Virus record (IMG/VR): IMGVR_UViG_3300009103_000001
Coordinates: 1-64,000 of that record
Direction: 5' to 3' (one strand)
Length of the DNA stretch: 64,000 nucleotides
Part shown: positions 1 to 64,000 of the stretch, in pieces
Numbering within the stretch: the first letter of the stretch is position 1
Layout of the letters: the number at the start of each line of letters is the position of its first letter
Translations under genes and position numbers: made by a program
The notes under the pieces: generated by a model
Database searches by the model: none
What the model was told of the DNA's origin: nothing
Seen by the model: the letters and a program-made list of their open reading frames with translations, nothing else

Positions 1-792
1 ACCAGATAAAAATTCTGGTTTAGATAATTCATTAACTAATTTAAAGGCTTGTTTATCATCTCTTAATGTTTGAAACCTTGGGTAACCAGAAGACCTTTCC
101 CACTTAGGTCTATAATGCATTGCTAATTTATAATAATCATCAGTTTTCATTGACTTTGTGGGGGGTATCATTCTTTTATCCATTAAAAAGAATATTGGAC
201 CTTGTGTAAAATATTGTTCAAAATAACCTGAATAACCCCTCATAGCCACACACCATCTAGTACCTGAACCATATCTACATGCCGCTTGATGTGTTAATGG
301 TGTTAATAGTAAAAAATCATCATTTTCAAAAAGTTTAACAACACCAGACTCTTTTATTTCTTTTCTAGATAATTTTAATTTAGCTTTTTCTACTGCTTTA
401 TGTAATTCATCCCAACCAGAGTATTGATTTATATCTCTTTGTTCAAACTTTCTTGGATATGAATTAAAATATTCAACATCATCTTTTAAATCTTTTCTAT
501 TTTGGTCGTGTATTTTATATTCAGCATAACGTCTAGACCAATAATCATTGTTAACGTCATTTTTTTCGTCATTTAAATAGTCTGTAGGTATATCTGAAAG
601 TGGGTATAACAGAATTTTAGCTAACCAATCTAAATATTTATTATTACCAGATGGGTCATATTTATCCGCAATATCATCAATAATACTATGTGTCCTTAAT
701 GGAAATTTCTTTTTAATATTATCAATTCTGGCTTCAAGAAGTAAGTTGTCAACCTTGCTTAATATAAGTTCCGTTATGTGTTTATTATCCAT
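1..792 (-). CDS. Hypothetical phage protein, C-x-YG-x-GT-x-WC family (runs off window start)
   Basis: Open frame from ATG at 792: MDNKHITELILSKVDNLLLEARID...YDPSGNNKYLDW...PLTHQAACRYGSGTRWCV; paralogous to 62313 and 63391. Confidence 0.8.
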   Translation of the reverse strand, partial: MDNKHITELILSKVDNLLLEARIDNIKKKFPLRTHSIIDDIADKYDPSGNNKYLDWLAKILLYPLSDIPTDYLNDEKNDVNNDYWSRRYAEYKIHDQNRKDLKDDVEYFNSYPRKFEQRDINQYSGWDELHKAVEKAKLKLSRKEIKESGVVKLFENDDFLLLTPLTHQAACRYGSGTRWCVAMRGYSGYFEQYFTQGPIFFLMDKRMIPPTKSMKTDDYYKLAMHYRPKWERSSGYPRFQTLRDDKQAFKLVNELSKPEFLSG

Positions 793-837
793 AAAAAATA
801 CTTTTACTATAAATATGTAAAAATATGTAAAATAACA

Positions 838-2460
838 CTATAAGAAAAAATCCTCAAATAAAAAACTATCGTTTAAATCCCAATCCCTTTTTAGTCTATG
901 TTTTTTTTGTAAATAAAAGTGGCCACCTATATTTTTAATCCAAATATTATCTAATAGTTTATTTAATAACTTTATTCTATCATCAATACACATATCATTA
1001 ATATTTTTTAAATTTTTATTATCATATAATACATCCAAATTTTTAGGTCTCATACCAAGACCATTATAATCTTTTATAAAATTATTTTTAATATATTTTA
1101 TAAATTTAATATGTGATTTTATACTATCCTTTTTACTTATTGTGATATCAAATATACCTCTTGGAATTGTAATACCTATTTTTTCTAATCTAAGCAAATC
1201 TATTGTATCAAATTCACCATCTAAGTAATTTTCATTCTTACCCCAAGACTCTAATAAAACAGAACATTTATTACTCCACCCCATACTATTTCTCTGCAGT
1301 GTAGTTTGGTCATCTATTTCAATATTTGTAGTATAAGTAGGTAAATAAAATTTAGTATCATTATAGTTAGTTTTAATGTCATTAATGTCTATTTCACTAT
1401 TAAAAAAATATTTAAACTTATTATTTATTTTATTACTAAAGGTTGAAGACCTTGGATGAACATTTTTACTCTTTGGTAAACATCCATACCATTCAATTAA
1501 TTTATTTTTTTTATCATTATTTTTATTTCTAACAAATATATCCCAATATTTTATAAAAGATTTATTGTTTAAAATATTATAATTTCTAAAAATATATTTT
1601 ATTTTAAATTTTTTGGGCCAATATACATATAAATCTTCCCTTGTAACCACCCCCGATGATGTATTCTTTAGTTTTTTAACAATAAAATGTTTATTAACAA
1701 ATCTTTTGTTTTTTCGATATTTATCATACCATATTTTCCCAATCGTTTTATGTCTTGGCATAGTATCTTCTAAAAAACCATGTTTTAGTAATTCTATTTC
1801 AGATTTTAAATCACAGTTGGTTTTTAATGCTTTAGTTTTATTTATTAATCTTATTGCCGTATTTAATGGTGTTAATAATGATACAACCTCTATTTTATCG
1901 TTAACTAAAAATTCAATAAACTTATTATTATAAATTATTTTTTTATTTATAGTATCTAATCCAGCACAACAACAGTTTAAATCAAAGTTATCTAATAAAC
2001 CTTTATAATAATCTTGTTGATTTATCTCATCAGAATTAGTACCCACACAAATCAATATGGTATTCCAATTTAAATTTCTAACACTACTAACCATCCTCAT
2101 ATTTTCACCATTTGGGCCAAACCAAACGTTACCATATCCATCTGAATTTAAATTAAGGTTATCATTATTTATAAATCTTTCGTCACCCACGACACTGGTT
2201 GAACCCCAATCAATATCTTCAGTTTTTTTAAAAATAAAAAAATCAATATCATTAATTACCGGTTCTGTATTTTTTTTATATAATATATTGTATATTGTAT
2301 TTGCAATAGAACCTCCGGCTATGTAGCCTTGGCTCAGTGGGTACTGTTCGTATGTGTAATCTCTAGACAACTCAAGTAGAGAGCTTTTAATAATTTGTTT
2401 CTCAACAATATTATATGTTTCTTCTTTATTTAAAAATTCTATAATTTCTTTTTTATCCAT
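838..2460 (-). CDS. Protein with N-terminal Pol-beta/CCA-poly(A) polymerase-like nucleotidyltransferase domain
   Basis: YIAGGSIAN...INDIDFF (GG plus DxD) and later DNFDLNCC, similar to the NTase head-domain motifs. Confidence 0.5.
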   Translation of the reverse strand: MDKKEIIEFLNKEETYNIVEKQIIKSSLLELSRDYTYEQYPLSQGYIAGGSIANTIYNILYKKNTEPVINDIDFFIFKKTEDIDWGSTSVVGDERFINNDNLNLNSDGYGNVWFGPNGENMRMVSSVRNLNWNTILICVGTNSDEINQQDYYKGLLDNFDLNCCCAGLDTINKKIIYNNKFIEFLVNDKIEVVSLLTPLNTAIRLINKTKALKTNCDLKSEIELLKHGFLEDTMPRHKTIGKIWYDKYRKNKRFVNKHFIVKKLKNTSSGVVTREDLYVYWPKKFKIKYIFRNYNILNNKSFIKYWDIFVRNKNNDKKNKLIEWYGCLPKSKNVHPRSSTFSNKINNKFKYFFNSEIDINDIKTNYNDTKFYLPTYTTNIEIDDQTTLQRNSMGWSNKCSVLLESWGKNENYLDGEFDTIDLLRLEKIGITIPRGIFDITISKKDSIKSHIKFIKYIKNNFIKDYNGLGMRPKNLDVLYDNKNLKNINDMCIDDRIKLLNKLLDNIWIKNIGGHFYLQKKHRLKRDWDLNDSFLFEDFFL

Positions 2461-2689
2461 GTGTGTGTTTTGATGTAATTATAAAAAAATAATAAATAAT
2501 TGTCAAAATAATATCGTAAAAACAATTATTATTTTGTATGTTTAATGTGATACAATTTTTTATTTTTATTATGAAATTAAATAAAAAATTATAATTTATA
2601 GACAAATATAATAATATATTAACTACTTATAAACCTTAACAATATTGTCTTTTTTTAATATATTATTTATATTTATAAATAAAAGACTA

Positions 2690-2986
2690 ATGAAAATAAT
2701 ATTAAAAATTACGGTTTTTTTGTTATTTACTCTATTTTTTGAAAAATCTTTTTCACAAGAAAAACAAAACACAGAAGGTCCACAAAAAATAATTCTTGAA
2801 ATGGAATTAGAACAAGTTGTAAAATTTAGTGTACCAGCAAACGATGATTTAGAAATTTTAAATAAAGAGAAACAAAAATACCCACCAAAAACAATAGATA
2901 ATGTGTGTTTACCAGAGAATAAGATAAACATACCAAAAACTAATACAATAATAAAGGAGGAAGATTATGATGAAAACGATAAGTAA
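2690..2986 (+). CDS. Small secreted hypothetical protein
   Basis: Signal-peptide-like MKIILKITVFLLFTLFFEKSFSQ; ATG 2690 follows an ATATTTATA motif (track starts at 2645). Confidence 0.65.
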   Translation: MKIILKITVFLLFTLFFEKSFSQEKQNTEGPQKIILEMELEQVVKFSVPANDDLEILNKEKQKYPPKTIDNVCLPENKINIPKTNTIIKEEDYDENDK

Positions 2987-5465
2987 ACTATTAATTTTAC
3001 TACTACTACCAATTTTCACGTTTGGTCAAGTATCAACACTACCACACGCCTCAGATTTTGAGGTTGGTTTTGGTGATTGGACAAATTCTACATTTGATAA
3101 TTTTGATTGGACCCAAACAACTTCAGGGACACCATCATCTGGTACTGGACCACAAATAGGACCACCATACGGAGATTTAGGCTCTTTGGGTTATGTATTT
3201 ACTGAATCATCTGGGTCTAACCAAAATAGCCAAGCATGGTTAGAATGTGAATATAATTTAACTTCATACACCGGAATTGAAATGACTTTTGCATATCATA
3301 TGTATAGTGCAAATGGAGGTGCATATGGACCTGGATTGTTACAGCTGGACATTTATGATGGAACTGCTTGGACATTTGGAGTATGGAGTAGTACAAATAA
3401 TGACCCAGGATGGCAAACTGGATATGTAGATTTATCGGCTTATGATGGATTAGGTCAGGTTATTTTATCTTGGACTGGTGCAACAACTGGTTGGCAATCG
3501 GATATTTCATTAGATAATATAATTGTTACAGGAGTAGAAAATATACCTTTAATAACAACGTATCCCTATGAAGTAGATTTTGAAACAGAATTACAACATA
3601 TAACCGATGCTGCAGCAACAGGGTTTACCTTTGTTAAGCCAGGTTGGAGAAATACTGGTGGTGATGGAACTGATTGGAGAGCAGATGCTGGTGGGACACC
3701 ATCGGTAGATACTGGTCCTGGTAGTGGTGCAACTACAGGTGCTTCAGATTATTCGCCAGGAAATTCTACTGGGTTTTATCTTTATTTTGAATCATCAACA
3801 CCAAACTATCCAACAGTAAATGCTTACTTATTAACACCAAGATTTGATTTAACATCAAACACATACCCAGTAATGGAGTTTTGGTATAATATGTATGGTA
3901 CTGGTATGGGGAGTTTAAAGATGCAAATGAGTACTGATGGGGGAACTACATGGTCAGCAGATTATATGAACATATCTGGTGATAGAGGTAGTGAATGGAC
4001 ACAAGTTATATTTGACATGATTGATTTTAGGGGTGAAACTAATGTAGTATTTAGGTTTGAGGCGGAATCTGCTGCTGATTGGAATAGCGATATTTGTATA
4101 GATAACTTCCGAGTACTAGATATGAATACTAGTCCTTTAGATGTGTATATTGATTTGAATTTAGTTAGTGATGCTTTCGGTGCAAATCCTGGGACATCAA
4201 TAAATATGGTAGGGAATACAACACAATCAATACGTTCCAATGGATATGAATTTTCTATTTTAAATATCAACAACACTAATGGGATAACAATAACAGATGA
4301 TTTAGTCACAAAAAAATTAGCGTTAGTTGATGGTATTATAACCACTGGGGCAAATAAAGTTTCTGTTACAAGTAATTTATGGAATGCTGTAGCTGGTGGT
4401 TCTGACGCTTCTTTTATAAATGGAAATCTTAGGAGATATATTACAACTAATACAAGTACCTATGGTTTCCCACTTGGTTATGGTACAGGTACAGCAAACT
4501 ATCATAAAATAGATTTGATTAATAACAATATGACAGGTGTGTCATATATTGATGCATATGTTTCAGATATGACTGGTGGTAATAATTTAGAACTTAATAC
4601 ATCAGAATCTTCATCGATGATTACTGAAATGGCAGATAAAGAGTGGTTCTTGACTCCCGATGCACAACCAATTACTGGTGATTATGGTGTTAATTTATAT
4701 TTAAATGGGTTAGCAGGGGCTTTATTACAAGATGATAATTTTACCGTACTTAAAAGACCAAATGGTTCTATCACATATGGAGATTGGGATGCGTTTGATG
4801 CAACAACAGATATTCCACCTGCCGGAAGTAACGGTAGAACAACTGCTAGTGGATATGGTCAAAAAACTGGATTTGATAGTTTCAGTGGTTTTGGTATTGG
4901 CGGTACTGGGGGTAGCCCATTACCAATAGTATTATTATCATTTGGGGCTGAATTAAGTGGTAATAATGTGGATGTTAATTGGTCGGTTGCTTCACAAGTT
5001 AACAATGATTATTATACGGTATTAAGAAGTATTGATGCGTATGATTGGGAAGAGATTGGAAGAGTAGAAGGAGCTGGAAATAGTAATACTCAAATGGATT
5101 ATAGATTTATAGATGATGACCCATATATTGGACTATCTTATTATAAATTAAAACAAACTGATTTTGATGGGAAATTCGAAGAATTTTATCCTGTGTCGGT
5201 TTCATATGATGTTGAAATAGTGGGGTTATTAGTTTCTCCAAACCCCGTTACAGATATTATAACCTTAACAATGGATGGTAATTTACACAATGATTTACAT
5301 GTAATTAAAATATTTGATTATAAAGGTAATGTCATACTTACAAATAATCTAATTGGTAATTTAAAAGATTATATGGTAGATGTTAGAAAATTATCATCTG
5401 GCATGTATATAGTTAAAGTTAAAAACAGAAGACAATTAGGTATTGGTAAATTCATAAAAGAATAG
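2967..5465 (+). CDS. Secreted tandem MAM-domain protein with T9SS type A C-terminal sorting domain
   Basis: Signal peptide; two MAM-like repeats (DFE..F..W...DW...GTPS..TGP, F.YHMYG); PLPIVLLSF...PNPVTD...LSSGMYIVKV tail. Confidence 0.85.
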   Translation: MMKTISKLLILLLLPIFTFGQVSTLPHASDFEVGFGDWTNSTFDNFDWTQTTSGTPSSGTGPQIGPPYGDLGSLGYVFTESSGSNQNSQAWLECEYNLTSYTGIEMTFAYHMYSANGGAYGPGLLQLDIYDGTAWTFGVWSSTNNDPGWQTGYVDLSAYDGLGQVILSWTGATTGWQSDISLDNIIVTGVENIPLITTYPYEVDFETELQHITDAAATGFTFVKPGWRNTGGDGTDWRADAGGTPSVDTGPGSGATTGASDYSPGNSTGFYLYFESSTPNYPTVNAYLLTPRFDLTSNTYPVMEFWYNMYGTGMGSLKMQMSTDGGTTWSADYMNISGDRGSEWTQVIFDMIDFRGETNVVFRFEAESAADWNSDICIDNFRVLDMNTSPLDVYIDLNLVSDAFGANPGTSINMVGNTTQSIRSNGYEFSILNINNTNGITITDDLVTKKLALVDGIITTGANKVSVTSNLWNAVAGGSDASFINGNLRRYITTNTSTYGFPLGYGTGTANYHKIDLINNNMTGVSYIDAYVSDMTGGNNLELNTSESSSMITEMADKEWFLTPDAQPITGDYGVNLYLNGLAGALLQDDNFTVLKRPNGSITYGDWDAFDATTDIPPAGSNGRTTASGYGQKTGFDSFSGFGIGGTGGSPLPIVLLSFGAELSGNNVDVNWSVASQVNNDYYTVLRSIDAYDWEEIGRVEGAGNSNTQMDYRFIDDDPYIGLSYYKLKQTDFDGKFEEFYPVSVSYDVEIVGLLVSPNPVTDIITLTMDGNLHNDLHVIKIFDYKGNVILTNNLIGNLKDYMVDVRKLSSGMYIVKVKNRRQLGIGKFIKE

Positions 5466-5680
5466 TGAAAAATTTATTTTTTATATTATTACCCTTATCA
5501 TTAATAAGTTGTTCAAAATACCAAGTCGTTAGTGAAGTAAGAGTAAATTTATACCACATGCATAACCCAAAAACTAATGATGTGGAAATAATATTGACTG
5601 AACAAGATTTAAAAGTGGGTGAATGGTATAAATTAAACCAAATAAAAACAATAGAAATTGAAAATAGAAAAAACAAATAA
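5465..5680 (+). CDS. Small lipoprotein
   Basis: Lipobox LISC. Confidence 0.65.
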   Translation: MKNLFFILLPLSLISCSKYQVVSEVRVNLYHMHNPKTNDVEIILTEQDLKVGEWYKLNQIKTIEIENRKNK

Positions 5681-6062
5681 TACACCAGAAATTATATTTG
5701 ATAAAGATAATTGTGTTTTAACATTTGCAGGTGCTTCTTATCCTGAAAATGCCAACCATTTTTATGAACCCATAAAGATTGATATTCATAATTGTTTTAA
5801 TGATTTAAATGGTAAAGAAAAGGATATTAAAATTATATGTAAATTTACTTTATTAAATTCTGTATCGACTAGATATATGTATGAATTTTTTAAAATATCT
5901 GATTTATATTCACAACATAATAAACCCGTAGTTGTTGATTGGTTTTATGAAAGTGATGATGAAGATATGGGGGGTGATGGTAAAATATTTAAAAAAAGTT
6001 TTAAATATTTAAACTTTAATATAATTGGTGTAGATGATATAGATAACATTACTGTATCCTAA
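5658..6062 (+). CDS. siaC: SiaC-family (DUF1987) regulatory phosphoprotein
   Basis: IEKTNNTPEI.FD...GASYPENA..FYEPI...LLNSVST...VDWFYESDDEDM pattern. Confidence 0.75.
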   Translation: MKIEKTNNTPEIIFDKDNCVLTFAGASYPENANHFYEPIKIDIHNCFNDLNGKEKDIKIICKFTLLNSVSTRYMYEFFKISDLYSQHNKPVVVDWFYESDDEDMGGDGKIFKKSFKYLNFNIIGVDDIDNITVS

Positions 6063-6960
6063 CCATCCAAACCAATTTATCATTATTAGTGTTAAATATA
6101 TCTGTAAATAAAGCGGAGTTTATTTCACCATTAGTCACAAAACTATTAGGGACCGTACCACTAAAGTCACCACCAATAGTATAGAAGTTATAAAGTGTTA
6201 ACTCAGACATATTATTACCAAAAATACTATTAACAGTGTAGTTATATGGTGTACCACTATTTATTGTATACGATATACCATTTATAAAATCTAAGGTATC
6301 ATTAGGGTAATTATTGGCAAAACCATCATAAAATTTAGTAACAACCCATTTAGTACCTATAATATCACTTACACTCACAGTATTAGTTATAACACCACCG
6401 TACATATATCCATATAAAGCATTTGGTTGACAATTAGTACAAGTTTCACCTTGTTTTAAAAATGTTAATGTAGAAAAATAACTTAAATTTTCACCACCAA
6501 TAGAACCAAAACCTTCATGTATTTTAACAGTAAGTTTAGTATCGGTTAATTCTAAAACAATCATTGGTCTTGATGAACCATTTTCTAACCCAATAACAGA
6601 TATATTATTACCACTAGATGTATAACCATAAGAATTACCCCCATTTAATGTAAAGTTAGAATTACCAAAATTCCATGTAGTTATATCTTGTATAATAGTA
6701 TCGAATGGTACGTCAGCTCCATTAACAGGGTCTAAGGTACTTTGATTTTGAGTCGAACTAAAATGGTCATAATATGTTAAATCACCATTATCCATATTTT
6801 CAACATAAAACCTACCTTCAGTTAAAACCCAATTTATTCCAAGTATACTATAGTTAGTTGGAGTTGGGGCCACTACATTATTATCCGGTCTTAATGGCTC
6901 TTCTTTTTTACAAGATACGATTGTTAAGACACTTAAGAGTATTATAAATATTTTTTTCAT
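6049..6960 (-). CDS. Lipoprotein with lipocalin-like repeats
   Basis: Lipobox IVSC-KKEE; two G..W(V)(L/V)T motifs. Confidence 0.7.
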   Translation of the reverse strand: MKKIFIILLSVLTIVSCKKEEPLRPDNNVVAPTPTNYSILGINWVLTEGRFYVENMDNGDLTYYDHFSSTQNQSTLDPVNGADVPFDTIIQDITTWNFGNSNFTLNGGNSYGYTSSGNNISVIGLENGSSRPMIVLELTDTKLTVKIHEGFGSIGGENLSYFSTLTFLKQGETCTNCQPNALYGYMYGGVITNTVSVSDIIGTKWVVTKFYDGFANNYPNDTLDFINGISYTINSGTPYNYTVNSIFGNNMSELTLYNFYTIGGDFSGTVPNSFVTNGEINSALFTDIFNTNNDKLVWMVRIQ

Positions 6961-6991
6961 GTTTAGGTATTTTTATTTTTATTACAGATTA

Positions 6992-7022
6992 CAAATATAA
7001 CTATTTTATTTTAATTAACAAA
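6992..7022 (-). promoter_or_regulatory. Bacteroidota-type promoter
   Basis: TTTG-19 nt-TATATTTG upstream of 6960. Confidence 0.7.
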
Positions 7023-7082
7023 AAAAAGACGTATTTTTTTATTAAAAGTTTATTTTTAATAAACCTTAATTATATTAAAATT

Positions 7083-7319
7083 ATGAAAAAAATAATTATA
7101 GATAATTTTAGATTGGGTGAAGAGGTTTTAATAACAAATTTTAACCCACCTATGAAAGCAAAAATAGCTGATATGTATGAACTACCATACGACCAAATAC
7201 CTATGATAGGAGACCCTTCATTAAAAAAATATCATGGTAAAAATGTACCAATAATAGAAGTTTTTTTAGAAGGTAAAGTTAGGTCTTTTGTAAAAGATGT
7301 TGTCACAAAAATAAAATGA
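7083..7319 (+). CDS. Hypothetical protein
   Basis: ORF track; fits gene packing. Confidence 0.6.
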   Translation: MKKIIIDNFRLGEEVLITNFNPPMKAKIADMYELPYDQIPMIGDPSLKKYHGKNVPIIEVFLEGKVRSFVKDVVTKIK

Positions 7320-7528
7320 ACACATTAGATATAGTATATTTAGTAATATCAATTTTAGTAACATTCCCCATTTCACATTTATTATTAAAAAAGGCAATAA
7401 TAATGGATTTTAATTATGATGAGGAAAAGGGTAAAGACTTAAATAAATTTTTTTATATACCTTATTTAAATATTGTGATATATTTTTTTTATTTATTATG
7501 GGTTATAATAACATTTAAAAGACCATAA
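7316..7528 (+). CDS. Small membrane protein
   Basis: Two hydrophobic segments. Confidence 0.6.
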   Translation: MNTLDIVYLVISILVTFPISHLLLKKAIIMDFNYDEEKGKDLNKFFYIPYLNIVIYFFYLLWVIITFKRP

Positions 7529-7542
7529 AGATATTTATATGT

Positions 7543-8187
7543 GTGAAACATTTAGAACACATATTAAATAGAATAGTAGAAGAAGAAACTTTTAATGATT
7601 TATACCAAGTAAAAAATACTTGGGTAGAGATAGACCAAAGTGATAGGTCAAAATTAGAAAAAAAATTATGGTATTTAATAGATAATGCCTATAAAGTATT
7701 CCCAAAGGGACACCCCCGAATAAAGAGCCCCAGTGATATAACAAATGATTTAGAAATGTCTTTTTGGCGTGCATCTGACCATGATGATGACCCACATGCC
7801 GATATGGTTGTTTTTGGTAGAAAGACACCTGCAGGTATTAAAATTTCTGGAATTGGTCATGATGGGGAAATATTAAGTAGAAAAGAAGTTGTTAGACAAT
7901 GTGCTAATTTATTAAGACAACAGGGTTTTTGGGTTGAAGCTTCTGATAATTTAGCTAGAATATTATTACAATTACATAAAGTACCAACAGTAGAAACACC
8001 AGAGAAAGTTGAAAAAACTTTATATAAGCCAATAAAAAAGTGGTTAGGAACAGTAGAAGGTCAACCTGGATATGGTTGGTATATAAGAGATGTTGAGTAT
8101 ATGTCCAACTCTTATAACTGGAAGGATTCATTACCAGGTCGTAGAAACTATTTAACAAAGATACTTATAGGAAAGCCTAATGTATAA
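7543..8187 (+). CDS. Leader-family protein
   Basis: GTG start after GATATTTATA; N-term ...LNRIVEEE. Confidence 0.7.
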   Translation: MKHLEHILNRIVEEETFNDLYQVKNTWVEIDQSDRSKLEKKLWYLIDNAYKVFPKGHPRIKSPSDITNDLEMSFWRASDHDDDPHADMVVFGRKTPAGIKISGIGHDGEILSRKEVVRQCANLLRQQGFWVEASDNLARILLQLHKVPTVETPEKVEKTLYKPIKKWLGTVEGQPGYGWYIRDVEYMSNSYNWKDSLPGRRNYLTKILIGKPNV

Positions 8188-8960
8188 TGAAAAACTTAAT
8201 TAAAAAAATATTAAAAGAAGAGTTATCAGATGATGAGTTAAATTGGATTCGTGAAGTGGACCCTATAGCAGAGTTTGGTAGATACGTTGATGAAGAAAGT
8301 TCTCGTTATGGGTTTAAGGATGATTCTGATAGAGATTGGTTACGTTTAATAGATAATACTAAAGAATTTTTAGAAGAATTCGTTGATGAAACAAATATTC
8401 TTCAAAATTATGTAGAAAGTTTAAAGAGTTCAACGATGGGGTATCCAACTAGTAAAGCAACGGATACATTAAAGGCAATAGAAGAGATGTTGGGGGATGA
8501 AGATGGTCAATCATCATGGGATTATGTAGAATATTTTCATGATAATCAACATTATTTATGGACGTTTTTAAATAATTTTGGACATTATGCAAATAAACAT
8601 AATTTAACTTTAGTAGAAATGTTAAATTTAAGTCATACATATTTTGACCAAAAAGTTGATGATGATATTAAAAGGTCAGAATCATTAAGAGAATATAATG
8701 AATACGAAAAAAGGTCTACAACTGAAATGACAATGGGTCTATTACTACAGGCTGTGGATTCACTTAAAGATGCGTTAAGATATGTGGAATCAGCATTACA
8801 ATTCGCTTATCAAACAAATAATGAAGATTTAATTAGAGAATTAGAAGACATTAGAATGCATATTTCACATGATGATGGTGACCAAATTGGTTGGGAAGGT
8901 GACCAAACTCATGCAAATATTATTGGTAAGATAAAAGATGTAATAGAAAAATACAGTTAA
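8187..8960 (+). CDS. Leader-family protein, two modules
   Basis: MKNLIKKILKEE..DELNWIRE; internal LRE. Confidence 0.75.
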   Translation: MKNLIKKILKEELSDDELNWIREVDPIAEFGRYVDEESSRYGFKDDSDRDWLRLIDNTKEFLEEFVDETNILQNYVESLKSSTMGYPTSKATDTLKAIEEMLGDEDGQSSWDYVEYFHDNQHYLWTFLNNFGHYANKHNLTLVEMLNLSHTYFDQKVDDDIKRSESLREYNEYEKRSTTEMTMGLLLQAVDSLKDALRYVESALQFAYQTNNEDLIRELEDIRMHISHDDGDQIGWEGDQTHANIIGKIKDVIEKYS

Positions 8961-9404
8961 GTGAAAGATAGAATTAGAAAAATATTAAGAGAGGAAACCG
9001 AAAAACAACCAACAACTTATTATCTTATTGTTGATAAAAGAACTAATAAAGTAATGGACCCTGGTTTATGGAGAATAGGGTTTGAGAATTCGGGTGGTTC
9101 ATCTTATGGGACTTGGGGTATAGACTTCGGTGACCCAAAGTCAGTTGCTCAATACTCATTCAAAGATATGGATGAGATTGAAGAGGTGGTAGAGGATATT
9201 GAATTAGAAAAAAATGATTTAGAAGAAAGATTTCCATTAGATGATGAAGGTAAAAGAGCTTGGAATATACAAGAAGAGATTGATTATTATACTGAATTAT
9301 TACAACATTTAGAAGTTAGAGGGTTTAAATTAGCGGTAGAACCAATTAAAGTTGAAGACCCTTTTAAAAAATTATTTGGATATTCACCTTATGATGAAGA
9401 ATAG
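8961..9404 (+). CDS. Leader-family protein
   Basis: MKDRIRKILREE. Confidence 0.75.
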   Translation: MKDRIRKILREETEKQPTTYYLIVDKRTNKVMDPGLWRIGFENSGGSSYGTWGIDFGDPKSVAQYSFKDMDEIEEVVEDIELEKNDLEERFPLDDEGKRAWNIQEEIDYYTELLQHLEVRGFKLAVEPIKVEDPFKKLFGYSPYDEE

Positions 9405-9735
9405 AATTAAAAAAATATTGAAAGAAACTGATTTTGATTGGGTTAAGGATAACCCAATTAGTTCTAAAGAAATATATGTAATTCAATTTGATAAGGGTTG
9501 GGTTTTAGAACCAGACCCTAGAGGGGAATTTGGTTATTATGATATTAGAAATAAAAAGATTGGTGATTGGATTATGCATGTGGGATTTAATTCATTAGAA
9601 GAAGCCGGAGAATATTTAGAGTGGTATATATCAGGGAACCAAGAAGCGTATGAAGATGACATTAAAGACCTTGGCCACCCAAAGATAGTTAAATATAGAT
9701 TAAATTATATGTTAGAATTTATAGAAGAATATTAA
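9391..9735 (+). CDS. Leader-family protein
   Basis: MMKNRIKKILKETDFDWVKD (start moved from track 9352). Confidence 0.75.
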   Translation: MMKNRIKKILKETDFDWVKDNPISSKEIYVIQFDKGWVLEPDPRGEFGYYDIRNKKIGDWIMHVGFNSLEEAGEYLEWYISGNQEAYEDDIKDLGHPKIVKYRLNYMLEFIEEY

Positions 9736-10071
9736 ATGAAAGATAGAATTAGAAAAATATTGAGAGAGTCAGATTTTGATTGGACTAAAGAAAATACCAA
9801 CGAAGTGCCAATAAAAGATATTGAGGATTGGGTTGACAAAACTAGGTATGAAGTTGCTGGATGGATTCAAAAAATAGATGAATTTTATAAAAATGCTCCC
9901 CAAGTTGATTGGAGTATTAGGGGTGATATGGAAGAGGAAGATAAAATGTTAGCATTAACGGTTAAAGGTATTGGTGACGAATTAAGAAATATATATAGTA
10001 GTTTTGATTCCATAGATGATGAAATAGATTATCTCAGAAACCCAAAAATGTTTGACGATAATGAACTTTAA
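9736..10071 (+). CDS. Leader-family protein
   Basis: MKDRIRKILRESDFDWTKE. Confidence 0.75.
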   Translation: MKDRIRKILRESDFDWTKENTNEVPIKDIEDWVDKTRYEVAGWIQKIDEFYKNAPQVDWSIRGDMEEEDKMLALTVKGIGDELRNIYSSFDSIDDEIDYLRNPKMFDDNEL

Positions 10072-10082
10072 AAATAAAAAAA

Positions 10083-10577
10083 ATGAAAAGAATTAAATTA
10101 ACAGAACAACAATTTAAAAATATTTTAAACGAAGAAGATAAAAAAAATTATATGTTTTTTCAAAATCTAAATCAAATAAAAGGTCAAGTCGAAGAATTGT
10201 TATCAATGGATGGGTCTAAATTAGATAATATTTTATCGGATGGTCATGATTGGGCTTCGGACCATATTACAACAGCTAAAGATGATGTTGAAGAAGTTTA
10301 TCATTTTTTTAAACATGGTGAAACAATTAGAGAAAATAAGAGTGAACAAAAAGTAATACCGGAAGATTATAATAAAAAAGTATGGGAGTTTAGAATATCT
10401 TATAATAACGCGAAAGACAATCTAGAAGAAATTTTTAATGATATAATGGACACTGATGAGGTAACAGACCCTAATAAAGCTAAAGATATAATAATAGACC
10501 TTCTCCAACAAGTATATGATGAATATGTAGAAGATAACGATGAAGACAATAATTATACCCATAGCTTTGAATGGTAA
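10083..10577 (+). CDS. Leader-family variant protein
   Basis: MKRIKLTE...ILNEE; internal IRE. Confidence 0.7.
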   Translation: MKRIKLTEQQFKNILNEEDKKNYMFFQNLNQIKGQVEELLSMDGSKLDNILSDGHDWASDHITTAKDDVEEVYHFFKHGETIRENKSEQKVIPEDYNKKVWEFRISYNNAKDNLEEIFNDIMDTDEVTDPNKAKDIIIDLLQQVYDEYVEDNDEDNNYTHSFEW

Positions 10578-10589
10578 AATTTTAGAACA

Positions 10590-10871
10590 ATGATAAGAAA
10601 AATTATAATAGAAGAATTATTAAAGGAAGATTTTGATTTAATGAAAAATAGTGATATAAAAATATATGTATTAAAGTTTACTGATTATGATGGTAAGTAT
10701 GAAACAGATGTAGATACAAAGTATTTTGGTGATTATGATAAAGCTATTAAATATTTAGTAGATAATGGGTATGAAAAAAAAGATTGGCCAATTTATAACA
10801 ATGAATATGAACAATGGGGTAAAGATTATTCTTTATCAGCTAAATTATATACAAGAACATTAGAACAGTAA
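10590..10871 (+). CDS. Leader-family protein
   Basis: MIRKIIIEELLKEDFD. Confidence 0.75.
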   Translation: MIRKIIIEELLKEDFDLMKNSDIKIYVLKFTDYDGKYETDVDTKYFGDYDKAIKYLVDNGYEKKDWPIYNNEYEQWGKDYSLSAKLYTRTLEQ

Positions 10872-10879
10872 TAAGAATA

Positions 10880-11218
10880 ATGAATTTAAGAAAAATCATA
10901 CGAGAAGAGATTGAACCCCCAACTAATATAGATTGGATTAAGGATAATCAATTTAACTACATGAAAAATATATCTGATGAAGAAATTAAAAAAATTAAAT
11001 TAGATGAACTAAGGTGGTTAGAGGATAGTGTGAATTGTTATGGTTTAAGTGATACTTTATTTACAAAAGTATCCAGATGGAACAAAGTTCCACTTAGATT
11101 ACACAACGGAGAAAAAATATATGTTGACGATGTTTTAATAGTTGATTATAGATGTAAAAAGAAACCCATGTCAGCTAATAATCATAGGGTGGTGGACCCT
11201 AATATATATGATATATAA
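10880..11218 (+). CDS. Leader-family protein
   Basis: MNLRKIIREE...IDWIKD. Confidence 0.75.
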   Translation: MNLRKIIREEIEPPTNIDWIKDNQFNYMKNISDEEIKKIKLDELRWLEDSVNCYGLSDTLFTKVSRWNKVPLRLHNGEKIYVDDVLIVDYRCKKKPMSANNHRVVDPNIYDI

Positions 11219-11862
11219 TGAACTTAAAGAAACTTATACGAGAAGAAATAGATGATTTTGATTGGGTTGATGATGCTAATCAGCTAGGGGATTCAGAGTT
11301 TAGAAAAGCTGTGTTTGATTTACAAATAGAAAGAATGAAAAAATCTTTGTACGGACATCAAGAACAGATTGCTTCATGGGTACAAAGTGGTGTTGATGAT
11401 TATGAATCTGATGGCGTTACCAAAATAGGAGAAAGAGATATCAAACAATGGTTAAGAGATGATGCTGGTGAATCAGATATTTTTATTCCTGACTGTTGGG
11501 TCAGTGATAGGTACTTTGAAGAAGAGTATATTGACCCATTGTGGCAAAAATTTTCAGATGACACTTATGATAAATATTTTGCACCGAATGCACCAATGGC
11601 CTATAAAATTGGGAGAGTAAATGAAGCTCATAATCTTTTAGAAGAAGATGACTTTGATTGGGATGAAGTTTTAAGAAATCAACGAAATGAAGAAGATGAT
11701 AAGTATTATAGACTTGAACAAGATTTTAGTGAGTGTATAAGAAACTTACAAGAAAAGTATTCTCAAGGTGAGAATAAGATTGGATATGATTCATATGCGA
11801 CAATAGATGTTATGAAACAAATATTGCCACAATTATTAGATGAAATGTTCCAAGAATTATAA
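11218..11862 (+). CDS. Leader-family protein, acidic
   Basis: MNLKKLIREEIDDFDWVDD; internal LLEEDDFDW. Confidence 0.75.
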   Translation: MNLKKLIREEIDDFDWVDDANQLGDSEFRKAVFDLQIERMKKSLYGHQEQIASWVQSGVDDYESDGVTKIGERDIKQWLRDDAGESDIFIPDCWVSDRYFEEEYIDPLWQKFSDDTYDKYFAPNAPMAYKIGRVNEAHNLLEEDDFDWDEVLRNQRNEEDDKYYRLEQDFSECIRNLQEKYSQGENKIGYDSYATIDVMKQILPQLLDEMFQEL

Positions 11863-11880
11863 TAAATAAAAAACATAAAA

Positions 11881-12054
11881 ATGGAAAAAGTATTAGAAAT
11901 TTTAAAATCATGGTGGATTAATTCAGCTGCAACAGGATTATTAGGTGTATTGTTATTATCTTATGGATATAAACTATATGCTGGACTTGCTTTAGGTTGG
12001 GCTGCTTGTGCTACTATAGATAAATTAAAAAGTATGGCAACACCAAAAAAGTAA
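11881..12054 (+). CDS. Small two-TM membrane protein (57 aa, not in track)
   Basis: MEKVLEILKSWWINSAATGLLGVLLLSYGYKLYAGLALGWAACAT... Confidence 0.6.
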   Translation: MEKVLEILKSWWINSAATGLLGVLLLSYGYKLYAGLALGWAACATIDKLKSMATPKK

Positions 12055-15009
12055 TTGAGTAATTTGGTTAATAAAATATTGAGAGAGAATGCTTCAGAAA
12101 TTTATAAAATTTTTGAGGAAGCAGAATTTGACCCTTTTGGTCACATTATTGATAGTGCTAAAGAATCTGATGACCCAGAAGAATTAGATATTAATTTAGA
12201 AGAAGACTGTGTATTAGGTTTTTCAAATGGCAATTCAAAATTAGAGTGGCCTTATATTTCATTGCCTGCAGGGTATACCTGTCCTTTTGCTACTGTATGT
12301 AAAAATTTCCCCGCTAAATGGGAAGGACCGATTAAAGGTGGTAAATTTAAAAGACCATCTTCATGGGAGAAAAATGTTAAACCTGGTCCAGAAGCTAAAT
12401 TTATGTGTTATGCCGCAAGAGCACAAGGACAATATCCGGCAGCAAATGTACAAGTATTTAAAAACCTTAATCTTTTAAAATCAATGAAGACTAAAGAAAA
12501 AATGGCCAACCTTATTATAAAGTCAATGGAGTATCATGGTATAGACAATACAGATATATTTAGGATTCATGAGGCTGGTGATTTTTTTAATCAAGAATAT
12601 TTTGACGCATGGATTGAGGTCGCTAAGAAGATGCCACAGACATTATTTTATGCCTATACAGTGTCATTACCATTTTGGTTATCTAGAAGAAATGAGATAC
12701 CTAAAAACTTTAAATTGATTGCTTCTATGGATGAAAACAATGAACAAACAATATTAGATAATAATTTAAGATATTCAAAGGTGGTAAATGATGAGAATGA
12801 GGCTAAAGAATTGGGGTTACCTATAGATGTTGATGATATGGTAGCGTGGGGAACGGATGATAATTTTGCGTTACCTTTACATGGACCTCAACCAAAAGGT
12901 TCAGAAGCGGCTCAAGCACTTAAAAGAAATAAACAGTCTGGTTTATATGATAAAATAAAACAAGCCAAACAAACCAATCAAGCCAAAAAAAATACATTAA
13001 GAGATAAGTTAAGAAGAGAATTAAGGTCAGAATCTTTTATAAAAGAAAATGATTGGGATTGGGCAGAGTCAATATCAAACCCATTAGAGATTTCAGATGT
13101 CCCACAAAAGATTTGGATGTTGGATTTAACAAGAGAGGAACAGAAAAAAATATATGATTATTTAATTTCTTTAGGGTTTGAAGGAAATACAACTATTAAG
13201 GCTATTACCAAGTCAGATAAATATTTACAAAAATTAGCTGTTTTAATTTTAAATGTTGATAATAGGATTTATGTTGGTGATGAAGAGATTGTTGCTCTAT
13301 CAAGAGGCGAAGAAAAACCAAGACCAAAAGGAAAATTAGGTCATTTGTCTTTTTATAGTGGGGGTAAAGAGAGTCAACGAAAACAACACTTAGAACAATT
13401 AAAGGATTCTTGGGAAAATAGTTATGGTGGTTATTTAGAAATCGACCCAAAAGACTTATTAGATTTAGTCGATAATAACTTAAGTGAAGACATAAAGTAT
13501 ATGGCCGATAATGATGGTTTAGATTGGATAATGGATACTGAACCAAGTGATTTTGGTTATGGGGTTTATGACTCACTTAAAGATGCTGTTATATCACAAT
13601 TAGGTGATTACGATAATATTTCTATTGAAGACACCGTGGTGTTTGAAGGTGATAATTTTACTGTCTATAGGGTAGAGATACAATCAGGTCGTGAAATAGT
13701 AACATTAAAAAATAATAGAACTAATAAAAATTTTCAAATAGTTCTTCACAACCCAATTCCACCAGAGTGGGAAAAAGAGCTTCCACCTTTAGATGAAGAC
13801 CTAGAATATTGGGGTGTTAGGGGTGATAAAATGGGCCCTATAAAGGAAGATGATGAGGTAACATCATTAAAAGGACATAGAGACTATGATAATTGGGTTT
13901 TTATTCATAGAAATTTACATAGACCACCCTATTATTCAATTAAAGCAGGGAGAAGTGGGGGACCAGTCATTGGTTATGATACTGATATATGGTTAGAAGA
14001 TGTTACATTTAAAGTACAAGCAGGCGGAAGAGATAGGACTAGAAAAGAAATGAGAAAAAATGTTCATGCCGGTGTTGTGGGTAAAATTAAAGATTCTGGT
14101 GGTAGTTATGATACAAGTGGTTGGGTGTTGGTGACTTATAATCCATATCAACATGATTCATTCGTTGAATATGAAACTGGCATACCAATACATAACGCTA
14201 AAGAAGCAATATTAAAAAACGAAAAAGAAGTTTGGATAAAACAAGATAAAAATAATATAAATGAAGAATTCAGTTGGTTATTAACTGCTGGTGCCATTTT
14301 TTCACTCTATAAATTTTTTAAGGGAGCTCTTAAATCTAGAAATAATAGTAACCCAGAAGATGAAAAAATAAGAAGAAAATTATGGAATTTAAATATATAT
14401 ATTCGTGATTTTTTAAAAGATGGTGGTAAATTAAAATACGAAGAGAATCCTTGGTTCCACGTTTTTGAAATTGGTGAAGTAACTATAAAAATAAATAAAG
14501 AAAATAATACAATGTTTTGGACTAATTTGGTTCCAGGGAAATTTTTGAAGTATAAGCCAGGTAAAAGAACAGAATTTACTGACATTGGTTGGGATGAACA
14601 CGAATTTACAGAATCAATACAAATGTCCCAAGAAGAAATTGATGAATTAGTTAGTGCAATAAAAGAAGACTTAAAAGAAGATTTAAAAGAAAATAAAAGT
14701 GACTTTGATTGGGTGGATGATAGACCACAACCATCTACTGGTGAGATAGAATTAAAAGTATATTTAAAACCACATTGGTATGAGGGTAGGAATGAATATA
14801 TGTTATTAGAATGGATGATATCTTTTGAAAATATGGAACAATTTTTATCAGATGTGAAAGATTATGTGATTGAAGCTGTTGAAGGATATGATATACCATT
14901 AATGAATATAGGTATAAATGGTTGGGGAGCATTAAATAGATACCCCTCAGAAACAAAAGAATTAAAAGATGGTATAGCTAAAATAGTAAAAATGGCTAAA
15001 AAGTTATGA
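12055..15009 (+). CDS. Leader-family multi-module protein with Gp88-like Cys/Fe-S domain
   Basis: SLPAGYTCPFA..C...CYA...FRIHEAGDFF..EYFDAW...FYAYT; several I/L-x-E..DW linkers; KNVHAGVVG module. Confidence 0.7.
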   Translation: MSNLVNKILRENASEIYKIFEEAEFDPFGHIIDSAKESDDPEELDINLEEDCVLGFSNGNSKLEWPYISLPAGYTCPFATVCKNFPAKWEGPIKGGKFKRPSSWEKNVKPGPEAKFMCYAARAQGQYPAANVQVFKNLNLLKSMKTKEKMANLIIKSMEYHGIDNTDIFRIHEAGDFFNQEYFDAWIEVAKKMPQTLFYAYTVSLPFWLSRRNEIPKNFKLIASMDENNEQTILDNNLRYSKVVNDENEAKELGLPIDVDDMVAWGTDDNFALPLHGPQPKGSEAAQALKRNKQSGLYDKIKQAKQTNQAKKNTLRDKLRRELRSESFIKENDWDWAESISNPLEISDVPQKIWMLDLTREEQKKIYDYLISLGFEGNTTIKAITKSDKYLQKLAVLILNVDNRIYVGDEEIVALSRGEEKPRPKGKLGHLSFYSGGKESQRKQHLEQLKDSWENSYGGYLEIDPKDLLDLVDNNLSEDIKYMADNDGLDWIMDTEPSDFGYGVYDSLKDAVISQLGDYDNISIEDTVVFEGDNFTVYRVEIQSGREIVTLKNNRTNKNFQIVLHNPIPPEWEKELPPLDEDLEYWGVRGDKMGPIKEDDEVTSLKGHRDYDNWVFIHRNLHRPPYYSIKAGRSGGPVIGYDTDIWLEDVTFKVQAGGRDRTRKEMRKNVHAGVVGKIKDSGGSYDTSGWVLVTYNPYQHDSFVEYETGIPIHNAKEAILKNEKEVWIKQDKNNINEEFSWLLTAGAIFSLYKFFKGALKSRNNSNPEDEKIRRKLWNLNIYIRDFLKDGGKLKYEENPWFHVFEIGEVTIKINKENNTMFWTNLVPGKFLKYKPGKRTEFTDIGWDEHEFTESIQMSQEEIDELVSAIKEDLKEDLKENKSDFDWVDDRPQPSTGEIELKVYLKPHWYEGRNEYMLLEWMISFENMEQFLSDVKDYVIEAVEGYDIPLMNIGINGWGALNRYPSETKELKDGIAKIVKMAKKL

Positions 15010-15476
15010 AAAATCTAATTAGAAAAATATTAAAAGAAGCGAGAGAACCCATAAATGGGTATTCTATACCTAATAAGTGGATTGACGGCAATAAGTTACA
15101 AACTTTTGAATCTAAAGGTATTAAATATCGTGTAATATATCCTTGGGACAATGAAAGAAATGGTAGAATAGTTATGCAAGTAATACCTTATGATGGTAAA
15201 GATATAGCTATTTATGATGAATATAAGAAGGTATCAAATAATCCTTATGCTCAAGAAAAATATTATGAAGATGGTACAATATATGAATGGACCAAAGAAA
15301 GTGGTGAAAAATTATTCAATCAATTAAATTCTTTTGTTGGTTCTAACCATGATTGGTATGTACATAAATTTGAAGAAGAATTTGGGTTAATTATTTATAT
15401 AGGTATGAATATTTTTGAACTGGTTGAAGATTTTTTACATATAGCTGATGATGGAGACCCATTTAATAAATTATAG
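15006..15476 (+). CDS. Leader-family protein
   Basis: MKNLIRKILKEA. Confidence 0.75.
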   Translation: MKNLIRKILKEAREPINGYSIPNKWIDGNKLQTFESKGIKYRVIYPWDNERNGRIVMQVIPYDGKDIAIYDEYKKVSNNPYAQEKYYEDGTIYEWTKESGEKLFNQLNSFVGSNHDWYVHKFEEEFGLIIYIGMNIFELVEDFLHIADDGDPFNKL

Positions 15477-15521
15477 AATATATACATATTTTTTTTGTAA
15501 TTCAAAGGTATATTTATAGGT

Positions 15522-15731
15522 ATGGCATTACCAATTAAATTTAAAGAATTTGTTAAAGACCCAGTTAAAGGTATTTTATTTTTAGCATTAATCGCAATAA
15601 TGTATTTATACATTGATAATAAAATGGTATATGTTAACCAAATAGAAAAACAAGAACAAAGAATAGAAAAACTTGAAAAACAAGTTGAAGAATTACAAGA
15701 AAAATTATTAAAGGTTGTATCAGAAGATTAA
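15522..15731 (+). CDS. Small TM plus coiled-coil protein (possibly lysis-related)
   Basis: One TM segment and a heptad tail; follows ATATTTATA. Confidence 0.55.
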   Translation: MALPIKFKEFVKDPVKGILFLALIAIMYLYIDNKMVYVNQIEKQEQRIEKLEKQVEELQEKLLKVVSED

Positions 15732-16328
15732 ATGAAAGATAATATTCAAATAATAATTGTTATACTATTAGTAGCATCATTTTTAGGTTTTTTGATTGTA
15801 TACGAAAAAACTCATTTAGTCGCACCAATACAAAAAGAGGTTGAGTCTGTTAAAGAAGAAATATCTAAAAACGATTCAATATTTCAGATGGTAGATAGAA
15901 AATGGGCAGAACAAAAAATACATAAACAAAAAACAGAACACGAAATGGATTCTTTAATGGAGACTTTGGATGGTAAAAAATTAACAATAGAGTTAATGGA
16001 AGGAATTAAAGAAAAGTTTATTAAAGCAAAAAAAGAATGTGATAGAAAAAGTGTTGTCATAGATAGTTTAACTAATAGATATATAGAAGATACTAAAAAA
16101 CTACAAACAGAATTAAGTGATGTGCATTTAGATTTAATAGGAGCGGAACAAAGAATTGAAAAATTATTAGAGAGAGAAATAAAAATAATAAATTCTTATT
16201 CACATAAAGTAGATTCATTAGAATTAAAGTTAAGTGAATTTATAGATATTGATGATGTCCCTACAATTATAGTTGACACCGATTCAGACAGAAAAAAGAA
16301 AAAAAGGTCTAAAAAAAATAAAAATTAA
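15732..16328 (+). CDS. Membrane-anchored coiled-coil protein
   Basis: N-terminal TM, long helical region, basic C-terminus. Confidence 0.6.
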   Translation: MKDNIQIIIVILLVASFLGFLIVYEKTHLVAPIQKEVESVKEEISKNDSIFQMVDRKWAEQKIHKQKTEHEMDSLMETLDGKKLTIELMEGIKEKFIKAKKECDRKSVVIDSLTNRYIEDTKKLQTELSDVHLDLIGAEQRIEKLLEREIKIINSYSHKVDSLELKLSEFIDIDDVPTIIVDTDSDRKKKKRSKKNKN

Positions 16329-16365
16329 AGTTTACCAATAAAAATATTTTCTTTAAAATTATTAA

Positions 16366-16608
16366 ATGAGAAAATATTATAGAAAAAACGAACATTATTA
16401 TTCAGTAGATGAAACACATATTTTACACGTAAAATATGGTAAATGTGTTAATACTATACCTTCAATAGAAGATTTTTACAAACAAATAAGTATTGGAGAA
16501 GAAATAAATGAAGAATCTTTTATTTGGGCTTTAAAAAATACATTAAATACATTATTCTTTAATAATAAACAACTAGAAAAGTTAAATACGTTAAAACATA
16601 AATTTTAA
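16366..16608 (+). CDS. Hypothetical protein
   Basis: ORF track. Confidence 0.55.
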   Translation: MRKYYRKNEHYYSVDETHILHVKYGKCVNTIPSIEDFYKQISIGEEINEESFIWALKNTLNTLFFNNKQLEKLNTLKHKF

Positions 16609-16611
16609 AAC

Positions 16612-16788
16612 ATGCCAAAATCAAGACATAGAAAGAACCATAAAAAAAAGGTAAAAGCGAGAAGATTAAGATTAGAACAAAAAAGAAGTTCCTTTTATAA
16701 AAAATTACAAGAAGCTTATGGTAAAGAAATGGCAGAGAAATTAAAGGAACAAGGTGGTTTAGACGAAGACCCAAATAATATAGAGTAA
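16612..16788 (+). CDS. Small basic protein (58 aa, not in track)
   Basis: MPKSRHRKNHKKKVKARR... Confidence 0.6.
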   Translation: MPKSRHRKNHKKKVKARRLRLEQKRSSFYKKLQEAYGKEMAEKLKEQGGLDEDPNNIE

Positions 16789-16799
16789 AAAAATTAAAT

Positions 16800-17438
16800 A
16801 TGGAAAATATTGTCACCAACTATGAAATAAAAGAAAAAAAAGTATTACATAAAGGTTTTATTGATGTAAAAGAATACACTATTAGTGATGGTGAAACAGA
16901 GGTAAAAAGAGAAATTATAGAATCCCCAAATTCGGTTTCAGCAATTATATATAACACTAACACTAAAAAATATATATTTGTAGAACAATATAGAGCAGGT
17001 TCTAACGGTATAATGGTTGAGGTTGTCTCTGGTGAAATAGAAAAATCTGAAAAACCTGAACAAACAATTAAAAGAAAAGTAATGGAAGAAACGGGTTATA
17101 AAGTAGATTATAGTAACCATATTACCGATTTTTACATATCTCCAAATAAGATGTCACAAATAATATCTATTTTTTATTGTGAAGTAAGTGAAAAAATTAA
17201 TGAAGGTATAAATAATAACACATCTATTGTGGAAGTAGAAAAATTAGGTTTAGGTGGTAAACTATTTTTCGAAGACCCATCAACAATAGATATGTCCGCA
17301 GATAAAGAAAATAATTTTTTACCACCATACCAATTAATTGATGCAAAATCTTTGGTTTCTGTAATGTGGTTAGAAAATAGTAATACATTAAAAAACATGG
17401 CTGATGTTATAACACAAGCTAAAATTAGGTCATTATAA
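16800..17438 (+). CDS. Nudix hydrolase, ADP-ribose pyrophosphatase-like
   Basis: REIIES.NSV, VEQYR, GEIEKSEKPEQTIKRKVMEETGY (RE changed to RK). Confidence 0.8.
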   Translation: MENIVTNYEIKEKKVLHKGFIDVKEYTISDGETEVKREIIESPNSVSAIIYNTNTKKYIFVEQYRAGSNGIMVEVVSGEIEKSEKPEQTIKRKVMEETGYKVDYSNHITDFYISPNKMSQIISIFYCEVSEKINEGINNNTSIVEVEKLGLGGKLFFEDPSTIDMSADKENNFLPPYQLIDAKSLVSVMWLENSNTLKNMADVITQAKIRSL

Positions 17439-18106
17439 TGGAAGATGTTTTACCAATATTTTTTAATGTTAACACACAAAAAGATTTTTTTATAGGTTCT
17501 TATAAGATACCTACCTCGGAACATATCTTAAATAATTTAAATGATTTAACACAATATGCTAAATTAAATAATATAAAAGTTATTAATTCAGCTGGATGGT
17601 ATACTGAAGACTCTAAACATCTTTCAGATAATCCAGATTATGTTAAAACTTTTCCTAAACATTGTTTAATAGATAGTGCTGGGGCTATTTTTTTAAGAGA
17701 AACTTCACCAGAAAAATATTTTTTAATGGATTGGAATAATCCTACTGGTATGCAATTTAATTTAATACATTCAAATAATAATATTATAGTAACTAAAAAA
17801 AATATGGATTTTTTTGAAGGTAATAGTTATTCTGAAATGTTAATACATAATTTAGGTGTACCAATAAAACAAAGACCTTTATTTTTAGTATATGGAATAG
17901 ATGTTGGACCAACAGTGTTAGGTTTATTAAAAAGAGGTTATTCGGTACAAGTGGTTGAAGATGCCAATAGAACATTACAGGGATTACCATTTAAAAGGGA
18001 TGATATTCTAGAACAAAAACAAAATTTATACCCAGACCAAATTCAGTCTATTTCTGATGAAACACCATTAAAATTTATTAAAACAAAAGAAGTATTATCA
18101 CTATGA
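17438..18106 (+). CDS. Nicotinamidase/isochorismatase-fold protein, catalytic residues degenerate
   Basis: NVNTQKDFF, FPKHC, GLLKRGYSVQVVEDA; nucleophile Cys segment absent. Confidence 0.7.
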   Translation: MEDVLPIFFNVNTQKDFFIGSYKIPTSEHILNNLNDLTQYAKLNNIKVINSAGWYTEDSKHLSDNPDYVKTFPKHCLIDSAGAIFLRETSPEKYFLMDWNNPTGMQFNLIHSNNNIIVTKKNMDFFEGNSYSEMLIHNLGVPIKQRPLFLVYGIDVGPTVLGLLKRGYSVQVVEDANRTLQGLPFKRDDILEQKQNLYPDQIQSISDETPLKFIKTKEVLSL

Positions 18107-18726
18107 ACCAAGAAGACCAAGAAGATATTTTAAATGTTGTACAAAGATGGGAACCTTTGGGTTTATTAGATGGTTTACCCATTTTAGAAAAAACTGAATT
18201 AGCGGTAATATATGATAATGCTACTAGATTAATGTTATCAGAGATATCTATTAAAAAAATACCTAAAAGCGTTTCAGATATTTTCGATAATGTATTATTA
18301 CCAATATGTAGAAGATTATATAAAAGAGTTGGACCTAATTTTGAATTAGATTTGATGTTAAGTTCATTATTGGATGTTATTAATGAACGTAAGGGTGAAA
18401 TACTTAAAGTAGACCCAAAAGAACCAGAAAAAAATCCTATTGTAAGTTTTTGTATTGAATTTGCGGATAGTTATGAAGATGATACTACAAATAAAAATAT
18501 ATTAACAGATGAAGAATATGGTAATAAAATAGAAAAAATTTTATCATCATTAAAAAATGTTTTGTTAAATGATAATATTATTTCATGGGTAGATTCTAGT
18601 GATGGTGAATATAAAATTAATTTATCAAAAGCTAAAAAAACAAAACAACAAACTAGATTTTATAACCAATCAGTAGCTAAAAATTTATTAAATTCAGCTT
18701 TATCGGAGATTAATAAAGGTATTTAA
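18103..18726 (+). CDS. Hypothetical protein, N-terminus resembling a T4-gp23-type capsid protein leader region
   Basis: RWEPLGLLDGL....KTELAVIYDN...VLLPICRRLY. Confidence 0.5.
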   Translation: MNQEDQEDILNVVQRWEPLGLLDGLPILEKTELAVIYDNATRLMLSEISIKKIPKSVSDIFDNVLLPICRRLYKRVGPNFELDLMLSSLLDVINERKGEILKVDPKEPEKNPIVSFCIEFADSYEDDTTNKNILTDEEYGNKIEKILSSLKNVLLNDNIISWVDSSDGEYKINLSKAKKTKQQTRFYNQSVAKNLLNSALSEINKGI

Positions 18727-18917
18727 CTTTTATTATTTATGTGTTCTCTCATTTTATTTATTTGTTTATCTATTTCCAAGTTTAAATATTTTATGGTCTC
18801 GTCATCATCAGTTTTATGTAACCATTCTTTAAGCCTTTCAATATTATCGATATAATTTTGTAATACTTTATAATAGTCACTATCTTCCATTAAATTTTTT
18901 AATATAAATATTGACAC
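18723..18917 (-). CDS. Small hypothetical protein (start may be ATG 18890)
   Basis: ORF track. Confidence 0.4.
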   Translation of the reverse strand: MSIFILKNLMEDSDYYKVLQNYIDNIERLKEWLHKTDDDETIKYLNLEIDKQINKMREHINNKS

Positions 18918-18939
18918 TTAGTTAGATTATTACTATAAT
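18911..18939 (+). promoter_or_regulatory. Consensus sigma70-like promoter
   Basis: TTGACA-17 nt-TATAAT, 14 nt before the tRNA-like gene. Confidence 0.75.
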
Positions 18940-18952
18940 TTAAATATTAAAT

Positions 18953-19023
18953 GCGGGTGTAGCTTAATATAAAGAGCGTTCAACATCCAGTTGGAAGGTG
19001 AAGGTTACTCCTATCCACCCGCT
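18953..19023 (+). tRNA. tRNA-Gly(UCC)-like, degenerate T-arm
   Basis: Acceptor GCGGGTG/CACCCGC; D-stem GCTT/GAGC; anticodon stem TTCAA/TTGGA with loop CATCCAG; no GGTTCGA. Confidence 0.7.
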
Positions 19024-19038
19024 CTAAAAACTCTTTAA

Positions 19039-19326
19039 ATGAAAAAATATAAATTAAGAAGTGGTTCAGATATACATTTAGATTCATTAGATAATGTTAT
19101 ACATAATTCTGATTTTGATTCTGTATTAGGAAAAATAAATTCAGAATTTAGATTCATCCCTAATGGTAAAATATGTTTAGAACAAGGATTAACATCAGAA
19201 ATGTTAATTGCTATAACAGAAGTAATAAAAGAAAAAGCTGGTATAGGTAAAAAGAAAGATGATTATATTACTGACATCATTAAGGGAAAAGACACATCCA
19301 AAACGGAAAAAGAACTCTGTGGATAA
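19039..19326 (+). CDS. Hypothetical protein
   Basis: ORF track. Confidence 0.6.
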   Translation: MKKYKLRSGSDIHLDSLDNVIHNSDFDSVLGKINSEFRFIPNGKICLEQGLTSEMLIAITEVIKEKAGIGKKKDDYITDIIKGKDTSKTEKELCG

Positions 19327-19541
19327 TGGAAAACCTTTATTATAAAATATCTAATTTAGATTTAGATATTAAATTTAAGAAGAATACCCATAAATATAAT
19401 AATGAGGAAAAACACTTCCCAAAAATAGTAGAAATAATACATAAAGGTGATGATATCACAGAGTTAATCGATAGAAATCTACTAGAATCAATCCAATCAG
19501 ACATTTATAAAAAAATAAATAACATTAACACTAATGATTGA
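19326..19541 (+). CDS. Hypothetical protein
   Basis: ORF track. Confidence 0.55.
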   Translation: MENLYYKISNLDLDIKFKKNTHKYNNEEKHFPKIVEIIHKGDDITELIDRNLLESIQSDIYKKINNINTND

Positions 19542-19553
19542 TATTTATATCAT

Positions 19554-21026
19554 ATGGGTAATGTTAAAAAAATAATCAAAAAACTTTTAGTAGAAGTGGC
19601 AGGAATATCTTTCGAGGTTAGAAAATGGTCTAACATAATAGGTAATTATGTAGATAATGTATATGCAGAAGAAAAAAAGAAATTAGAAAAAGAAAGTAAT
19701 GATAAACCACAACAATCAAAAAGTTGGGGTAGTACAACACCTTCGTATAATGATTTTGATTATGACGCATCATTAGGCTTCACACATTTTCAACATGATA
19801 AAGATGCTGATGTTCACGAATATGATAGAATAGTAGATGAAGCTTATCTTTATGCTGATGAATTACAGGTTACACCAGACGCTAGACATGAATGTCCTAA
19901 CATAGATAAGGCTATATCTGGTATTTTATTAAAAATAACTTTAGATGGGGTGGGTGGTATAGATGTAGAATCAGCTCAAGGGTCTAAATTAGATGATTCT
20001 TTTATTGATTGTGTTATTGAATTAGTAGAAGACCATATGGTTTCTGGACAAGATTTTTATGACATGAGTTATAATACTTTACACGCAATGAGGGAAGATG
20101 AGGAAGATTTTGGTTGGACATTCCCTAAATATGATAGTAAAAATAAAAAATGGTGGGAAATAGATAGAAGTAGTTATGGTGGTTATGGTGGTTACAGTGG
20201 TTACAAACGTTTAATTCCAGATATTAAAAAAATAGAGATAAATGGTAAAGATTATCCTGAAGCTTATAAAGATTTTAGTGTTGATAAGTGGGTTATAGAA
20301 GATTCTTATAGAACTGAATATGACCATTGGAAGTCTGGTTATAATGATGAGGGTGAATATATTGTATATTTAAATATGAGTATTGGGCCTAATTTTGGTG
20401 GCTCAGCCTTAACACACGAAATTAAACATGCTTATGATGATTGGAATAGGATGAGACATGGTGGTAAACCTATCAGAGATTCTTGGGAAATCCAAAACAT
20501 ATATACAAAGGATTTTGAAAAATTAGTTTTAGGTGCTGGTCGTGATTTAAATCAAGCATTAACTTCAATTATAAGATATTATTATTTGGGTTCAAATTTA
20601 GAAACGCCAGCGTATCTTGAGAATGAATATGATAATGTATCATTTATGGGAAATTATCGTGAAACAGCTAAAAAATTAATGAATTTTAAAGCTAAAAACT
20701 ATATGAAAGAAAATGGTGAACCAGCTAAAGGTTTACAAGAATCTTGGGAAAAGTTAATAAAAGAATTTGATATACCACTTTTTAGAAAATTTAAAAATGT
20801 TATTAATTTTTTAGAATATACAGAAAAATATTTTAATAAAAGAGGTAGAAATATATTAAAACGTATCGATAAGATGAGGTATGTTCACGATAAACCAGAA
20901 CCTAAACCAGTAGTTGGTAAATGGAAAAGTAAGAGTTGGGATGATTATAAAAAAGAAATAGAGAATAATCGAAAAGATAATAATCGAAAAGATAATAATC
21001 AAAACCAATTAAAATTACCATTTTAA
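19554..21026 (+). CDS. Leader-family protein with HExxH zincin-like motif
   Basis: MGNVKKIIKKLLVE; ALTHEIKHAYD; later ETPAY. Confidence 0.65.
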   Translation: MGNVKKIIKKLLVEVAGISFEVRKWSNIIGNYVDNVYAEEKKKLEKESNDKPQQSKSWGSTTPSYNDFDYDASLGFTHFQHDKDADVHEYDRIVDEAYLYADELQVTPDARHECPNIDKAISGILLKITLDGVGGIDVESAQGSKLDDSFIDCVIELVEDHMVSGQDFYDMSYNTLHAMREDEEDFGWTFPKYDSKNKKWWEIDRSSYGGYGGYSGYKRLIPDIKKIEINGKDYPEAYKDFSVDKWVIEDSYRTEYDHWKSGYNDEGEYIVYLNMSIGPNFGGSALTHEIKHAYDDWNRMRHGGKPIRDSWEIQNIYTKDFEKLVLGAGRDLNQALTSIIRYYYLGSNLETPAYLENEYDNVSFMGNYRETAKKLMNFKAKNYMKENGEPAKGLQESWEKLIKEFDIPLFRKFKNVINFLEYTEKYFNKRGRNILKRIDKMRYVHDKPEPKPVVGKWKSKSWDDYKKEIENNRKDNNRKDNNQNQLKLPF

Positions 21027-21064
21027 TACTTTCCTAATACAGTTATTTTTTCTATACTTAACAT

Positions 21065-21502
21065 ATGGATAAAATAATAAGAAATTTAAGAGATTGTCTT
21101 TTAGCTAAAAAAAACGGTAAAAAAGTACCTAATTTATTTAGAAGTAAAATTACTAAAGAAACTTATGGTAATTATTGTTATTTTGCTTTTAATGACGATG
21201 GTGTAGATTCCAAAATCACATCAATATCAATAATAGTAGAGAAAGAAAAAGTTTCATTAATAAAAAATATTTTTAATAAACAAAAAACATATATTTATAA
21301 AATGAGATTAGTTGTAGATTGTTCAAATACTGACAAAAAATTTAATTTTAATTCAAAAGAAAAACCGATAATAAAAGAAATTTATCATTTAATGGATGAT
21401 TGTATCGACACATACCATGAAAAAACAATTAAGTATTTAAATGAAATAACTAAAGCAGATATTAGTTTAGTTAATAATAATAATATAACACATAATTTTT
21501 AA
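21065..21502 (+). CDS. Hypothetical protein
   Basis: ORF track. Confidence 0.6.
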
Positions 21503-21509
21503 AAATAAT

Positions 21510-23366
21510 ATGGGAAAAATTATAGGAATAGATTTAGGTACCACAAACTCTTGTGTTGCCGTAATAGAAGGAAGTGAAACAAAAATAATAGTTAACGGAG
21601 AGGGTAAAAGAACAACACCTTCAATAGTTTCCTATTTAGATGATGAGATTAAAGTTGGTGACCCAGCTAAAAGACAAATGGTTGTTAAACCAGATAAAAC
21701 AGTATATTCAATAAAAAGATTTATTGGGTTAAAATACGATGAAGTTAAAGATTACTTAAATAAAGTATCTTATAAGATAGTTAAAAGTGGTAAAAATTTA
21801 AAAGTAGACGTTGGTGGTAAAAAACTATCACCACAACAAATATCAGCGACCGTACTACAAAATTTGAAGAAAACAGCTGAAGACTATTTAGGGTCTGAGG
21901 TTACTGAAGCGGTTGTTACTGTACCAGCTTACTTCAATGACGCTCAAAGACAAGCAACAAAAGAAGCTGGTGAAATAGCTGGATTAAAAATAAGTAGAAT
22001 AATAAACGAACCAACAGCCGCAGCTTTAGCTTATGGTATGGATAAGAAAAAAGATGATATGACTATTGCTGTATATGATTTAGGTGGTGGTACGTTTGAT
22101 GTATCTATTCTTGAGTTAGGTGATGGGGTATTTGAAGTTAAATCTACTAATGGTGACACAAATCTTGGTGGTGATAATTTTGATGAAGCTATAATAGATT
22201 GGTTAGTGGAGGAATGTAAAAAGGATTTTGGTTTTGATATTAGTAAAGATACACAAGCATTACAAAGAATAAGAGAAGCTTCTGAAAAGGCTAAATGTGA
22301 GTTGTCATCATCATCAACTACTGAAATAAATTTACCATATATAACTGTTACAGATGCTGGGCCACAACATTTAGTTAGAAATTTTAGTAGAACAGATTTT
22401 GATAAGTTAACATCTGATTTAGTAAGTAGAACTTTAGAACCTTGTAAAAAGGCATTAAAAGATGCCAATCTAAATACTAAAGATATTGATGAAATTATTT
22501 TGGTTGGAGGGTCTACTAGAATTCCTGCAGTACAAGAAGCTGTTGAAAAACTATTTGGTAAAAAACCATCTAAGAATGTTAATCCAGATGAGGTTGTTGC
22601 CATGGGTGCAGCAATACAAGGTGGTGTGTTATCTGGTGATGTTAATGATGTGTTATTATTAGATGTTACACCATTATCTTTAGGTATTGAAACTGTTGGT
22701 GGTGTTATGACTAGGTTAATAGAGGCCAATACAACAATACCAACTACTAAAAGTCAAGTTTTCTCTACGGCAGCAGATAATCAACCAGCGGTAGATATAC
22801 ATGTGTTACAAGGAGAAAGACCAATGGTAGCAGATAATAGAACATTAGGCAGATTTCAATTAACGGATATACCACCAGCAATGAGAGGTATACCCCAAAT
22901 AGAGGTTACCTTTGATATTGATTCTAATGGTATTATTAATGTATCAGCTAAAGACAAAGGGACCAACAAAGAACAAAACATAAAAATTGAATCTGGAAGT
23001 AGTTTAAGTGAAGAAGAAATTGAAAGAATGAAACAAGAGGCTGAAATGAATATGAAAGCTGATGAAGAAAAGAGAAATAAGATTGATAAAATAAATCAAG
23101 CAGACACTTTAATTTTCCAAACGGAAAAACATTTAAAGGAACTTGAAGAGAAACTATCTGATGAAGATAAAGAAATAATTGTAGAATCTTTAAATGAACT
23201 TAAAGAGTCTAAAACTAAAGAAGATTTAAAAGAAATTGAAACTAATATAGAAAAATTAAATTCAAAATGGCAAGAAGTATCGTCTAAAGTTTATCAGACA
23301 GATGAAACATCAAGTGACACCCAAGACAATGAAGCAACAGATGTTGAATTTGAGGAAGTTAAATAA
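21510..23366 (+). CDS. dnaK: Molecular chaperone DnaK
   Basis: [52 protein letters not shown]. Confidence 0.99.
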
Positions 23367-23671
23367 TGACTAAAAAACGTAAAACATATTTAAGTATTTT
23401 AATTACATTAACCGCTATAAGTGCATTAACAATATATTTGACAGTACCCAAATATTTTTTTTATAACCCAACTTATAAAGATAGGTGTATTCAAAAAAAA
23501 GAATGGATATATAAAATAGATTCTTGTGATGACGATTCTGAATTAAAAAGACAAATATGGTTAGATAGTTTATTGCTAGAAGATGCTAAAATATACGATA
23601 TACATACATTAGAAGAATATTTTGAAAAACACGATTCATTAGTTAAACAAAGTGATGGAAGAGATAAGTAA
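23366..23671 (+). CDS. Hypothetical membrane-anchored protein
   Basis: N-terminal TM. Confidence 0.6.
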   Translation: MTKKRKTYLSILITLTAISALTIYLTVPKYFFYNPTYKDRCIQKKEWIYKIDSCDDDSELKRQIWLDSLLLEDAKIYDIHTLEEYFEKHDSLVKQSDGRDK

Positions 23672-23843
23672 AATAGATATGATTATATATCTGAGAAAAA
23701 GAGGTTGGAGACCTTTATGGTCAGAAGATAATTGGATAGATGGTAATAGGGTTTATAGTAATCCAGATTGGGCAGGAACTAGTTTAGACAAGGCCTATCA
23801 GTATGTTAAAGAAAACGAACATTTATATATAGAAGAAGATTAG
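23652..23843 (+). CDS. Hypothetical protein
   Basis: ORF track. Confidence 0.55.
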   Translation: MMEEISKIDMIIYLRKRGWRPLWSEDNWIDGNRVYSNPDWAGTSLDKAYQYVKENEHLYIEED

Positions 23844-23845
23844 TA

Positions 23846-24037
23846 ATGACTACACAAGAAAGAGATTGGGTATTAGGATTACCCAAAGAAACCAAACTTA
23901 GGTTTTTAGAAGATGCTTTAAAAGAAGATAATTTTAAAATATTTTTACAGATAAGTAAAATATTATTAGACGCACCATTATGTGATGGTGGGATATCTAC
24001 AGAAGAAATAGAAGAAGTAAGAAAAAAATATATTTAA
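23846..24037 (+). CDS. Hypothetical protein
   Basis: ORF track. Confidence 0.55.
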   Translation: MTTQERDWVLGLPKETKLRFLEDALKEDNFKIFLQISKILLDAPLCDGGISTEEIEEVRKKYI

Positions 24038-24046
24038 AACAATAAA

Positions 24047-24244
24047 ATGAACAAAAGTTATATTATAAAGAAAACCATGAGAAAATCTGATGGTAAAAAA
24101 ATACATATATTTATGACAAACGGTCAAAGTGAGATTTTAGAAATGGAAGATAAAAATATTGCTAAAAAGTTTGTTAAAGTATTAAATGAAAATTCAGATA
24201 GTGGTTGGAAGTATACCTTACATTCCATTTCAACACCTAAATAA
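24047..24244 (+). CDS. Hypothetical protein
   Basis: ORF track. Confidence 0.55.
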   Translation: MNKSYIIKKTMRKSDGKKIHIFMTNGQSEILEMEDKNIAKKFVKVLNENSDSGWKYTLHSISTPK

Positions 24245-24255
24245 TTAAATAATTT

Positions 24256-24286
24256 ATTGCCTTTAAATTTATTTTAACTATATTTG
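24256..24286 (+). promoter_or_regulatory. Bacteroidota-type promoter
   Basis: ATTG-19 nt-TATATTTG, 8 nt before ATG 24295. Confidence 0.65.
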
Positions 24287-24294
24287 TAGTTAAT

Positions 24295-24768
24295 ATGGAA
24301 ATTTTATATTTACACGGCTATAAGGGTGAACCTAACGAAAAAAGAATTAAATATTTAAAAGGGTTAGGCCATAATGTTATTGCCCCACATATAGATTACG
24401 ACAACGAACCAAACATATTCATAGAATTACTTAAATTAGATTATGACTACATTATAGGTAATTCTTTAGGTGGTTATTTAGCTTTCTATATTTCTAAATA
24501 TAAGGGAGTAAAATCTATCTGTATTAACCCACCGTTACATATGGATTTAAAAGTTAATATTACAATACCAAATATCGATGAGTTACCAATACAAAAACCT
24601 TGTAGTGTTATACTTGGTATGGATGATGATGTGGTTAACCCAAAAAAAGTTATTGATTGGTTAATAGAAAATAAACCTTATTGTGACTTACATGTGTATG
24701 ATGGTGTTGGACATAGATATCATATAAATGATTTTATAAATATGGTTGGTCACCTAATAAAAAAATAG
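24295..24768 (+). CDS. YqiA/YcfP-like alpha/beta hydrolase
   Basis: YLHG, GNSLGG, INP, D..V, G.GH. Confidence 0.85.
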   Translation: MEILYLHGYKGEPNEKRIKYLKGLGHNVIAPHIDYDNEPNIFIELLKLDYDYIIGNSLGGYLAFYISKYKGVKSICINPPLHMDLKVNITIPNIDELPIQKPCSVILGMDDDVVNPKKVIDWLIENKPYCDLHVYDGVGHRYHINDFINMVGHLIKK

Positions 24769-24799
24769 AATTTAAACAGTAAAACTAATATTTATTAAT

Positions 24800-25522
24800 A
24801 TGGGTTTAGATAAAAACATAAAAATGATTACTAGAAATATTTTGTTAGAAGAGTTTGACGATGTATCTAAAAGTGTACGTAAAGAACTTTTATCTAGAAT
24901 GGAGAAAGATAAGGAAGAAGAATATTATGTTTTTGACGATGATGAGGTAAAAACAGACCCAACTAAAGGTGTTGTAGCACCATCTAGAAAAGTTATAGAC
25001 AATGTATGTAGAAGAGCTAAAATATGTGATGAACAAGGTCCGATAACATTTGGACAACTAGAACTTTTAATTAAAGCAGCACAAAAAAGAAAGTTTGGTA
25101 TAAACATGGGTGAAGGTGTGTATAAATCATTTATAAGATTATTACCATGGTTTATACCACAAATTGCTATAGCAGCATTTTTAGGTAGTGGATTAAGAGC
25201 AACAAATAAAGTGGTTAAACCAGCTTTAGAGACAACAAAAGGTTATAAGAGATGGTGGGGTAAAGTTGTTACAAATGTAATGGATTTAGTTGAAGGTGAG
25301 TTACCAATTAATGACCCATTTAATAAAATATTTTTTATAAGTGATGGTATGTTAGAATTGTTGAATGAAAAATCTAAAATTAAATTTGCTAGATATATTG
25401 CTGAAGTTGCAGCATCTAAACCAAAAAATGAAGTTGTACCAGACTATTTTGTTGAAAATGAACTTAGAAGTTGGTTAAATAAAAAATATTTACTAAATCC
25501 ACCATTAAAACCACAAAAATGA
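24800..25522 (+). CDS. Leader-family variant protein
   Basis: ...ITRNILLEE; follows AATATTTATT. Confidence 0.65.
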   Translation: MGLDKNIKMITRNILLEEFDDVSKSVRKELLSRMEKDKEEEYYVFDDDEVKTDPTKGVVAPSRKVIDNVCRRAKICDEQGPITFGQLELLIKAAQKRKFGINMGEGVYKSFIRLLPWFIPQIAIAAFLGSGLRATNKVVKPALETTKGYKRWWGKVVTNVMDLVEGELPINDPFNKIFFISDGMLELLNEKSKIKFARYIAEVAASKPKNEVVPDYFVENELRSWLNKKYLLNPPLKPQK

Positions 25523-25779
25523 TTCGTAAAATAATAAAAGAAGAACTATTAAAAGAGTTAGATATGAGTATTGAAAGAGGTTTATTATCATATTTAATGA
25601 TAAATTATGAAACTATGGATAATAGTTTTACAAAGAGACATGGTGATGGTGAAGAATGGTTCACAAAAGAAGAAATGATAAAACACATACAAACAAAGTT
25701 TAAAGTTAATAAAGATATGGCAACAAACATTATAGAAGCTTATTTAGAATCTGAAAATAATAAGAATTTTGGTGTTTAA
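25519..25779 (+). CDS. Leader-family protein
   Basis: MIRKIIKEELLKE. Confidence 0.7.
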   Translation: MIRKIIKEELLKELDMSIERGLLSYLMINYETMDNSFTKRHGDGEEWFTKEEMIKHIQTKFKVNKDMATNIIEAYLESENNKNFGV

Positions 25780-25785
25780 TATTTT

Positions 25786-26196
25786 ATGTTTTTTTATTAT
25801 AATTCCATTATGGAAAATAAAAACCCAGCAGCAGGTGTACTGTTAATTTGTGACAAAAAATTTTTATTAGCTAAAAGAAGTCATAAATGTAATTACCCAC
25901 ATAAATGGGCTATTATAGGTGGAGCAATGGATGTTGGTGAAACATCTTTAACAACAATTAAAAGAGAGTTAAAAGAAGAAACCCAAATAAATTCAGGAGA
26001 TATCAAATTTGTTTTTTTTGAGAGACAATTAGAACTAGATAGACCTTTTGATTTCTATTTGGGTTTTTGTGATAAAGAATACTCTTGTATCTTAGACCAT
26101 GAAAATGATGATTGGGGTTGGTTTACAATAGATAATTTACCCACACCCCTATTTCCAACATTGAATAAAACATTAAATAAAATATTTAAAAAATGA
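25786..26196 (+). CDS. Nudix hydrolase
   Basis: GGAMDVGETSLTTIKRELKEET; start may be ATG 25810. Confidence 0.85.
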   Translation: MFFYYNSIMENKNPAAGVLLICDKKFLLAKRSHKCNYPHKWAIIGGAMDVGETSLTTIKRELKEETQINSGDIKFVFFERQLELDRPFDFYLGFCDKEYSCILDHENDDWGWFTIDNLPTPLFPTLNKTLNKIFKK

Positions 26197-26387
26197 AAAA
26201 ATATTATTGTATTTATGAGATAATAAGTAAAACTAAATTTGGTACTGTTGAATCAGAAGAAAAGGAAGTTTTAAAAAATAAAACATTTTCAGAACACTCA
26301 GCAGTTCAATGGGTTAGTGAACATCTTAGTAAGGAAAAATATAAGGAAAATGTTTATAGAATAAAACCTATATACGCAAATGAATAA
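26193..26387 (+). CDS. Hypothetical protein
   Basis: ORF track. Confidence 0.55.
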   Translation: MKKYYCIYEIISKTKFGTVESEEKEVLKNKTFSEHSAVQWVSEHLSKEKYKENVYRIKPIYANE

Positions 26388-26751
26388 AGTTTTTTTAATA
26401 GATATTGATGGTACCATTTGTGATGATATCAAGAATGAGGATAGTCATTTATTTTCTACAGCTAAACCATTTAAAAATGCTTTAAGTATAATTAATAAAT
26501 GGTATGATGAAGGTAATGTTATAACATATTTTACGGCTAGAGAAAATAAAGATAGAGAAGTAACAGAAAAATGGTTAGAAGATAATGGTTTTAAATATCA
26601 TGCATTAATAATGGATAAACCAAGGATTAAAGACAATCAAATATATCATTGGATTGACAATAAACCAACTAGAGCTACAACATTTAAGGGTGCTTGGACA
26701 GAACTTAAAAGAGTTAACACTGAGATAGATGTTTTCGATGATGAAGAATAA
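26380..26751 (+). CDS. Small HAD-superfamily phosphatase
   Basis: IDIDGTIC, YFTAR, MDKPR, WIDN. Confidence 0.8.
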   Translation: MNKVFLIDIDGTICDDIKNEDSHLFSTAKPFKNALSIINKWYDEGNVITYFTARENKDREVTEKWLEDNGFKYHALIMDKPRIKDNQIYHWIDNKPTRATTFKGAWTELKRVNTEIDVFDDEE

Positions 26752-26980
26752 AAATACACCGACATTAGATTTACACGGAACAAAACATAGAGATGTTTTT
26801 AGAAAAGTAGATGTGTTTATTGGTGAACATTTATTAAAAGGTACGACAAACCAAATATTTATTATAACTGGACATAGTAAAGACATGAAAAATCTTGTAA
26901 ATAAAGTCTTAGGTGATTATGAGTTATATTCACAAGAAAGTATAATAAATAATGGTTTATTAGTTGTAGACTTAACATGA
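26729..26980 (+). CDS. Smr-domain protein
   Basis: TLDLHG...IITGHS. Confidence 0.8.
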   Translation: MFSMMKNKNTPTLDLHGTKHRDVFRKVDVFIGEHLLKGTTNQIFIITGHSKDMKNLVNKVLGDYELYSQESIINNGLLVVDLT

Positions 26981-27537
26981 AAAATGAACACATAACAGTA
27001 TTATTATTAATATTATTTACATTAGGCCTTATTATATCTTTTTCTATTTATCACCATAAAACTGAAAAATACATTAAAAAATTAGAAGAAGATATAGCAG
27101 AAACCTACCAGCACATTAATTCTTTTTATTATTTTTTAAATGGGTTACCTTTAGGTTCCCCATTGGACTCATTAAAAATAACTTCTAAATTCGGGATAAG
27201 AAAAAACCCAAACAAAAAATGGCGTAAACATAATGGCATTGATTTAAGTGGAAGCTATAAAGATTCTGTATATGTTACTGCTGATGGGGTGGTTATTAAA
27301 TCTGGTTGGTTTTATGGTTATGGTAAATGTGTTATTGTAGAGCATTCAAATGGTTACACAACATTATATGCACATTTGAGAAAAACTTTAGTAAAAAAAG
27401 ATGATATTGTTTGTAAAGGTCAGGTTATTGGTATAGTTGGTAATACAGGGTTTTCTACTGGGTCCCATTTACATTATGAAATAAGACATTTGGGGGAACC
27501 ACAAGACCCATATCATTTTATTATTTTTGAAGAATAA
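26977..27537 (+). CDS. M23 family peptidoglycan endopeptidase with N-terminal TM
   Basis: HNGIDL, YAHL, GNTGFSTGSHLHYEI. Confidence 0.92.
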   Translation: MKNEHITVLLLILFTLGLIISFSIYHHKTEKYIKKLEEDIAETYQHINSFYYFLNGLPLGSPLDSLKITSKFGIRKNPNKKWRKHNGIDLSGSYKDSVYVTADGVVIKSGWFYGYGKCVIVEHSNGYTTLYAHLRKTLVKKDDIVCKGQVIGIVGNTGFSTGSHLHYEIRHLGEPQDPYHFIIFEE

Positions 27538-27614
27538 TATTGTTTATTTAAAACATTATTATTATATTTATAATATATTAAAATAAAATTTTATAAAATA
27601 AAAACAATTCAGTA

Positions 27615-27797
27615 ATGTGTGAAAATTCTTTAATTAGAAAAGAACAAGTGATTTTAAGTAAATTATACGAATGCCAAGATGAATTAGATATTTTATTTAA
27701 CAATAAAGAAAATATAATACCATCACAACTAAACAGTATTAAATCATTAATAAAGGTGTTAGAATATGATTTACAGAATAAAAATACAATAATATGA
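27615..27797 (+). CDS. Hypothetical protein
   Basis: ORF track; TTGTTT-17-TATATT upstream (27541-27569). Confidence 0.5.
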   Translation: MCENSLIRKEQVILSKLYECQDELDILFNNKENIIPSQLNSIKSLIKVLEYDLQNKNTII

Positions 27798-27905
27798 GAT
27801 TTATAAAATTTATGTTAAGTATATTTAATGGTTTTAGTGGGCTATTGATAATATTAATTTTATTCTTTATTTTTATTTATTACATAACTTTTTAAATTAT
27901 TAAAA

Positions 27906-28091
27906 ATGAACGAAAAATTAAATGAAATAATAAATATAGAACAAATAAAAATTATATTGGACGAATTTAGTGATGAAGAATTATTAAGGGAGTTAAAGTT
28001 TTATTTACTAACATTTAATGATGAATTAAAAGAATTGGGTATAGACCCATCCACATTAGCGTGGCAAATATACACTACAAATAATAAATAA
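27906..28091 (+). CDS. Hypothetical protein
   Basis: ORF track. Confidence 0.55.
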   Translation: MNEKLNEIINIEQIKIILDEFSDEELLRELKFYLLTFNDELKELGIDPSTLAWQIYTTNNK

Positions 28092-28092
28092 C

Positions 28093-28308
28093 ATGGAACA
28101 AATATCTAAAACTATTAATAGAAATTTTTATACTAACCTTAGAGATTTAGGTAGAGGTCATTCAGAAATAATGAAATCCATACAACCCAATAGAAAGGAA
28201 CAATTTTATAAAGATATAGAGTCTTTAATTAAACCAAAACATAAGTGGTGGTCACTATTATTATACGCTTTTAAAAATAAAAGGTTAAAAGGTAAATATG
28301 AAATATGA
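28093..28308 (+). CDS. Hypothetical protein
   Basis: ORF track. Confidence 0.55.
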   Translation: MEQISKTINRNFYTNLRDLGRGHSEIMKSIQPNRKEQFYKDIESLIKPKHKWWSLLLYAFKNKRLKGKYEI

Positions 28309-28907
28309 ATGAAGATTACACATATACCACAAGTGATGCTGATTATATATTAGTGAAAAAATATTTAGAAGGTGATTCTACAGCCTTTACACCCCTTTTT
28401 AACAAATACAAACCGATTTTTTTTAGTAATTTAATTAAATGGTATGGTCAGAATAGTTATAATGATTATGAAGAAATACAAGATATGTCTATGGAATTTT
28501 TGGGTAGAATTGCATCAAAATTACATATGTATGACCCTAAAAAAAGTACTGTAGGTACTTGGATTACTAATTCTATGAGAAATTTTATGATTGAATATTA
28601 TAAAAGAAATAATAGTCAAAAAAGAATACCTAGTCAAAAAAAGATATATTTTGATGAAATACCACATTTTGAACCATCAGATAATGACATTTATAAGAAT
28701 TTAGAAATTAAATCTCACAGAAAGTTAATAAAAAAAATGTTAGAGTCTTTGGGTCACGATGATACTAAAATATTTAACGATATATTCATTAAAGGTAAGA
28801 CACAAGCGGAGGTAGCAAGAGAATTAGGAATTGGGGCTAGTACATTAGAATATAGAGTTAGAAGAGTAAAAAAAAGATTAGAAAAATTTAAACCAAAAGA
28901 TTTTTAA
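28305..28907 (+). CDS. ECF-type RNA polymerase sigma factor
   Basis: Region 2 (IQDMSME.L..I..K...YDP.KS...TWI....RN...EY) and region 4 HTH (QAEVARELGI..STL..R..R.KK.L). Confidence 0.85.
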   Translation: MNEDYTYTTSDADYILVKKYLEGDSTAFTPLFNKYKPIFFSNLIKWYGQNSYNDYEEIQDMSMEFLGRIASKLHMYDPKKSTVGTWITNSMRNFMIEYYKRNNSQKRIPSQKKIYFDEIPHFEPSDNDIYKNLEIKSHRKLIKKMLESLGHDDTKIFNDIFIKGKTQAEVARELGIGASTLEYRVRRVKKRLEKFKPKDF

Positions 28908-29302
28908 TGAAAAATTGTAAGGAGACTATATTATTAATATGTTTTATACTATTTGTTGGTATTTTTCAGTATAAAGCAGATAAAAAAAAATATAATATAA
29001 TTTCTACAACAGATATTAATATTGAGGAAGCTATAGATATTATTCATCATAATTTTTCTGGTATTTATACCAAACCAATCATAAGAGAGTCTTTAATATT
29101 GTTATTTAACAAATATTCTATAGAAAAAAGTTTAGAAAATTATTTAGATATTAGTAATAGATTAATAGAATATCGAAAAGTTTCTAAGGGTATGGTAAAA
29201 GAAATGGATATAATAAATGATATATTATTAAAACCAAAAATTGATACAATTCAATTAAAGGAGGCTATTGAGATTTCGTATAATAATTTTATTAATAGTT
29301 AA
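28907..29302 (+). CDS. Hypothetical membrane-anchored protein
   Basis: N-terminal TM. Confidence 0.55.
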   Translation: MKNCKETILLICFILFVGIFQYKADKKKYNIISTTDINIEEAIDIIHHNFSGIYTKPIIRESLILLFNKYSIEKSLENYLDISNRLIEYRKVSKGMVKEMDIINDILLKPKIDTIQLKEAIEISYNNFINS

Positions 29303-29317
29303 TATATTTATAATAAA

Positions 29318-29494
29318 ATGGACAAATCATTAAAAGAGGTAGAATTAGACCAAATATATGAAACCATTAGATGGTCTAAACAACATGATTTAGAGGCTGA
29401 AGTTATCTTATCCTCAATAAACTATATTAAAAATAATCCTAAAGCTTCAATAAAAGAATCTTTGGAGTATGCATTAACTGAATGGGATTTATGA
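29318..29494 (+). CDS. Small hypothetical protein (58 aa, not in track)
   Basis: MDKSLKE...EWDL; follows ATATTTATA. Confidence 0.5.
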   Translation: MDKSLKEVELDQIYETIRWSKQHDLEAEVILSSINYIKNNPKASIKESLEYALTEWDL

Positions 29495-29655
29495 AAGTAT
29501 CACAAAAAGATTTGTTTCAAGCCCTAATATGGGTTATTATGGTGTTTTTTATTTTAGCTAGTTGTACACCAGTTAAAAATAATTGTGGCACTACAAAACA
29601 ACATAAAATTAGAATGAATAACACTAAAAAGATGGCACCATCTATGATGAATTAA
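29491..29655 (+). CDS. Small lipoprotein (54 aa, not in track)
   Basis: Lipobox LASC. Confidence 0.55.
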   Translation: MKVSQKDLFQALIWVIMVFFILASCTPVKNNCGTTKQHKIRMNNTKKMAPSMMN

Positions 29656-29661
29656 ACTATT

Positions 29662-30501
29662 ATGAAAAATTTAAAATATTATTTTGAGGATGAAAGAATA
29701 AAATATTTATTCTTTTTAATTATTTTTACTCTATTTGTTTGTTGTACAGTATATTCACAAGAATACTATGATGATATATATTATACTGTTGATGATTATG
29801 AGACTTTAGATACATTAGATACGGATACTTTAGAAAAATCAATATATATAACTAATAATTACTATACCAATTATTCTTCAAGAATTAATAGATTTTATAG
29901 AAGACCATATTATGCATCTTATTGGTCATATTATAACCCACATTGGTATTCCTATTATTATTACGGTTATAGTAATGTTTCATTTTATTGGTGGTACAAT
30001 AGGAATTGGGGTGTTGGTTGGTATTACCCTTATAATAACTATTCTTATTGGTATTGGCCAAATTATTATTCAAACTATTATTGTTATAGTAATTATTACC
30101 CAAATAATTATTATTACGGTCATAGAAAAAGTATATCCACTAATAATAGAAAAACAACTACTTCAAATAAAAATGTTAAATTAATAAAAGTAGAAAAAGA
30201 AAAAGATTATAGCTATAAAAATGATAATTATATTAAGGTAAATAATACAAACCAAGTTAAGGTAAATAACCAAGTAAGAGTTTCAAAAAGTGATATTAAT
30301 ATTGAAAAATTAAATAAATCAAATAATAATTATAAAAATAGTAGTGTAAGAGTTAATAGTAATTATAATAATAACAAAGTGAAAATTAATAACAATTATA
30401 ATAACAACTATAAAAATAATTATAATAAACCTAGACGTATAAACATGAACCCTAATAGGTCAAATCAAGTTAATCGTTCTAATAATAGATTACCTAAATA
30501 A
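29662..30501 (+). CDS. Exported protein with Tyr/Trp-rich core and Asn-rich tail
   Basis: TM/signal, YYDDIYY, low-complexity Y/W and N tracts. Confidence 0.65.
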   Translation: MKNLKYYFEDERIKYLFFLIIFTLFVCCTVYSQEYYDDIYYTVDDYETLDTLDTDTLEKSIYITNNYYTNYSSRINRFYRRPYYASYWSYYNPHWYSYYYYGYSNVSFYWWYNRNWGVGWYYPYNNYSYWYWPNYYSNYYCYSNYYPNNYYYGHRKSISTNNRKTTTSNKNVKLIKVEKEKDYSYKNDNYIKVNNTNQVKVNNQVRVSKSDINIEKLNKSNNNYKNSSVRVNSNYNNNKVKINNNYNNNYKNNYNKPRRINMNPNRSNQVNRSNNRLPK

Positions 30502-30568
30502 TAATTAAAAAAAAAACATACTTTAGTATTTTACAGCATATTTACTATTTTAGAGGAACAATAATAAT

Positions 30569-31411
30569 TTGTCTAAAAAAAAAATGATAAAAACTAAAGA
30601 GTACAATTCCCTAGTTCAGAAACTAAGGGAATTTTTTTTGCAAAAGGGGTTTCTAGAAGTACCCGTTCAATCTAGATTATCAATATTAGCAGCATGTGAA
30701 GACCCATATACGGTTAAGAAGTTTAAGTGGAAAGGTAATGATTGGCCTTTACCACAAACAGGCCAAATGTGGTTAGAACATGAATTACTATCCAATCCTA
30801 GTGAAAATGGTTTTTTCTGTATATCAACATCATACAGACACGAACCAAATCCCATTCCTGGTAGACATGAAACTATATTCCCAATGTTTGAATTTGAAGC
30901 AAAAGGTGATATGGGTGAGTTAATTAAAATGGAATTTGAACTATTAGAACACTTAGGGTTAGATACACCTAAAAGATTGTATTATGATAATATTTGTAAA
31001 GAATATAACATAGACATTTTAGAAACTGAACATGAAACTAAGATGTGGGAAGATTTTGGTTCATCTGTTTCATTAGAGTATTTTCCAGAAAGAACTTCAC
31101 CTTTTTGGAACATGAAACATGGTGGTGATGGAATATTCAATAAAGTAGATGTGATATTATTTGGTCAAGAAACAATTGGTTCAGCCGAAAGAGCAACTAA
31201 TAAAGATGAAATGAGGTATTATTTCAATACTATATCAGATGGTGGTTATAAAAATAAATTATATGATTTATTTGGAGAAAAAAGGGTAAATGAAGAATTA
31301 GAAAAATATTTATCTTTTGATTTTTTTCCTAGATTTGGTGGCGGTATTGGTGTAACTAGACTTTTAAGGGCAATGAAGTTACAAGAAAAAAATATGTTAG
31401 TGACAGTATAG
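30569..31411 (+). CDS. Class IIb aaRS (AsnRS/AspRS-like) catalytic domain only
   Basis: FF..KGFLEV, LPQTGQ, SYRHE...RHE..F.M.E.E, ETIGSAER, GGGIGVTRL; no N-terminal OB domain. Confidence 0.85.
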   Translation: MSKKKMIKTKEYNSLVQKLREFFLQKGFLEVPVQSRLSILAACEDPYTVKKFKWKGNDWPLPQTGQMWLEHELLSNPSENGFFCISTSYRHEPNPIPGRHETIFPMFEFEAKGDMGELIKMEFELLEHLGLDTPKRLYYDNICKEYNIDILETEHETKMWEDFGSSVSLEYFPERTSPFWNMKHGGDGIFNKVDVILFGQETIGSAERATNKDEMRYYFNTISDGGYKNKLYDLFGEKRVNEELEKYLSFDFFPRFGGGIGVTRLLRAMKLQEKNMLVTV

Positions 31412-31603
31412 GTATTGAATGTTAGAATTATTATTCTTATTTTTAATATATGAATAAGAATAATAAAACATGTCCAGATTGCGGGGTAGAAATGTCTTTA
31501 ATACATTCACCTTATATTGGTAATTGTACCAAAAAATACAGTAAAATTAAAAGTTTATTGTTAGAAGTTACAGAAGTACAAAATAATTGATATTTATTTT
31601 TAG

Positions 31604-32935
31604 ATGTTATTTAAAAGAATATTAAATACTATAATTTTATTATTATTTTGTATAAGTATTAAAGCACAGTTACCTAATGATGATTGTAATAATGCAACAC
31701 CATTAGGTAATCTACCAAATCCCGCAAATTGTGGTAACGGACCAAACAACAACGGTCAAGGTGCACCAGTTACATTTAATAATCTTACAAATGTAAATTC
31801 CCAAACAGAAACTCCTTATACTACTTTAATTAATTGCCAAGGTACTATAGGAAATAATATGGCATCACCGGCTACAGATGTTTGGTATTCATTTGTCGCA
31901 ACAGGTAATTCCTTAGATTTAACTATTACTGGAGGAATTAACCAACCAAATGTTGGAATATGGACAGGTAATTGCGGTGCATTAATTGGTGTTGGATGTG
32001 ACATTGGTGCAGGTGGTAATTTAAATACTACCGCACAATTAACCCCAGGTCAAACTTATTATATTCAAGTTAGTGGTGGGAATCCTGCCGACCAAGGTGT
32101 ATTCGATTTAACTTTACAAAACAATAATAGTTGTGACGATTGTTTATTATCGTCCACAATGACTGTTACACCATTACCAACAAATGGTGTATACCAAGCA
32201 GGGACTACTGTAACTTTTTGTTTTACTGTTACAGAATGGTCTCAAGAAAATCAAAACTGGTTTCATGGTGTTGTACCAATTATGGGTGCCGGTTGGGGAC
32301 CAATCACACCGGTTAGTGCCGCGAATACTTGTGATGGTGGTCCTGGTGTCTGGGATTGGTTTACAAATATTGGTACACCAAATGGAAATTCCGATGGATT
32401 CTTTTTTGATGGTGATTTATTCAATAATCCAAATGGAAATCCAGATGATAACTATGGGGATAATTGTAATGGTAATGTCAATTGGGAATTTTGTTGGGAA
32501 GCAACAACTATTGATTGTCCTCCAGGTCAAGATGGGGATGATTTAAGTGTTTTTGTAGAAACATATGCAGATGGAGAAACTGGGAGTTGGGTTAATATTG
32601 CTTGTCAAAATGACCCAGTTTTTGCTTTCTCAGCAAGTTTAACATGTTGTCCACCACCATTAGAATCTCATACAGATGAAATATGTTTGGGACAAAATAA
32701 TGGTACGATAACTGTCACTGGTCAGGGAAGTAGTCCTTGGGATTATGTTTGGGAAGACCCATCTTCAAACGTGATTCAGACATCTAATAATGTTAATGGG
32801 TCGGATACCATGACAGGTTTATCTCCTGGTATATATACTGTTACTGTCACTGATGATGATGGTTGTGTACAAACGATAACAATAACTATATTGGCCGGAG
32901 GCCAAGCCATGACAAGTAGTATATGGCATAACTAA
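31604..32935 (+). CDS. Secreted adhesin-like protein with SprB-like repeat
   Basis: Signal peptide; NDDC..A; PPC-like domain; C.G..NGTI...Y.W...GL.PG.YTVTVTD..GC; ends IWHN. Confidence 0.75.
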   Translation: MLFKRILNTIILLLFCISIKAQLPNDDCNNATPLGNLPNPANCGNGPNNNGQGAPVTFNNLTNVNSQTETPYTTLINCQGTIGNNMASPATDVWYSFVATGNSLDLTITGGINQPNVGIWTGNCGALIGVGCDIGAGGNLNTTAQLTPGQTYYIQVSGGNPADQGVFDLTLQNNNSCDDCLLSSTMTVTPLPTNGVYQAGTTVTFCFTVTEWSQENQNWFHGVVPIMGAGWGPITPVSAANTCDGGPGVWDWFTNIGTPNGNSDGFFFDGDLFNNPNGNPDDNYGDNCNGNVNWEFCWEATTIDCPPGQDGDDLSVFVETYADGETGSWVNIACQNDPVFAFSASLTCCPPPLESHTDEICLGQNNGTITVTGQGSSPWDYVWEDPSSNVIQTSNNVNGSDTMTGLSPGIYTVTVTDDDGCVQTITITILAGGQAMTSSIWHN

Positions 32936-32952
32936 TAATTAATAATAAAAAA

Positions 32953-33516
32953 ATGAAAAAACTATTAATTTTATTTGGAATTTTAACATTCTTTACGACA
33001 GATTTGTTTTCACAAATCACAACTAACCCCGATACTGCTTGTGTTGGTTCGGTAGGTGAACAATATTGGGTCACAAACACTGCTGGTTCAACTTATGATT
33101 GGACAGTAACAGGTGGTGGTGGTTCAATTGCGTCAGGTCAAGGAACATCAGCAATTACAGTTGATTGGGGTAATACACCAGGACTTTACCCATCGGCTAT
33201 TACGGTAGTTGAAACTAATGCTGCTGGATGTACAGATACAGTAGATTTGGATGTATTCTTATTATTACCAACATTTACACAAATAGGTCCTTTCTGTGAA
33301 GGTGACCCATGTGAAATATTAGATGGTACACCAGCTGGTGGTGTATGGACTGGCACAGGAGTAGTATTTGACCCAGTAACAGGGAATTATGAATTCTGTC
33401 CAACAACATCTGGTAATGGTACATTCAATTTAACATACACAGTTGGTGGATGTTCTATAGTAATGACGGTAGTTGTTAACGCAGCACCAGTATTAGGACC
33501 AATAATACATAATTAA
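32953..33516 (+). CDS. Secreted PKD/Ig-like protein
   Basis: Signal peptide; Y.WTV.GG.I..GQGT..ITVDW; ends IIHN. Confidence 0.75.
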   Translation: MKKLLILFGILTFFTTDLFSQITTNPDTACVGSVGEQYWVTNTAGSTYDWTVTGGGGSIASGQGTSAITVDWGNTPGLYPSAITVVETNAAGCTDTVDLDVFLLLPTFTQIGPFCEGDPCEILDGTPAGGVWTGTGVVFDPVTGNYEFCPTTSGNGTFNLTYTVGGCSIVMTVVVNAAPVLGPIIHN

Positions 33517-34097
33517 TGTTTAGGATAATATTAATAATATTATCTTTATTACCATTATTTGGTTTGTCACAGGATGTGCAAACAATAGAATCGTGTGAAA
33601 GCTCATTATTAATCCAAGAATATTGGGTTGATGATGGGCCTAACACTTACTATTGGAGTGTAGAAAACGGTGTAATACTCAATGGTCAAGGTGAAAATTT
33701 AGTTACTATAGATTGGAACAATACTCCTTTTGGTCAATATCTTTTAAGTGTATATGTTATTAGTGATGCAGGGTGTGCTGGTGATACTTCATATCTTATA
33801 ATAGATATAGATGAATGTTCATTTGACGGTATTTACATACCCAACGCATTTAGCCCAAATGGTGATGGAGTAAATGATGTTTTTGGGCCTGTAGGACAAA
33901 ATATTGAAAGGTTAGAATTATTTATTTTTAATCGTTGGGGACAACAAATATATGAATCATATCATGGAGAAGCATGGGATGGTACATTATACGATAAAAT
34001 GTGTCAAATAGATGTATATGTTTGGAAGGTAAACTACAAATTTGAAGGAGAAAATTTTATGCACTATGCATATGGTCATGTAAGTTTAATTAGATAA
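33516..34097 (+). CDS. Protein with T9SS type B (gliding-motility-associated) C-terminal domain
   Basis: YIPNAFSPNGDGVNDVF...IFNRWGQ.IY...WDG...G.V.LIR. Confidence 0.92.
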   Translation: MFRIILIILSLLPLFGLSQDVQTIESCESSLLIQEYWVDDGPNTYYWSVENGVILNGQGENLVTIDWNNTPFGQYLLSVYVISDAGCAGDTSYLIIDIDECSFDGIYIPNAFSPNGDGVNDVFGPVGQNIERLELFIFNRWGQQIYESYHGEAWDGTLYDKMCQIDVYVWKVNYKFEGENFMHYAYGHVSLIR

Positions 34098-34107
34098 ATG
34101 TTTTAAA

Positions 34108-34701
34108 ATGAGAACACTTCTTTTAATATTTCTAATATTAAAGGTAAACATTTTATTCTCACAAATAATATGGATAGAGGATTTTACACCTTATATTAAT
34201 GGAACACAAAATGCGTTAAAGTGGACAACTAATGCAAATAATTGTGATGCTGATGGTTTACCAGGAACTGTTGCTGATAACTATTGGGGAACATTTAACG
34301 GAGAATTTAGGTGTGAGGATATTGAAGGATTAACTTGTTGTTCTGGTGGACAAGGAGAAGCAGATAACTTATGGCTATCAGAAGATATTAACATAAATGG
34401 TTTCACAAATATATACGTTTCAATAACAACTAGGGTACAAGGAAATGTAGAATGTGCTGCTTGTGGTTTAGGTGGTGATTATTTAGAGGCATCATACCAA
34501 ATAGATGGAGGACCATGGATTCCGTTTACTACTATATGTGGAGCTACTAATGGATTTACTAATACTGATTGTATATATGTGGGTTTAGGTAACATAGTTA
34601 AAATTCGTGTTATATTAGGGAATCAAGCAAACGATGAGGTTTATTATTTTGATGATGTAACAGTTTATAGTACACAAAATAATGTAATTTTTCATAATTA
34701 A
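34108..34701 (+). CDS. Secreted beta-sandwich protein
   Basis: Signal peptide, Cys-rich; ends IFHN. Confidence 0.7.
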   Translation: MRTLLLIFLILKVNILFSQIIWIEDFTPYINGTQNALKWTTNANNCDADGLPGTVADNYWGTFNGEFRCEDIEGLTCCSGGQGEADNLWLSEDININGFTNIYVSITTRVQGNVECAACGLGGDYLEASYQIDGGPWIPFTTICGATNGFTNTDCIYVGLGNIVKIRVILGNQANDEVYYFDDVTVYSTQNNVIFHN

Positions 34702-34894
34702 TTTGATATATTGATTATAAATGTATAATATTAATTAATGAGACCAAAATATAATTTATTAAAACATAGGTTTAATAACCATCTTTATGATTTTATTGTG
34801 ACTGGTAATTTATCAGATGTAAGTGATGAGGATATTAGATATTTTACCCAAAGATTAATAGAATCATTAAGATTACCCCCAAATTACTACTCAT

Positions 34895-35338
34895 ATGAAT
34901 AAAGGTGATATAGTAAAATTAGTTGATGGTAGAAGAGTTACAATAGTAAGTCTACCTACATCTTTTATGGCTAACGGTTCTTATGAGGTTATAGATAATA
35001 AAACTAAATTTTGGGTCACCCCAGAAGAAATACTATATACAATAGACCAAGAAAATGATGATGATTTAGATAATTATTTTGAATGTATATTTGATGAAAA
35101 TGGTTTAAATTTAATACCTAAAAATATTATAAATATTGATATAGAATCTGACCGAGAAGATATTAATAGAATTAAATTAACTTTTAGTGATGACACCAAA
35201 CATAAGATATGTAATATCCATATTGGTGATACGGTTATAAAAGACTTAGATGGATTAACTGAACAAGCAAAAGAAGAAGAAAAAAGTAAAATAGAAAAAA
35301 TAGTAGATATTATTAAAACAAAAAAAGTAGAATTATGA
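34895..35338 (+). CDS. Hypothetical protein
   Basis: ORF track. Confidence 0.6.
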   Translation: MNKGDIVKLVDGRRVTIVSLPTSFMANGSYEVIDNKTKFWVTPEEILYTIDQENDDDLDNYFECIFDENGLNLIPKNIINIDIESDREDINRIKLTFSDDTKHKICNIHIGDTVIKDLDGLTEQAKEEEKSKIEKIVDIIKTKKVEL

Positions 35339-35601
35339 AAAAATTAATAACAATAATATTAATATCATTTAATTATATAACATATGGACAAGATAGGAAA
35401 GACAAACCAATTTCAGTTGTTTCAGAAAATAGAGATACATTATTTTTAACAAATGATGATGTGGGTTATATGATACAAAATGTTTGGGATGAAAACTATG
35501 AAAATGAAAAACCAATAATAATCATAAAGTCAGAAAATTGGATTATAACAGAATATATTAAAAGAAATGAAATAGTTTTCATAAATGAATCAAAACAATG
35601 A
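35335..35601 (+). CDS. Small secreted hypothetical protein
   Basis: Signal-peptide-like start. Confidence 0.55.
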   Translation: MKKLITIILISFNYITYGQDRKDKPISVVSENRDTLFLTNDDVGYMIQNVWDENYENEKPIIIIKSENWIITEYIKRNEIVFINESKQ

Positions 35602-36674
35602 AAAACAACATAGAACACGATTATTTAAAACTACTCAAGGATGTCCTTGAAAATGGGCAAGAAAAAAAAGATAGAACAGGAACAGGTACTATCTCTGTAT
35701 TTGGTAGACAAATCAGACACGATATGTCAAGAGGGTTCCCTCTATTAACAACAAAGAAAATGTATTGGAAAGGAATTGTAACAGAATTGTTATGGTTCTT
35801 ACGTGGTGATACAAACATCAAATACCTTGTTGATAATGATTGTCATATTTGGGATGGTGATGCGTATAAAAATTATGAAAAAAACGCTGTTGTAGGTGAT
35901 GTTATTGATAGTTACTACGAACCATCAACTGATAAATGGCATCTCTATAATAAAGAAGAACTCATAGACAAAATCAAAACAGATGAGGTTACTGAGTTTG
36001 CAAAGAAGTGGGGTGATTTAGGTCCTATCTATGGTAAACAATGGAGAGATTGGGGTGGTGATAAGTTTGTAGGTGATAACTTTCCTAACTTTAAGAATGG
36101 TATCGACCAAATCCAACGAGCAATAGACAAACTAAAAACAGACCCAGATTCTAGAAGAAATATTGTTTCAGCTTGGAATGTAGATGAGTTAGACCAAATG
36201 ACGCTTCCACCTTGTCATTATGGGTTTCAAGTTTACACAAGAGAGTTGAATTATAATGAAAAGGTACATGAAGCTAGAAAAAGGTTCGGGTTTGAATCAG
36301 AGGATGGTACTAGAACGTTTGATATTAATAGTAAAGAATCTATTGAATTTCTAAATTCATCACAAAGAGCAATCTCTCTAATGTGGAATCAACGTTCAGT
36401 CGATACATTCTTAGGTTTACCATTCAATATAGCATCTTATGGTTTACTACTTGAAATCATAGCTAAAGAAGTTAATATGGTTCCTGATGAATTGATTGGT
36501 ACTTTGGGTGATGTTCATTTATATAAGAATCATATCGAACAAGCGAAGGAACAATTAACTAGAGAACCTATGGAATTACCTAAATTAAATATAGTAAATA
36601 AAACATCCAACAATGAAATATTGATTGAAAATTATCAATCACACCCAACAATTAAAGCAGAATTATCTAATTAA
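35598..36674 (+). CDS. thyA: Thymidylate synthase
   Basis: DRTGTGT, FPLLTTK, LGPIYGKQWR, LPPCH, QRSVD.FLG.PFNIASY, GDVHLY.NH. Confidence 0.98.
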   Translation: MKNNIEHDYLKLLKDVLENGQEKKDRTGTGTISVFGRQIRHDMSRGFPLLTTKKMYWKGIVTELLWFLRGDTNIKYLVDNDCHIWDGDAYKNYEKNAVVGDVIDSYYEPSTDKWHLYNKEELIDKIKTDEVTEFAKKWGDLGPIYGKQWRDWGGDKFVGDNFPNFKNGIDQIQRAIDKLKTDPDSRRNIVSAWNVDELDQMTLPPCHYGFQVYTRELNYNEKVHEARKRFGFESEDGTRTFDINSKESIEFLNSSQRAISLMWNQRSVDTFLGLPFNIASYGLLLEIIAKEVNMVPDELIGTLGDVHLYKNHIEQAKEQLTREPMELPKLNIVNKTSNNEILIENYQSHPTIKAELSN

Positions 36675-36678
36675 TACT

Positions 36679-36912
36679 ATGACAAAAAGACAAAAAATAC
36701 TTTTAATAACATATTGGGGATTAATTTTTTTAAGTTGTGGTTGTGTAACATCTAAAAGAACAAAACCTTGTAATCAATGCCCACAATATAGTTTTATAAG
36801 TTATGATACAACAATTATAACCATACCACATTATAACTATAATAAAATGTGTTTCCCAGGATATAAAACAAAATTAATTACTGAAGAAGAGATTATAATA
36901 GAAAAGTTATAA
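36679..36912 (+). CDS. Small lipoprotein
   Basis: MTKRQKILL...FLSCGC (start moved from track 36625). Confidence 0.55.
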   Translation: MTKRQKILLITYWGLIFLSCGCVTSKRTKPCNQCPQYSFISYDTTIITIPHYNYNKMCFPGYKTKLITEEEIIIEKL

Positions 36913-36972
36913 TATAGCAAAAAAAATGTGAATATAAATTTATACTCACATTATTAACCCATATCTATATTA

Positions 36973-37755
36973 CTATATAAATGTATGTCTAAAGGGACTT
37001 TGTCTATCCGAAGTAATTTGTTCAACTTGTTCAAATATTTCGGTAGCTCTTGGTATGTATCTCATTCTACCTTCAGCTAATCTATAAGACAATTTAACTT
37101 TGTTTTCACCTCTACGATTTTTACTAAAGATTAAATAACGATTTGTTTCATGTTCATCATTAATAACATATAACATACCTGTTGTATCAAACTCAATAGA
37201 AGAATCACCCTTAAACGTACCAGATTTTGTGGCTTGTTGAATAACCATAAAAGATGTGTAAGTGTTTGTTGGGTTATTACCCTTTTTATGTTTGAACATT
37301 AAGTCCATAACCCATTTATAACTTTGTTTAGCGTTTAAAGAAGTTGTAGCTTGTATTCTTTGAGATAGAACTTCCAAACTATCTATTAAAATACCATCCC
37401 AACCTTCATTTAAAGTATCGGTTAAAACTTGTTTTGGGTCTTCACAACCAGCTAAATATAATGTATCCAAATCACGTAGACCGTGGATTTTCATTGACAA
37501 TTCGTAATTATCAATTTCATCTTGTTCACCAGAAATATATAAGAACTTCTTTGTTTCATTATTTCTTTGTAGTCTATGTAATGTGTCAATAGCCCAAGAT
37601 GTTTTACCACTACCAGCACCACCAACCACAACATAAATACATGAAGGTAATAAACCCCCTCTATCAGAAATAAAATTATCTAATATGGTATTGGTCTTCA
37701 TAGGTACTAAAACTTCTTGTGGTATCTCTAAATCTCTTAATTTGACTATTTTCAT
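36973..37755 (-). CDS. RecA-family ATPase, RadA/Sms-like core only
   Basis: GGAGSGKT, LYISGEQ, LIDSL, Q.TKSG.F.G.S...FD, KNRRG; no Zn-finger or Lon domain. Confidence 0.8.
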   Translation of the reverse strand: MKIVKLRDLEIPQEVLVPMKTNTILDNFISDRGGLLPSCIYVVVGGAGSGKTSWAIDTLHRLQRNNETKKFLYISGEQDEIDNYELSMKIHGLRDLDTLYLAGCEDPKQVLTDTLNEGWDGILIDSLEVLSQRIQATTSLNAKQSYKWVMDLMFKHKKGNNPTNTYTSFMVIQQATKSGTFKGDSSIEFDTTGMLYVINDEHETNRYLIFSKNRRGENKVKLSYRLAEGRMRYIPRATEIFEQVEQITSDRQSPFRHTFI

Positions 37756-37795
37756 TGGTTAATATATTATAAGGTTATTAATTTTTTACTTTGTA

Positions 37796-37826
37796 CAAAT
37801 ATAGTTAAAAAAAATAATATGGCCAA
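37796..37826 (-). promoter_or_regulatory. Bacteroidota-type promoter
   Basis: TTG-20 nt-TATATTTG upstream of 37755. Confidence 0.6.
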
Positions 37827-37885
37827 GTAAAAAACTAGATATTTAAAGGAATGCTGGCTCAGAATACGGAGGAGCTAGATAAAAT

Positions 37886-38818
37886 CTAGTTATCCAGCAA
37901 GGTGTCGTGGTGGTACTTGTCTATCTCATCTATTAACAAATAGTAACTAGGCGTTCTTTCTCTTATATCTTTTGATAAGTAATTATAGTTGAGTTTAACT
38001 TCATAAAAATCATCTATTATATTCATTACCGTCGCTTCTTGGTAACCAGAAATTCGTCCCATTTTTACGTAATCTACAGTATTTACATAATAATGATAAC
38101 CATTTATTGGCTCTATAGTATCACCTATATTGTATCTATATGGGTTGACATCCTTAACCCAATCTAAGTCAGATTCATTTATTTTATTGGGTTTTATATC
38201 ACTCCAATATATTACTTCTATGTTTTCTTCAATAGAATTTTCAATATCATCATCTGATAATTTTTTTTCTGTGTCTTTATAAAAAGTTAACAGTCCCCTC
38301 ATTGCCCCCAGAAAATGATGTATACTATTTATTTTATATGGTAATATTTTTTGTCCACCACTGTTCCAATTATACCCTAAATTAAATAATGTTTTTTGTA
38401 TTTCTTCACTTTCTTTTGAACTTGATGGGTCTATGTCATTAACTAAAACCCATTCAGTATCCATATTTAAAGCGGTGTTTGTGTCCTCAATCCATTTCAT
38501 ATCATTGGATTCATTCACATCTTTAGGGTATTGTAAATGGTCTGGTGTGGGTACTGAGTTTGGTGGTGCTGTTTCTCCTGTGCATAATTTTAATTTGCCT
38601 TCTTTATTTTGAATATAAAGAGCTGTTAAATCCCAAATTTGTCCATGGCCTTTTTTACTTCTAACAATTACTGTGTTTCTCGGTACATCTATATGTTCAA
38701 TAGTCCAATCAACTCCCTTACTGCTTTTAATACAAGAGCCGGCAATAATAGTACTGGGGACTTCTTTAGCCCAACTAAAATCTTTTATTGATTCTCTTAT
38801 AATTCTTTTTATATTCAC
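37886..38818 (-). CDS. Leader-family modular protein, 3 modules
   Basis: GTG 38818 after minus-strand GATATTTATT; NIKRIIRESIKDFSWAKE; VNESNDMKWIED; INESDLDWVKD. Confidence 0.8.
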   Translation of the reverse strand: MNIKRIIRESIKDFSWAKEVPSTIIAGSCIKSSKGVDWTIEHIDVPRNTVIVRSKKGHGQIWDLTALYIQNKEGKLKLCTGETAPPNSVPTPDHLQYPKDVNESNDMKWIEDTNTALNMDTEWVLVNDIDPSSSKESEEIQKTLFNLGYNWNSGGQKILPYKINSIHHFLGAMRGLLTFYKDTEKKLSDDDIENSIEENIEVIYWSDIKPNKINESDLDWVKDVNPYRYNIGDTIEPINGYHYYVNTVDYVKMGRISGYQEATVMNIIDDFYEVKLNYNYLSKDIRERTPSYYLLIDEIDKYHHDTLLDN

Positions 38819-38924
38819 AATTTTATTATTATAATAATAAATATCATTAAAACATGTAATAATAAACACCACTATATCTTAACATAACAAACACTTTTTA
38901 TACGGTAAAGATATTTATGAATAT

Positions 38925-41177
38925 ATGAATATTAAAAGACATATAAAAGAAGAAATTAATAAATCTGAAAGTGACTTTGATTGGGTATCTGACCAGGACC
39001 CAAACAATATTCATATAAGAAATTTAGAAAAAGGGATGGAAGTAATGGTTAGTTGTCGTTCTTCTAATGGTCGTGAGAAATTCCCTTCAGTATTGAATAG
39101 AAAACTTACAGTAGATTATATATATGATGATTATAGAGAAGGGTCAATCTGTGTTCACTTTAATGATATGGGTGGTATAAAATATCCTTTTGGTTATAAC
39201 CGTGAACCATTAATACCTGGGTTAAGTATATGTGAAAGTTTGGGGTGTAATTTTAAACTTATTAAATATATCGATGAATCTGATACTAGTAATAAATCAA
39301 AAGACATGCAGTGGGTTAAAGATGTTAAACCAATTAAAATAGGTGATTGTTTAAGAGGACGTTTTTATCGGGAGATTCTCCCATATCAAAACACATATAT
39401 TGTAACAGACATTCTGTTTTCAGTAATACAGTTAAAGATTATACCAAATGCATATCATAATGCTACAATTACAAAACCAATAACTGAAGTTATAAACGCA
39501 ATAGAAAAGGGTTATATGGTGGTATGTGATTGTCTTGAAGATTGTCATGAAAATATAAATGAATCAGAATCTAATATGGATTGGATTAAAGATGTTCCAG
39601 ATAAATTACCTTTAATTCATGATAGGACTAAAATTGGTTTAAAAGATTTTTTAATGGATTTTATGGAGGATAAATCATCTGGAGTATTGGAGGGATTATA
39701 TGATTCAGAACAATATAAACCAACAGATGAATATTTTGATAATATAGAAGCTGAATATGGTCCAGCTCATTGGGAAAATGAAGGGTTAGGTGATTGGGTA
39801 GATTATGATTGGAAAGAACATGGTTATTGGACAAATCATGATGGTACTCCATGGGTTGGTAATTTCGATTTGTTAGAAGAATTAGAAATGGGTTGTGATT
39901 CATGGGAATTTATTGAACGCAAAACAGATGATTATGATTTAGAGTACGGTGGTTGGAATGATTCATTTATATTTAAAAGAAAACGAGACGGTAGATATTT
40001 TTCTTTAATGGTGGGAGGTAGTTATCAAGATGGGATAGAAGACCATTGGGATTTTTTATATGAAGTTTTTCCCCAAATGAAATTAGTTTATGAATCTGAT
40101 AATATAAAAAAAGTAATAAGGAAAGAAATAAATGAATCTGATTTTGAATGGATAGACCATGATAGTCCTTTGGATGATATTAGTTTTAAAACACAATGGA
40201 AAGGAATACACACTCCAGTTTTTACTATTAAAGATAATGGAGACCCTAATTGGGTGTCAATTACTTGGATTAATTCTAGTGGGGTAAAACAAGAGTCAAC
40301 TTATGTACGAAATACTGTTAATAAATTTTTTAGAGAAGGTACATGGATACCTATAAATAACACCCGTTATAATTCTATCACAATAAAAGAATCTAAGGGT
40401 TTAGATTGGATGAATAATTTCCAATGGACTGCTGACATGTTATTATCTATGTTAGAAAATTGTAATGAGATTAAAGTTAGTAATTATAATTTAAAAAATG
40501 ATAAACCTTATACGATAAGAGGTAAAAATTTTCCTATTTATACATTAACTAGATGTGAAGAATGGTGGGATAAGTTTTCCCAAATACCATTAGATAAGAA
40601 TAATCGTGGTCCAGCTGAGTGGTATGATGATTATGATGAGGGTAGGATAGGTTTAATATCTACTTATGGACCTAAATATAAAAATATTAGGGATATTAAT
40701 TTGGAAGACATTGACCAGCGTTGGGGTTGGACTATTTCCCAAACACCACAACAAATAGTTAATTCCTTAAATGGTAAAGGTGGTGAACTTTATATTTTAT
40801 TAGATGAAAATCATAGACCTATTTATGACTTAATCCCTAAAGAATATAGAGAAAAAATTAAATCAAAATGGGAAGATTATTTTTATGATGAAAATTTAAA
40901 AAATACTATAAAAGAAGAAATTAAAAGACCATCAGAAAAAGAATTCAAACAGGCGTTAAAAGACATTCTTACCTTAATCCCTTCTTTATCTCACCAAAGA
41001 ATACATGATGAAGGTTTGGAACATGATAGTGAAACAATGATAAGATTAAATAAAGAAATCTTAGAAAAGGTGAAAGAAGGTGATGATGAGGTTTTGGACG
41101 AATTATGGGAAATATCGGGCACTTTGATAATGAAAAACGCAATTAATATAATTACTTTTTATACAAAATGGATTTAA
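38925..41177 (+). CDS. Leader-family modular protein, about 6 modules
   Basis: MNIKRHIKEE...DFDW; linkers IDES..MQWVKD, INES..MDWIKD, INESDFEW, IKESKGLDW. Confidence 0.8.
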   Translation: MNIKRHIKEEINKSESDFDWVSDQDPNNIHIRNLEKGMEVMVSCRSSNGREKFPSVLNRKLTVDYIYDDYREGSICVHFNDMGGIKYPFGYNREPLIPGLSICESLGCNFKLIKYIDESDTSNKSKDMQWVKDVKPIKIGDCLRGRFYREILPYQNTYIVTDILFSVIQLKIIPNAYHNATITKPITEVINAIEKGYMVVCDCLEDCHENINESESNMDWIKDVPDKLPLIHDRTKIGLKDFLMDFMEDKSSGVLEGLYDSEQYKPTDEYFDNIEAEYGPAHWENEGLGDWVDYDWKEHGYWTNHDGTPWVGNFDLLEELEMGCDSWEFIERKTDDYDLEYGGWNDSFIFKRKRDGRYFSLMVGGSYQDGIEDHWDFLYEVFPQMKLVYESDNIKKVIRKEINESDFEWIDHDSPLDDISFKTQWKGIHTPVFTIKDNGDPNWVSITWINSSGVKQESTYVRNTVNKFFREGTWIPINNTRYNSITIKESKGLDWMNNFQWTADMLLSMLENCNEIKVSNYNLKNDKPYTIRGKNFPIYTLTRCEEWWDKFSQIPLDKNNRGPAEWYDDYDEGRIGLISTYGPKYKNIRDINLEDIDQRWGWTISQTPQQIVNSLNGKGGELYILLDENHRPIYDLIPKEYREKIKSKWEDYFYDENLKNTIKEEIKRPSEKEFKQALKDILTLIPSLSHQRIHDEGLEHDSETMIRLNKEILEKVKEGDDEVLDELWEISGTLIMKNAINIITFYTKWI

Positions 41178-41485
41178 GAAAAATTATAAGAGAAGAAGTG
41201 GATAAATTGGGTTGGATTAAAGACCAAGACCCATTATTTGTGGGTTCTTGTATAACAAAACATTTGCATAAATTACATCCAGAAACACATGGCCCAAATA
41301 GTGAAATATATAAAGAATTTGGACCAACAGATTTAGATTATATAATTGTTGGTGAGAGGGATAATGAAATAATTATTAGACCCAAACCTTTTGACCCAAA
41401 CGATGAAAGACTTTATCTTAGTATCAATAAAAAAGAATTAAGCAATAACATCATTAATAAAAAAATAAGTTTTTGTGAATATTAG
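41168..41485 (+). CDS. Leader-family protein
   Basis: MDLRKIIREEVDKLGWIKD. Confidence 0.78.
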   Translation: MDLRKIIREEVDKLGWIKDQDPLFVGSCITKHLHKLHPETHGPNSEIYKEFGPTDLDYIIVGERDNEIIIRPKPFDPNDERLYLSINKKELSNNIINKKISFCEY

Positions 41486-42167
41486 AAAAATCATACGAGA
41501 AGAACTAGATAATATTAAATGGGTTCAAGACCATGGAGATTATTCAGATGCTTTTATTATAAAACCATACCAGCAATCTGCTTTTGGTGGGGATTTATAT
41601 GTAGTATTAGGTTACAATGATAAAGGAATTAGACTTATGAAAGCTGGTGGAATAAGGAGAAATATATATAACCAACCATATGCTCATTTTATTTTTAATA
41701 CCAAAAATGAAGGTGTTGTAATTATAAGAGATTTTCAATGGGAACAATATAGAAAACTTAATGAAGAAGAAAAGGAATTGGTAAATGATGCCATAAAAAG
41801 TAACAAACATCAAGATTATCTTAATATATTAACAAGTGACACAAATTTATATGAGTCAGAAGACCCATTAAAATGGATAAAAGATGTTAAAACAAATGAT
41901 GATATTGCACAAGAGATTTATGATGAGTTGGAATGGGATGCTCTTCACAAGAGACCTCATATCGTTAGAAATCAATGGAATGACATACCTTTCTCAGTTA
42001 GACCATCTCAAAAAAAAGAATCAGCAATTATAATTCCTAGTGTTTTTTATAAAGGGTATAGAGATTATATGAGGAAAAAATGGGGAATTTATGACCCAGA
42101 TATTCAAAAAGAAATTTATTTTAAAATAAGATATTTAATGTATCAAAAAGTAAAAACATATAATTAG
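41475..42167 (+). CDS. Leader-family protein, 2 modules
   Basis: MNIRKIIREELDNIKW; LYESEDPLKWIKD. Confidence 0.78.
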   Translation: MNIRKIIREELDNIKWVQDHGDYSDAFIIKPYQQSAFGGDLYVVLGYNDKGIRLMKAGGIRRNIYNQPYAHFIFNTKNEGVVIIRDFQWEQYRKLNEEEKELVNDAIKSNKHQDYLNILTSDTNLYESEDPLKWIKDVKTNDDIAQEIYDELEWDALHKRPHIVRNQWNDIPFSVRPSQKKESAIIIPSVFYKGYRDYMRKKWGIYDPDIQKEIYFKIRYLMYQKVKTYN

Positions 42168-42172
42168 ATATT

Positions 42173-42988
42173 ATGGATATAAAAAGAATCATAAAAGAAG
42201 AAATTGATGACTTTAATTGGATTAAAGAATCTGACCCCATAGAACAATTAGATAATCATTATGGTAATATATTTAATCATCTCCCAAGACAAGAAAATAT
42301 TCCTGAAACAGATTATTATAAAGATGCTATTACACTACATGAACTTTTAAATCAATTAGAAGGGGATTATGATGATTTGTTTAGTTCAACTCTAGCAGAT
42401 ATATGTACATGGGGATTACCAATTCCAAGTCATGAAAAATATAGTTCAGTACCAATAATAAAAAAAATACTTTGTCATGATGATTTTAAGAAACCTGAAA
42501 TTAAAAAGTTATTAAAGGGATATTATAAAAAAAGAATAAAACAACTTAAAAAGTTGTTAGGACAACCATCAAGTACATGGGAAACTATTAAAAGATATAA
42601 TCCTTTTTATTCAAGGATATCTGACGCAATTAGAACCACCAATCAAAATGTAAATGAATCCGATGATTTTGGTTGGGTTGATAACTCTATTGAGGTAGGT
42701 AAATGTTTCATGGTAAACTATCCCATTCCATCGTACTATACTATGGAGGATATTAATCTATTGTTTCAGATGATTAAAATAATTGACATAAAACAAGGTA
42801 AAGAACTTAAGGGTGTTGGTGGAAGAAAATTAATGGATATTCCAAAAGATTCATTTAATGAAAGAGCAGTTAAAATAAAATTCGCTAAAATGAATTATGG
42901 TTCTTGGAGAGATGACTTTGAAATATATTACCCTGAAGTTCAAGACTGGATTGATTGGGGATGGTTAACACCTGTAGAATGTGAATAA
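42173..42988 (+). CDS. Leader-family protein, 2 modules
   Basis: MDIKRIIKEEIDDFNWIKE; VNESDDFGW. Confidence 0.78.
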   Translation: MDIKRIIKEEIDDFNWIKESDPIEQLDNHYGNIFNHLPRQENIPETDYYKDAITLHELLNQLEGDYDDLFSSTLADICTWGLPIPSHEKYSSVPIIKKILCHDDFKKPEIKKLLKGYYKKRIKQLKKLLGQPSSTWETIKRYNPFYSRISDAIRTTNQNVNESDDFGWVDNSIEVGKCFMVNYPIPSYYTMEDINLLFQMIKIIDIKQGKELKGVGGRKLMDIPKDSFNERAVKIKFAKMNYGSWRDDFEIYYPEVQDWIDWGWLTPVECE

Positions 42989-44039
42989 AAACAAGATGTC
43001 AAAGAACTTAAGAAATATAATAAGGGAAGAAATCAAGGATATACAATGGATTAAAGATACTAATCCACTTAAAGAGGGATATTACTATATTGATGCTGAT
43101 GGTTTATCTCGTGAAGAAAGATTAGATTTACAACAAAAAATATTAGACTTAGGTTTTCGTTGGGATGAACGTTACAATATTCCCCATTATACAAGTGATA
43201 ACCTCAACCATATAGCTTTAAATACATTACGAGGTTATGTTTTAAATGGTGTAGACAATAGAATAACCTATACTGTATTGGCTTATCCTCAGTACGCTAA
43301 AAATTGGTTAACGTATTTATCATATAATAATTTTATTAAATTATATAACCAAAATATTAATGAGAATGATGGTAAGGAATGGATAAAAGATGATTTCGAT
43401 TGGGCTGAAAATCCCATAGAAGTGGGCAATTGTTTTACCCTTAAATTCATAACTCACGGTAACCCTATTTTTGTTATAGATAGAATAGAAGAAGATGGTA
43501 GTGATTTAGATTTGTTTGAGGAACGTGTTGTTGTATATTTTAAAATGATAAATTCTTTCACATCCCTAGGTGGGACACAACAGGTCAACAACTATATGGA
43601 TTACACAGGTCCTGCAAGGATTGAACCATTTGAAGCCTCATTTAAACGAGTTGGTGAATTGATTGATAGGGGTATTTTAATACCTGTAGATTGTGGGAAT
43701 AATCTTAATGAATCAAGTGAGTTGGAATGGATTAAAGATGTTAAAATAAGATTGGGAGATGCATGGAAGGCTGGTTTAATTAATGATGGAGATATTTTAA
43801 CTTTATCTGGAGAACTTGCGGATAGTGACGATTTAAGAAGGATAATGGTAACCGATTTTAGAATAAAAATAATTGAAGTTAAAAACAAATTTACTGACTC
43901 TTACTTCGTACCATTAGATGAAAAATACTATGAATATATTGGATACGATAATGAAGAAGTGAGGTTTTATATAACTGATAAAAAATTAGAAATTGTTGAC
44001 CATATCAAAGTACATGATAATTTAAACATTTATGAATAA
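42981..44039 (+). CDS. Leader-family protein, 3 modules
   Basis: MSKNLRNIIREEIKDIQWIKD; INENDGKEWIKD; LNESSELEWIKD. Confidence 0.78.
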   Translation: MNKNKMSKNLRNIIREEIKDIQWIKDTNPLKEGYYYIDADGLSREERLDLQQKILDLGFRWDERYNIPHYTSDNLNHIALNTLRGYVLNGVDNRITYTVLAYPQYAKNWLTYLSYNNFIKLYNQNINENDGKEWIKDDFDWAENPIEVGNCFTLKFITHGNPIFVIDRIEEDGSDLDLFEERVVVYFKMINSFTSLGGTQQVNNYMDYTGPARIEPFEASFKRVGELIDRGILIPVDCGNNLNESSELEWIKDVKIRLGDAWKAGLINDGDILTLSGELADSDDLRRIMVTDFRIKIIEVKNKFTDSYFVPLDEKYYEYIGYDNEEVRFYITDKKLEIVDHIKVHDNLNIYE

Positions 44040-44057
44040 TATTTATAGATAATTAAC

Positions 44058-45806
44058 ATGGATATTAAAAGAATCATAAAGGAAGAAATTAATGACTTCG
44101 ATTGGGCTGAAAACTTAATTAAGGTGGGTAATTGTTTTGCTATAAGGGACCGAAGGGGTGGTGAAATGTCTCTTAAAATAACTAAAATAATGATACATCC
44201 GGCTAAATCCTACCGTAATGAAGACCCCAATATAAAAGATAACTTCAAACATGATGATGTTATTGTAGTATTCAGTGGAAGCAAATCATCATTAGATTGG
44301 TTATCCTATACAGAAGTTGAAAGTTGGCTTAATAGAGGTGTTTTAATCCCTATTGATTGCGAACAACCAAATGATAAAGAATTTTCAATTATTGATGAAA
44401 ATGATGAGATGGAATGGATTAAAGAAAATCCAATAGAGGTGGGAAAATGTTTCTTAGTAAAAAGCTCAATAATTTTTGGTTGGAATGAGCGTAATGACTT
44501 TACAGTTAAAATAATTGATATAGAACAAGATGAAGGTAAATGGGTAGATATTCCAAAAGGTTCCTTTAATGAAGACACCATTAAAATAAAGTTCAATAAT
44601 TACCTTGAGTTATATTATTCTGATTTTCAAGAATGGCTTAATAATGGATGGTTGATACCCACTGATTGTGGAAATAGTATTAATGAATCTGATGACCTAC
44701 AATGGATTAAAGATATAAAACCATCCTTTTATACACTTGTAATAGATTTAGGGGAGAAGATATCTAGAGCTAAATATAGAAAAGTAATGTTGAAATTAGA
44801 TTCAATGGGTTATAAATGGTATCAATTAGCTATGAATGTGAGAGATAAATTATTAGTTAATAGATTTGGTCCAAAACCAATTATACATTTTTACCCTGGA
44901 TTTAGATATCTAATATTAGGCCCAACAGGAGAAATCCCAGAAAAAGAGATAAGTCATACCAACCTTATAAGAAAATATCCATCATTAGATGTAATCCCCG
45001 TTAATGATTTTCTTAGTCAACCCATAAATGAATCCAATGACCTACAATGGATAAAGGATGTAGAAACATCAAAGTTTAGACCAGAGGTGGGTGATTACAT
45101 AGAAGTAAGGAATAAAGGTAGTGAAGAAGCTTATCGTAATTGGTTGGGTTCAGATTTAAGTGAAGCTTATGATGATGGTATCTATGGTTATAACATACAA
45201 GGTGAAGTTATACCCGAAATTCAAAAAGCGATGAGAGGTAAAGGGTTTAATATAATAGAACATAATACGGATGATGTTATTTTTTTTCCTTATCATGAAT
45301 ATATGTTAGAATATGCTGATATCCATGTTGAATTTAAAGATTTAGATTTAGAATATTACCCCATTTCTTACTCTTCTAAGGATATTAATGAATCAGAAGA
45401 AATGGATGACTTTGGTTGGATTAAAGATTCTCAACCAATATCATACGATTTTCTTTTGGGTAAATCTTTATATTTTAACCCATCCATTAGTGACGCTGAA
45501 ACCAATGAATCAATAATGAAATTATTGGAAAGTATAGGTTTTAAACGCTGGGACAGGAACCCAAATACTAACGAAATAGATGATTGGGGTGGTCTATTTA
45601 AGGAAGAAGAAATTATTGGCTTATATTTTAGACCAAGTGATGGACAGGTAATGTTTACAACAGACGATGACTTAGACCCCCACCATGGTAGTGACTTTGA
45701 TGAATATGATTATGAAGAACATCTTCATGGCGCAGTGGAGGACATCAGTTGGATTGAGATTCTTGATGGTTGGCAAGTATTGGGACATTATTTAGGTACT
45801 GTATAA
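44058..45806 (+). CDS. Leader-family protein, 5 modules
   Basis: MDIKRIIKEEINDFDW; IDENDEMEW; INESDDLQW; INESNDLQW; INESEEMDDFGW. Confidence 0.8.
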   Translation: MDIKRIIKEEINDFDWAENLIKVGNCFAIRDRRGGEMSLKITKIMIHPAKSYRNEDPNIKDNFKHDDVIVVFSGSKSSLDWLSYTEVESWLNRGVLIPIDCEQPNDKEFSIIDENDEMEWIKENPIEVGKCFLVKSSIIFGWNERNDFTVKIIDIEQDEGKWVDIPKGSFNEDTIKIKFNNYLELYYSDFQEWLNNGWLIPTDCGNSINESDDLQWIKDIKPSFYTLVIDLGEKISRAKYRKVMLKLDSMGYKWYQLAMNVRDKLLVNRFGPKPIIHFYPGFRYLILGPTGEIPEKEISHTNLIRKYPSLDVIPVNDFLSQPINESNDLQWIKDVETSKFRPEVGDYIEVRNKGSEEAYRNWLGSDLSEAYDDGIYGYNIQGEVIPEIQKAMRGKGFNIIEHNTDDVIFFPYHEYMLEYADIHVEFKDLDLEYYPISYSSKDINESEEMDDFGWIKDSQPISYDFLLGKSLYFNPSISDAETNESIMKLLESIGFKRWDRNPNTNEIDDWGGLFKEEEIIGLYFRPSDGQVMFTTDDDLDPHHGSDFDEYDYEEHLHGAVEDISWIEILDGWQVLGHYLGTV

Positions 45807-45812
45807 ATCAGT

Positions 45813-45995
45813 TTAATCCCACATTCTGTAGGTTTTTGGAATCATATCTACCATAGTCATAATAGATTTTCTACTATGAGTAGATTCTAACTCATCATTA
45901 TTCTCTGTTATGATATTATGTTCTTTTAAGAAGAAGTACTGTCTATCAGATACTATAAAAACATCATTTTCTTTGGGTAGGTTAATTACTCTCAT
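45813..45995 (-). CDS. Small hypothetical protein
   Basis: Likely start MRVINL at junction-like AAAGATGAG (track 46037). Confidence 0.5.
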   Translation of the reverse strand: MRVINLPKENDVFIVSDRQYFFLKEHNIITENNDELESTHSRKSIMTMVDMIPKTYRMWD

Positions 45996-46167
45996 CTTTA
46001 TTAACTTCTTTAATCTCAAATACTTTACAATCTTCAATATTACAACACTCTAACATTTCTTCTTTCCATTTTAACATTTTATTTATGTTAGTTGAAATGT
46101 TGTACCCTACGGTAAAGTCATCATTTCTTTCACCATGAATCAACCCTATATATTGTTTCTTACTCAT
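45982..46167 (-). CDS. Small cassette-type protein
   Basis: MSKKQY... starts in a copy of the junction repeat at 46163-46184. Confidence 0.6.
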   Translation of the reverse strand: MSKKQYIGLIHGERNDDFTVGYNISTNINKMLKWKEEMLECCNIEDCKVFEIKEVNKDESN

Positions 46168-46180
46168 CTTTGTTTTGGTT

Positions 46181-46396
46181 TTAATCTCTAAATGTTGGTC
46201 CAGCAAATCCTGGTATATACATAACTCTCATTGTAGTTGTTTCTGCTTGTTCTTGAGTCATTCCTTTGTCAAGATATTTCTGTATTAGCTCTTCTTTCAT
46301 TTTTATACACTGTTTCGTCATTTCTCTATCTTCATCTGTAATACTCTCAACATATCTTTTGAAAAGTCCTTTCTTGGGTTTGAATTCTTTACTCAT
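46181..46396 (-). CDS. Small hypothetical protein
   Basis: ORF track; its stop is the TAA of the junction repeat. Confidence 0.6.
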   Translation of the reverse strand: MSKEFKPKKGLFKRYVESITDEDREMTKQCIKMKEELIQKYLDKGMTQEQAETTTMRVMYIPGFAGPTFRD

Positions 46397-46839
46397 CCTT
46401 TAATAAGTTTGGCAATCAATTTTGATTTTTCAATAGTACTCATATCATCGTTCTCCAATAATTTCAATGTCTTATACACTTTAAATTCATTTTCATCAAA
46501 TTCATTAATACCATTCTCTTCCATCCATTGTATTTTGAGTTTAACATCACCAAGCTCCAACTCCAATCTTTCTTTCTCTTCCGTTAAATCTTCTTTATTG
46601 GTGGCATTACAGAAACCAACCAATTCATGTGCATATACCCAACCAACACTTCTAGAATCAACACAAGACAATATATAATAAGCTTCATATTGTTGATGCT
46701 TGTAATCAACTTTCACACATGGCTCTCCCAAATACACTTCTTTACTCAAGTCACAAGAAGCACCATAAATAAACCCATGAGAACTCTGAGGCATTCCACA
46801 AGGCGCCACCTGCAATTTATAAGTTTTTGTTTTTCCCAT
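46393..46839 (-). CDS. Hypothetical protein
   Basis: Likely start MGKTKT (track 46893). Confidence 0.6.
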   Translation of the reverse strand: MGKTKTYKLQVAPCGMPQSSHGFIYGASCDLSKEVYLGEPCVKVDYKHQQYEAYYILSCVDSRSVGWVYAHELVGFCNATNKEDLTEEKERLELELGDVKLKIQWMEENGINEFDENEFKVYKTLKLLENDDMSTIEKSKLIAKLIKG

Positions 46840-46910
46840 TTTAATTTTTAATATTAGATTTTTAATTTTTTTCACTAAAACAACAATAATCATTATCTAC
46901 AAAAACGTCA

Positions 46911-46951
46911 AATAAAAAAAAGGGGGGTAGGGGGGATTTTTCTTAAGCCGC
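46911..46951 (-). repeat. About 40 bp G/C-run element, copy 1
   Basis: Reverse complement of 55302-55341 apart from homopolymer lengths. Confidence 0.75.
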
Positions 46952-47038
46952 AATTTTTTTACTAATCCACATATAAATTTAACCCTATTATGAATACTCA
47001 TAACAGGGGCTTTTCTTACAAGAACGATATTTATGATT

Positions 47039-47359
47039 ATGAAACTAAAAAGAATAATAAAAGAATCCATATTAGATAACTGGTTTAGAAAGAATACACT
47101 TAAAACCCTTATAAACAGAAGTGCTTATTCTTATAATATGCATGATGTTATAATTAAAAAAGGTGATGATATAATTATATGGTTAAAACCATTTCCCAAA
47201 AGCAGTTATAGTGAAGAAGACCAACAATATGTATTAAACACAGAAAATGAAACTTTATCAGTATATGGAAGAGGATTAAATAATGAACCTGATTCAATAT
47301 ATAATTTATCAGAAAAAGAATACCATGATATATTCAATAAAATATATCATTTAATATGA
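47039..47359 (+). CDS. Leader-family protein
   Basis: MKLKRIIKES after GATATTTATG. Confidence 0.75.
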   Translation: MKLKRIIKESILDNWFRKNTLKTLINRSAYSYNMHDVIIKKGDDIIIWLKPFPKSSYSEEDQQYVLNTENETLSVYGRGLNNEPDSIYNLSEKEYHDIFNKIYHLI

Positions 47360-47805
47360 ATATAAGAAGAATCATAAGGGAAGAAATGGATAACCATATA
47401 ACCAAAGTTATATTAGATACCATTAATGAATATGATATGGACCCTTATGATATTAATAATGATTTATGTGAAGATTTCACAATGGATGTAATTAATAAAA
47501 TGGGAGGATATAACGATAATTTATATGAATTATCTGATGATATGATTTCTAATTTTAGAGACCCAAAATATGCGTTAGATTACTGGGATGGAGAATTAAT
47601 AGAAACACCTTATGGCGTATGGAGCAAAAATGGGTTAGATAGATATGGATACCCTCCCATTCCTTTAAAAGATATTAAAGAAGAATTTAATCATGTATGG
47701 ATATATTACAATGGAAAACATTATGATGCAGAAGAACCTTATGGAGTTAATAACTGGACCGAATTGCCAATGATTAAAAGACAATTAAACTTATATAATA
47801 TATGA
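47356..47805 (+). CDS. Leader-family protein with papain/transglutaminase-like Cys-His-Asp motif
   Basis: INNDLCEDF...HVWIYYNGKHYDAE; paralog of 56979. Confidence 0.7.
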   Translation: MNIRRIIREEMDNHITKVILDTINEYDMDPYDINNDLCEDFTMDVINKMGGYNDNLYELSDDMISNFRDPKYALDYWDGELIETPYGVWSKNGLDRYGYPPIPLKDIKEEFNHVWIYYNGKHYDAEEPYGVNNWTELPMIKRQLNLYNI

Positions 47806-48806
47806 AATCAACAATAAGAAGAATCATAAGGGAAGAAATGGATGGTCTGGAATGGATTAAAAATGTTCAATCCAATCAGGACATTGCACAAGAGATTGCT
47901 GATGAAACAGAGGTAGATGATAATAAAAGAAAAATATATTTTCCCTTTTCCACCCCTTTCCCTCACTCTCTTTCTTTTTCTCTTCCTTTCTTTTCTTCAC
48001 ATTGTAAAAAAGTATATGGATTAAATGATGATGATATAAAAGATATATGGAAAAGATATAAGAAGATGGTTATGGATAAAATAAATGACCATAATAATCT
48101 TAATGAGAATGATGAATTAAAATGGATAAAAGATGTTCAATCCAATCAGGACATTGCACAGAAAATTGCTGATGAAACAATTATTGACTATGACTATAAA
48201 ATATATGCACCCTCCTTACCCAAATACCCTTTTCCACCTTTCCCACCAAATAAACCAATACGTTCCTTTCATGCTTATTGTGAAGAACAATATGGATTAA
48301 ATGATGATGATATAAAAGATGTATGGAATAGATATAAGAAACTTATTACAGATAAAATTAATGACTATAGGGAAAATTTATTCTCCACTAATGCTTTTAA
48401 TGAATCACCCAATATTAATGAATCCAATGACCTACAATGGATTAAGGATATTAGGTCAATTAAAATAGATGATTGTTTAAAGGTTAGTGGAAACTACACC
48501 TTTTCAAAGGATGATGAAGGAGAAATAACACATTGGCTACATCGTCCATGGACATATATTGTAAAAGATATTAAAAATAACAATTTAGGGGATTATTTAC
48601 TTTTAGAAATTATTTATACTGATTTACCAACTAACCGGAGAAGTACATATTTAATTACAAAATCATTAAAAGAAGTTATAGATGCTATAGAAAGAGGTTA
48701 TTTAAAATTTTGTGATAACCCTAAAAAACGAGATGAGTTTCAAGATGAAATAAATAGTGATTTATATCCTGGTAATATGGGAGATGAAATGTCTGCACCT
48801 AGATAA
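47802..48806 (+). CDS. Leader-family protein, 3 modules (first two duplicated)
   Basis: VQSNQDIAQ.IADET...YGLNDDDIKD.W.RYKK twice. Confidence 0.8.
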   Translation: MKSTIRRIIREEMDGLEWIKNVQSNQDIAQEIADETEVDDNKRKIYFPFSTPFPHSLSFSLPFFSSHCKKVYGLNDDDIKDIWKRYKKMVMDKINDHNNLNENDELKWIKDVQSNQDIAQKIADETIIDYDYKIYAPSLPKYPFPPFPPNKPIRSFHAYCEEQYGLNDDDIKDVWNRYKKLITDKINDYRENLFSTNAFNESPNINESNDLQWIKDIRSIKIDDCLKVSGNYTFSKDDEGEITHWLHRPWTYIVKDIKNNNLGDYLLLEIIYTDLPTNRRSTYLITKSLKEVIDAIERGYLKFCDNPKKRDEFQDEINSDLYPGNMGDEMSAPR

Positions 48807-48815
48807 TATAAAAAA

Positions 48816-49190
48816 ATGAATATAAGAAGAATCATAAGGGAAGAAATAAATGACTTTGATTGGGCTGAAAATCATATAGAGGTTGGGAAATGTTTCAAAA
48901 AACTTTCCAGCAACTACAGAAAAGAAGGGGGTTGGTTAATCGATGAACCTAATGAAAACTATACAGTTAAAATAATTGATATAAAACAAGGTAAAGAACT
49001 TCACAATAAAGGCAAATGGATAGATATCCCTAAAGGTTCATTTGATGAAAGAGCAGTTATAATAAAGTTCGCCAGACCTGAGATGAAGAGAACTGGATAT
49101 ACAAATTGGACAGGTGATATTGAGTTATATTACTCTAATGTTCAAGAATGGCTTAATGATGGGTGGTTAGTGCCTACAGAATGTGAATAA
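48816..49190 (+). CDS. Leader-family protein
   Basis: MNIRRIIREEINDFDWAEN; IEVGKCF module. Confidence 0.78.
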   Translation: MNIRRIIREEINDFDWAENHIEVGKCFKKLSSNYRKEGGWLIDEPNENYTVKIIDIKQGKELHNKGKWIDIPKGSFDERAVIIKFARPEMKRTGYTNWTGDIELYYSNVQEWLNDGWLVPTECE

Positions 49191-49770
49191 AAACAAGATG
49201 TCAAAGAACTTAAGAAATATAGTTAAAAGAATACTGAAAGAATCAGAATTAGATTGGTTCTCAGATATGAATATCGATAAGATAAAAGTGGGTGCTAAAT
49301 TTAACGTCAATGGCTCCTTTACAGGAACTTTTATAATTAATGAGATACTTTGGAATGAGAAGTTTCCTATGCATACTGAGGTTAACTATGAAGGTATTGA
49401 TTATAGTGGTTCCAAATTTAAGAATAGTGTTAGAATTAAAGATTTTTTAAGATGGTTAGACAATGGAATAATAGTACCCATAGAAAGAACACTAAAAGAA
49501 GCAGAATTCGATTGGTTCTCAGATATGAATATAGATAAGATAAAAGTTGGTGCTAAATTTAAATCTGTTAAACATTTGGATTTCCAAACAGGGGATGCAG
49601 GAACTTTTATAATTGATGAGATACTTTGGAATGAGAGGTCTCTTATGCATAGTGCAGTTAAGTATAGTGGTGTTGATTATAGAGGTTTCAAGTTTTTAGA
49701 TTGGGTCATAGTTAAAGATTTTTTAAGATGGTTGGATGATGGAACAATAGTACCTATAGAAGATAAATAG
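49183..49770 (+). CDS. Leader-family protein, 2 duplicated modules
   Basis: LKE(S/A)E.DWFSDMNIDKIKVGAKF twice. Confidence 0.78.
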   Translation: MNKNKMSKNLRNIVKRILKESELDWFSDMNIDKIKVGAKFNVNGSFTGTFIINEILWNEKFPMHTEVNYEGIDYSGSKFKNSVRIKDFLRWLDNGIIVPIERTLKEAEFDWFSDMNIDKIKVGAKFKSVKHLDFQTGDAGTFIIDEILWNERSLMHSAVKYSGVDYRGFKFLDWVIVKDFLRWLDDGTIVPIEDK

Positions 49771-50039
49771 AGACGTTCTACGGTCTTTAAATCAATTAAA
49801 TAATCCCCACTATCATTAGAACATTAAATGTCCTTAAAACCCAGGATTTACAAAACACTACTTTTTATATTATGTGGAAATCGTACATATGGGTAGTAAA
49901 CAAAACCATCGATTAAATGGAGTATTGTGGGATAAAGTGGTAAATTGTGTCCTTTTTACACCTCTTTCACACTGTGGGACCCGACCTTCCCTTAAATTGT
50001 TTGCAAAAATCTGGGGATTTTAGACAAAAAATCAAGGTC

Positions 50040-50109
50040 TGACAAAATGTCATGGTCGATTTCACCAGTACAAAAACCATACCAAAACTATGGGTATGAC
50101 ATAATGTCA
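50040..50109. promoter_or_regulatory. Two TGACA-N3-TGTCA palindromes flanking a conserved spacer
   Basis: TGACAAAATGTCA 50040-50052, TGACATAATGTCA 50097-50109. Confidence 0.6.
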
Positions 50110-50121
50110 TTCAAGTTGGAC

Positions 50122-50358
50122 TTAACTCAATAAACGAGAGTGTATATGTGGTTGTGCAGATAAACCATTCTCTTCAATCTGCCTCCAAAACTCTGGTTCC
50201 CAAATATTCAAAGGCACATTTCGATAAAATTCATGCCATTGGTTCCACAAATGAAATACAGCATTCATGTAATCCATTTCTCTCATTAATTCTCCATTTG
50301 GTGTTACAATTGTATCTTCAATGAAGCAATGTCTATTTATTTCCTTTTTTATTTTCAT
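50122..50358 (-). CDS. Small hypothetical protein
   Basis: ORF track; ATGA overlap. Confidence 0.55.
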   Translation of the reverse strand: MKIKKEINRHCFIEDTIVTPNGELMREMDYMNAVFHLWNQWHEFYRNVPLNIWEPEFWRQIEENGLSAQPHIHSRLLS

Positions 50359-50525
50359 CTTTTAACAATGATTGTATTACCAAACCTATTAGCATGGACC
50401 CACCACTTAATATACTCATCCTTTATAACTGCTGGAGTGTGATGTCTTGTAAGAGTAACCACAAAATAGCCTTCCATTACATTTTTTTTAAAGTTATGTT
50501 TCTTATTTTTCTTTATTATTTTCAT
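50355..50525 (-). CDS. Small protein (56 aa, not in track) sharing its first 21 codons with 55361-55513
   Basis: MKIIKKNKKHNFKKNVMEGYF; ATGA overlaps at both ends. Confidence 0.6.
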   Translation of the reverse strand: MKIIKKNKKHNFKKNVMEGYFVVTLTRHHTPAVIKDEYIKWWVHANRFGNTIIVKR

Positions 50526-50782
50526 AGTATATGATTTTTAATATGTCTCTTTGGCAATAGTTCACGCCCACATTTAAACATACAATAAAATATCATATCA
50601 TCACAACTATCAAAATCTTTATTTAATACTCTTTTTTTATCTTCCTTATTTAATGAGTCATATTCTTTAAGTAAGGAAAAAGTTTTTAAAACTGAGTATC
50701 GTGCATTCCACATTTGAGCTGGTTGGGATGAATAGAATCTAGCGTAGTCACGTGCTAATACTATGTAGTTAGTGCCTTTCAT
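50522..50782 (-). CDS. Small hypothetical protein
   Basis: ORF track. Confidence 0.55.
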   Translation of the reverse strand: MKGTNYIVLARDYARFYSSQPAQMWNARYSVLKTFSLLKEYDSLNKEDKKRVLNKDFDSCDDMIFYCMFKCGRELLPKRHIKNHIL

Positions 50783-50785
50783 GTT

Positions 50786-51118
50786 TTACATCATCCAGTT
50801 AAGTGGTGTTATCTTCTTCCTTACAAACGTGTCTACTTTAACCACGGCTGATGGTGATATAGCATTCCTATGGCCAGTACGAGTAGAATCCAACTCAGGA
50901 CCAGTAATCCATAATCTATCATCTGACCAAGGGTGACCATATTTAACAAAAGGCGAATCCACAAACTCAGTTACCGTGAAAACCTTATCCCTTGCTGGTC
51001 TTGTCATAGTTCTTGTTCCACCACCTTTAACTATTTGTATTTCATAGTTCGTTTCGGGGCGTTTATAATGTACTGTGTCCCCAATCTTTATTTCCGTTCC
51101 GTTCTTATCTTTTACCAT
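50786..51118 (-). CDS. Hypothetical protein
   Basis: MVKDKNGTEIKIGDTV start. Confidence 0.6.
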   Translation of the reverse strand: MVKDKNGTEIKIGDTVHYKRPETNYEIQIVKGGGTRTMTRPARDKVFTVTEFVDSPFVKYGHPWSDDRLWITGPELDSTRTGHRNAISPSAVVKVDTFVRKKITPLNWMM

Positions 51119-51124
51119 CTTATT

Positions 51125-51295
51125 TTATTTTAGCCATACACCATATATAGGAATTTCACTAAGTCTTCCCTTTCTGTATGGGCTTTCAGACTTAACAACG
51201 CAAAGCAATTCTCTTCTTGCTACGTTGTCTTCAGTGTTTATTACCTCACTGTTATACTTTGGATTTCTGCTATTTAGTTTTCTTTTCTTTGCCAT
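51125..51295 (-). CDS. Small basic protein (56 aa, not in track)
   Basis: MAKKRKLNSRNPKY... Confidence 0.6.
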   Translation of the reverse strand: MAKKRKLNSRNPKYNSEVINTEDNVARRELLCVVKSESPYRKGRLSEIPIYGVWLK

Positions 51296-51314
51296 TGTAA
51301 TTAATGTTAAAGGG

Positions 51315-51536
51315 TTAAAATTTGAATTTATATTTTGTGAACTTAACTAATGGGTTGCTCCCCAATGGACATCGATGAACTTGAGGCAAACTAATCACTA
51401 TATCCATTTCCATACAAGGGTTGGTCATTTCTTCTGAAATTTGTCCATACACTGTCATTATTCTATCCATATCATACCAATAGTATTCACCACCACCGAG
51501 TAGTCTTAAACGTCTTTCTGCTTCTGTTTCGTGCAT
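51315..51536 (-). CDS. Small hypothetical protein
   Basis: ORF track; directly below a Bacteroidota promoter. Confidence 0.55.
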   Translation of the reverse strand: MHETEAERRLRLLGGGEYYWYDMDRIMTVYGQISEEMTNPCMEMDIVISLPQVHRCPLGSNPLVKFTKYKFKF

Positions 51537-51554
51537 ATCAATTATTCTTTAATA

Positions 51555-51586
51555 CAAAGATAGTAATAATAATTGAATAAAACAAA
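51555..51586 (-). promoter_or_regulatory. Bacteroidota consensus promoter
   Basis: TTTG-20 nt-TATCTTTG. Confidence 0.75.
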
Positions 51587-51595
51587 TAATGGCAT

Positions 51596-51621
51596 AAAAA
51601 AAGACCTCATCTCTGAGGCCT
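51596..51621 (-). terminator. Intrinsic terminator, copy 1
   Basis: GGCCTCA-GAGA-TGAGGTC followed by T7. Confidence 0.75.
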
Positions 51622-51659
51622 TACAGATTTAGAAACAATCTTATGTTATTGTTATAAAA

Positions 51660-51690
51660 CAAATATAGTGATTATTTTTTTAATGGACAA
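51660..51690 (-). promoter_or_regulatory. Bacteroidota-type promoter
   Basis: TTG-20 nt-TATATTTG. Confidence 0.65.
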
Positions 51691-51701
51691 GCCCTTAGCA
51701 T

Positions 51702-51727
51702 AAAAAAAGACCTCATCTCTGAGGCCT
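51702..51727 (-). terminator. Intrinsic terminator, copy 2 (identical hairpin)
   Basis: GGCCTCA-GAGA-TGAGGTC followed by T7. Confidence 0.75.
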
Positions 51728-51892
51728 AGTTTACTAAATGAGATTTACAATAACAAATTTTATTTAGTAAAGACAAAGAGTAAAAAATGGGTTGCCCCTT
51801 TTTTTATCATAATATAAATATAGTGATTATTTTTTAATAAAACAATAGGCCATGTCAAATATTTTTTTTATCTTTGTTATGTCGTTTAGCTA

Positions 51893-51982
51893 AGGACTGC
51901 AGGTACAGACTCCAGCGCCAAGGAATACTTTAAGACCTTTTTTTTTATAAGGCAGGTGTGGCGCCGATTGCCTCTCACATCC
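51893..51982. ncRNA. Candidate structured (pseudoknot) RNA, family unknown
   Basis: GC-rich; GCGCCA/TGGCGC, AAGG/CCTT and AGGCA/TGCCT pairings; flanked by convergent TATCTTTG boxes. Confidence 0.35.
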
Positions 51983-52036
51983 TTAATACAAAGATACGGC
52001 TTTTATTTTTAACGGCAATGGAATATTTATAAAAAG

Positions 52037-52702
52037 ATGCGTAAATCAATCAAAAAAATATTAAGTGAAAACGAATGGGAATGGGTTAATAAGATAGAAC
52101 CTAAACTAACTAAAGACCTAATCTTATGCTCTAACCATGAAAGGTTTAATCCAGGTTGTATGGAAATACTAAATGTATCGAATAGAATAGTATACACGAA
52201 ATCCTTAGAGACTGGTAACCGTTACGCAGACCCTATAGCAGATGTTATGAGGTGGTTAACTGATGGTGATTATCTACTAATGGATGGAACAGGAGAACTG
52301 GTAATACCATTAAAAGAATCAGATGATATGGACTGGATAAGAGATGTGGACCCAATGGTATCATTCGAAGACATTCATAAGGATAACTACCCACTTAGAA
52401 GAGATAGAACTTTTGACGGCTATGATTTAAAATTTGGTGTGAAGATTAAAAACTTGGATGCTATTATAGAAATGACAATGGATTGTAATGGTGATGAAGG
52501 AGAATGGATTGAGGATATTGCATGGTGTATAGTTGTGAATAGTAGCTACTTAAACCATCAAGATGTATACTGTGTTACCTCTCCAAAATATACATGGGAA
52601 GGACAAAGGGCTTGTTTGGATGTATACTTCTACGATAAAAATAATGTTAACATAGCCGACTACTGGGTATCAGATGATATGATTGAGTTATATTATCTGT
52701 GA
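52037..52702 (+). CDS. Leader-family protein, 2 modules
   Basis: MRKSIKKILSENEWEW; LKESDDMDWIRD. Confidence 0.75.
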   Translation: MRKSIKKILSENEWEWVNKIEPKLTKDLILCSNHERFNPGCMEILNVSNRIVYTKSLETGNRYADPIADVMRWLTDGDYLLMDGTGELVIPLKESDDMDWIRDVDPMVSFEDIHKDNYPLRRDRTFDGYDLKFGVKIKNLDAIIEMTMDCNGDEGEWIEDIAWCIVVNSSYLNHQDVYCVTSPKYTWEGQRACLDVYFYDKNNVNIADYWVSDDMIELYYL

Positions 52703-52849
52703 CAATGTGACAGTTCTATATAGTTTGGTATGATTCTTGTACTGGGCTAACAACTTTAAAAAATAGTATGACAATGTGACAGTTCCATATGGTTTGGTAC
52801 GATTCTTGTACTGGCTAACCACTTTGAGAATATATATGACAAAATGACA
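52700..52849 (+). repeat. Two about 57 bp direct repeats plus a partial third
   Basis: TGACAATGTGACAGTT...TTTGGTA.GATTCTTGTACTGG at 52700 and 52769; TGACAAAATGACA at 52837. Confidence 0.85.
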
Positions 52850-52859
52850 GACATTTTAG

Positions 52860-52960
52860 CCCTATGGGGCTCCCCCCTGGGGTCCCCCCCGTGGGCGCGT
52901 ATCCCCCCTCCCCGGTATGGCAAGGGTTGCCACAACCAGGGGTCGGTTCCGTTTGCACAC
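52860..52960. other. GC-rich island with four minus-strand G-runs
   Basis: 46 of 60 bases G+C in 52861-52920 within an AT-rich genome. Confidence 0.8.
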
Positions 52961-53142
52961 CTAAATCCTGTAAATCCCAGAAAAAATATGGGCGCTTTTT
53001 TTTTCAGAAAAGCGACTAAAAAATGCCCAGAAAAATTTTTACTAAAAAAGGGGTCTATCTCAATGCACAGTAAGACAAATAAAATAGACTTATAAGTAAT
53101 ACCCAAATGAAAAGAATTTCATATAAATACTTTTCAGTAAAA

Positions 53143-53328
53143 TCATTTAATTTTTTCATCTTTTTTTGGTTTATTACAATGTGAATCGTTCAACCCCAGT
53201 TTCTCAATAATACTACCAGCACATAAACCTATAACAAACGCAAACCCTGTTGTGACACTTATCTTAAATCCTAACAAAATTACACCCACACCTATAATGT
53301 TAAATAATATATTTCCTATTTTACTCAT
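53143..53328 (-). CDS. Cassette: small membrane protein
   Basis: Starts and ends in junction repeats; two TM. Confidence 0.65.
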   Translation of the reverse strand: MSKIGNILFNIIGVGVILLGFKISVTTGFAFVIGLCAGSIIEKLGLNDSHCNKPKKDEKIK

Positions 53329-53455
53329 CTTTGTTTTGGTTTAAGTAATATAATTCGACTATTTCTTCAGGTGTTAGTTCCATCATTGTATCTGTGCAAT
53401 AAGGTGCGTCTTCTTGAATCCATCGAATAAATTTTATCATTTCTTCTTTACTCAT
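53321..53455 (-). CDS. Cassette: small protein ending LNQNKDE
   Basis: Start MSKEEM in junction (track 53503). Confidence 0.6.
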   Translation of the reverse strand: MSKEEMIKFIRWIQEDAPYCTDTMMELTPEEIVELYYLNQNKDE

Positions 53456-53670
53456 CTTTGGTTTAGTTTTTCGATTAAATAATCTTTCAATCCTTCTATC
53501 CAAGTGGGAATCATATCATAATACTGGTGTGCTGAAGGGGTAAAAGTCATATTACGATTATCTTCATAGTATTGATATTTATCTTTTAGTTCTTGAATTT
53601 TAAGCTTAACATCTTCAGTGGTTGAAACCTTTATCATGCTTACTATTTCTTTCTTAATTATTTCACTCAT
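53452..53670 (-). CDS. Cassette: small protein
   Basis: Junction-bounded. Confidence 0.65.
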   Translation of the reverse strand: MSEIIKKEIVSMIKVSTTEDVKLKIQELKDKYQYYEDNRNMTFTPSAHQYYDMIPTWIEGLKDYLIEKLNQR

Positions 53671-53682
53671 CTTCTTTTTGGT

Positions 53683-53811
53683 TTATCTAGTTTCATAATA
53701 ACCTTTGCTTTTGTAATTCACATTTTTGTCTTTTCCAATGTAAAACAAGAACCATATAATGGTAATAAGAAAAAACAATTTGAGTATGAATCCAATATCA
53801 ATTCTTCTCAT
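53683..53811 (-). CDS. Cassette: 42 aa membrane peptide (not in track)
   Basis: MRRIDIGFILKLFFLITIIWFLFYIG... Confidence 0.55.
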   Translation of the reverse strand: MRRIDIGFILKLFFLITIIWFLFYIGKDKNVNYKSKGYYETR

Positions 53812-54098
53812 CTTTGTTTTGGTTTAATATAATCGTATCTAATATGTAAAGCACATGCCTTTGAGTCACCTACAATATCACCAATAGGTTGTATATCGTA
53901 CAGATATATTCCTTCAATATCTTTATATACAGGATTTGATTTCATATAATCCTTTTTACGATTCCACCATTCATTAAAAGTTTCATTTAGTTTCGTACCT
54001 TCAGCCCTAACACACCAATTTGGGTATTCGCCGTTTATACATTGTTTATTCAATGTTGTATCGTGTTGTAGGGGGTTATCTACTTTAATTACTTTCAT
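53808..54098 (-). CDS. Cassette: hypothetical protein ending KPKQR
   Basis: Junction-bounded. Confidence 0.65.
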   Translation of the reverse strand: MKVIKVDNPLQHDTTLNKQCINGEYPNWCVRAEGTKLNETFNEWWNRKKDYMKSNPVYKDIEGIYLYDIQPIGDIVGDSKACALHIRYDYIKPKQR

Positions 54099-54110
54099 CT
54101 TTGTTTTGGT

Positions 54111-54248
54111 TTAATCTTTTGACATCATATAAAATAATAACATATAGATTGCCATTAATATAGAGCCATTGGATTGTCCAACACACATAAAGTAAGTCGA
54201 AGCAATCATTGCAGCAATACTAAAATATCTCCATTTACCTTTATTCAT
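54111..54248 (-). CDS. Cassette: 45 aa membrane peptide (not in track)
   Basis: MNKGKWRYFSIAAMIAST... Confidence 0.55.
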   Translation of the reverse strand: MNKGKWRYFSIAAMIASTYFMCVGQSNGSILMAIYMLLFYMMSKD

Positions 54249-54260
54249 CTTTGTTTTGGT

Positions 54261-54467
54261 TTAATGACCCCACTTTTTATTAAATTCTTTGTCTGTTCGA
54301 AGTTTTTCTAAAAATTCATCTTCTGAATAAACGGAATGACTCTTCGATGGAAATGGTGTTTTTAATTCTACTTCTTTTAACCATTTATTATCCATCATAT
54401 CCACATTATCCATATATTTTCTCCATAGTGGATTTTCGTCTTTTGGGTTTGTTTTATACATAATCAT
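54261..54467 (-). CDS. Cassette: small protein
   Basis: Stop is the first TAA of the junction. Confidence 0.65.
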   Translation of the reverse strand: MIMYKTNPKDENPLWRKYMDNVDMMDNKWLKEVELKTPFPSKSHSVYSEDEFLEKLRTDKEFNKKWGH

Positions 54468-54631
54468 CTTTGTTTTGGTTTTAATTCAATGTACTTATTA
54501 AATTGTCTTTTATATTCATTCCACTCTTCATCTGTTGGCGGTGTTTCCCTATCTAACCAACTTTTGATATCAATCTCCAACTTTAATCTGAGGTTGTTTA
54601 TCGCTTTATCAATTCCTGTATCAATCATCAT
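54464..54631 (-). CDS. Cassette: 55 aa protein (not in track)
   Basis: MMIDTGIDKA...KPKQR. Confidence 0.6.
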   Translation of the reverse strand: MMIDTGIDKAINNLRLKLEIDIKSWLDRETPPTDEEWNEYKRQFNKYIELKPKQR

Positions 54632-54636
54632 CTTTG

Positions 54637-54783
54637 TTATGTGTAATATTCATATCCCATCATACGCTCATTATCATCCAATCTCTTTTGGAGTTCTTTC
54701 TTTAACTTTTTGTTCTTGGTTTTACTTATAGCTCTTTTTAAACTATTGTTACTGTTCTTAAGTTGTTTAATAAGTCCTTTCAT
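54637..54783 (-). CDS. Cassette: 48 aa basic protein (not in track)
   Basis: MKGLIKQLKN... Confidence 0.55.
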   Translation of the reverse strand: MKGLIKQLKNSNNSLKRAISKTKNKKLKKELQKRLDDNERMMGYEYYT

Positions 54784-54798
54784 CTTCTTTGTTTTGTT

Positions 54799-55062
54799 TT
54801 AAACTTTTAATTCAATCATTTCACATATCATATCAAACTGTTCCATGTTGTTACATTTACCATTATATTTAACTGAGTAATTTGGACCATCTTGATTAAA
54901 CCCTTTATCGGTTGTTGTTATAGTAACTTTACCGTTTAATACGGTTAGGAAAGCTCCTTGTCCATCATCTTCCCAAACATTACCCTTTTGATATTTGTCT
55001 TCGTTTAACCATTGGCTCATCCATCTCCATCCTTTTTCTTCTAATTCTTCTCTAGTCATCAT
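54799..55062 (-). CDS. Cassette: hypothetical protein
   Basis: Junction-bounded. Confidence 0.65.
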   Translation of the reverse strand: MMTREELEEKGWRWMSQWLNEDKYQKGNVWEDDGQGAFLTVLNGKVTITTTDKGFNQDGPNYSVKYNGKCNNMEQFDMICEMIELKV

Positions 55063-55246
55063 CTTTGTTTTGGTTTAATATACCTCTGCCTACACCTTCC
55101 TCTATCATAAACAATTGTTGCCAAAGTGCTATAGCAGTTTCTGTATCTCCGGATTCTTTTATCTTCATTATTTCATTGTCCATTTCAACAAAATCTTCTT
55201 TAGTCTTGCATTGAAATAGTCTTTCTAATATTTCTTCTTTACTCAT
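55052..55246 (-). CDS. Cassette: small protein ending LNQNKDDD
   Basis: First gene below promoter 55262-55290. Confidence 0.65.
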   Translation of the reverse strand: MSKEEILERLFQCKTKEDFVEMDNEIMKIKESGDTETAIALWQQLFMIEEGVGRGILNQNKDDD

Positions 55247-55261
55247 CTTTGTTTTGGTTTA

Positions 55262-55290
55262 AATATAAGTAATACATTTTAGATTATCAA
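55262..55290 (-). promoter_or_regulatory. Sigma70-like promoter abutting a junction repeat
   Basis: TTGATA-17 nt-TATATT. Confidence 0.6.
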
Positions 55291-55301
55291 TAAAAAAAAT
55301 G

Positions 55302-55341
55302 GCGGCTTAAGAAAAATCCCCCCTACCCCCCTTTTTTATTT
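55302..55341 (+). repeat. About 40 bp G/C-run element, copy 2
   Basis: GCGGCTTAAGAAAAATCCCCCCTACCCCCCTTTTTTATTT. Confidence 0.75.
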
Positions 55342-55360
55342 CTATTTTTATCTAATTCTT

Positions 55361-55513
55361 TTAACTATGATTGTCAAAAATTATTGGTTCAGTACCATCA
55401 TGAATATTGCCAAGTTTTATGTAAAATGTGGCTTTTGAAAGAGTAAACATAAAATAGCCTTCCATCACATCTTTTTTAAAGTTATGTTTCTTATTTTTCT
55501 TTATTATTTTCAT
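55361..55513 (-). CDS. Cassette: 50 aa protein (not in track)
   Basis: Shares 63 bp (2 mismatches) with 50463-50525. Confidence 0.6.
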   Translation of the reverse strand: MKIIKKNKKHNFKKDVMEGYFMFTLSKATFYIKLGNIHDGTEPIIFDNHS

Positions 55514-55656
55514 CTTTGTTTTGGTTGTTCTCTATACAATTCTTCTAACCGTTTCTTATGTGATTTAACATACTTTCTATTTAAGTCTAATAATGTCATC
55601 TTATATCTATAGTCTTTATCCGTTAGATATCTCCATATATGTTTAATAAATCTCAT
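55510..55656 (-). CDS. Cassette: 48 aa protein (not in track)
   Basis: MRFIKHIWRY...QPKQR. Confidence 0.55.
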   Translation of the reverse strand: MRFIKHIWRYLTDKDYRYKMTLLDLNRKYVKSHKKRLEELYREQPKQR

Positions 55657-55849
55657 CTTTGTTTTGGTTTTTAATATCCAACACCCATTCCATTAAATCA
55701 ATCATACTACATTGTGTTCTGAATTGTTCTCTTTTTTCAGATATACCCCACAAACCTCCATTTGGTGGATTATTTAAGAAATGAGTTAATTCATCTTTAT
55801 GTTCATTCATTTCTATTAACTTGTTATATATTTCTTCTCTGCTTTTCAT
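55643..55849 (-). CDS. Cassette: small protein ending NQNKDEIY
   Basis: Junction-bounded. Confidence 0.65.
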   Translation of the reverse strand: MKSREEIYNKLIEMNEHKDELTHFLNNPPNGGLWGISEKREQFRTQCSMIDLMEWVLDIKNQNKDEIY

Positions 55850-55965
55850 CTTCTTTTTGGTTTTTCATATTATAATTAATGTATATATTATTACAGAACA
55901 AGCAATTAATATTCCTATAATATGTAACCCCTTCTGTAACTTATTTAATTTATTCCAATCCTCTC

Positions 55966-56151
55966 TCATCTTTGTTTTAATTTAATTAATTTATCACACA
56001 ACCTATATTGTTCTTCCTGTATATAATGTTTGATTAATTCATCTATATCATTATTTGTATATTCTATTTTACCCAATCTAATATCTAGAAATTTAAAATT
56101 CATTTCTATATTTCTCTTAACAGTTTTAAATCTATTACTAAGTTCACTCAT
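55966..56151 (-). CDS. Cassette: small protein ending KLKQR
   Basis: Junction-bounded. Confidence 0.6.
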   Translation of the reverse strand: MSELSNRFKTVKRNIEMNFKFLDIRLGKIEYTNNDIDELIKHYIQEEQYRLCDKLIKLKQR

Positions 56152-56307
56152 CTGTATGTGCTTTGTCTATTCCTGTGTCAATCATCTTTGTAGAGTTTTA
56201 TTAAATCTTTAATAATGTAATACCCTGCCATTAAAAAAGAGAATATTGCTATCCCATAAAATATTAATCCTATTATACCTATTATTTTAATCATGTTCAT
56301 CTTTGTT

Positions 56308-56811
56308 TTAATTTTTTTTCCATCCACAATCACAATGATTGGCAATACCTAACATATCGTCTTTTTCCCAACCAAGTTCCTTTAATACTTTCATTTGGGT
56401 TTCTTCATCTCTATCCATACCAAATAGGTCTTTACATCCATTGTATTTCCTACTCCAACAGTTTGGTTTGTGTGATGCTTTAATATCTCCCCATTTTTTT
56501 AATTTGGTTTCATACATAATAAAACCTGGAAGATGGCCTATTACCCACCACTCTTTACAACCATTGTATTCATCGTTCCAATCATACATTGCCATTAAAT
56601 CCATCTTATAATAATTCTCATCATCTCTAGATAAGTTTTCATTAATATCGACAGAGACTGCATAAGAATGAAATTTTGGGTTTTCTGAAAACCTTTTAAC
56701 AAAGGGTATCTCTAAAACTTGGTCGAAGGTGTCTACTTCATACTCACTATCTTCAAAACCTGAAAAATAATTTGGTCTTCTTTCTATAAATTTCTTTTTA
56801 CTCATCTTCAT
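56308..56811 (-). CDS. Cassette: hypothetical protein with Cys/His motifs
   Basis: Junction-bounded; HKPNC...C...HCDC. Confidence 0.65.
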   Translation of the reverse strand: MKMSKKKFIERRPNYFSGFEDSEYEVDTFDQVLEIPFVKRFSENPKFHSYAVSVDINENLSRDDENYYKMDLMAMYDWNDEYNGCKEWWVIGHLPGFIMYETKLKKWGDIKASHKPNCWSRKYNGCKDLFGMDRDEETQMKVLKELGWEKDDMLGIANHCDCGWKKN

Positions 56812-56978
56812 TTTAATTTATATACAATGGTCCACAATGGGTGAATCATTTGTATTAGTTAAATTTCTTATTAGTTTAACATCATCTTTAATAATGTGTG
56901 TAGTACCATCGGTATATAAGATTTCTACAATACCATCTTCAATTGTAACTTCTTTAATGTTATCTAAATTAAACTCTC

Positions 56979-57272
56979 TCATCTTCGTTTTGATTTTAAA
57001 TTTCTTTTAGCTAAAGGTAATTCCGTCCAGTTATCAACTCCATTAGGTACTTCAGAATCATAATGTTTCCCATTATAATAAACCCAACAATGAGTTATTT
57101 CATCATCAACAGATACTAATGGAATACACTTTTCATCACTTATACCTTTCATCTTATTAATAACAGTCGTAGCAAACTCACCACATAAACCATTGTTAAT
57201 ATCATAAGGACTATAGTTTATTTTTTTATATTTGTTAATAGTATCTAATATAACCTCTGTTATGTTACTCAT
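56979..57272 (-). CDS. Cassette: papain/transglutaminase-like Cys-His-Asp protein
   Basis: INNGLCGEFA...HCWVYYNGKHYDSE; paralog of 47356 without the leader. Confidence 0.7.
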   Translation of the reverse strand: MSNITEVILDTINKYKKINYSPYDINNGLCGEFATTVINKMKGISDEKCIPLVSVDDEITHCWVYYNGKHYDSEVPNGVDNWTELPLAKRNLKSKRR

Positions 57273-57304
57273 CTTCTTTTGGTTTATTTATATGTTACAA
57301 ACAA

Positions 57305-57538
57305 TTAAAATAAGATTAATGGGTATTCATTCAGATATAGCCCATATATAAACAACCCTATTGATGTAAAAAGCAGTAGCCAAAACCTTCTTTTAGGGGC
57401 TGTTCCCTGTTCAATTTCTATAAACCCCCATAACATTTTTTTTCTACTAGACCATTTCTCTTCATACGTGGCTATGTTTAACACAATGCTAAATATTAGG
57501 AGTATTACCACTACTGCTTTTAATTCAAATCCTACCAT
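57305..57538 (-). CDS. Cassette: two-TM membrane protein
   Basis: Hydrophobic segments. Confidence 0.6.
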   Translation of the reverse strand: MVGFELKAVVVILLIFSIVLNIATYEEKWSSRKKMLWGFIEIEQGTAPKRRFWLLLFTSIGLFIYGLYLNEYPLILF

Positions 57539-57773
57539 CTTCTTTTATTTTTTTTAATTCAATACATTTTTCGAAATCGTTCTTTTCTGCGAAGTAATCT
57601 AATATTAAATCAAAGTCAATATCATTTAAATCTTTGCGTATATCATGAGCTACCCATATTTCTTCTTCATTGGTATCAATTAATTCGTCAAATGTATTCT
57701 TACCTGTTAGTATTTTATAAGAATTAATCATAGATAATTCAATAAATTTATCATTAGATACTATTTTACTCAT
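57525..57773 (-). CDS. Cassette: first gene of the array
   Basis: MSK start in junction; YF.EK..FEKC.EL motif. Confidence 0.65.
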   Translation of the reverse strand: MSKIVSNDKFIELSMINSYKILTGKNTFDELIDTNEEEIWVAHDIRKDLNDIDFDLILDYFAEKNDFEKCIELKKIKEDGRI

Positions 57774-57788
57774 CTTTGTTTTGATTTA

Positions 57789-57817
57789 AAAATAAGTAAT
57801 ATATTGGATATTATCAA
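57789..57817 (-). promoter_or_regulatory. Sigma70-like promoter heading the cassette array
   Basis: TTGATA-17 nt-TATTTT; near copy of 55262-55290. Confidence 0.55.
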
Positions 57818-57853
57818 TAAAAAAACTTTGTATAATTAACGATATTTATTAAT

Positions 57854-58144
57854 ATGAATATCAAGAAAATTATAAGGGAAGAAATCGATTTAAATTGGGT
57901 TAAAGATATCAGTCCTGATAATGCCACCATAAAGGATTTGGAAGTGGGAATGAATGTTATACCAAGCTGTAATAGTTTGGGTTTATTTGATATATCATAT
58001 GCTGTAGCTGAAATACATGAACATACTGAGGGAAACTATGATGAGGGTTCTTGTGTGTTATTATATCCCAACACTGAAAACACAGAGTATAATGTATTAT
58101 ATTTATGTGAACACTTAAACTGTAGTTTTAAAATATTAACCTAA
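57854..58144 (+). CDS. Leader-family protein
   Basis: MNIKKIIREEIDLNWVKD; module resembles the first module of 38925. Confidence 0.75.
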   Translation: MNIKKIIREEIDLNWVKDISPDNATIKDLEVGMNVIPSCNSLGLFDISYAVAEIHEHTEGNYDEGSCVLLYPNTENTEYNVLYLCEHLNCSFKILT

Positions 58145-58450
58145 GATTTAAGTTTATTTAGAATTTCTTTTAATTCAAAACACAATAGTTCTACTACTTC
58201 TGGTTCTGTTGATGAACCACAACAAAAATTATTATTTTCCTCTATTTCATCTACTATTGAGATAGCTCTTTCAATTTCTGGGTTCATGATTAATAATGTT
58301 TATTACCAATAAATATTAATATATTTATATTAAAATGTTAGAAAAAATAAAAGAAATAAAAGAAATTAGAGATAAGTTAATAAAAGATGGGTATCACTTT
58401 CCGTTAAAATGGGAGGAAGTTAAAAAGGCTATTATATATAACAATAAATG

Positions 58451-58747
58451 TTAAGTATTATTAATAACTGATTCCACTATTAAGTTTTTTGGTGGTAAAC
58501 CACTTTGTCTCCACACCACTTTACCTTCTTTAAATAAAATAAGTGTTGGCACACTTCTTATACCATGTTTAACAGCAAAATCCCTATTTTTATCTATGTC
58601 TACCTTTAGGATTGTTGCAACATCTTTTACTTCTGTAGATACTTGTTCTAATAGTGGTTCCATCATACGACATGGGCCACACCAAGTAGCATAAAAATCT
58701 ACTAGTGTTGGTTTAGTTGAATTAATTGTTTCGTTAAAATTTTTCAT
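58451..58747 (-). CDS. trxA: Thioredoxin
   Basis: VDFYATWCGPC, GIRSVPTLILFK. Confidence 0.96.
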   Translation of the reverse strand: MKNFNETINSTKPTLVDFYATWCGPCRMMEPLLEQVSTEVKDVATILKVDIDKNRDFAVKHGIRSVPTLILFKEGKVVWRQSGLPPKNLIVESVINNT

Positions 58748-58766
58748 ATTATTAAATATCTATTTT

Positions 58767-59021
58767 TTATTTAAAATCATGTTTAATTGAAGTTCTTCTT
58801 GGTGTTAGGTCACCAATGTAACCATACTTTAACACTAAGTCAATTCTAAACTTTAATGTAAATATATCTATATTATAATTTAAACAATCTAAATCTCTAA
58901 TCCATGATTTAAAAGATGGGTATTCCTTTTCATTATGGTATATTAATCCATGAGACACAACACTAGCCATCAATCTCTGTTCTTGTTTAGTTAATATTTC
59001 AAAATAATCGTTACTCTTCAT
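58767..59021 (-). CDS. Hypothetical protein
   Basis: ORF track; C-terminal LTPRR...KH. Confidence 0.55.
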   Translation of the reverse strand: MKSNDYFEILTKQEQRLMASVVSHGLIYHNEKEYPSFKSWIRDLDCLNYNIDIFTLKFRIDLVLKYGYIGDLTPRRTSIKHDFK

Positions 59022-59334
59022 TATTTAATTTATGTTTAAGTAAATTTTTCTTTGGTGATAACTTGTCAGTCTTTGGCCTAATCTCATCATAAGGTATGAT
59101 AGCACTTCGTCTAACAAAACTTTGAGCTGTTTGCCAATATTGATTAACCTCTTCCTGCATTGTCATCATATCATGTTCATCAAGTGGTCTGTTGACTCTC
59201 TCTTCAATCTTTTTATTTATTATCTTTATATTTCTCTTATGTTTATAATGTATATATAAAAGAACAATGCCCCAAAATGTAAGAGATGACACACATGCGA
59301 TTAAACCTCCAAAATTTATTGATACTTCATTCAT
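59011..59334 (-). CDS. Membrane-anchored hypothetical protein
   Basis: MNEVSINF start shared with 59327. Confidence 0.65.
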   Translation of the reverse strand: MNEVSINFGGLIACVSSLTFWGIVLLYIHYKHKRNIKIINKKIEERVNRPLDEHDMMTMQEEVNQYWQTAQSFVRRSAIIPYDEIRPKTDKLSPKKNLLKHKLNNEE

Positions 59335-59731
59335 TCTCTCTATTCCTCCTTACTAAATTGCCTTCTATTAAATTGAACCCTTGTAAAGGAACTAAATTAT
59401 CCAGTTCATCTTGAGAAACCTCTTCTCCATTATCCACTTCCCTTACATAAATTCCAGGGCCAATAGGTGAATGGATTCTAAAGGCTTCTTTCCTAATCCC
59501 TTGGTCAATCTTATGTACCTTCATCTTTTTCTTTGGTAAGAAGTCTTCCTTCACAGTAATCGTATTCCCACTGATTGCACCAAACCGTGGTAAATTCATC
59601 CGTGGTTCCGTATCTACTGTTTGTTCTCTTTTATGTTTATAACGTATACATAACATAGTAATGCCATATCCTAGTAGTACTGACACACATCCTATGATTA
59701 AACCTATAAAATTTATTGATACTTCATTCAT
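59327..59731 (-). CDS. Membrane-anchored hypothetical protein
   Basis: Shares N-terminus with 59011 and C-terminal segment with 59733. Confidence 0.65.
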   Translation of the reverse strand: MNEVSINFIGLIIGCVSVLLGYGITMLCIRYKHKREQTVDTEPRMNLPRFGAISGNTITVKEDFLPKKKMKVHKIDQGIRKEAFRIHSPIGPGIYVREVDNGEEVSQDELDNLVPLQGFNLIEGNLVRRNRENE

Positions 59732-59732
59732 T

Positions 59733-60584
59733 CTATCTATCCCTCCTTATCCTTACCATTCCTGAGTAATATTCGGAATTACTCCTTGGTGTCCACAAAT
59801 TCCCATCCATTAAATCATCTATATCTACAGTGCTATGGTCCACTTCCCTTACATAAATTCCAGGCCCTAAAAGAATTTCATGTTTTCTAATACCTTGGTC
59901 CAGCTTATGTACCTTCATTTTTTTCTTGGGTAAGAAGTCCGCTTCCTTTTTAATCCAAGGATAATCATATGTTTGTCTATTTAGATAATCAAATATTTGC
60001 CTTCTTGATGGCCAACCTCTTCTAATTCTAAGATAGCCATTCTCTTCAGCATAATTCCAACTTGCCATACGACAATGTTGGCACTCACAATCGGTCGCAT
60101 GTGTTGCAGGATAACCTTCAAAGCCATATAAATCTATATGAGTTTCTTGGGTTATAACAAAGCCTCGCCAATCTTGTACCAGGTATTCATTATCTGTAAA
60201 GTAAGGGTCTTGTTGAGGTGGGGTAGGTTTCTTCTTTTTAATTAATTTCTTTATCCTGCTTATTGCATGTGCTGGTAAAGAATAGGCAAGAAAGGGCAAT
60301 GCTGTCATGAACAATAGTCCTTTCCCTATGTCTTTTATTATTCCAGAACTTGTTACATCTGGCGGTTCCTGTAATTGTTTATCCACCATATCCACGTATA
60401 GATGTACACCCCAATCAATTGTTTGCAATATGCCTAATATGCCTACAAGGCACATAAGAGGTATCACTATCCAAAACTTAATCAAAAAGAAGGCAAGGTT
60501 TTCAGGTTGAATCCCAAGATAATCTTGAATTTTATCTATTAGCTTATTCCAGCCATATGTATGTTCATCATTCCATTTAATCAT
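59733..60584 (-). CDS. Membrane hypothetical protein
   Basis: Two TM; HATDCECQHC; FLPKKKMKVHK. Confidence 0.65.
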   Translation of the reverse strand: MIKWNDEHTYGWNKLIDKIQDYLGIQPENLAFFLIKFWIVIPLMCLVGILGILQTIDWGVHLYVDMVDKQLQEPPDVTSSGIIKDIGKGLLFMTALPFLAYSLPAHAISRIKKLIKKKKPTPPQQDPYFTDNEYLVQDWRGFVITQETHIDLYGFEGYPATHATDCECQHCRMASWNYAEENGYLRIRRGWPSRRQIFDYLNRQTYDYPWIKKEADFLPKKKMKVHKLDQGIRKHEILLGPGIYVREVDHSTVDIDDLMDGNLWTPRSNSEYYSGMVRIRRDR

Positions 60585-60674
60585 GAATTAAATATATAAA
60601 TAAATAAAATATCAAACAAGCATTTAAAACAAATATTTATATACAATAATAAAAATATTATTTATATTTGACAA

Positions 60675-60863
60675 ATGAATAAAACTAAATTTAAAATTGG
60701 TGATAAAGCAATAAAACCAAAAGGGTATAATTTCCCATGTACCATTGTTGGTGTTTTTGAGACCTTAAAGGGTGAGATTAGAATAGTTGGTGAAATGGAC
60801 GATTATGGTCTATTACATATTTTTAATGAAAACCAATTAGAACATTATGGAGAAAATAAATAA
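60675..60863 (+). CDS. Small SH3/KOW-like hypothetical protein
   Basis: KFKIGDKA.KPKGY.FP..IV.VF. Confidence 0.6.
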   Translation: MNKTKFKIGDKAIKPKGYNFPCTIVGVFETLKGEIRIVGEMDDYGLLHIFNENQLEHYGENK

Positions 60864-61383
60864 AATAAAAGAATTAGCCACAACATTACATGGTGACCAA
60901 AAAAGAAAATATTCTGGTGACCCATATATTACACATACCTTCAGAGTTGCTGATACAGTAAAAGAAAATGGTGGTGATGAGGCTATGATATATGCGGCAG
61001 TTCTCCATGATGTTTTAGAGGATACACCAACAACTGAAACAGAACTTTTTGAAAAATTAATGACAATTATTGAACCTAATATTGTTATAGATGTCATTAA
61101 ACTGGTTAAAGAATTAACAGATGTCTTTACTACAGAAAAATACCCAAATATGAATAGAAAAGGTAGGAAGGAAATGGAGGCTATCAGAATGGGTAAAATT
61201 TCACCTAGAGCTCAAACAATTAAATACGCCGACCTTTTGGATAATATTGAGGATATCATGAAAAACGACCCAAATTTTGGTAAATTATATATTAAAGAAA
61301 AATATATTATTTTAAAACACATGAATAAAGGGAATAGAAATCTTTATGAAAAATGTTTAGAAATAATTAATAAACATATATAA
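60847..61383 (+). CDS. Small HD-domain (p)ppGpp hydrolase-like protein (Mesh1/SAH)
   Basis: H..Q.RK..G.PYITH, AAVLHDVLEDT, IKYAD.LDN. Confidence 0.88.
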   Translation: MEKINKIKELATTLHGDQKRKYSGDPYITHTFRVADTVKENGGDEAMIYAAVLHDVLEDTPTTETELFEKLMTIIEPNIVIDVIKLVKELTDVFTTEKYPNMNRKGRKEMEAIRMGKISPRAQTIKYADLLDNIEDIMKNDPNFGKLYIKEKYIILKHMNKGNRNLYEKCLEIINKHI

Positions 61384-61410
61384 ACAACCATCATTAAGAT
61401 ATTTATTGAT

Positions 61411-61791
61411 ATGAACATAAAAAAGATAATAAAAGAAGAATTAGAATGGATTAAAAAAATCGAACCAAAATATATGCCAAAAAAAGATGAGTTGATTGAG
61501 GTTAGGTACGAAAATAAAGATTCTTTTTTACAATGGATTGGTTCATTTAAAACACCTTATTTAAGTGGTAAGTTTGGTAAATACATTAAAGGGCGTGTTG
61601 TAGACATATCTGATAATTTCTTCTTATTAGTGGTAAAAGATACAACTGGAAATCATGGAATATATTTCCCAACAATAACCGATAACATTGAATGGACAAA
61701 ACCATATTGGCCAACTAGTGGGGTAGGTGGACCACCTAAAGGTATATATGTTGAAGATATTGGTCTTAGATATGTACCACTATCGTCTTAG
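61411..61791 (+). CDS. Leader-family protein
   Basis: MNIKKIIKEELEWIKK; module resembles the fourth module of 44058. Confidence 0.75.
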   Translation: MNIKKIIKEELEWIKKIEPKYMPKKDELIEVRYENKDSFLQWIGSFKTPYLSGKFGKYIKGRVVDISDNFFLLVVKDTTGNHGIYFPTITDNIEWTKPYWPTSGVGGPPKGIYVEDIGLRYVPLSS

Positions 61792-62258
61792 TACCGTGTG
61801 TATCTAGGGAACCTATGTTTTAATATTCTACCCCTAGGTTTTAACTTACCATTTAAAGTATTAAATCTGTACATACTATAATTTACTCTTGTTACCCTAG
61901 TTATTGGGGGCAGTAGTGGTTGTGTAACTTCAGTTGGTGTATATCTATCTATAATAATAGTATATTGTCTTTCATGTTTTTTTCGTAAAATATCTAATTT
62001 AAGTTGTTTTTTAGCTCTAAGAATAGTTAACCTAGATGGCCTTTTATTTATATTTCTTTTCCTAAAACAAGCGAAAGGGTAATTAGATATCCAAATCGTA
62101 GTATCACCTAATTTTGCGGTATGTTCACCAATATTACTAAAGGTATATTCATCTAATAACACATTAAATTCATCATCCCAATCTTTATCATATGGGTCAT
62201 TCATTAACCAAAAATTAGGTCTGAATATAAATTGTAAGTTTCTAAAAAAATCTTTCAT
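61788..62258 (-). CDS. Hypothetical protein
   Basis: ORF track; C-terminal LKPRG...KH. Confidence 0.6.
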   Translation of the reverse strand: MKDFFRNLQFIFRPNFWLMNDPYDKDWDDEFNVLLDEYTFSNIGEHTAKLGDTTIWISNYPFACFRKRNINKRPSRLTILRAKKQLKLDILRKKHERQYTIIIDRYTPTEVTQPLLPPITRVTRVNYSMYRFNTLNGKLKPRGRILKHRFPRYTRY

Positions 62259-62312
62259 AATTATTAATTATAATAAAATATTTTTAAATCGTAAAGATAT
62301 TTATATATAACT

Positions 62313-62861
62313 ATGGATATAAGAAAAATCATAAAAGAGGAAATGGAATCTAAAAATATAGGATATGAAGATATTGTATATGAAGATGATAACCTAATAG
62401 TTATATATCCAAAAACAAGGGAAGCTTCATGTAATTATGGTGAAGACACAAATTGGTGTACAGCAGCTGAAGGTGGACAATCTTTCCATGAATATAATGA
62501 TAAAGGTAACTTATATTATCATATATGGAAATTTAAAATGCCTAATAATAAACAAAACTATCAAAAAATTGCTAGATTCATTGAATATGGTAAAGAATAT
62601 GGTGAACTTGGTGATTTTTTCTTATTTGATGATAGTCAAGTGGATAAGTATGAAATATTATTTAATATTTTAAATGGTAAAAAATTAAAGGAGGGTGGTT
62701 TTGAGTATCCAGCAGAGTTAAAACCATTAAATGATTCTTGGGAAAAAGCTTTTATTGCTGTTGATACACATTATGCAAAAAATGGTTTACACAAAACACC
62801 AACATATACGGAACCCGATATAGAAGATTTATGGGATGACGATTATGAAGAATTTTTCTAG
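62313..62861 (+). CDS. Leader-family protein with C-x-YG-x2-T-x-WC domain
   Basis: MDIRKIIKEE; PKTREASCNYGEDTNWCTAA. Confidence 0.75.
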   Translation: MDIRKIIKEEMESKNIGYEDIVYEDDNLIVIYPKTREASCNYGEDTNWCTAAEGGQSFHEYNDKGNLYYHIWKFKMPNNKQNYQKIARFIEYGKEYGELGDFFLFDDSQVDKYEILFNILNGKKLKEGGFEYPAELKPLNDSWEKAFIAVDTHYAKNGLHKTPTYTEPDIEDLWDDDYEEFF

Positions 62862-62950
62862 TGTAAATTGACTTTTATAGTCAATAACTTATATTTATAT
62901 AGTAGACCAACCAATTAGGTACACACCTTAATCAATAATTAAAAATTATT

Positions 62951-63070
62951 ATGAGAAATTACGACCCAAACGATAAACCTTGCTTTGATGGTGATATTTA
63001 TGAAGATTTTATAGATGAAATCCCAGAAGAAGATATTTATTATAATATAGATGATTCTTTTGAATATTAA
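62951..63070 (+). CDS. 39 aa acidic peptide (not in track)
   Basis: 14 of 39 residues D/E; TTGACT-16-TATATT upstream. Confidence 0.4.
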   Translation: MRNYDPNDKPCFDGDIYEDFIDEIPEEDIYYNIDDSFEY

Positions 63071-63390
63071 AAAAACATAATCATAAGAGATATAAGACCA
63101 TATACTGATACTAAAGACCTAGAGGTAGGTAAAAGATATATTGCCTATGATATAGGTAATGATGAACTTCATGGTGAACCTTTTATTGTTTTAAAAAAAA
63201 ATGAAAGTATAGATAATATACAAATTCACATCAAATGGCTTAATATGAATAGAGGTACTATCATAACAGAAAAATCTATAGGAAATTGGGAACCAATATT
63301 TAGACCTAGTATGGAGTGGATGTGGTTCTATAGATAATTTAATTCACACAACTTTATTGGATATTTATTATTAATAATATATTTATTGAT

Positions 63391-64000
63391 ATGGATATTA
63401 AATTATTATTAGAAAGAATTATACTTACTGAAGGTAGGGTTGAGAATGCTAGAAAAAAATATCCTAATATACCAGATAAAATTTTTGATTATTACGTAGA
63501 TAATGACCCATCTGGTAATCAAAAGTACCTTAATTGGGTTTTAAAAACTATAACAGCTGATTGGGGTATTACACAAACATCACATTTTAGACAAAATCAT
63601 TCTGAGTTATTAGATAGTTTAACATTCTTCCATGAAAATAACCAAGCGTTTAATAAAAAAGATATAAATCATTATAAAAATTTAACTATGTTTTTCCAAA
63701 CCATTGCTGAGGTTAGGGAAAAGGTGAGACAAAAAAAGGAAGAAAAAAAGGCTAAAAAACAAAGAAACCTTGTTTATCAAGATAAGGATTGGGTTGTAAT
63801 ATCACCTAAATCACATTTAGCTTCTTGTGTTTATGGTTCTGGTACAAAATGGTGTGTTACAATGAAAGATTATTCACATCATTGGGATAGATATTCTAAA
63901 AACGCAACATTCTTTTTTATAATAGATAAAAATAAAGATGATTCGGATAACCTATATAAAGTCGCTTTTAGAAAAATAGGTAGAAGTGGTAAGGTTGAAT
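63391..64000 (+). CDS. C-x-YG-x-GT-x-WC family protein (runs off window end)
   Basis: MDIKLLLERIILTEG...DPSGNQKYLNW...PKSHLASCVYGSGTKWCV. Confidence 0.8.
   Translation, partial: MDIKLLLERIILTEGRVENARKKYPNIPDKIFDYYVDNDPSGNQKYLNWVLKTITADWGITQTSHFRQNHSELLDSLTFFHENNQAFNKKDINHYKNLTMFFQTIAEVREKVRQKKEEKKAKKQRNLVYQDKDWVVISPKSHLASCVYGSGTKWCVTMKDYSHHWDRYSKNATFFFIIDKNKDDSDNLYKVAFRKIGRSGKVE

Follow-up and report, generated by a model that had tools for sequence, protein, structure and literature searches.

Twenty-five open reading frames (ORFs) in the viral DNA analysed here begin with the pattern M-x(1-3)-[IL]-[KR]-[KR]-I-[IL]-[KR]-E-[ES], and in most of them this leader continues into a tag of acidic and aromatic character, D-[FL]-x-W-[IV]-[KR]-D. 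Judging from sequence, we favor, at somewhat better than even odds, the view that these elements are T4-type capsid-targeting propeptides and internal head-protease sites, and that the polyproteins bearing them would be cut to small modules in the prohead. Both the leader and the junctions carry the cut-site pattern of the head protease; the approximately 30 leader proteins, otherwise unannotated, are therefore probably loaded into the capsid and cut there, and perhaps also delivered to the host by injection. The DNA studied (the “window”), bases 1-64000, is part of a 210-kb IMG/VR contig (IMGVR_UViG_3300009103_000001) from a large, uncultured, distant T4-like phage of Bacteroidota.

The leader and the genes that carry it

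A profile (A1) built from 27 N-termini was used to search the six-frame translation of the window (i-E<0.01). It yielded 30 matches, 25 of them at or within 22 residues of an ORF start and five internal, and no match when the residues of these 483 segments were shuffled, in any of 20 rounds. Five further ORFs, at 7543, 10083, 19554, 24800 and 63391, bear weaker variants that A1 leaves unscored. An initial annotation had proposed about 30 proteins with a common leader, a number that the 25 strong and five weaker ORFs bear out; all six N-termini that it quoted were located (at 8187, 9736, 10880, 42173/44058, 47356/48816 and 52037). As it also stated, most members lie in two clusters, 7543-15476 and 37886-49770. 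Altogether, the leader-bearing ORFs encode about 7,500 amino acids, or roughly one-third of the window. The members of the first cluster are:

7543..8187, + strand: weak variant MKHLEHILNRIVEEE, opening the cluster; read directly, unscored by A1
8187..8960, + strand: leader and tag (tag at 8235); i-E 1.7e-8; no Pfam or PHROG family
8961..9404, + strand: leader only, without the W tag; i-E 5e-6
9391..9735, + strand: leader and tag, the leader Met lying within a longer TTG-ORF (9352-9735); i-E 3e-8; L-K-E at residue 12 before DFDW
9736..10071, + strand: leader and tag; i-E 1.1e-9; L-R-E at residue 11
10083..10577, + strand: variant like the long head-module (class-B, L044) leader (IKLTE...NILNEE); read directly
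10590..10871, + strand: leader MIRKIIIEELLKEDFD; i-E 2.5e-7
10880..11218, + strand: leader and tag; i-E 7e-11
11218..11862, + strand: leader and tag; i-E 4e-11; I-R-E at residue 9
12055..15009, + strand: 984-aa member, leader and internal tags at 13051 and 14701; i-E 3.5e-5; junctions IKE331 and LKE879
15006..15476, + strand: leader only; i-E 9.5e-5

The attached proteins had been described as unrelated. This is apt for the first cluster, whose protein bodies have no mutual similarity, but not for the second, whose members have module families in common (BLASTP); many modules are paralogous. For example, the member at 42173 has one module in common with those at 48816 and 44058. The second cluster consists of:

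37886..38818, - strand: leader and tag, GTG start at 38818, junctions at 38503 and 38170; i-E 4.6e-10, internal 3e-3; VNE103, INE215
38925..41177, + strand: 750-aa multi-module protein, junctions at 39573, 40140 and 40398; i-E 7e-12 and 8e-8; INE213, INE404, IKE489; a full internal leader runs from 40098 at the 40140 junction
41168..41485, + strand: leader and tag, single module; i-E 1.3e-12
41475..42167, + strand: leader and tag, module family F0 (from clustering); i-E 2e-8
42173..42988, + strand: leader and tag, junction at 42665; i-E 1.4e-11; VNE162
42996..44039, + strand: leader and tag, with two more tags inside, at 43392 and 43719; i-E 1.9e-9; LNE239
44058..45806, + strand: 582-aa multi-module protein, junctions at 44406, 44694, 45039 and 45408; i-E 2.8e-9; IDE114, INE210, INE325
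47039..47359, + strand: leader MKLKRIIKES; i-E 2.8e-5
47356..47805, + strand: leader only; i-E 1.1e-6
47802..48806, + strand: leader, F0, junction at 48114, F0, junction at 48429, third module; i-E 8.5e-10; LNE102, INE207
48816..49190, + strand: leader and tag, single F4 module (F4 also internal in 44058 and 42173); i-E 1.4e-11
49198..49770, + strand: leader and tag, duplicated module, junction at 49504; i-E 2.3e-7 and 1.5e-4; LKE101

Other members lie between or beyond the clusters:

19554..21026, + strand: weak variant MGNVKKIIKKLLVE, HExxH at residue 288; adjoins the phage DnaK gene on its upstream side
24800..25522, + strand: weak variant …ITRNILLEEFDD; read directly; AATATTTAT ends 4 nt 5' of the ATG
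25519..25779, + strand: leader MIRKIIKEELLKE, a type shared with head-module gene L044:5013; i-E 7e-6
52037..52702, + strand: leader and tag, junction at 52325; i-E 7.8e-7; LKE94
57854..58144, + strand: leader and tag, single F3 module; i-E 4.9e-13
61411..61791, + strand: leader and tag, single F1 module; i-E 6.4e-8
62313..62861, + strand: leader only; i-E 7.3e-5; PHROG families of unknown function
63391..64000, + strand: weak variant MDIKLLLERIILTE, read in L007/L132; the gene extends beyond the window to contig position 64839

Of the attached domains named initially, the zincin motif is present, as the HExxH of weak-leader ORF 19554-21026, but the Cys-His-Asp enzyme and the Fe-S-like domain lack Pfam support. 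Pfam matches in the 984-aa member are to GP88 and Phage_L5_gp82.

The leader genes have a late-type promoter-like motif, GATATTTAT, in common with structural genes. The window holds 14 copies against 4.3 expected, a number reached in none of 100 shuffles. The motif ends 3-18 nt 5' of leader-gene starts and likewise of the starts of the genes for a gp13-like neck protein, the large terminase and a putative portal; no copy lies within 60 nt of the capsid or protease genes. Leaders are absent from a block of small genes that another upstream motif precedes. Copies near members are:

7530..7538, + strand: ends 4 nt 5' of the 7543 start codon
19540..19548, + strand: ends 5 nt 5' of the 19554 ATG
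38837..38845, - strand: precedes the minus-strand member 37886-38818
38910..38918, + strand: precedes 38925
47026..47034, + strand: ends 4 nt 5' of the 47039 ATG
57841..57849, + strand: ends 4 nt 5' of the 57854 ATG
61398..61406, + strand: ends 4 nt 5' of the 61411 ATG
62296..62304, + strand: ends 8 nt 5' of the 62313 ATG
63360..63368, + strand: precedes 63391

Internal junctions and shuffled modules

The leader is bipartite: the tag that follows the predicted cut shows as much conservation as the segment before it. The N-terminal leader of 10-14 residues described initially is real, but the conserved element spans about 20-25 residues in most members, extending into D-[FL]-x-W-[IV]-[KR]-D..P, and it also serves as an internal junction. 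Within longer proteins, the tag recurs, preceded by [IL]-N-E-S, between modules of about 90 residues in shuffled order. Module families that stand alone in genes with a full leader recur inside longer proteins, following INES.

The element is virus-restricted. The leader pattern was found in 41 stretches of viral contigs versus three in genomes, all three without the tag, and the junction DNA pattern had no match across 185,579 species genomes. No cultured phage in GenBank has these modules. Among 1.84 billion representative proteins, 466 match the leader profile (E<=1e-3). In the best 150 of these, the match begins within the first 20 residues in 148 matches, and 80 proteins hold 2-5 copies of the element. 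Of 148 N-terminal copies, 96% have [IL]-x-E 2-5 residues before the tag, as do 68% of 165 internal copies; at random positions of the same proteins, the figure is 3%. INE|S and LNE|S are the forms seen most often internally; the strict tripeptide is missing at about one-third of internal junctions. As a caveat, [IL]-x-E is a short pattern, and the proteome is rich in I, N, K and E.

BLAST sorts 334 modules into 165 clusters. AlphaFold models of two members, 47802-48806 and 44058-45806, reach pLDDT values of 80-94 in the modules, and the leader and every predicted junction lie in segments below 50; in 47802-48806, the modules reach 83-94 and the value dips below 50 at residues 101-103 (N-E-N). 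The junctions are predicted to be flexible linkers between confidently modelled modules. Fold searches with the modules returned no matches, and a Pfam search of 36 long family members gave a single match, a phage lysozyme domain at the end of one protein.

Could the nucleic acid, rather than the protein, be what is conserved? An A-rich 5' coding start for translation in a host that lacks Shine-Dalgarno pairing, or a recombination junction for module shuffling, might be envisioned. The mRNAs do look nearly leaderless, because the promoter-like motif ends 3-8 nt 5' of many start codons, and the modules are clearly shuffled at the junctions. However, synonymous codon variation in the leader and tag is similar to that elsewhere in the genome, and substitutions are conservative in protein terms (K/R via AAA, AGA and CGA; I/L; GAC/GAT; Trp invariant). 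This synonymous variation, with the interchange of K/R and I/L, indicates that selection acts on the protein. Moreover, internal copies lie away from translation starts, and shuffling may result from the repeated junction without being its function. We regard conservation for the sake of the nucleic acid as highly improbable.

Head protease, capsid and head-module genes

The initial annotation had called for a search for a gp21-like protease. Such a gene exists: the region at 103-112 kb of the contig includes genes for a T4 gp21-type protease (Peptidase_S77) and for a capsid protein of gp23 type. The protease matches the PHROG “head maturation protease” (E 1e-41) and retains the catalytic His and Ser columns in an alignment with T4 gp21. 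The T4 enzyme cuts after L/I-X-E, and the first 10 residues of IPIII are enough for packaging (PMC9026906). In alignment with T4 gp23, which is cleaved at L-T-E65|A, the capsid protein of this phage has L-I-N-E60|T at the cleavage site, and that column reads [ILM]-x-E in 81 of 81 capsid proteins (this phage's and those of 80 relatives fetched), as INE in 53, LNE in 12 and LTE in 12. The junction tripeptide is the same as that at the predicted capsid-protein maturation site.

Around the genes for protease, scaffold and capsid, seven small proteins begin MKKIIKLNENDIENLVKKIIKE[ED] (a KKIIKE[ED] core), and one begins MGLIRKIIKEELLKE. Two class-A leader genes lie directly 3' of the capsid gene, an arrangement that is syntenic in contig L037. 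Among the 80 capsid-protein relatives, class-A leaders occur within 10 kb of the capsid gene at only two loci; the link at the level of the clade therefore rests on a subclade.

These observations bear on the idea of a module-boundary or docking peptide with no relation to the capsid, for instance a linker plus a handle for a common partner, in which [IL]-x-E would be coincidental. The residues with the strongest conservation (D, F/L, W, I/V, D) do follow the putative cut, each module has one tag, as a handle might, and the tripeptide is not universal at internal junctions. Nevertheless, we judge this idea distinctly unlikely, given that [IL]-x-E, at its fixed spacing from the tag, is enriched some 20- to 30-fold, that it recurs at the aligned maturation site in 81 capsid sequences, and that the motif is also found on head-module proteins and under the promoter-like motif of structural genes.

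Another idea invokes chaperones. The contig encodes a DnaK (21510-23366) and a ClpB-like ATPase (at about 86 kb), for which the leader could be a recognition tag that aids the folding or handling of many newly acquired proteins. DnaK favors hydrophobic cores with flanking basic residues, and [KR][KR]II[KR] resembles this preference. However, internal junctions keep [IL]-N-E-S and the acidic tag without any basic-hydrophobic core, acidic residues immediately follow the core of the leader, and both the match to the capsid maturation site and the occurrence on head-module proteins would go unaccounted for. This is the least probable of the explanations considered.

Under the propeptide interpretation, an N-terminal amphipathic basic helix of about 10 residues ending in I-[KR]-E would act like the T4 capsid-targeting propeptide, directing the protein to the prohead core as it assembles, where small proteins of the core itself carry the same KKIIKE[ED] segment. 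The identity of the motifs suggests that the gp21-family serine protease of this phage would cut after the Glu of [IL]-x-E at the leader and likewise at every internal [IL]-N-E|S junction. Given these predicted cuts, the long members would be polyproteins from which modules of about 90 residues are released in the head. Each would retain an N-terminal D-[FL]-x-W-[IV]-[KR]-D tag, which may be a P'-side protease determinant or a handle for retention or ejection. The T4-like reading offered initially is consistent with the protease, the capsid I-N-E, the head-module KKIIKE[ED] and the promoter-like motif; it leaves the conserved tag unexplained and has to be revised to take in the internal reuse of the element.

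Entry into the prohead and cutting there need not imply cargo. The proteins could be scaffold or core filler, degraded and expelled like T4 gp22, gp67 and gp68, with nothing injected. KKIIKE[ED] leaders take their most regular form on small proteins encoded beside the protease and scaffold genes, and review text describes T4 core proteins as being cut to fragments that leave the head. We nonetheless consider filler unlikely: the modules are predicted to fold into compact domains, their diversity and shuffled order suit effectors better than structural filler, and a phage lysozyme domain lies at the end of one family member.

Relation to known packaged proteins

The closest parallels to the proposed propeptides are T4 IPI, IPII, IPIII and Alt, in which a short [IL]-x-E propeptide likewise precedes otherwise dissimilar proteins. 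T4 also has the gp21-family protease, the gp23-family capsid protein and the same class of tripeptide at the maturation site. There are differences. The leader has no sequence match in the T4 head region scanned, nor was it found in the scanned head region of Flavobacterium phage immuto or in bases 1-50000 of Tenacibaculum phage PTm1. Only here does the element extend past the cut into a predicted retained acidic-aromatic tag, which the T4 model neither predicts nor explains, and only here is it reused internally, so that many members look like polyproteins. The scale also differs: here, 64 kb hold about 30 such genes and the representative clusters number 466, versus three Ips in T4. At least ten Ips have been reported in T-even phages, and these proteins have only an N-terminal leader in common (PMC12373910). 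As far as the T-even ip loci of Repoila et al. 1994 are described where cited in PMC12373910, they too are fast-changing gene clusters marked by an N-terminal signal; the present loci differ in their chained, shuffled modules of about 90 residues and in belonging to a Bacteroidota-associated clade known from metagenomes alone.

The inner-body and ejection proteins of phiKZ-like giant phages (phiKZ, 201phi2-1 and SPN3US) are also comparable. A gp21-related protease cuts them at several sites; as is proposed here, there are many paralogous head proteins with multiple cuts each, after a Glu that follows a two-residue motif, and the propeptides are thought to target the prohead. However, their motif is S/A-x-E, their propeptides are long (over 100 aa), and the capsid protein and protease of this phage are closer to those of T4 proper. 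None of their Pfam families was found in the proteins of this phage that were searched.

Polyvalent proteins of phages and conjugative elements, as reportedly described by Iyer, Burroughs, Anand, de Souza and Aravind in 2017, are long chains of unrelated small domains that are believed to enter the recipient with the DNA and to be cut up; they are reportedly recognized by known enzymatic domains, often with an embedded peptidase. By contrast, the modules here match no known family, and their uniform junction motif is one that suits the separate head protease.

If the modules behave like Ip1-3 of T4, they would be retained in the head once it is filled with DNA and would pass into the host together with that DNA. 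Ip1-3 are injected and inhibit GmrSD restriction enzymes (PMC12373910). By analogy, the modules of this phage, if they are injected, could plausibly serve as counter-defense or takeover factors.

The leader shared by window proteins

By direct reading, all six N-termini quoted in the initial annotation were found where it had placed them. The leader that they exemplify is real, with 30 matches to A1, a profile of 27 such N-termini, but it is longer than the 10-14 residues described, its consensus running on into an acidic-aromatic tag that follows the predicted cut. From the A1 alignment and wider matches, the consensus is M-N-I-[KR]-[KR]-I-I-[KR]-E-E-[IML]-[DN]-D-[FL]-[DQ]-W-[IV]-[KR]-D-x-x-P. 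In a six-frame translation of the window, 25 of the A1 matches lie at ORF starts and five are internal; looser versions of the leader occur on five more window ORFs. On 20 residue-shuffles of window segments A1 found no match, and this result, the invariant Trp and the fixed spacing rule out chance or low complexity as the source of the leader.

The first part of the leader is an amphipathic helix (median hydrophobic moment 0.69). Across the leader and tag, synonymous codon changes occur, and K/R and I/L are exchanged via different codons, which argues that constraint acts on the protein. Given this synonymous variation and these conservative substitutions, it is very unlikely that the element is a signal at the level of RNA or DNA.

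The class-A leader, the form matched by A1, has 36 profile matches in the first 124 kb of the contig, 30 of them within the window. Because no match to a strict DNA pattern for the leader lies beyond contig 124 kb, another large cluster there is unlikely. A 686-aa protein encoded at contig 66725-68785 (L007:10064-12124) begins with MSKTKINNNDFEWAKDIP; the tag and an I-N-N-N pre-sequence are present but the basic helix is not, so that this may be a leader of intermediate form.

Against 1.84 billion representative proteins, A1 gave 466 matches at E<=1e-3; among the best 150 of these, 148 matches start no later than residue 20, and 2-5 copies are present in 80 proteins. In the databases searched, the leader family did not turn up outside viral contigs and unnamed metagenome proteins. 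In bacterial genomes, the junction pattern (the tag preceded by [IL]-N-E-S inside long proteins) had 0 matches and the leader pattern three, none of them with the tag. A tblastn search of 50,697 GenBank phage records with a seven-module relative returned no match, and A1 likewise gave none in the head region of Flavobacterium phage immuto, in bases 1-50000 of PTm1 or in the T4 region of genes 20-24 (best i-E 0.36). Capsid, protease or terminase genes 67-81% identical to those of this phage are present on other leader-bearing contigs. Of 80 capsid relatives, only two have class-A leaders at a distance of up to 10 kb from the capsid gene; the family may be limited to a subclade, or it may be sited far from the head genes as in this contig.

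Head genes, promoter-like motifs and predicted processing

A T4-like head module occupies contig 103-112 kb and encodes a Gp23 capsid protein, a Peptidase_S77 protease and, at ~108.8-110.0 kb, an acidic scaffold-like protein. The initial annotation had left a gp21-like protease to be located in the genome; one is present, with its catalytic His and Ser kept.

Contig 104.2-105.0 kb: prohead protease of the gp21 family (Peptidase_S77, PF03420); PHROG 207 'head maturation protease', E 1e-41

In an alignment with T4 gp21, no variation is seen in the His (ELNHPE) or the Ser (GISSRG) column. The capsid protein is of the gp23 type (PF07068), and L-T-E65|A of T4 gp23 aligns with L-I-N-E60|T of this phage, which is the predicted maturation site. 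The capsid column at the T4 cleavage site is [ILM]-x-E in 81 of 81 proteins (this phage and 80 relatives), mostly I-N-E, and I-N-E is the tripeptide common to this column and the module junctions. Further, of 148 N-terminal copies of the tag, 96% have [IL]-x-E 2-5 residues ahead of them, as do 68% of the internal copies, versus 3% at random positions. In the A1 alignment, the leader fits a propeptide of ~10-20 residues that ends in L/I-x-E on otherwise dissimilar proteins. Beside this agreement between leader, junctions and capsid column, the reading of the element as a junction or docking peptide with no role at the capsid is improbable.

T4 gp21 cleaves after L/I-X-E, and 10 N-terminal residues are enough for IPIII to be packaged; of these, 4 and 7 are required for targeting, and 8 and 10 for processing (PMC9026906). 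Seven small proteins encoded around the protease, scaffold and capsid genes of the present phage start MKKIIKLNENDIENLVKKIIKE[ED], and an eighth starts MGLIRKIIKEELLKE. Two class-A leader genes directly follow the capsid gene, a layout repeated in contig L037 from another sample.

The best-supported reading of the leader/junction element, and one that we consider probable from these sequence comparisons, is a T4-type system that combines propeptide targeting, processing by the head protease and likely delivery with the DNA. A short amphipathic propeptide would drive entry into the prohead core and would be removed after I-x-E by the gp21-type protease, which would also cut the internal [IL]-N-E|S junctions. 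The freed modules would be kept in the head and probably delivered along with the DNA.

The late-type promoter that had been proposed for these genes is plausible at the level of the motif, since GATATTTAT precedes leader genes and, elsewhere in the contig, a gp13-like neck gene, the large terminase gene and a putative portal gene. The window holds 14 copies versus 4.3 expected; no copy lies within 60 nt of the capsid and protease genes.

Sites of GATATTTAT
Window 7530
Window 19540
Window 31589
Window 38837, minus strand
Window 38910
Window 47026
Window 57841
Window 61398
Window 62296
Window 63360
Contig 77489
Contig 95595
Contig 97698

Because GATATTTAT ends only 3-18 nt ahead of leader-gene start codons, many transcripts of the late type would have almost no 5' untranslated region. 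A possible reader of this motif is the ECF-type sigma factor (Sigma70_r2 and r4_2) that the contig encodes at L134:6217-6756. Twelve small minus-strand genes at 46-56 kb (window 53341-55862 and 46180; 42-96 aa) have AACCAAAACAAAG directly abutting the ATG, where a 13-nt AACCAAAA[CA][AG]AAG is found. None of the twelve carries the leader, and the set looks like a separate expression or cassette class, probably early. In the related contigs L006, L022 and L032, tblastn recovers the large terminase homologue as two pieces ~1.5 kb apart, a split that suggests an intron, intein or homing-endonuclease insertion.

Modules, junctions and attached domains

The long relatives are chains of modules, each opened by ...[IL]-[NEK]-E-S-[DN]-D-[FL]-x-W-[IV]-[KR]-D..P, and the long window members are built in the same way. 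When 180 proteins were cut at their tags, 334 modules resulted (median 93 aa), which fell into 165 BLASTP clusters, including 117 singletons. The recurrent module families occur in any position or order, and also as single-module genes with the full leader. The attached proteins had been described as unrelated. This description holds for the first cluster (window 7543-15476), where similarity among the bodies was not detectable, but the proteins of the second (37886-49770) are partly paralogous, as judged from BLASTP and the recurrence of shared module families.

Two AlphaFold models (47802-48806 and 44058-45806) were built with homologue alignments. In the first, two modules of the F0 family have pLDDT values of 83-94, whereas the leader helix (residues 2-14) and tag are at ~50; the sole dip below 50 between the modules is at residues 101-103, N-E-N. 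In the second, low-confidence segments (10-14, 103-119, 206-225, 324-356 and 394-453) cover every predicted junction. Since the junctions fall in low-pLDDT segments between confident modules, they look in these models like exposed linkers between independently folded beads. A fold search with the 47802 model against the PDB and BFVD gave nothing significant.

F0 (window 47802-48806 and 41475-42167; alignment A4) has two well-conserved halves around a hypervariable, Pro-, Ser-, Phe- and Leu-rich insert, the length and sequence of which differ in nearly all of 35 homologues. With only four proteins found in a homologue search, 48816-49190 could not be usefully aligned. Just downstream of member 52037-52702, at window 52700-52850, is a 69-bp tandem repeat (2.2 copies, 86% identity).

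Searches of Pfam and PHROGs with all window members yielded only GP88 and L5_gp82, on 12055-15009, and PHROGs of unknown function; Pfam searches of 36 long relatives found one C-terminal phage lysozyme and nothing else. The initial annotation had listed a Cys-His-Asp enzyme and an Fe-S-like domain among the attached domains, and neither is supported by any family or motif in Pfam and motif searches. The zincin motif is present, but as a single case, on one weak-leader member without a Pfam match.

Window 20415-20429: HExxH (HEIKH), residues 288-292 of ORF 19554-21026, a 490-aa protein with a weak leader and no Pfam family

A 145-aa ORF and then the DnaK gene come directly downstream of this ORF. 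Both DnaK (window 21510-23366) and a ClpB-like AAA+ protein (L134:7435-9912, contig ~85.7-88.2 kb) are encoded by the phage; in bacteria, DnaK and ClpB are the two halves of a disaggregase pair. A tag by which these phage chaperones recognize the proteins is the most improbable account of the element among those considered. Expendable filler of the prohead core is an unlikely role for proteins with this modular build. As a tentative possibility, the proteins could form a combinatorial library of injected mini-proteins, in which shuffled ~90-aa modules, encoded singly or as polyproteins, would enter the prohead on one shared propeptide, be cut within it by the protease at [IL]-N-E|S and each retain an N-terminal acidic-aromatic tag acting in head retention or tail exit.

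Phage, host and relation to known systems

The contig (JGI Ga0117901_1000010, IMGVR_UViG_3300009103_000001; 210,157 bp) supplies the window as its bases 1-64000, with 29% G+C and short, densely packed genes. These genes encode DnaK, a thymidylate-synthase-like protein, a NUDIX protein and proteins with Bacteroidota-type signal peptides, one of which carries a type-9-secretion sorting domain. The closest cultured-phage relatives of the capsid protein are from Flavobacterium phage immuto and a Microcystis phage (~40% identity). On the strength of the signal peptides, the sorting domain and these capsid relatives, the host is probably a member of Bacteroidota. Several genes for the secreted-looking proteins lie at window 2967-5465 and 31604-34701, and one product combines MAM domains with the C-terminal sorting domain. 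Contig 64-103 kb (L132, L135) has auxiliary genes unusual for a phage, encoding glutamine synthetase and SET-domain, sulfotransferase, CAP-domain and OmpA-like proteins; the N-terminus of the last, MKRIILKESQLK..., is similar to the long head-module leader.

The precedent for this system is found in the internal proteins and variable ip loci of T-even phages, whose members share only a leader. Ip1-3 of T4 block different GmrSD restriction enzymes (PMC12373910; PMC5694885). The T4 targeting sequence quoted in the initial annotation shares with the present leader only a pattern of hydrophobic positions and the terminal [IL]-x-E. Further, the T4 model leaves unexplained the conservation past the predicted cut, namely the retained acidic-aromatic tag with its invariant Trp. 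Unlike in T4, the same element here links modules into polyprotein-like chains, and the leader family is very large. Inner-body proteins of the phiKZ type differ in having S/A/G-x-E sites, long propeptides and PF12699-type paralog families, as opposed to [IL]-x-E and leaders of ~10 aa; phiKZ-like inner-body Pfam families were absent from the 30 window members and the 36 long relatives. Polyvalent proteins are chains with recognizable enzymatic or anti-defence domains, usually including an embedded peptidase, whereas the family described here offers only the one lysozyme in its long members and the one HExxH in a weak member.

Capsid-delivered proteins act in the host ahead of any phage gene expression, and to our knowledge they are not recognizable from sequence outside a few model phages. 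If the leader, junction and tag mark head-packaged proteins, they would tell where the products of about one-third of the window and of several hundred protein clusters of uncultured T4-like Bacteroidota phages are located, and when these are likely to act. The unannotated ~90-aa modules would then be candidate counter-defence or host-takeover factors, and a polyprotein with uniform junctions would offer a tailed phage a new means of organizing and diversifying its cargo. The short leader could serve as a packaging handle for engineered phages of Bacteroidota hosts. If the proteins do constitute a mini-protein library, the tag would be a sequence signature with which hundreds of capsid-delivered effectors could be listed from metagenomes.

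What the first reader, a model, noticed from the sequence alone, without database searches (positions are those of the whole stretch)
31589..34701. Split adhesin operon: three secreted proteins end in I-x-H-N, one carries the T9SS type B CTD
31604 ends SSIWHN, 32953 ends GPIIHN and 34108 ends NVIFHN. All three have signal peptides, otherwise unrelated bodies and no recognisable T9SS CTD. The fourth gene (33516) is little more than a PKD-like domain plus the type B CTD (seen). The shared extreme C-terminal motif suggests an undescribed sorting or strand-donation signal that assembles a SprB-like fibre in trans on the CTD-bearing subunit (inference). Gliding/T9SS mutants of Flavobacterium johnsoniae are phage resistant (established), so receptor masking is a plausible purpose.
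Basis: partly seen in the sequence, partly recalled or inferred. Interest (0 to 1): 0.72.

Follow-up and report, generated by a model that had tools for sequence, protein, structure and literature searches.

The report
Split adhesin joined by docking tail
A giant phage of Bacteroidota carries a miniature "adhesin in pieces": three secreted binding modules that lack a type IX secretion signal all end in a conserved five-residue tail. That tail is predicted to plug into the first domain of the one neighbouring protein that has the signal, and the same design occurs in bacterial operons.

Summary
Genes A (31604-32935), B (32953-33516) and D (34108-34701) end in IWHN, IIHN and IFHN. They are the only 3 of 533 ORFs in the 210-kb virus record that end in HN (0.05 expected). 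All 113 full-length B homologues end [GST]-P-I-x-H-[N/Y/F/D]. Codons and stop codons vary, so the constraint is on the protein.

Gene C (33516-34097) is a signal peptide, a PKD_6-like domain and a type B CTD. A complex predictor docks B's tail (residues 176-187) onto C's N-terminal domain, not its CTD: ipSAE 0.73, best control 0.00.

Unrelated protein bodies carry the tail in related jumbo phages. Bacterial genomes hold the full-size version: 2-3 CTD-less proteins of up to about 2,100 aa ending I-x-H-D, then a PKD_6-headed protein. Where that protein is complete (2 genomes) it ends in a type B CTD and is followed by PorP/SprF.

Best reading: a split SprB-like adhesin. The tail lines up with the conserved first-strand motif of PKD_6, which the acceptor proteins lack, so CTD-less heads join head-to-tail to the CTD carrier and ride the T9SS. 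Binding and export are inferred, not shown. I found no paper describing this. The phage's purpose is open.

The parts
31604..32935 (+). Gene A, 443 aa. Signal peptide (Gln at +1), then the N-terminal 'head' module that is common to giant SprB-like adhesins, one SprB-type repeat, and a C-terminal tail. No CTD.
   Evidence: ORF; no Pfam or NCBIfam hit; 764 cluster representatives at E<=1e-30, mostly 1,000-6,000-aa adhesins; a 1,670-aa homologue in uncultured phage LR756502 carries its own type B CTD.
32921..32932 (+). Tail of A: I-W-H-N, followed by TAA.
   Evidence: The close homologues P0206 and L003 also end GIWHN.
32953..33516 (+). Gene B, 187 aa. Signal peptide, N-terminal PKD_6 domain (acceptor type), an Ig-like second domain, and the tail. 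Its stop codon overlaps the start of C (TAATG).
   Evidence: (PKD_6 at residues 23-101, HMM positions 8-82).
33019..33255 (+). PKD_6 domain of B. It is homologous to the N-terminal domain of C, so it is a possible second acceptor for the tails of A or D.
   Evidence: (hhalign probability 99%, E 4e-18). Acceptance of a tail by B was not tested.
33499..33513 (+). Tail of B: P-I-I-H-N.
   Evidence: P183, I184 and H186 are invariant or nearly so in 71 aligned homologues. All 113 homologues carry the tail. In the complex model, residues 176-187 form the interface.
33516..34097 (+). Gene C, 193 aa. The carrier or acceptor subunit: signal peptide, PKD_6-like domain, type B T9SS CTD.
33570..33818 (+). 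N-terminal PKD_6-like acceptor domain of C (residues 19-101), the predicted docking site for the tail.
   Evidence: interface residues are 20, 22, 34-39, 41-43, 77, 79-83 and 85-94; beta-sandwich strands at 21-26, 33-37, 43-49, 53-56, 62-66, 73-83 and 88-100; homology to B's PKD_6 domain.
33834..34094 (+). Type B T9SS C-terminal sorting domain of C (residues 107-193).
   Evidence: CHU_C 49.8 bits, cut-off 27. (TIGR04131 49.4 bits, cut-off 35)..
34108..34701 (+). Gene D, 197 aa. Signal peptide, a jelly-roll binding module (CBM4/MAM/Eph-LBD-like fold) and the tail. No CTD.
   Evidence: AF2 pLDDT 77. Foldseek top hits are CBM4, Eph ligand-binding domain and MAM, at TM about 0.45-0.5.
34687..34698 (+). 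Tail of D: I-F-H-N, followed by TAA.
   Evidence: All 11 short D homologues end I[FY]HN. The tail is unstructured in the monomer model.

Best explanation
The four genes encode a split, SprB-like surface adhesin.

C is the carrier. Its type B CTD gives access to the host's type IX secretion system and to a PorP/SprF-type shuttle. Its mature N-terminus is a PKD_6-like domain.

A, B and D are CTD-less binding or spacer modules that Sec exports to the periplasm. Each ends in the tail [P/G]-I-x-H-[N/D/Y/F]-COOH.

The tail corresponds to the conserved G-x-[IV]-x-G first-strand (A-strand) motif of an internal PKD_6 repeat. The acceptor proteins lack that motif. The tail therefore docks in trans on the acceptor domain, by donor-strand-like complementation.

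The joint links the C-terminus of one protein to the N-terminal domain of the next. This recreates the linear order of a single-chain adhesin (head, repeats, PKD, CTD). CTD-less heads can then be threaded out with, and displayed on, the CTD-bearing subunit.

B has both an acceptor-type domain and a tail, so it may act as an adaptor (A or D onto B onto C). Alternatively, several heads may compete for one carrier.

Shown: the motif, its conservation, its synteny and the domain identities. Predicted: B tail binding to the C N-domain. Inferred: strand complementation, co-export through the T9SS and surface display. Open: why the phage needs it. The candidates are altered adhesion of infected cells, or occupation or masking of gliding/T9SS surface structures that flavobacterial phages depend on.
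For: Motif statistics and conservation.

Protein-level constraint: among the 44 tail ORFs collected (one of them a false positive, L078), Ile is encoded by ATT/ATA/ATC with Val GTT in three, His by CAT/CAC, and all three stop codons are used.

Portability: unrelated bodies carry the tail in related jumbo-phage contigs. The last residue is usually the same within a genome (HN with HN, HD with HD, HY with HY); L023 (HF and HY) and L028 (HD and HN) are mixed.

B is followed directly by C in every phage locus that extends past B.

Complex prediction for B with C: ipSAE 0.73/0.73/0.77, best of 3 controls 0.00. That mark was reached by 58 of 80 solved complexes and 2 of 110 mismatched pairs; the counts hold only roughly because my own alignments were used. 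The interface is B residues 176-187 plus 113 and 115-116, against C residues 20-94.

Acceptor homology between B and C.

A-strand argument: internal PKD_6 repeats match from HMM position 2-3 and read P-A-x-P-G-x-[IV]-[ST]-G-x3-V-C. B matches only from HMM position 8 and the bacterial acceptor from position 12. Mature acceptors start with polar residues 5-11 positions before the first Cys.

Bacterial counterparts in genomes G629 and G724: small protein, then a 1,400-aa CUB protein (..LIYHD), 321 aa (..PIYHD), 858 aa with Ig_7 x4 (..TIFHD), an 887-aa protein with PKD_6-like head, Ig_7 and TIGR04131 type B CTD, then PorP/SprF at 180-186 bits. G425, G529 and the metagenome contigs L027, L028, L064 and L065 show the same design but are cut short.

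Homologues of the A body usually carry their own type B CTD (64 of 150). The tail therefore replaces a CTD.
Against: No experiment exists, and binding rests on one structure predictor run with my own alignments.

No residue pairs or coordinates were returned, so the strand geometry is inferred.

AF2 on C alone already predicts an N-terminal strand at 21-26 (pLDDT about 73). In the phage copy the A-strand position is therefore not simply empty.

There are more tails than acceptors: 3 to 2 in the window and 3 to 1 in bacteria. A simple 1:1 chain cannot be the whole story.

The tails of A and D lack the Pro and were not tested in a complex.

Export of a non-covalent complex through the T9SS has not been described (none found).

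No PorP/SprF gene was found in the phage record, which is only 64% complete.

The system is rare in bacteria: the operon marker hit 5 of 401 genomes. The PIxH[ND]-TAA pattern looked no more frequent than its control by eye, with no formal count, and the 20 hits I inspected were not adhesin tails.
Confidence: 0.6

Rival explanations
1. The tail is a sorting or recognition signal read by something other than the neighbouring acceptor domain. Candidates are a PorP/SprF shuttle, a T9SS component, the small conserved operon protein (123-190 aa) acting as a chaperone, or a periplasmic PDZ-type protein that reads C-termini. Co-location with C would then reflect a shared pathway, not direct docking.
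For: I and H are conserved, and P is common, in the tail across phages and bacteria whose acceptor domains have diverged strongly. Bacterial operons always include a small conserved protein and PorP/SprF. Tails outnumber acceptors. The HY and HF endings look loosely like C-terminal aromatic signals.
Against: The complex model puts the tail on C with controls at 0.00. The phage clusters keep B and C but have no small protein and no PorP/SprF. The tail aligns with an intrinsic strand motif of the acceptor's own domain family.
Confidence: 0.2
2. The tail docks on C, but the complex is not exported. The CTD-less proteins act in the periplasm or at the translocon, for example by loading or jamming the T9SS or a shuttle during infection. 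The tiny CTD-only protein elsewhere in the genome might act with them.
For: The phage also encodes a 139-aa protein that is a signal peptide, about 35 aa and a type B CTD. No PorP/SprF gene was found in the phage. Phage resistance in Flavobacterium maps to gliding and T9SS genes (PMC9804748; bioRxiv 10.1101/2020.10.02.323337).
Against: The bodies are adhesin heads and carbohydrate-binding-like modules, typical of surface proteins. The bacterial operons look like ordinary adhesin operons with a cognate shuttle.
Confidence: 0.08
3. The tail is a neutral scar of gene fission: leftover linker residues where a long adhesin gene was cut. It has no function.
For: Single-chain homologues exist. The tail sits exactly where a PKD_6 domain would start.
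Against: P, I and H are invariant or nearly so in 113 homologues at 45-93% identity while the codons vary. The same tail sits on unrelated bodies. It is kept from 30%-GC phages to 47%-GC bacteria.
Confidence: 0.03
4. The signal is at nucleotide level, or is a recoding or intein-like device. Options are a recombination or coupling site at CATAAYTAA, ribosomal bypass or trans-splicing onto the CTD, or an intein-type His-Asn.
For: Inteins end in His-Asn. B's stop codon overlaps C's start codon. I-x-H-N loosely resembles the I-x-P-N at the start of the CTD.
Against: Synonymous codons and all three stop codons are used. The last residue is also D, Y or F. Every downstream gene has its own start codon and signal peptide. 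D lies downstream of C. There is no Hint or intein domain. The register of conserved positions differs from the start of the CTD.
Confidence: 0.02

Closest known systems
SprB/SprF-type operons: a T9SS type B CTD adhesin with its cognate PorP/SprF shuttle (Flavobacterium johnsoniae; PMC12618676, PMC9143113)
   Same: C and the bacterial acceptor proteins carry a bona fide type B CTD. In the bacteria the next gene is a PorP/SprF family protein. The bodies are SprB-like adhesin modules (SprB repeats, Ig_7, PKD, CUB).
   Different: Here most of the adhesin mass is encoded in separate genes that have no CTD and instead end in a 5-residue tail. No such tail or trans-assembly is described in the papers I read. 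The phage version has no shuttle gene in the part of the genome that is held.
Donor-strand complementation or exchange in pili: chaperone-usher pili, and Bacteroidota type V pili (FimA/Mfa1).
   Same: A short terminal segment of one subunit is proposed to complete or extend a beta-sandwich domain of the next subunit. This gives a non-covalent head-to-tail fibre.
   Different: The subunits here are not pilins. There is no lipoprotein precursor, no proteolytic priming and no usher. Export is proposed through the T9SS by means of one CTD-bearing subunit. The donor is a conserved C-terminal I-x-H-[NDYF] pentapeptide. Strand geometry was not resolved.
Hitchhiker (piggyback) export of signal-less partners, as in Tat substrates (own knowledge)
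   Same: Proteins that lack the export signal are proposed to leave bound to a partner that has it.
   Different: A different machine is involved (the T9SS outer-membrane translocon). I found no description of piggyback T9SS export.
Engineered split-domain tags (SpyTag/SpyCatcher from CnaB2) and cadherin EC1 strand swapping (own knowledge; cadherin EC1-2 are the top Foldseek hits for C)
   Same: A terminal beta-strand peptide is separated from the rest of an Ig-like adhesin domain and re-associates with it.
   Different: There is no evidence for a covalent isopeptide bond. No invariant Lys occurs in the acceptor, and the last residue can be Tyr or Phe. The cadherin match is a generic tandem Ig-like fold.

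Membership tests
T9SS type B CTD substrates (TIGR04131 / Pfam CHU_C) | A C-terminal domain of about 85 aa that matches TIGR04131 or PF13585 above the curated cut-off | tested here: met
   This applies to gene C only: TIGR04131 49.4 bits (cut-off 35) and CHU_C 49.8 bits (cut-off 27), at residues 107-193. The bacterial acceptors score 37.9 and 35.5 bits, and CHU_C 56 bits.
T9SS type B CTD substrates (TIGR04131 / Pfam CHU_C) | The same domain in genes A, B and D | tested here: not met
   There is no CTD hit of type A or type B at E<=0.1. The proteins end 4-8 residues after their last folded domain.
T9SS type B CTD substrates | A cognate PorP/SprF shuttle, usually encoded next to the substrate; secretion depends on it (PMC12618676) | tested here: inconclusive
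   PF11751 was not found in the 210-kb record, which is 64% complete. It is present directly downstream in the bacterial operons (TIGR03519 180 and 186 bits). Dependence on the shuttle cannot be tested in silico.
Pfam PKD_6 (PF19408) | A match above the gathering score | tested here: met
   B scores 40.7 bits (cut-off 25), but only over HMM positions 8-82. C's N-domain is not above the Pfam threshold, yet is homologous by profile-profile comparison (probability 99%). The G629 acceptor is sub-threshold at 23.7 bits, HMM positions 12-73.
SprB-like giant adhesins | SprB repeats (PF13573) together with the N-terminal head module | tested here: inconclusive
   A has no Pfam SprB hit. However, its residues 345-440 align to the repeated units of giant adhesins, in up to 64 stretches, and its residues 5-430 align to their N-terminal heads. 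The L064 acceptor has Pfam SprB repeats.
Donor-strand-complemented pili (type V / chaperone-usher) | A pilin fold with a missing strand, supplied by the neighbouring subunit's terminal extension; lipoprotein or usher-dependent assembly | tested here: not met
   There are no pilin families in Pfam. The proteins have SPase I-type signal peptides with Gln at +1, not lipoprotein signals. Only the docking principle resembles these pili, so this is not membership.
Inteins / Hint domains (C-terminal His-Asn) | A Hint fold, with HN followed by a Cys, Ser or Thr extein residue | tested here: not met
   There is no Hint domain. HN is followed by a stop codon. The last residue varies between N, D, Y and F.

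The most novel reading that the evidence does not exclude
A previously unrecognised rule of the type IX secretion world. A five-residue C-terminal tail (I-x-H-[N/D/Y/F]) would be a portable 'docking tag' that lets any CTD-less periplasmic protein plug into the PKD_6-type head of a type B CTD carrier. The protein is then co-exported and displayed. Bacteroidota and their giant phages would thereby build modular, exchangeable-head adhesins from separate genes, and phages would use the host's gliding and secretion machinery to re-dress the surface of the infected cell.
Probability: 0.4. Interest if true: 0.85.

Novelty: new variant of a known kind. Interest (0 to 1): 0.78.

Why it matters
T9SS substrates are currently defined by a C-terminal domain of about 80-100 residues. 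Proteins without one are assumed not to use the system.

If the tail works as proposed, three things follow:
- The predicted T9SS secretome would widen.
- It would explain how very large gliding adhesins can be encoded in pieces and equipped with alternative heads.
- It would yield a natural 5-residue tag and a roughly 80-residue catcher pair for surface display in Bacteroidota.

It would also show that jumbo phages carry complete, miniaturised host-type adhesin systems. That bears on how phages alter the surface, adhesion or superinfection status of infected flavobacteria, whose phage sensitivity is tied to gliding and T9SS genes (PMC9804748).

The hypothesis can be tested directly with two small proteins, B and C, each under 200 aa.

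Tried and rejected
1. Tail as a truncated start of the type B CTD (I-Y-I-P-N-A-F). The conserved positions are out of register: the tail is P-I-x-H-N with a variable -2 position, while the CTD is [IV]-[YF]-[IV]-P-N with a conserved -2 position. The last residue can also be D, Y or F. Rejected.

2. Ribosomal bypass, readthrough or trans-splicing onto the CTD, and a DNA-level site. Rejected because of codon and stop-codon variation, separate start codons and signal peptides, and D lying downstream of C.

3. Intein-like His-Asn. No Hint domain. Rejected.

4. Covalent isopeptide joint of the SpyTag kind. The acceptor has no invariant Lys and Y/F endings occur. Not supported.

5. Long D homologues (323-345 aa) carry a C-terminal extension of about 140 aa that looked like a type A CTD by eye. 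No Pfam or NCBIfam model confirms this, so I make no claim.

6. Pattern scan for P-I-x-H-[ND]-TAA in 401 Bacteroidota genomes. By eye, hits were no more frequent than the reversed control and did not cluster; I made no formal count. Of 20 hits inspected, 16 were not at the end of an ORF of at least 40 aa and none of the other 4 was an adhesin tail; one was a FecR-like protein. The pattern misses G-I-x-H-D tails and TAG/TGA stops.

7. 34 PKD_6 loci from 401 genomes held no tails, but these loci extend only 1.5 kb on each side.

8. The genome-contig scan with B found only distant PKD_6 hits.

9. The promoter and terminator scan of the cluster found nothing above shuffled sequence.

10. Co-variation between the tail's last residue and acceptor residues 81-86 is visible but is confounded by phylogeny, so I did not use it.
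Full report
**What is there.**

The window is the first 64 kb of a 210,157-bp, 30%-GC virus record. IMG/VR classes it as linear and about 64% complete. Its relatives are jumbo-phage contigs of 165-483 kb.

At 31.6-34.7 kb, four same-strand genes lie almost end to end:
- A: 31604-32935, 443 aa.
- B: 32953-33516, 187 aa.
- C: 33516-34097, 193 aa.
- D: 34108-34701, 197 aa.

B's stop codon overlaps C's start codon (TAATG).

All four begin with a signal-peptide-like segment followed by Gln at the likely +1 position. This fits the Bacteroidota habit of an N-terminal Gln after signal peptidase I cleavage, which I state from my own knowledge; the detection is heuristic and no predictor was run.

The cluster is richer in G+C than its surroundings: 36.5% in 32-34 kb against 24-31% around it.

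A, B and D end in SSIWHN, GPIIHN and NVIFHN. In the whole genome, 533 ORFs are at least 50 aa long. Exactly three of them end in HN, and they are these three. From amino-acid composition, 0.049 I-x-H-N ends are expected, giving a Poisson P of about 2e-5 before counting their adjacency.

No CTD of either type is detectable in A, B or D. B has a PKD_6 domain. C has a type B CTD at residues 107-193 (CHU_C 49.8 bits, TIGR04131 49.4 bits).

**The tail is a conserved, portable, protein-level feature.**

- All 113 full-length homologues of B in the 5.8-billion-protein collection (45-93% identity) end [GST]-P-I-x-H-[N/Y/F/D]. The endings are HN 67, HY 22, HF 21 and HD 3.
- In a 71-sequence alignment, P183, I184 and H186 are invariant or nearly so.
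- All eleven 197-201-aa homologues of D end I[FY]HN.
- In related phage contigs the gene next to the B-C pair often has a quite different body but the same kind of tail. Examples are a 382-385-aa PKD-containing protein ending GIISHD, and 186-195-aa proteins ending TIFHY, NINHY or PIIHY.
- Within one genome the tails usually share their last residue.
- The collected loci yielded 44 tail-ending ORFs, one of which (L078) is a false positive. Ile is encoded by ATT, ATA or ATC, with Val GTT in three. His is CAT or CAC. All three stop codons occur.

Selection therefore acts on the peptide, not on the DNA.

**Where the tail goes.**

B is followed directly by C in every phage locus that extends past B. 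I gave my single complex job to mature B and mature C, each with its family alignment.

The predictor supports binding. ipSAE was 0.73, 0.73 and 0.77, against a best control of 0.00. In the tool's calibration that mark was reached by 58 of 80 solved complexes and 2 of 110 mismatched pairs. Those counts hold only roughly here, because my own alignments were used.

The interface is formed by:
- B residues 176-187 (NAAPVLGPIIHN) plus 113 and 115-116.
- C residues 20, 22, 34-39, 41-43, 77, 79-83 and 85-94.

This is C's N-terminal beta-sandwich, not its CTD. AF2 on C alone gives two Ig-like domains (pLDDT 87.5). The N-domain strands lie at 21-26, 33-37, 43-49, 53-56, 62-66, 73-83 and 88-100.

The tail therefore sits against the first, second and last strands and the F-G loop. 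That is where an A/A' strand lies in such folds, which is my inference because no coordinates were returned. In the D monomer model the tail is unstructured.

**Why that site: the split-domain argument.**

C's N-domain is homologous to B's PKD_6 domain (hhalign probability 99%, E 4e-18).

In bacterial adhesins with tandem PKD_6 repeats, each repeat matches the Pfam model from position 2-3. Each reads P-A-x-P-G-x-[IV]-[ST]-G-x-x-x-V-C. Laid on this, the tail G-P-I-x-H-N occupies G6-x-I8-x-G10-x, with its invariant Ile on the conserved [IV].

The acceptor proteins begin later in the model: B at HMM position 8 and a bacterial acceptor at position 12. Their mature N-termini are short and polar and lack the G-x-[IV] motif. 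Examples are QDVQTIESC, QTDTLC and QPSNSSNPQVLC.

The simplest reading is a PKD_6 domain divided between two genes. The upstream protein keeps the first strand as its C-terminal tail. The downstream protein, after its own signal peptide is removed, starts with the rest of the domain.

**The same design in bacteria, at full size.**

The A body is the common N-terminal head of giant SprB-like adhesins (764 cluster representatives at E<=1e-30). Of the top 150 hits, 64 have a type B CTD motif near the end. A 1,670-aa homologue in the 642-kb uncultured phage LR756502 is a single chain of head, SprB repeats, PKD and type B CTD.

Four long hits (1,645-2,110 aa) instead end PIYHD, GIFHD or GIYHD. They lie on contigs with 45-48% G+C, and those long enough to show flanking genes (L028, L065) carry bacterial housekeeping genes.

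Using the small conserved protein of those operons as a marker, I found 5 of 401 sampled genomes of the same class with it. Four of those loci show tail genes followed by an acceptor-type gene. The fifth is cut by the contig end before any tail could be seen.

Two of them are complete, G629 and G724. G629 lengths and scores come first, G724 second:
1. Small protein (123 aa).
2. 1,400/1,507-aa CUB protein ending LIYHD.
3. 321/329-aa protein ending PIYHD, weakly D-like.
4. 858/915-aa protein ending IFHD (four Ig_7 domains in the G629 copy).
5. 887/838-aa protein with signal peptide, PKD_6-like head, Ig_7 and TIGR04131 type B CTD (37.9/35.5 bits; CHU_C 56 bits, PKD_6 and Ig_7 checked in the G629 copy).
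6. PorP/SprF family protein (180/186 bits).

The phage cluster is a miniature of this operon without the shuttle gene. No PorP/SprF gene was found in the incomplete record.

**What the modules are.**

- D models as a jelly roll. Its nearest solved folds are CBM4 carbohydrate-binding modules, Eph receptor ligand-binding domains and MAM domains, at TM about 0.45-0.5.
- A is an adhesin head plus one SprB-type repeat.
- B is a PKD_6 domain plus an Ig-like domain. The corresponding last domain in the bacterial 565-aa homologue is Ig_7, which Pfam describes as 'CHU_C associated'.

These are surface-adhesin parts. In single-chain relatives the place of the tail is taken by further domains and a CTD.

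**Mechanism proposed, and its status.**

Shown:
- The motif, its conservation and its synteny.
- The domain identities.
- The bacterial parallels.

Predicted:
- B tail binding to the C head.

Inferred:
- Strand complementation.
- Head-to-tail linear assembly that mimics a single chain.
- Co-export of CTD-less subunits through the T9SS.
- Anchoring through a host PorP/SprF shuttle. This rests on the published behaviour of type B CTDs (PMC12618676, PMC9143113).

Unresolved:
- Tails outnumber acceptors, 3 to 2 in the window and 3 to 1 in bacteria. Either several heads compete for one carrier, giving exchangeable heads, or there are further sites.
- Whether A or D bind B or C was not tested.

**Purpose in the phage.**

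This is open. The phage invests in the T9SS more widely. It encodes a MAM-domain protein with a type A CTD (2967-5465). It also encodes a 139-aa protein that is little more than a type B CTD (genome 153838-154257).

Phage resistance in Flavobacterium commonly arises by mutation of gliding and T9SS genes (PMC9804748; bioRxiv 10.1101/2020.10.02.323337). Altering or occupying these surface structures is therefore a reasonable idea. Changing the adhesion of infected cells is another. Nothing here tests either.

**Novelty.**

Literature searches on type B CTDs, SprC/D/B/F, phage-encoded T9SS substrates and piggyback export returned no description of this tail or of trans-assembled T9SS adhesins. 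The library is incomplete, so this is 'not found', not 'never described'.

I class the finding as a new variant of known kinds. Those kinds are type B CTD adhesin operons and donor-strand-like subunit docking. The finding comes with a specific hypothesis that is cheap to test.

Noticed in passing
window 2967-5465 (+): An 832-aa secreted protein with MAM domains (91.9 bits) and a type A T9SS CTD (Por_Secre_tail, 43.9 bits). The phage therefore uses both classes of T9SS signal.
   Followed up: partly
L018:1342-1761 (genome G000:C1:153838-154257, outside the window): A 139-aa ORF consisting of a signal peptide, about 35 residues and a type B CTD (CHU_C 67.8 bits). It is a near-bare sorting domain that could compete for the translocon or a shuttle. 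It has no tail-bearing neighbours.
   Followed up: partly
window 30569-31411 (+): A 280-aa class II aminoacyl-tRNA-synthetase-like protein (tRNA-synt_2, 42 bits). Its DNA is 69% identical over 264 nt to the 'tRNA ligase' of Prochlorococcus phage P-SSM7, which is the only nucleotide-level match of this region in the phage collection.
   Followed up: no
window 29662-30501 (+): A 279-aa ORF with a hydrophobic N-terminus and an extreme Tyr/Asn/Trp-rich low-complexity body. It has no family hit.
   Followed up: no
window 32001-34000: The adhesin cluster has 36.5% G+C against 24-31% in the flanking 2-kb bins. This could reflect acquisition from a host or its Gly/Thr/Pro-rich composition.
   Followed up: no
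P0189-P0205 (homologues of D): Long forms (323-345 aa) replace the tail with an extension of about 140 aa that starts LP[IV]ELLSF and ends in a YYxLxGKE-type segment. No Pfam or NCBIfam model matches it. It may be an alternative, unclassified sorting module.
   Followed up: partly
L064:8523-8930, L065:15094-15486, L094 (reverse strand, at 9840-10211 of the reversed locus) and relatives: A small conserved protein (123-190 aa, no family hit) is embedded in the bacterial tail-adhesin operons, but I did not see it in the phage clusters. It may be a chaperone or assembly factor. It served as the marker that found 5 of 401 genomes.
   Followed up: partly
L006:5404-5988 and L006:6001-6555: A variant phage locus. 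The upstream protein ends ..SPIFH, with no residue after His. The B homologue ends ..SPIYKQ, with no His. These are natural exceptions that could show which tail positions matter.
   Followed up: no
window 35598-36674 (+): A thymidylate synthase of 358 aa that matches the 266-position Pfam model end to end, so it carries about 90 residues of insertion.
   Followed up: no

What the first reader, a model, noticed from the sequence alone, without database searches (positions are those of the whole stretch)
37886..49770. Polyprotein-like concatemers: modules joined by I/L-N/K-E-S-x-D-(F/L/M)-x-W-(I/V)-K-D linkers
About 20 internal linkers repeat the end of the N-terminal leader, e.g. INESDDLQWIKD, INESNDLQWIKD, VNESDDFGWVD, LNESSELEWIKD, LKEAEFDWFSD, INESDLDWVKD. 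They split proteins into 1-6 modules of roughly 70-170 aa (seen). Each module, first or internal, would begin with the same acidic D-F/L-x-W motif after cleavage at the Glu. I infer a head-protease-processed polyprotein system: one targeting leader packages several small effectors, and the retained D-x-W motif docks them on a common partner. I know no description of this architecture in phages.
Basis: partly seen in the sequence, partly recalled or inferred. Interest (0 to 1): 0.9.

Follow-up and report, generated by a model that had tools for sequence, protein, structure and literature searches.

The report
Phage cargo polyproteins with cleavable linkers
An uncultured T4-like jumbo phage encodes dozens of small unknown protein modules that each begin with, or are strung together by, one conserved 12-residue motif resembling the cutting site of the phage's own head protease; the strings are therefore probably loaded into the virus head and cut into separate pieces, though nobody has shown this at the bench.

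Summary
In 37886-49770, ten proteins carry an N-terminal leader (M-x-I-[RK]-[RK]-I-I-[RK]-E-E-x-x-D-F-x-W-[IV]-K-D). Seventeen to eighteen internal linkers ([LI]-N-E-S-x-D-[FLM]-x-W-[IV]-K-D) join 1-6 unrelated modules. The family extends outside the given coordinates: at least 36 leader-bearing genes in the first 120 kb of the source contig.

The window is the first 64 kb of a 210-kb T4-like phage contig. I walked that contig and found a gp21-type prohead protease (Peptidase_S77), a T4-type portal and a gp23-type capsid protein.
- The capsid protein's predicted maturation site is L-I-N-E|T, the same I-N-E tripeptide as the linkers.
- Small proteins encoded between the protease and capsid genes carry the same KKIIKE[DE] leader.
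- Cargo operons and structural genes share an upstream GATATTTAT motif.
- AlphaFold2 places the linkers outside the module folds.

All of this is circumstantial; there are no proteomics. The concept is not new: T4 capsid-targeting sequences, giant-phage ejection proteins cut at several sites, and "polyvalent proteins" are all described. The new part is a conserved linker that concatenates many small cargo modules. It is confined to a narrow metagenomic subclade. I rate it a new variant of a known kind, interest about 0.65.

The parts
37886..38818 (-). Cargo polyprotein, 310 aa from the corrected start at 38818. Leader motif at 38762-38797; internal linkers at 38483-38518 (VNESNDMKWIED) and 38150-38185 (KINESDLDWVKD). 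Three modules.
38925..41177 (+). Cargo polyprotein, 750 aa. Leader at 38958-38993. Linkers at 39288-39323, 39558-39593, 40125-40160 (preceded by a complete internal leader, KKVIRKEINESDFEW) and a weak one at 40383-40418. Five to six modules.
41168..41485 (+). Single-module leader protein, 105 aa; leader motif at 41189-41224.
41475..42167 (+). Two-module protein, 230 aa. Leader at 41496-41531; linker at 41850-41885 (YESEDPLKWIKD). The second module is homologous to modules 1 and 2 of the protein at 47802.
42173..42988 (+). Two-module protein, 271 aa. Leader at 42194-42229; linker at 42650-42685 (VNESDDFGWVDN). The C-terminal module belongs to family A.
42996..44039 (+). Three-module protein, 347 aa from MSKNLRN. 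Leader at 43023-43058; doubled linker at 43356-43412; linker at 43704-43739 (LNESSELEWIKD). The middle module belongs to family A.
44058..45806 (+). Five-module protein, 582 aa. Leader at 44079-44114; linkers at 44391-44426, 44679-44714, 45024-45059 and 45393-45428. Modules 1 and 2 belong to family A.
47033..47359 (+). Protein of 108 aa with the basic leader only (MIMKLKRIIKES...) and no W motif. First gene of an operon headed by GATATTTAT at 47026-47034.
47356..47805 (+). Protein of 149 aa with the leader (MNIRRIIREE) but no D-F-x-W. Its body is paralogous to the leaderless ORF at 56979-57272 (-).
   Evidence: read directly from the two translations
47802..48806 (+). Three-module protein, 334 aa. 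Leader at 47829-47864; linkers at 48099-48134 (LNENDELKWIKD) and 48414-48449 (INESNDLQWIKD).
48816..49190 (+). Stand-alone leader plus family-A module, 124 aa. AlphaFold2 model: leader is helix 3-13; the module is a small beta-rich domain with a C-terminal helix.
49198..49770 (+). Two tandem A-like modules, 190 aa. Leader at 49231-49266 (ILKESELDWFSD); linker at 49489-49524 (TLKEAEFDWFSD).
7543..11862 (+). A second operon of leader-bearing small proteins outside the finding (8187, 8961, 9391, 9736, 10590, 10880, 11218), headed by GATATTTAT at 7530-7538.
12055..15009 (+). Protein of 984 aa with GP88 and L5-gp82 domains. A 99-aa extra module is joined to its C-terminus by a linker at 14686-14721 (KENKSDFDWVDD).
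52037..52702 (+). Two-module leader protein, 221 aa, with an internal linker at 52310-52345 (LKESDDMDWIRD).
57854..58144 (+). Single-module leader protein, 96 aa. Its module is homologous to module 1 of the protein at 38925.
61411..62861 (+). Two further leader proteins: 61411-61791, whose module resembles module 4 of the protein at 44058, and 62313-62861. They are separated by a minus-strand ORF, and each is preceded by GATATTTAT.
38837..38918 (.). Divergent intergenic region carrying GATATTTAT on both strands (38837-38845 on the minus strand, 38910-38918 on the plus strand), 6-18 nt before the two start codons. The same motif precedes the gp13, TerL, portal, protease and head-core genes further along the contig.

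Best explanation
These genes encode capsid cargo of a T4-like jumbo phage.

Proposed mechanism:
1. The N-terminal basic amphipathic helix (M-x-I-[RK]-[RK]-I-I-[RK]-E) works like a T4 capsid-targeting sequence. It brings the whole polypeptide into the scaffolding core of the prohead.
2. The block shared by leaders and internal linkers ([LI]-x-E followed by [SE]-x-D-[FLM]-x-W-[IV]-K-D) is a processing site for the phage's gp21-type prohead protease, which cuts after the Glu.
3. One targeting leader can therefore load a string of 2-7 unrelated small modules. These are then released as separate proteins inside the head and delivered with the DNA.

Shown: the motif, the modular shuffling, the T4-type head gene set, the matching capsid-protein site, the leader on head-cluster proteins, and the flexible linkers.
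Inferred: packaging, cleavage, delivery, and any role of the D-F-x-W part. That part could be an exosite for the protease or a tag kept by the mature modules.
For: 1. The motif is real and under protein-level selection.
2. [LIVM]-x-E with its Glu 4-8 residues before the W occurs in 53 of 62 unique internal linkers and 40 of 41 leaders, against 10% of random positions.
3. The basic helix is found only at N-termini, apart from a few evident recent fusions. The [LI]-x-E plus D-F-x-W block is found at N-termini and between modules. This is what one targeting signal plus many cleavage sites predicts.
4. The source contig encodes Peptidase_S77 (88.5 bits; 35% identical to T4 gp21), a T4-type portal, gp13, TerL and a gp23-type capsid protein.
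5. The capsid protein has L-I-N-E|T at residues 57-61. In the alignment with T4 gp23, T4's known site L-T-E65|A lies about 10 residues upstream of the aligned segment that in this protein directly follows I-N-E. [LI]-[NT]-E is kept at this spot in all 49 extracted relatives, while the residues after it vary. INE occurs only 1.04 times per 1000 aa in this proteome.
6. Five ORFs between the protease and capsid genes, where T4 has its core proteins, start with MKKIIKLNENDIENLVKKIIKE[DE] or MGLIRKIIKEELL. Two D-F-D-W leader genes follow the capsid gene. The closest relative, L040, has the same arrangement.
7. GATATTTAT lies 4-20 nt before the starts of gp13, TerL, portal, protease and a head-core gene, and also before the cargo operons. 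The window has 14 copies against 4.3 expected, reached by 0 of 100 shuffles.
8. AlphaFold2 gives family-A modules pLDDT 70-89, while the leader (1-17) and linkers (103-128, 207 onward) fall below 50. In the single-module model the leader is a detached helix.
9. The same module occurs stand-alone, first, internal or last in different proteins and phages, so each module is an independent unit.
10. Literature: the T4 targeting sequence is the first 10 residues, with residues 8 and 10 governing processing. T4 internal proteins are diverse and share only this sequence. gp21 also cuts core proteins at many sites (PMC9026906, PMC3012670, PMC5694885).
Against: - There is no virion proteome, N-terminal sequence or expression data; every link to the capsid is by analogy and position.
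- The modules are acidic (median pI 4.9; 26 of 32 below 6). T4 internal proteins are described as basic (PMC9026906).
- About 36 leader genes in 120 kb is a lot of cargo. They include an ECF-type sigma factor and a 984-aa protein, which could equally act in the cytoplasm.
- The most conserved residues (D-F-x-W-I-K-D) lie after the proposed cut, and a simple [LI]-x-E protease site does not explain them.
- [LI]-x-E is common in this Ile/Glu-rich proteome (14.5 per 1000 aa), so the capsid-protein coincidence is only moderately significant.
- In type-1 leaders (IIREE) the cut would fall one residue out of register with the linkers, with Glu at P1'.
- GATATTTAT also precedes genes with no known structural role, for example the operon that contains DnaK.
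Confidence: 0.5

Rival explanations
1. Docking peptide without proteolysis. The leader or linker is a short linear motif that binds one common partner, such as a phage or host protein, or a phage chaperone like the encoded DnaK or Clp-type ATPase. Multi-module proteins stay intact. Internal copies exist because genes that each had the leader became fused.
For: - Complete leaders are found inside some proteins (window 40107 region; P0010, P0012), which shows a gene-fusion origin.
- The best-conserved residues are the acidic-aromatic D-F-x-W-I-K-D, typical of a binding peptide.
- The phage encodes DnaK and a ClpB/ClpC-like ATPase.
- The modules are acidic, like many cytoplasmic early phage proteins.
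Against: - Internal linkers have their own consensus, distinct from the leader (N at -7, S at -5, no basic helix). This consensus is conserved across divergent contigs, so they are not simply decaying leaders.
- The [LI]-x-E triad is as conserved as the aromatic part.
- This reading does not explain the leader on head-cluster proteins or the identical tripeptide at the capsid-protein maturation site.
Confidence: 0.25
2. Recombination joints. The conserved linker is mainly a stretch of shared sequence that lets homologous recombination shuffle modules between genes, with no function in the protein itself.
For: - Modules are clearly shuffled.
- Three linkers (44679, 45024, 48414) share nearly identical DNA.
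- P0036 looks like a deletion between a module start and the next linker.
Against: - Across all copies the codons at conserved residues vary synonymously, roughly as in the genome at large, while the amino acids stay fixed.
- The motif is conserved at protein level in distant contigs with different DNA.
- A 36-nt joint with that much synonymous variation is a poor recombination substrate.
- Shuffling is better seen as a consequence of the shared linker than as its purpose.
Confidence: 0.07
3. Structural element. The leader or linker is the first helix or strand of each module's fold, so these are ordinary repeat proteins.
For: The W is invariant in all 17 aligned family-A modules. AlphaFold2 draws short helices over the motif.
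Against: - The same motif precedes at least 20 unrelated module types.
- In both AlphaFold2 models the motif residues have low confidence, and in the secondary-structure readout the leader is a separate helix ahead of the module's strands; contacts were not inspected.
- The family-A module ends cleanly at ...P-x-x-C-E, followed by a stop codon, when it comes last.
Confidence: 0.05
4. Processing by a different protease. The linkers are cleavage sites, but for a host protease or another phage protease acting in the cytoplasm, so the modules are released in the infected cell rather than in the head.
For: - The extended D-F-x-W motif is not needed by T4-type gp21.
- Some modules and relatives carry a Cys...His pattern that might be a small papain-like domain (47356, 56979, the C-terminal part of P0025; read directly).
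- The polyvalent-protein precedent uses embedded peptidases (PMC5512222).
Against: - No peptidase family other than S77 was detected. Pfam gives only a sub-threshold Peptidase_C97 hit (E = 0.066).
- The match to the capsid-protein site and the leaders on head-cluster proteins point to the prohead protease.
Confidence: 0.08

Closest known systems
T4 capsid-targeting sequences on internal proteins (IPI-III, Alt) processed by the gp21 prohead protease
   Same: - T4-type head gene set with an S77 protease.
- A short N-terminal leader (about 9-10 residues up to the Glu) shared by otherwise unrelated, fast-evolving proteins.
- [LI]-x-E at the end of the leader.
- Precedent for gp21 cutting some substrates at many sites (PMC9026906, PMC3012670, PMC5694885).
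   Different: - The leader continues into a conserved D-F-x-W-[IV]-K-D that would stay on the product.
- The site is repeated internally, so one polypeptide carries up to 7 modules.
- There are dozens of members rather than a handful.
- The modules are acidic rather than basic.
- There is no sequence similarity to T4 internal proteins: tblastn against phage isolates found nothing.
Polyvalent proteins of phages and conjugative elements (Iyer et al. 2017, PMC5512222)
   Same: - Two to 15 unrelated domains in one phage polypeptide.
- Predicted to be packaged and delivered with the DNA, then split into functional units by proteolysis.
- Explicitly compared by the authors to viral polyproteins.
   Different: - Polyvalent proteins are defined by a known repertoire of large enzymatic domains and usually an embedded zincin-like peptidase.
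- Here no Pfam domain is found in any module.
- The modules are 50-250 aa, and cleavage would be in trans by the head protease at a conserved linker, a feature not described for polyvalent proteins.
Inner-body and ejection proteins of phiKZ, 201phi2-1 and SPN3US, processed by the gp175/gp245 proteases
   Same: Many paralogous head-internal proteins, cleaved after Glu at short motifs, sometimes at several sites. Conserved N-termini on diverged paralogs were noted for SPN3US gp53 and gp54 (PMC5694885, PMC9026906).
   Different: - The motif there is [SAG]-x-E and the propeptides are long (over 100 aa).
- Those phages are chimalliviruses with a different head architecture.
- There is no repeated inter-module linker.
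Polyproteins of eukaryotic RNA viruses, and Kex2-processed repeat proteins of fungi (analogy only; from my own knowledge)
   Same: Several functional units are translated as one chain and released at conserved junction motifs by a dedicated protease.
   Different: Unrelated proteases, motifs and biology. No capsid-targeting step.

Membership tests
T4-type capsid-targeted (CTS) head-internal proteins | The phage has the T4-type prohead machinery: gp21/S77 protease, gp20 portal, gp23 capsid protein and a scaffold. | tested here: met
   Peptidase_S77 at 88.5 bits and Portal_T4 at 250 bits. Gp23 and gp13 families appear in the gene tables. 35% identity to T4 gp21. An acidic 401-aa scaffold-like protein lies just before the capsid gene.
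T4-type capsid-targeted (CTS) head-internal proteins | A short N-terminal propeptide, shared by otherwise unrelated proteins, ending in a gp21-type [LI]-x-E site. | tested here: met
   40 of 41 leaders have [LIVM]-x-E, with I-[RK]-E at residues 7-9. The bodies of these proteins are unrelated.
T4-type capsid-targeted (CTS) head-internal proteins | The protein is physically present in the head and its propeptide is removed by the prohead protease. | not testable with these tools
   The phage is uncultured and no proteome exists. Only indirect support.
T4-type capsid-targeted (CTS) head-internal proteins | Small basic proteins, as described for the T-even internal proteins. | tested here: not met
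   Median module pI is 4.9 and only 1 of 32 modules is above pI 8. This describes IPI-III rather than defining targeting as such; Alt is a large enzyme.
Polyvalent proteins (PMC5512222) | Two or more unrelated domains in one polypeptide, encoded by a phage with a portal-terminase packaging system. | tested here: met
   Up to 5-6 modules in the window and 7 in P0035. Portal and TerL are present.
Polyvalent proteins (PMC5512222) | Contains the characteristic domain repertoire (zincin-like peptidase, ADP-ribosyltransferase, helicase, methylase, ParB-like domains and so on). | tested here: not met
   No Pfam or PHROG family reaches threshold in any module. Foldseek on family A found nothing at E < 0.001.
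phiKZ/SPN3US-type processed ejection proteins | [SAG]-x-E cleavage motif and a chimallivirus head gene set. | tested here: not met
   The linker P3 residue is L/I/V/M, not S/A/G. The head genes are T4-type.

The most novel reading that the evidence does not exclude
A narrow lineage of T4-like jumbo phages has turned the T4 capsid-targeting principle into a general multi-cargo loading system:
- One N-terminal address loads strings of up to seven unrelated small acidic effectors, and possibly an ECF sigma factor, into the prohead.
- The head protease releases the modules at a dedicated 12-residue linker.
- Each released module keeps an N-terminal [SE]-x-D-F-x-W tag that serves a second, post-cleavage function, such as retention on the core or DNA, ordered ejection, or docking on a host target.
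- The shared linker doubles as a recombination joint that speeds up cargo shuffling.
Probability: 0.2. Interest if true: 0.8.

Novelty: new variant of a known kind. Interest (0 to 1): 0.65.

Why it matters
If the mechanism holds, virion cargo could be predicted from sequence alone in an abundant but uncultured T4-like clade. It would flag about 60 unknown small modules as candidate injected effectors, whether anti-defence or host-takeover proteins.

It would also provide a compact natural design for loading several proteins into a capsid from one gene: an address, cleavable linkers and the payloads. That is relevant to engineering T4-type capsids as protein carriers.

Finally, it would show how a head protease's specificity can be co-opted to evolve a polyprotein strategy in a DNA phage. 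The concept has so far been argued mainly for large polyvalent proteins with embedded peptidases.

Tried and rejected
- Megablast of 20 kb against phage isolates: no match.
- tblastn of the 582-aa and 124-aa proteins against phage isolates: no match, even at E = 1.
- Pfam and PHROGs on all proteins of the cluster and on ten further leader proteins: nothing above threshold.
- Foldseek of the family-A model against PDB and BFVD: no hit at E < 0.001, only weak resemblances to small beta-barrels (SH3/Tudor-like).
- Full-length AlphaFold2 of the 582-aa protein: only the two family-A modules folded confidently, so modules 3-5 remain unmodelled.
- tRNA scan and Rfam scan of the window: nothing.
- T4 late-promoter consensus TATAAATA: not enriched on the sense strand (16 copies against 39 on the antisense strand). 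The recurring upstream element is GATATTTAT instead.
- Motif scan of 80 capsid-gene neighbourhoods (925 kb) from the wider clade: the W motif turned up only in the closest relative (L040). The system is therefore not a general trait of the clade. The HMM run returned nothing because of its thresholds, so I used the regex.
- Repeat-fold reading and pure DNA-joint reading: rejected as primary explanations (see rival explanations).
- Resemblance between the leader and the capsid propeptide segment A-I-R-E-x5-W: too weak to use. The I-R-E is not conserved in relatives.

Full report
**What the window is.**
The 64-kb window is the first 64 kb of IMG/VR contig IMGVR_UViG_3300009103_000001 (210,157 bp). 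Loci fetched from that contig overlap the window with zero mismatches. G+C is about 28%.

No isolate phage shares DNA with it. Context genes include a DnaK whose best matches are huge uncultured phages, a thymidylate-synthase-like protein (read from the translation), and a MAM-domain protein with a type-IX-secretion sorting domain, which hints at a Bacteroidota host. The closest isolate by capsid protein is Flavobacterium phage vB_FspM_immuto, at 41% over the C-terminal 40%.

**Checking the observation.**
A loose regular expression centred on the Trp gives 33 six-frame matches in the window, against a mean of 0.83 in shuffles.

Within 37886-49770 there are ten N-terminal leaders that contain the motif and 17-18 internal linkers. 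These cut the proteins into 1-6 modules of 47-256 aa.

All-against-all BLAST puts the modules into at least six families plus many singletons, and the families are shuffled among the proteins. Family A, for example, occurs alone (48816), first and second (44058), in the middle (42996) and last (42173).

Corrections to the coordinates are listed under the observation check. Most importantly, the family extends well outside the finding. There are 25 leader-bearing ORFs in the window and at least 11 more up to 120 kb of the contig.

**Anatomy of the motif.**
I collected 103 unique instances from the contig, other IMG/VR loci and metagenomic proteins: 41 leaders and 62 internal linkers.

- Internal consensus: [LI]-N-E-S-[DN]-D-[FLM]-[DE]-W-I-K-D-[VI]-x-P. 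Trp is invariant, Glu at -6 occurs in 50 of 62, and Asp or Glu at -3 in 54 of 62.
- Leader consensus: M-x-[IL]-[KR]-[KR]-I-I-[KR]-E-E-[IM]-[DN]-D-F-D-W-[IV]-K-[DE]. A second type reads ...K-I-L-K-E-S-D-F-D-W.

The basic helix is therefore specific to N-termini. The block from [LI]-x-E to W-I-K-D is common to both contexts.

[LIVM]-x-E, with its Glu 4-8 residues before the Trp, is present in 53 of 62 linkers and 40 of 41 leaders, against 10% of random positions in this proteome.

Codons at the conserved residues vary synonymously, roughly as in the genome overall, so selection acts on the peptide. Three linkers nevertheless share nearly identical DNA, which suggests recent exchange.

Some proteins contain a complete leader internally (window 40107 region; P0010, P0012). 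This shows that concatemers arise by fusion of leader-bearing genes.

**Distribution.**
- A strict DNA pattern for the leader finds 18 stretches in 2.9 million IMG/VR contigs.
- A pattern for the internal linker finds 12.
- A profile of linker plus family A finds only 27 proteins among 1.84 billion representatives, all with the same leaders and linkers. One of them, P0035, comes from a hydrothermal-vent metagenome and has seven modules and six linkers.

Other contigs, including one of 380 kb, also have internal linkers. The capsid protein itself belongs to a large clade: at least 598 matching stretches in IMG/VR. In 80 capsid neighbourhoods of that clade, however, the W motif appears only in the closest relative. 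The system is thus a recent invention of a narrow subclade.

**The rest of the contig.**
Walking with exact-protein look-ups showed a T4-type morphogenesis region:
- gp13 (contig 77489);
- TerL (95595);
- a T4-type portal (97698; 250 bits);
- a Peptidase_S77 prohead protease (104290; 88.5 bits; 35% identical to T4 gp21);
- an acidic scaffold-like protein (108824);
- a gp23-type capsid protein (110065).

Three observations tie the leader and linker to this machinery.

First, the capsid protein reads ...E-N-Q-A-S-T-L-I-N-E|T-T-D-T-A-G-G.... In the alignment with T4 gp23, the known T4 site L-T-E65|A lies about 10 residues upstream of the segment that aligns with the residues directly following I-N-E here, so the two sites occupy approximately the same place. 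In all 49 relatives whose N-terminus could be extracted, [LI]-[NT]-E is kept at exactly this place, while the following residues vary. This is the behaviour expected of a cleavage site. The tripeptide is the same as in the linkers; INE occurs only 1.04 times per 1000 residues.

Second, five ORFs between the protease and capsid genes, where T4 has its core proteins, begin with MKKIIKLNENDIENLVKKIIKE[DE] or MGLIRKIIKEELL. Two D-F-D-W leader genes and another KLNEND-type gene follow the capsid gene. The closest relative, L040, has the same arrangement, whereas more distant relatives have a compact protease-scaffold-capsid block.

Third, GATATTTAT lies 4-20 nt upstream of the start codons of gp13, TerL, portal, protease and a head-core gene. 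It also lies upstream of the cargo operons at 7543, 38818(-), 38925, 44058, 47033, 52037, 57854, 61411, 62313, 65727, 89764(-), 112369 and 115360. The window has 14 copies against 4.3 expected, a count reached by 0 of 100 shuffles. This fits co-regulation but does not prove late timing, because some genes of unknown or non-structural role have the motif too.

**Structure.**
AlphaFold2 on the 582-aa protein was poor overall (mean pLDDT 54). It folded both family-A modules at pLDDT 70-89 and left the leader (1-17) and the linkers (103-128, 207 onward) below 50.

The 124-aa single-module protein, run with a 17-sequence alignment, gave pLDDT 75 and pTM 0.66. It shows a detached N-terminal helix (residues 3-13), the D-F-D-W segment in coil, and a small beta-rich domain with a C-terminal helix.

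Foldseek found no significant match in PDB or BFVD. What the modules do remains unknown.

**Mechanism.**
The best reading is an elaboration of T4 biology. In T4 the first 10 residues of an internal protein target it to the scaffolding core. Residues 8 and 10 govern removal by gp21. The internal proteins of T-even phages are diverse and share only this sequence (PMC9026906, PMC3012670). gp21 also cuts core proteins at many sites (PMC5694885).

Here the N-terminal-only basic helix would be the address. The shared [LI]-x-E block would be the cut site, repeated between modules. One address would then load several payloads, which are released inside the head.

I put this at about 0.5. Weak points:
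- There are no protein data.
- The modules are acidic (median pI 4.9), unlike T4's basic internal proteins.
- The number of putative cargo species is large and includes an ECF sigma factor.
- The strongly conserved D-F-x-W-I-K-D lies after the cut and is unexplained.

That segment could be an exosite for the protease, a tag kept by the products, or the real functional core of a non-proteolytic docking motif (rival, about 0.25). Other rivals are a different protease (0.08), DNA-level recombination joints (0.07) and a structural element (0.05).

**Comparison with what is known.**
The system works like T4 capsid targeting and meets its sequence-level criteria. Packaging and processing could not be tested.

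It resembles the 'polyvalent proteins' of Iyer et al. (PMC5512222) in logic: many domains in one chain, predicted packaging, and proteolytic release. It lacks their domain repertoire and their embedded peptidase.

It differs from phiKZ- and SPN3US-type processing in both motif and head type.

I found no description of a conserved, repeated inter-module linker combined with a targeting-type leader. This rests on only two literature searches. I rate it a new variant of a known kind.

Noticed in passing
L029:15862-16401 (+) = contig 84511-85050: An ECF-type sigma factor (Sigma70_r2 plus r4_2) starts with the same basic leader (MEKLIKKILKEELLKE), ahead of the sigma domain that begins near residue 30. 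If the leader is a capsid address, this phage might package a sigma factor.
   Followed up: partly
window 21510-23366 (+) and L029:17080-19557 (-): The phage encodes both a full-length DnaK (Hsp70) and an 825-aa ClpB/ClpC-like double-AAA+ protein with a Clp_N domain, in effect a chaperone/disaggregase pair. The DnaK operon is headed by the GATATTTAT motif at 19540.
   Followed up: partly
window 7530, 19540, 31589, 38837(-), 38910, 47026, 57841, 61398, 62296, 63360; also contig 77466, 95575, 97676, 112348, 115334: The recurrent upstream element [AT]-[AG]-GATATTTAT-[AT] lies 4-20 nt before start codons of structural genes and cargo operons. It is probably this lineage's promoter, perhaps a late promoter giving very short leaders. 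It is the reverse complement of the T4 late consensus TATAAATA, but read on the sense strand.
   Followed up: partly
window 12055-15009 (+): A 984-aa protein combines the mycobacteriophage domains GP88 and L5-gp82, neither with a known function. It has a leader-like N-terminus and a 99-aa extra module attached by a canonical linker at 14686-14721.
   Followed up: partly
window 47356-47805 (+) and 56979-57272 (-): These two paralogs share a Cys...His-x-W-V-Y-Y-N-G-K-H-Y-D pattern, and the C-terminal half of P0012-14 and P0025 has a comparable pattern. It may be a small papain- or transglutaminase-like domain. One copy has the leader and the other does not. Pfam gave only a sub-threshold Peptidase_C97 hit (E = 0.066).
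   Followed up: no
window 2967-5465 (+) and 6049-6960 (-): The first is a phage-encoded 832-aa protein with two MAM domains and a type-IX-secretion C-terminal sorting domain. The second is a lipoprotein-like protein (MKKIFIILLSVLTIVSC...). Both point to a Bacteroidota host and to phage proteins exported by host machinery.
   Followed up: no
window 46922-46935: The tract GGGGGGTAGGGGGG, flanked by A and T runs, lies in the intergenic region between the minus-strand ORFs and the 47033 operon. It is conspicuous in a 28% G+C genome and may be a terminator or G-quadruplex element.
   Followed up: no
window about 49771-50120 and 52700-53110: Two stretches richer in G+C, without convincing ORFs, flank the cargo clusters. 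Rfam gathering-threshold and tRNA scans found nothing there.
   Followed up: partly
L026:12879-13283, L029:4912-5724, L034:11706-12836, L029:167-724: The contig also encodes a SET-domain protein, a sulfotransferase, a glutamine-synthetase-like protein and a CAP-domain protein (Pfam labels taken from the gene tables). These are unusual auxiliary genes for a T4-like phage.
   Followed up: no
L056:8906, L087:8890 and 9396, L043:8838, L041:10585: In more distant relatives that lack the W motif, a gene downstream of the capsid gene (in most cases the next one) still starts with a basic amphipathic N-terminus, for example MNRLRQIIKEQLLLE. An older, simpler form of the leader may therefore be widespread in this clade.
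   Followed up: no
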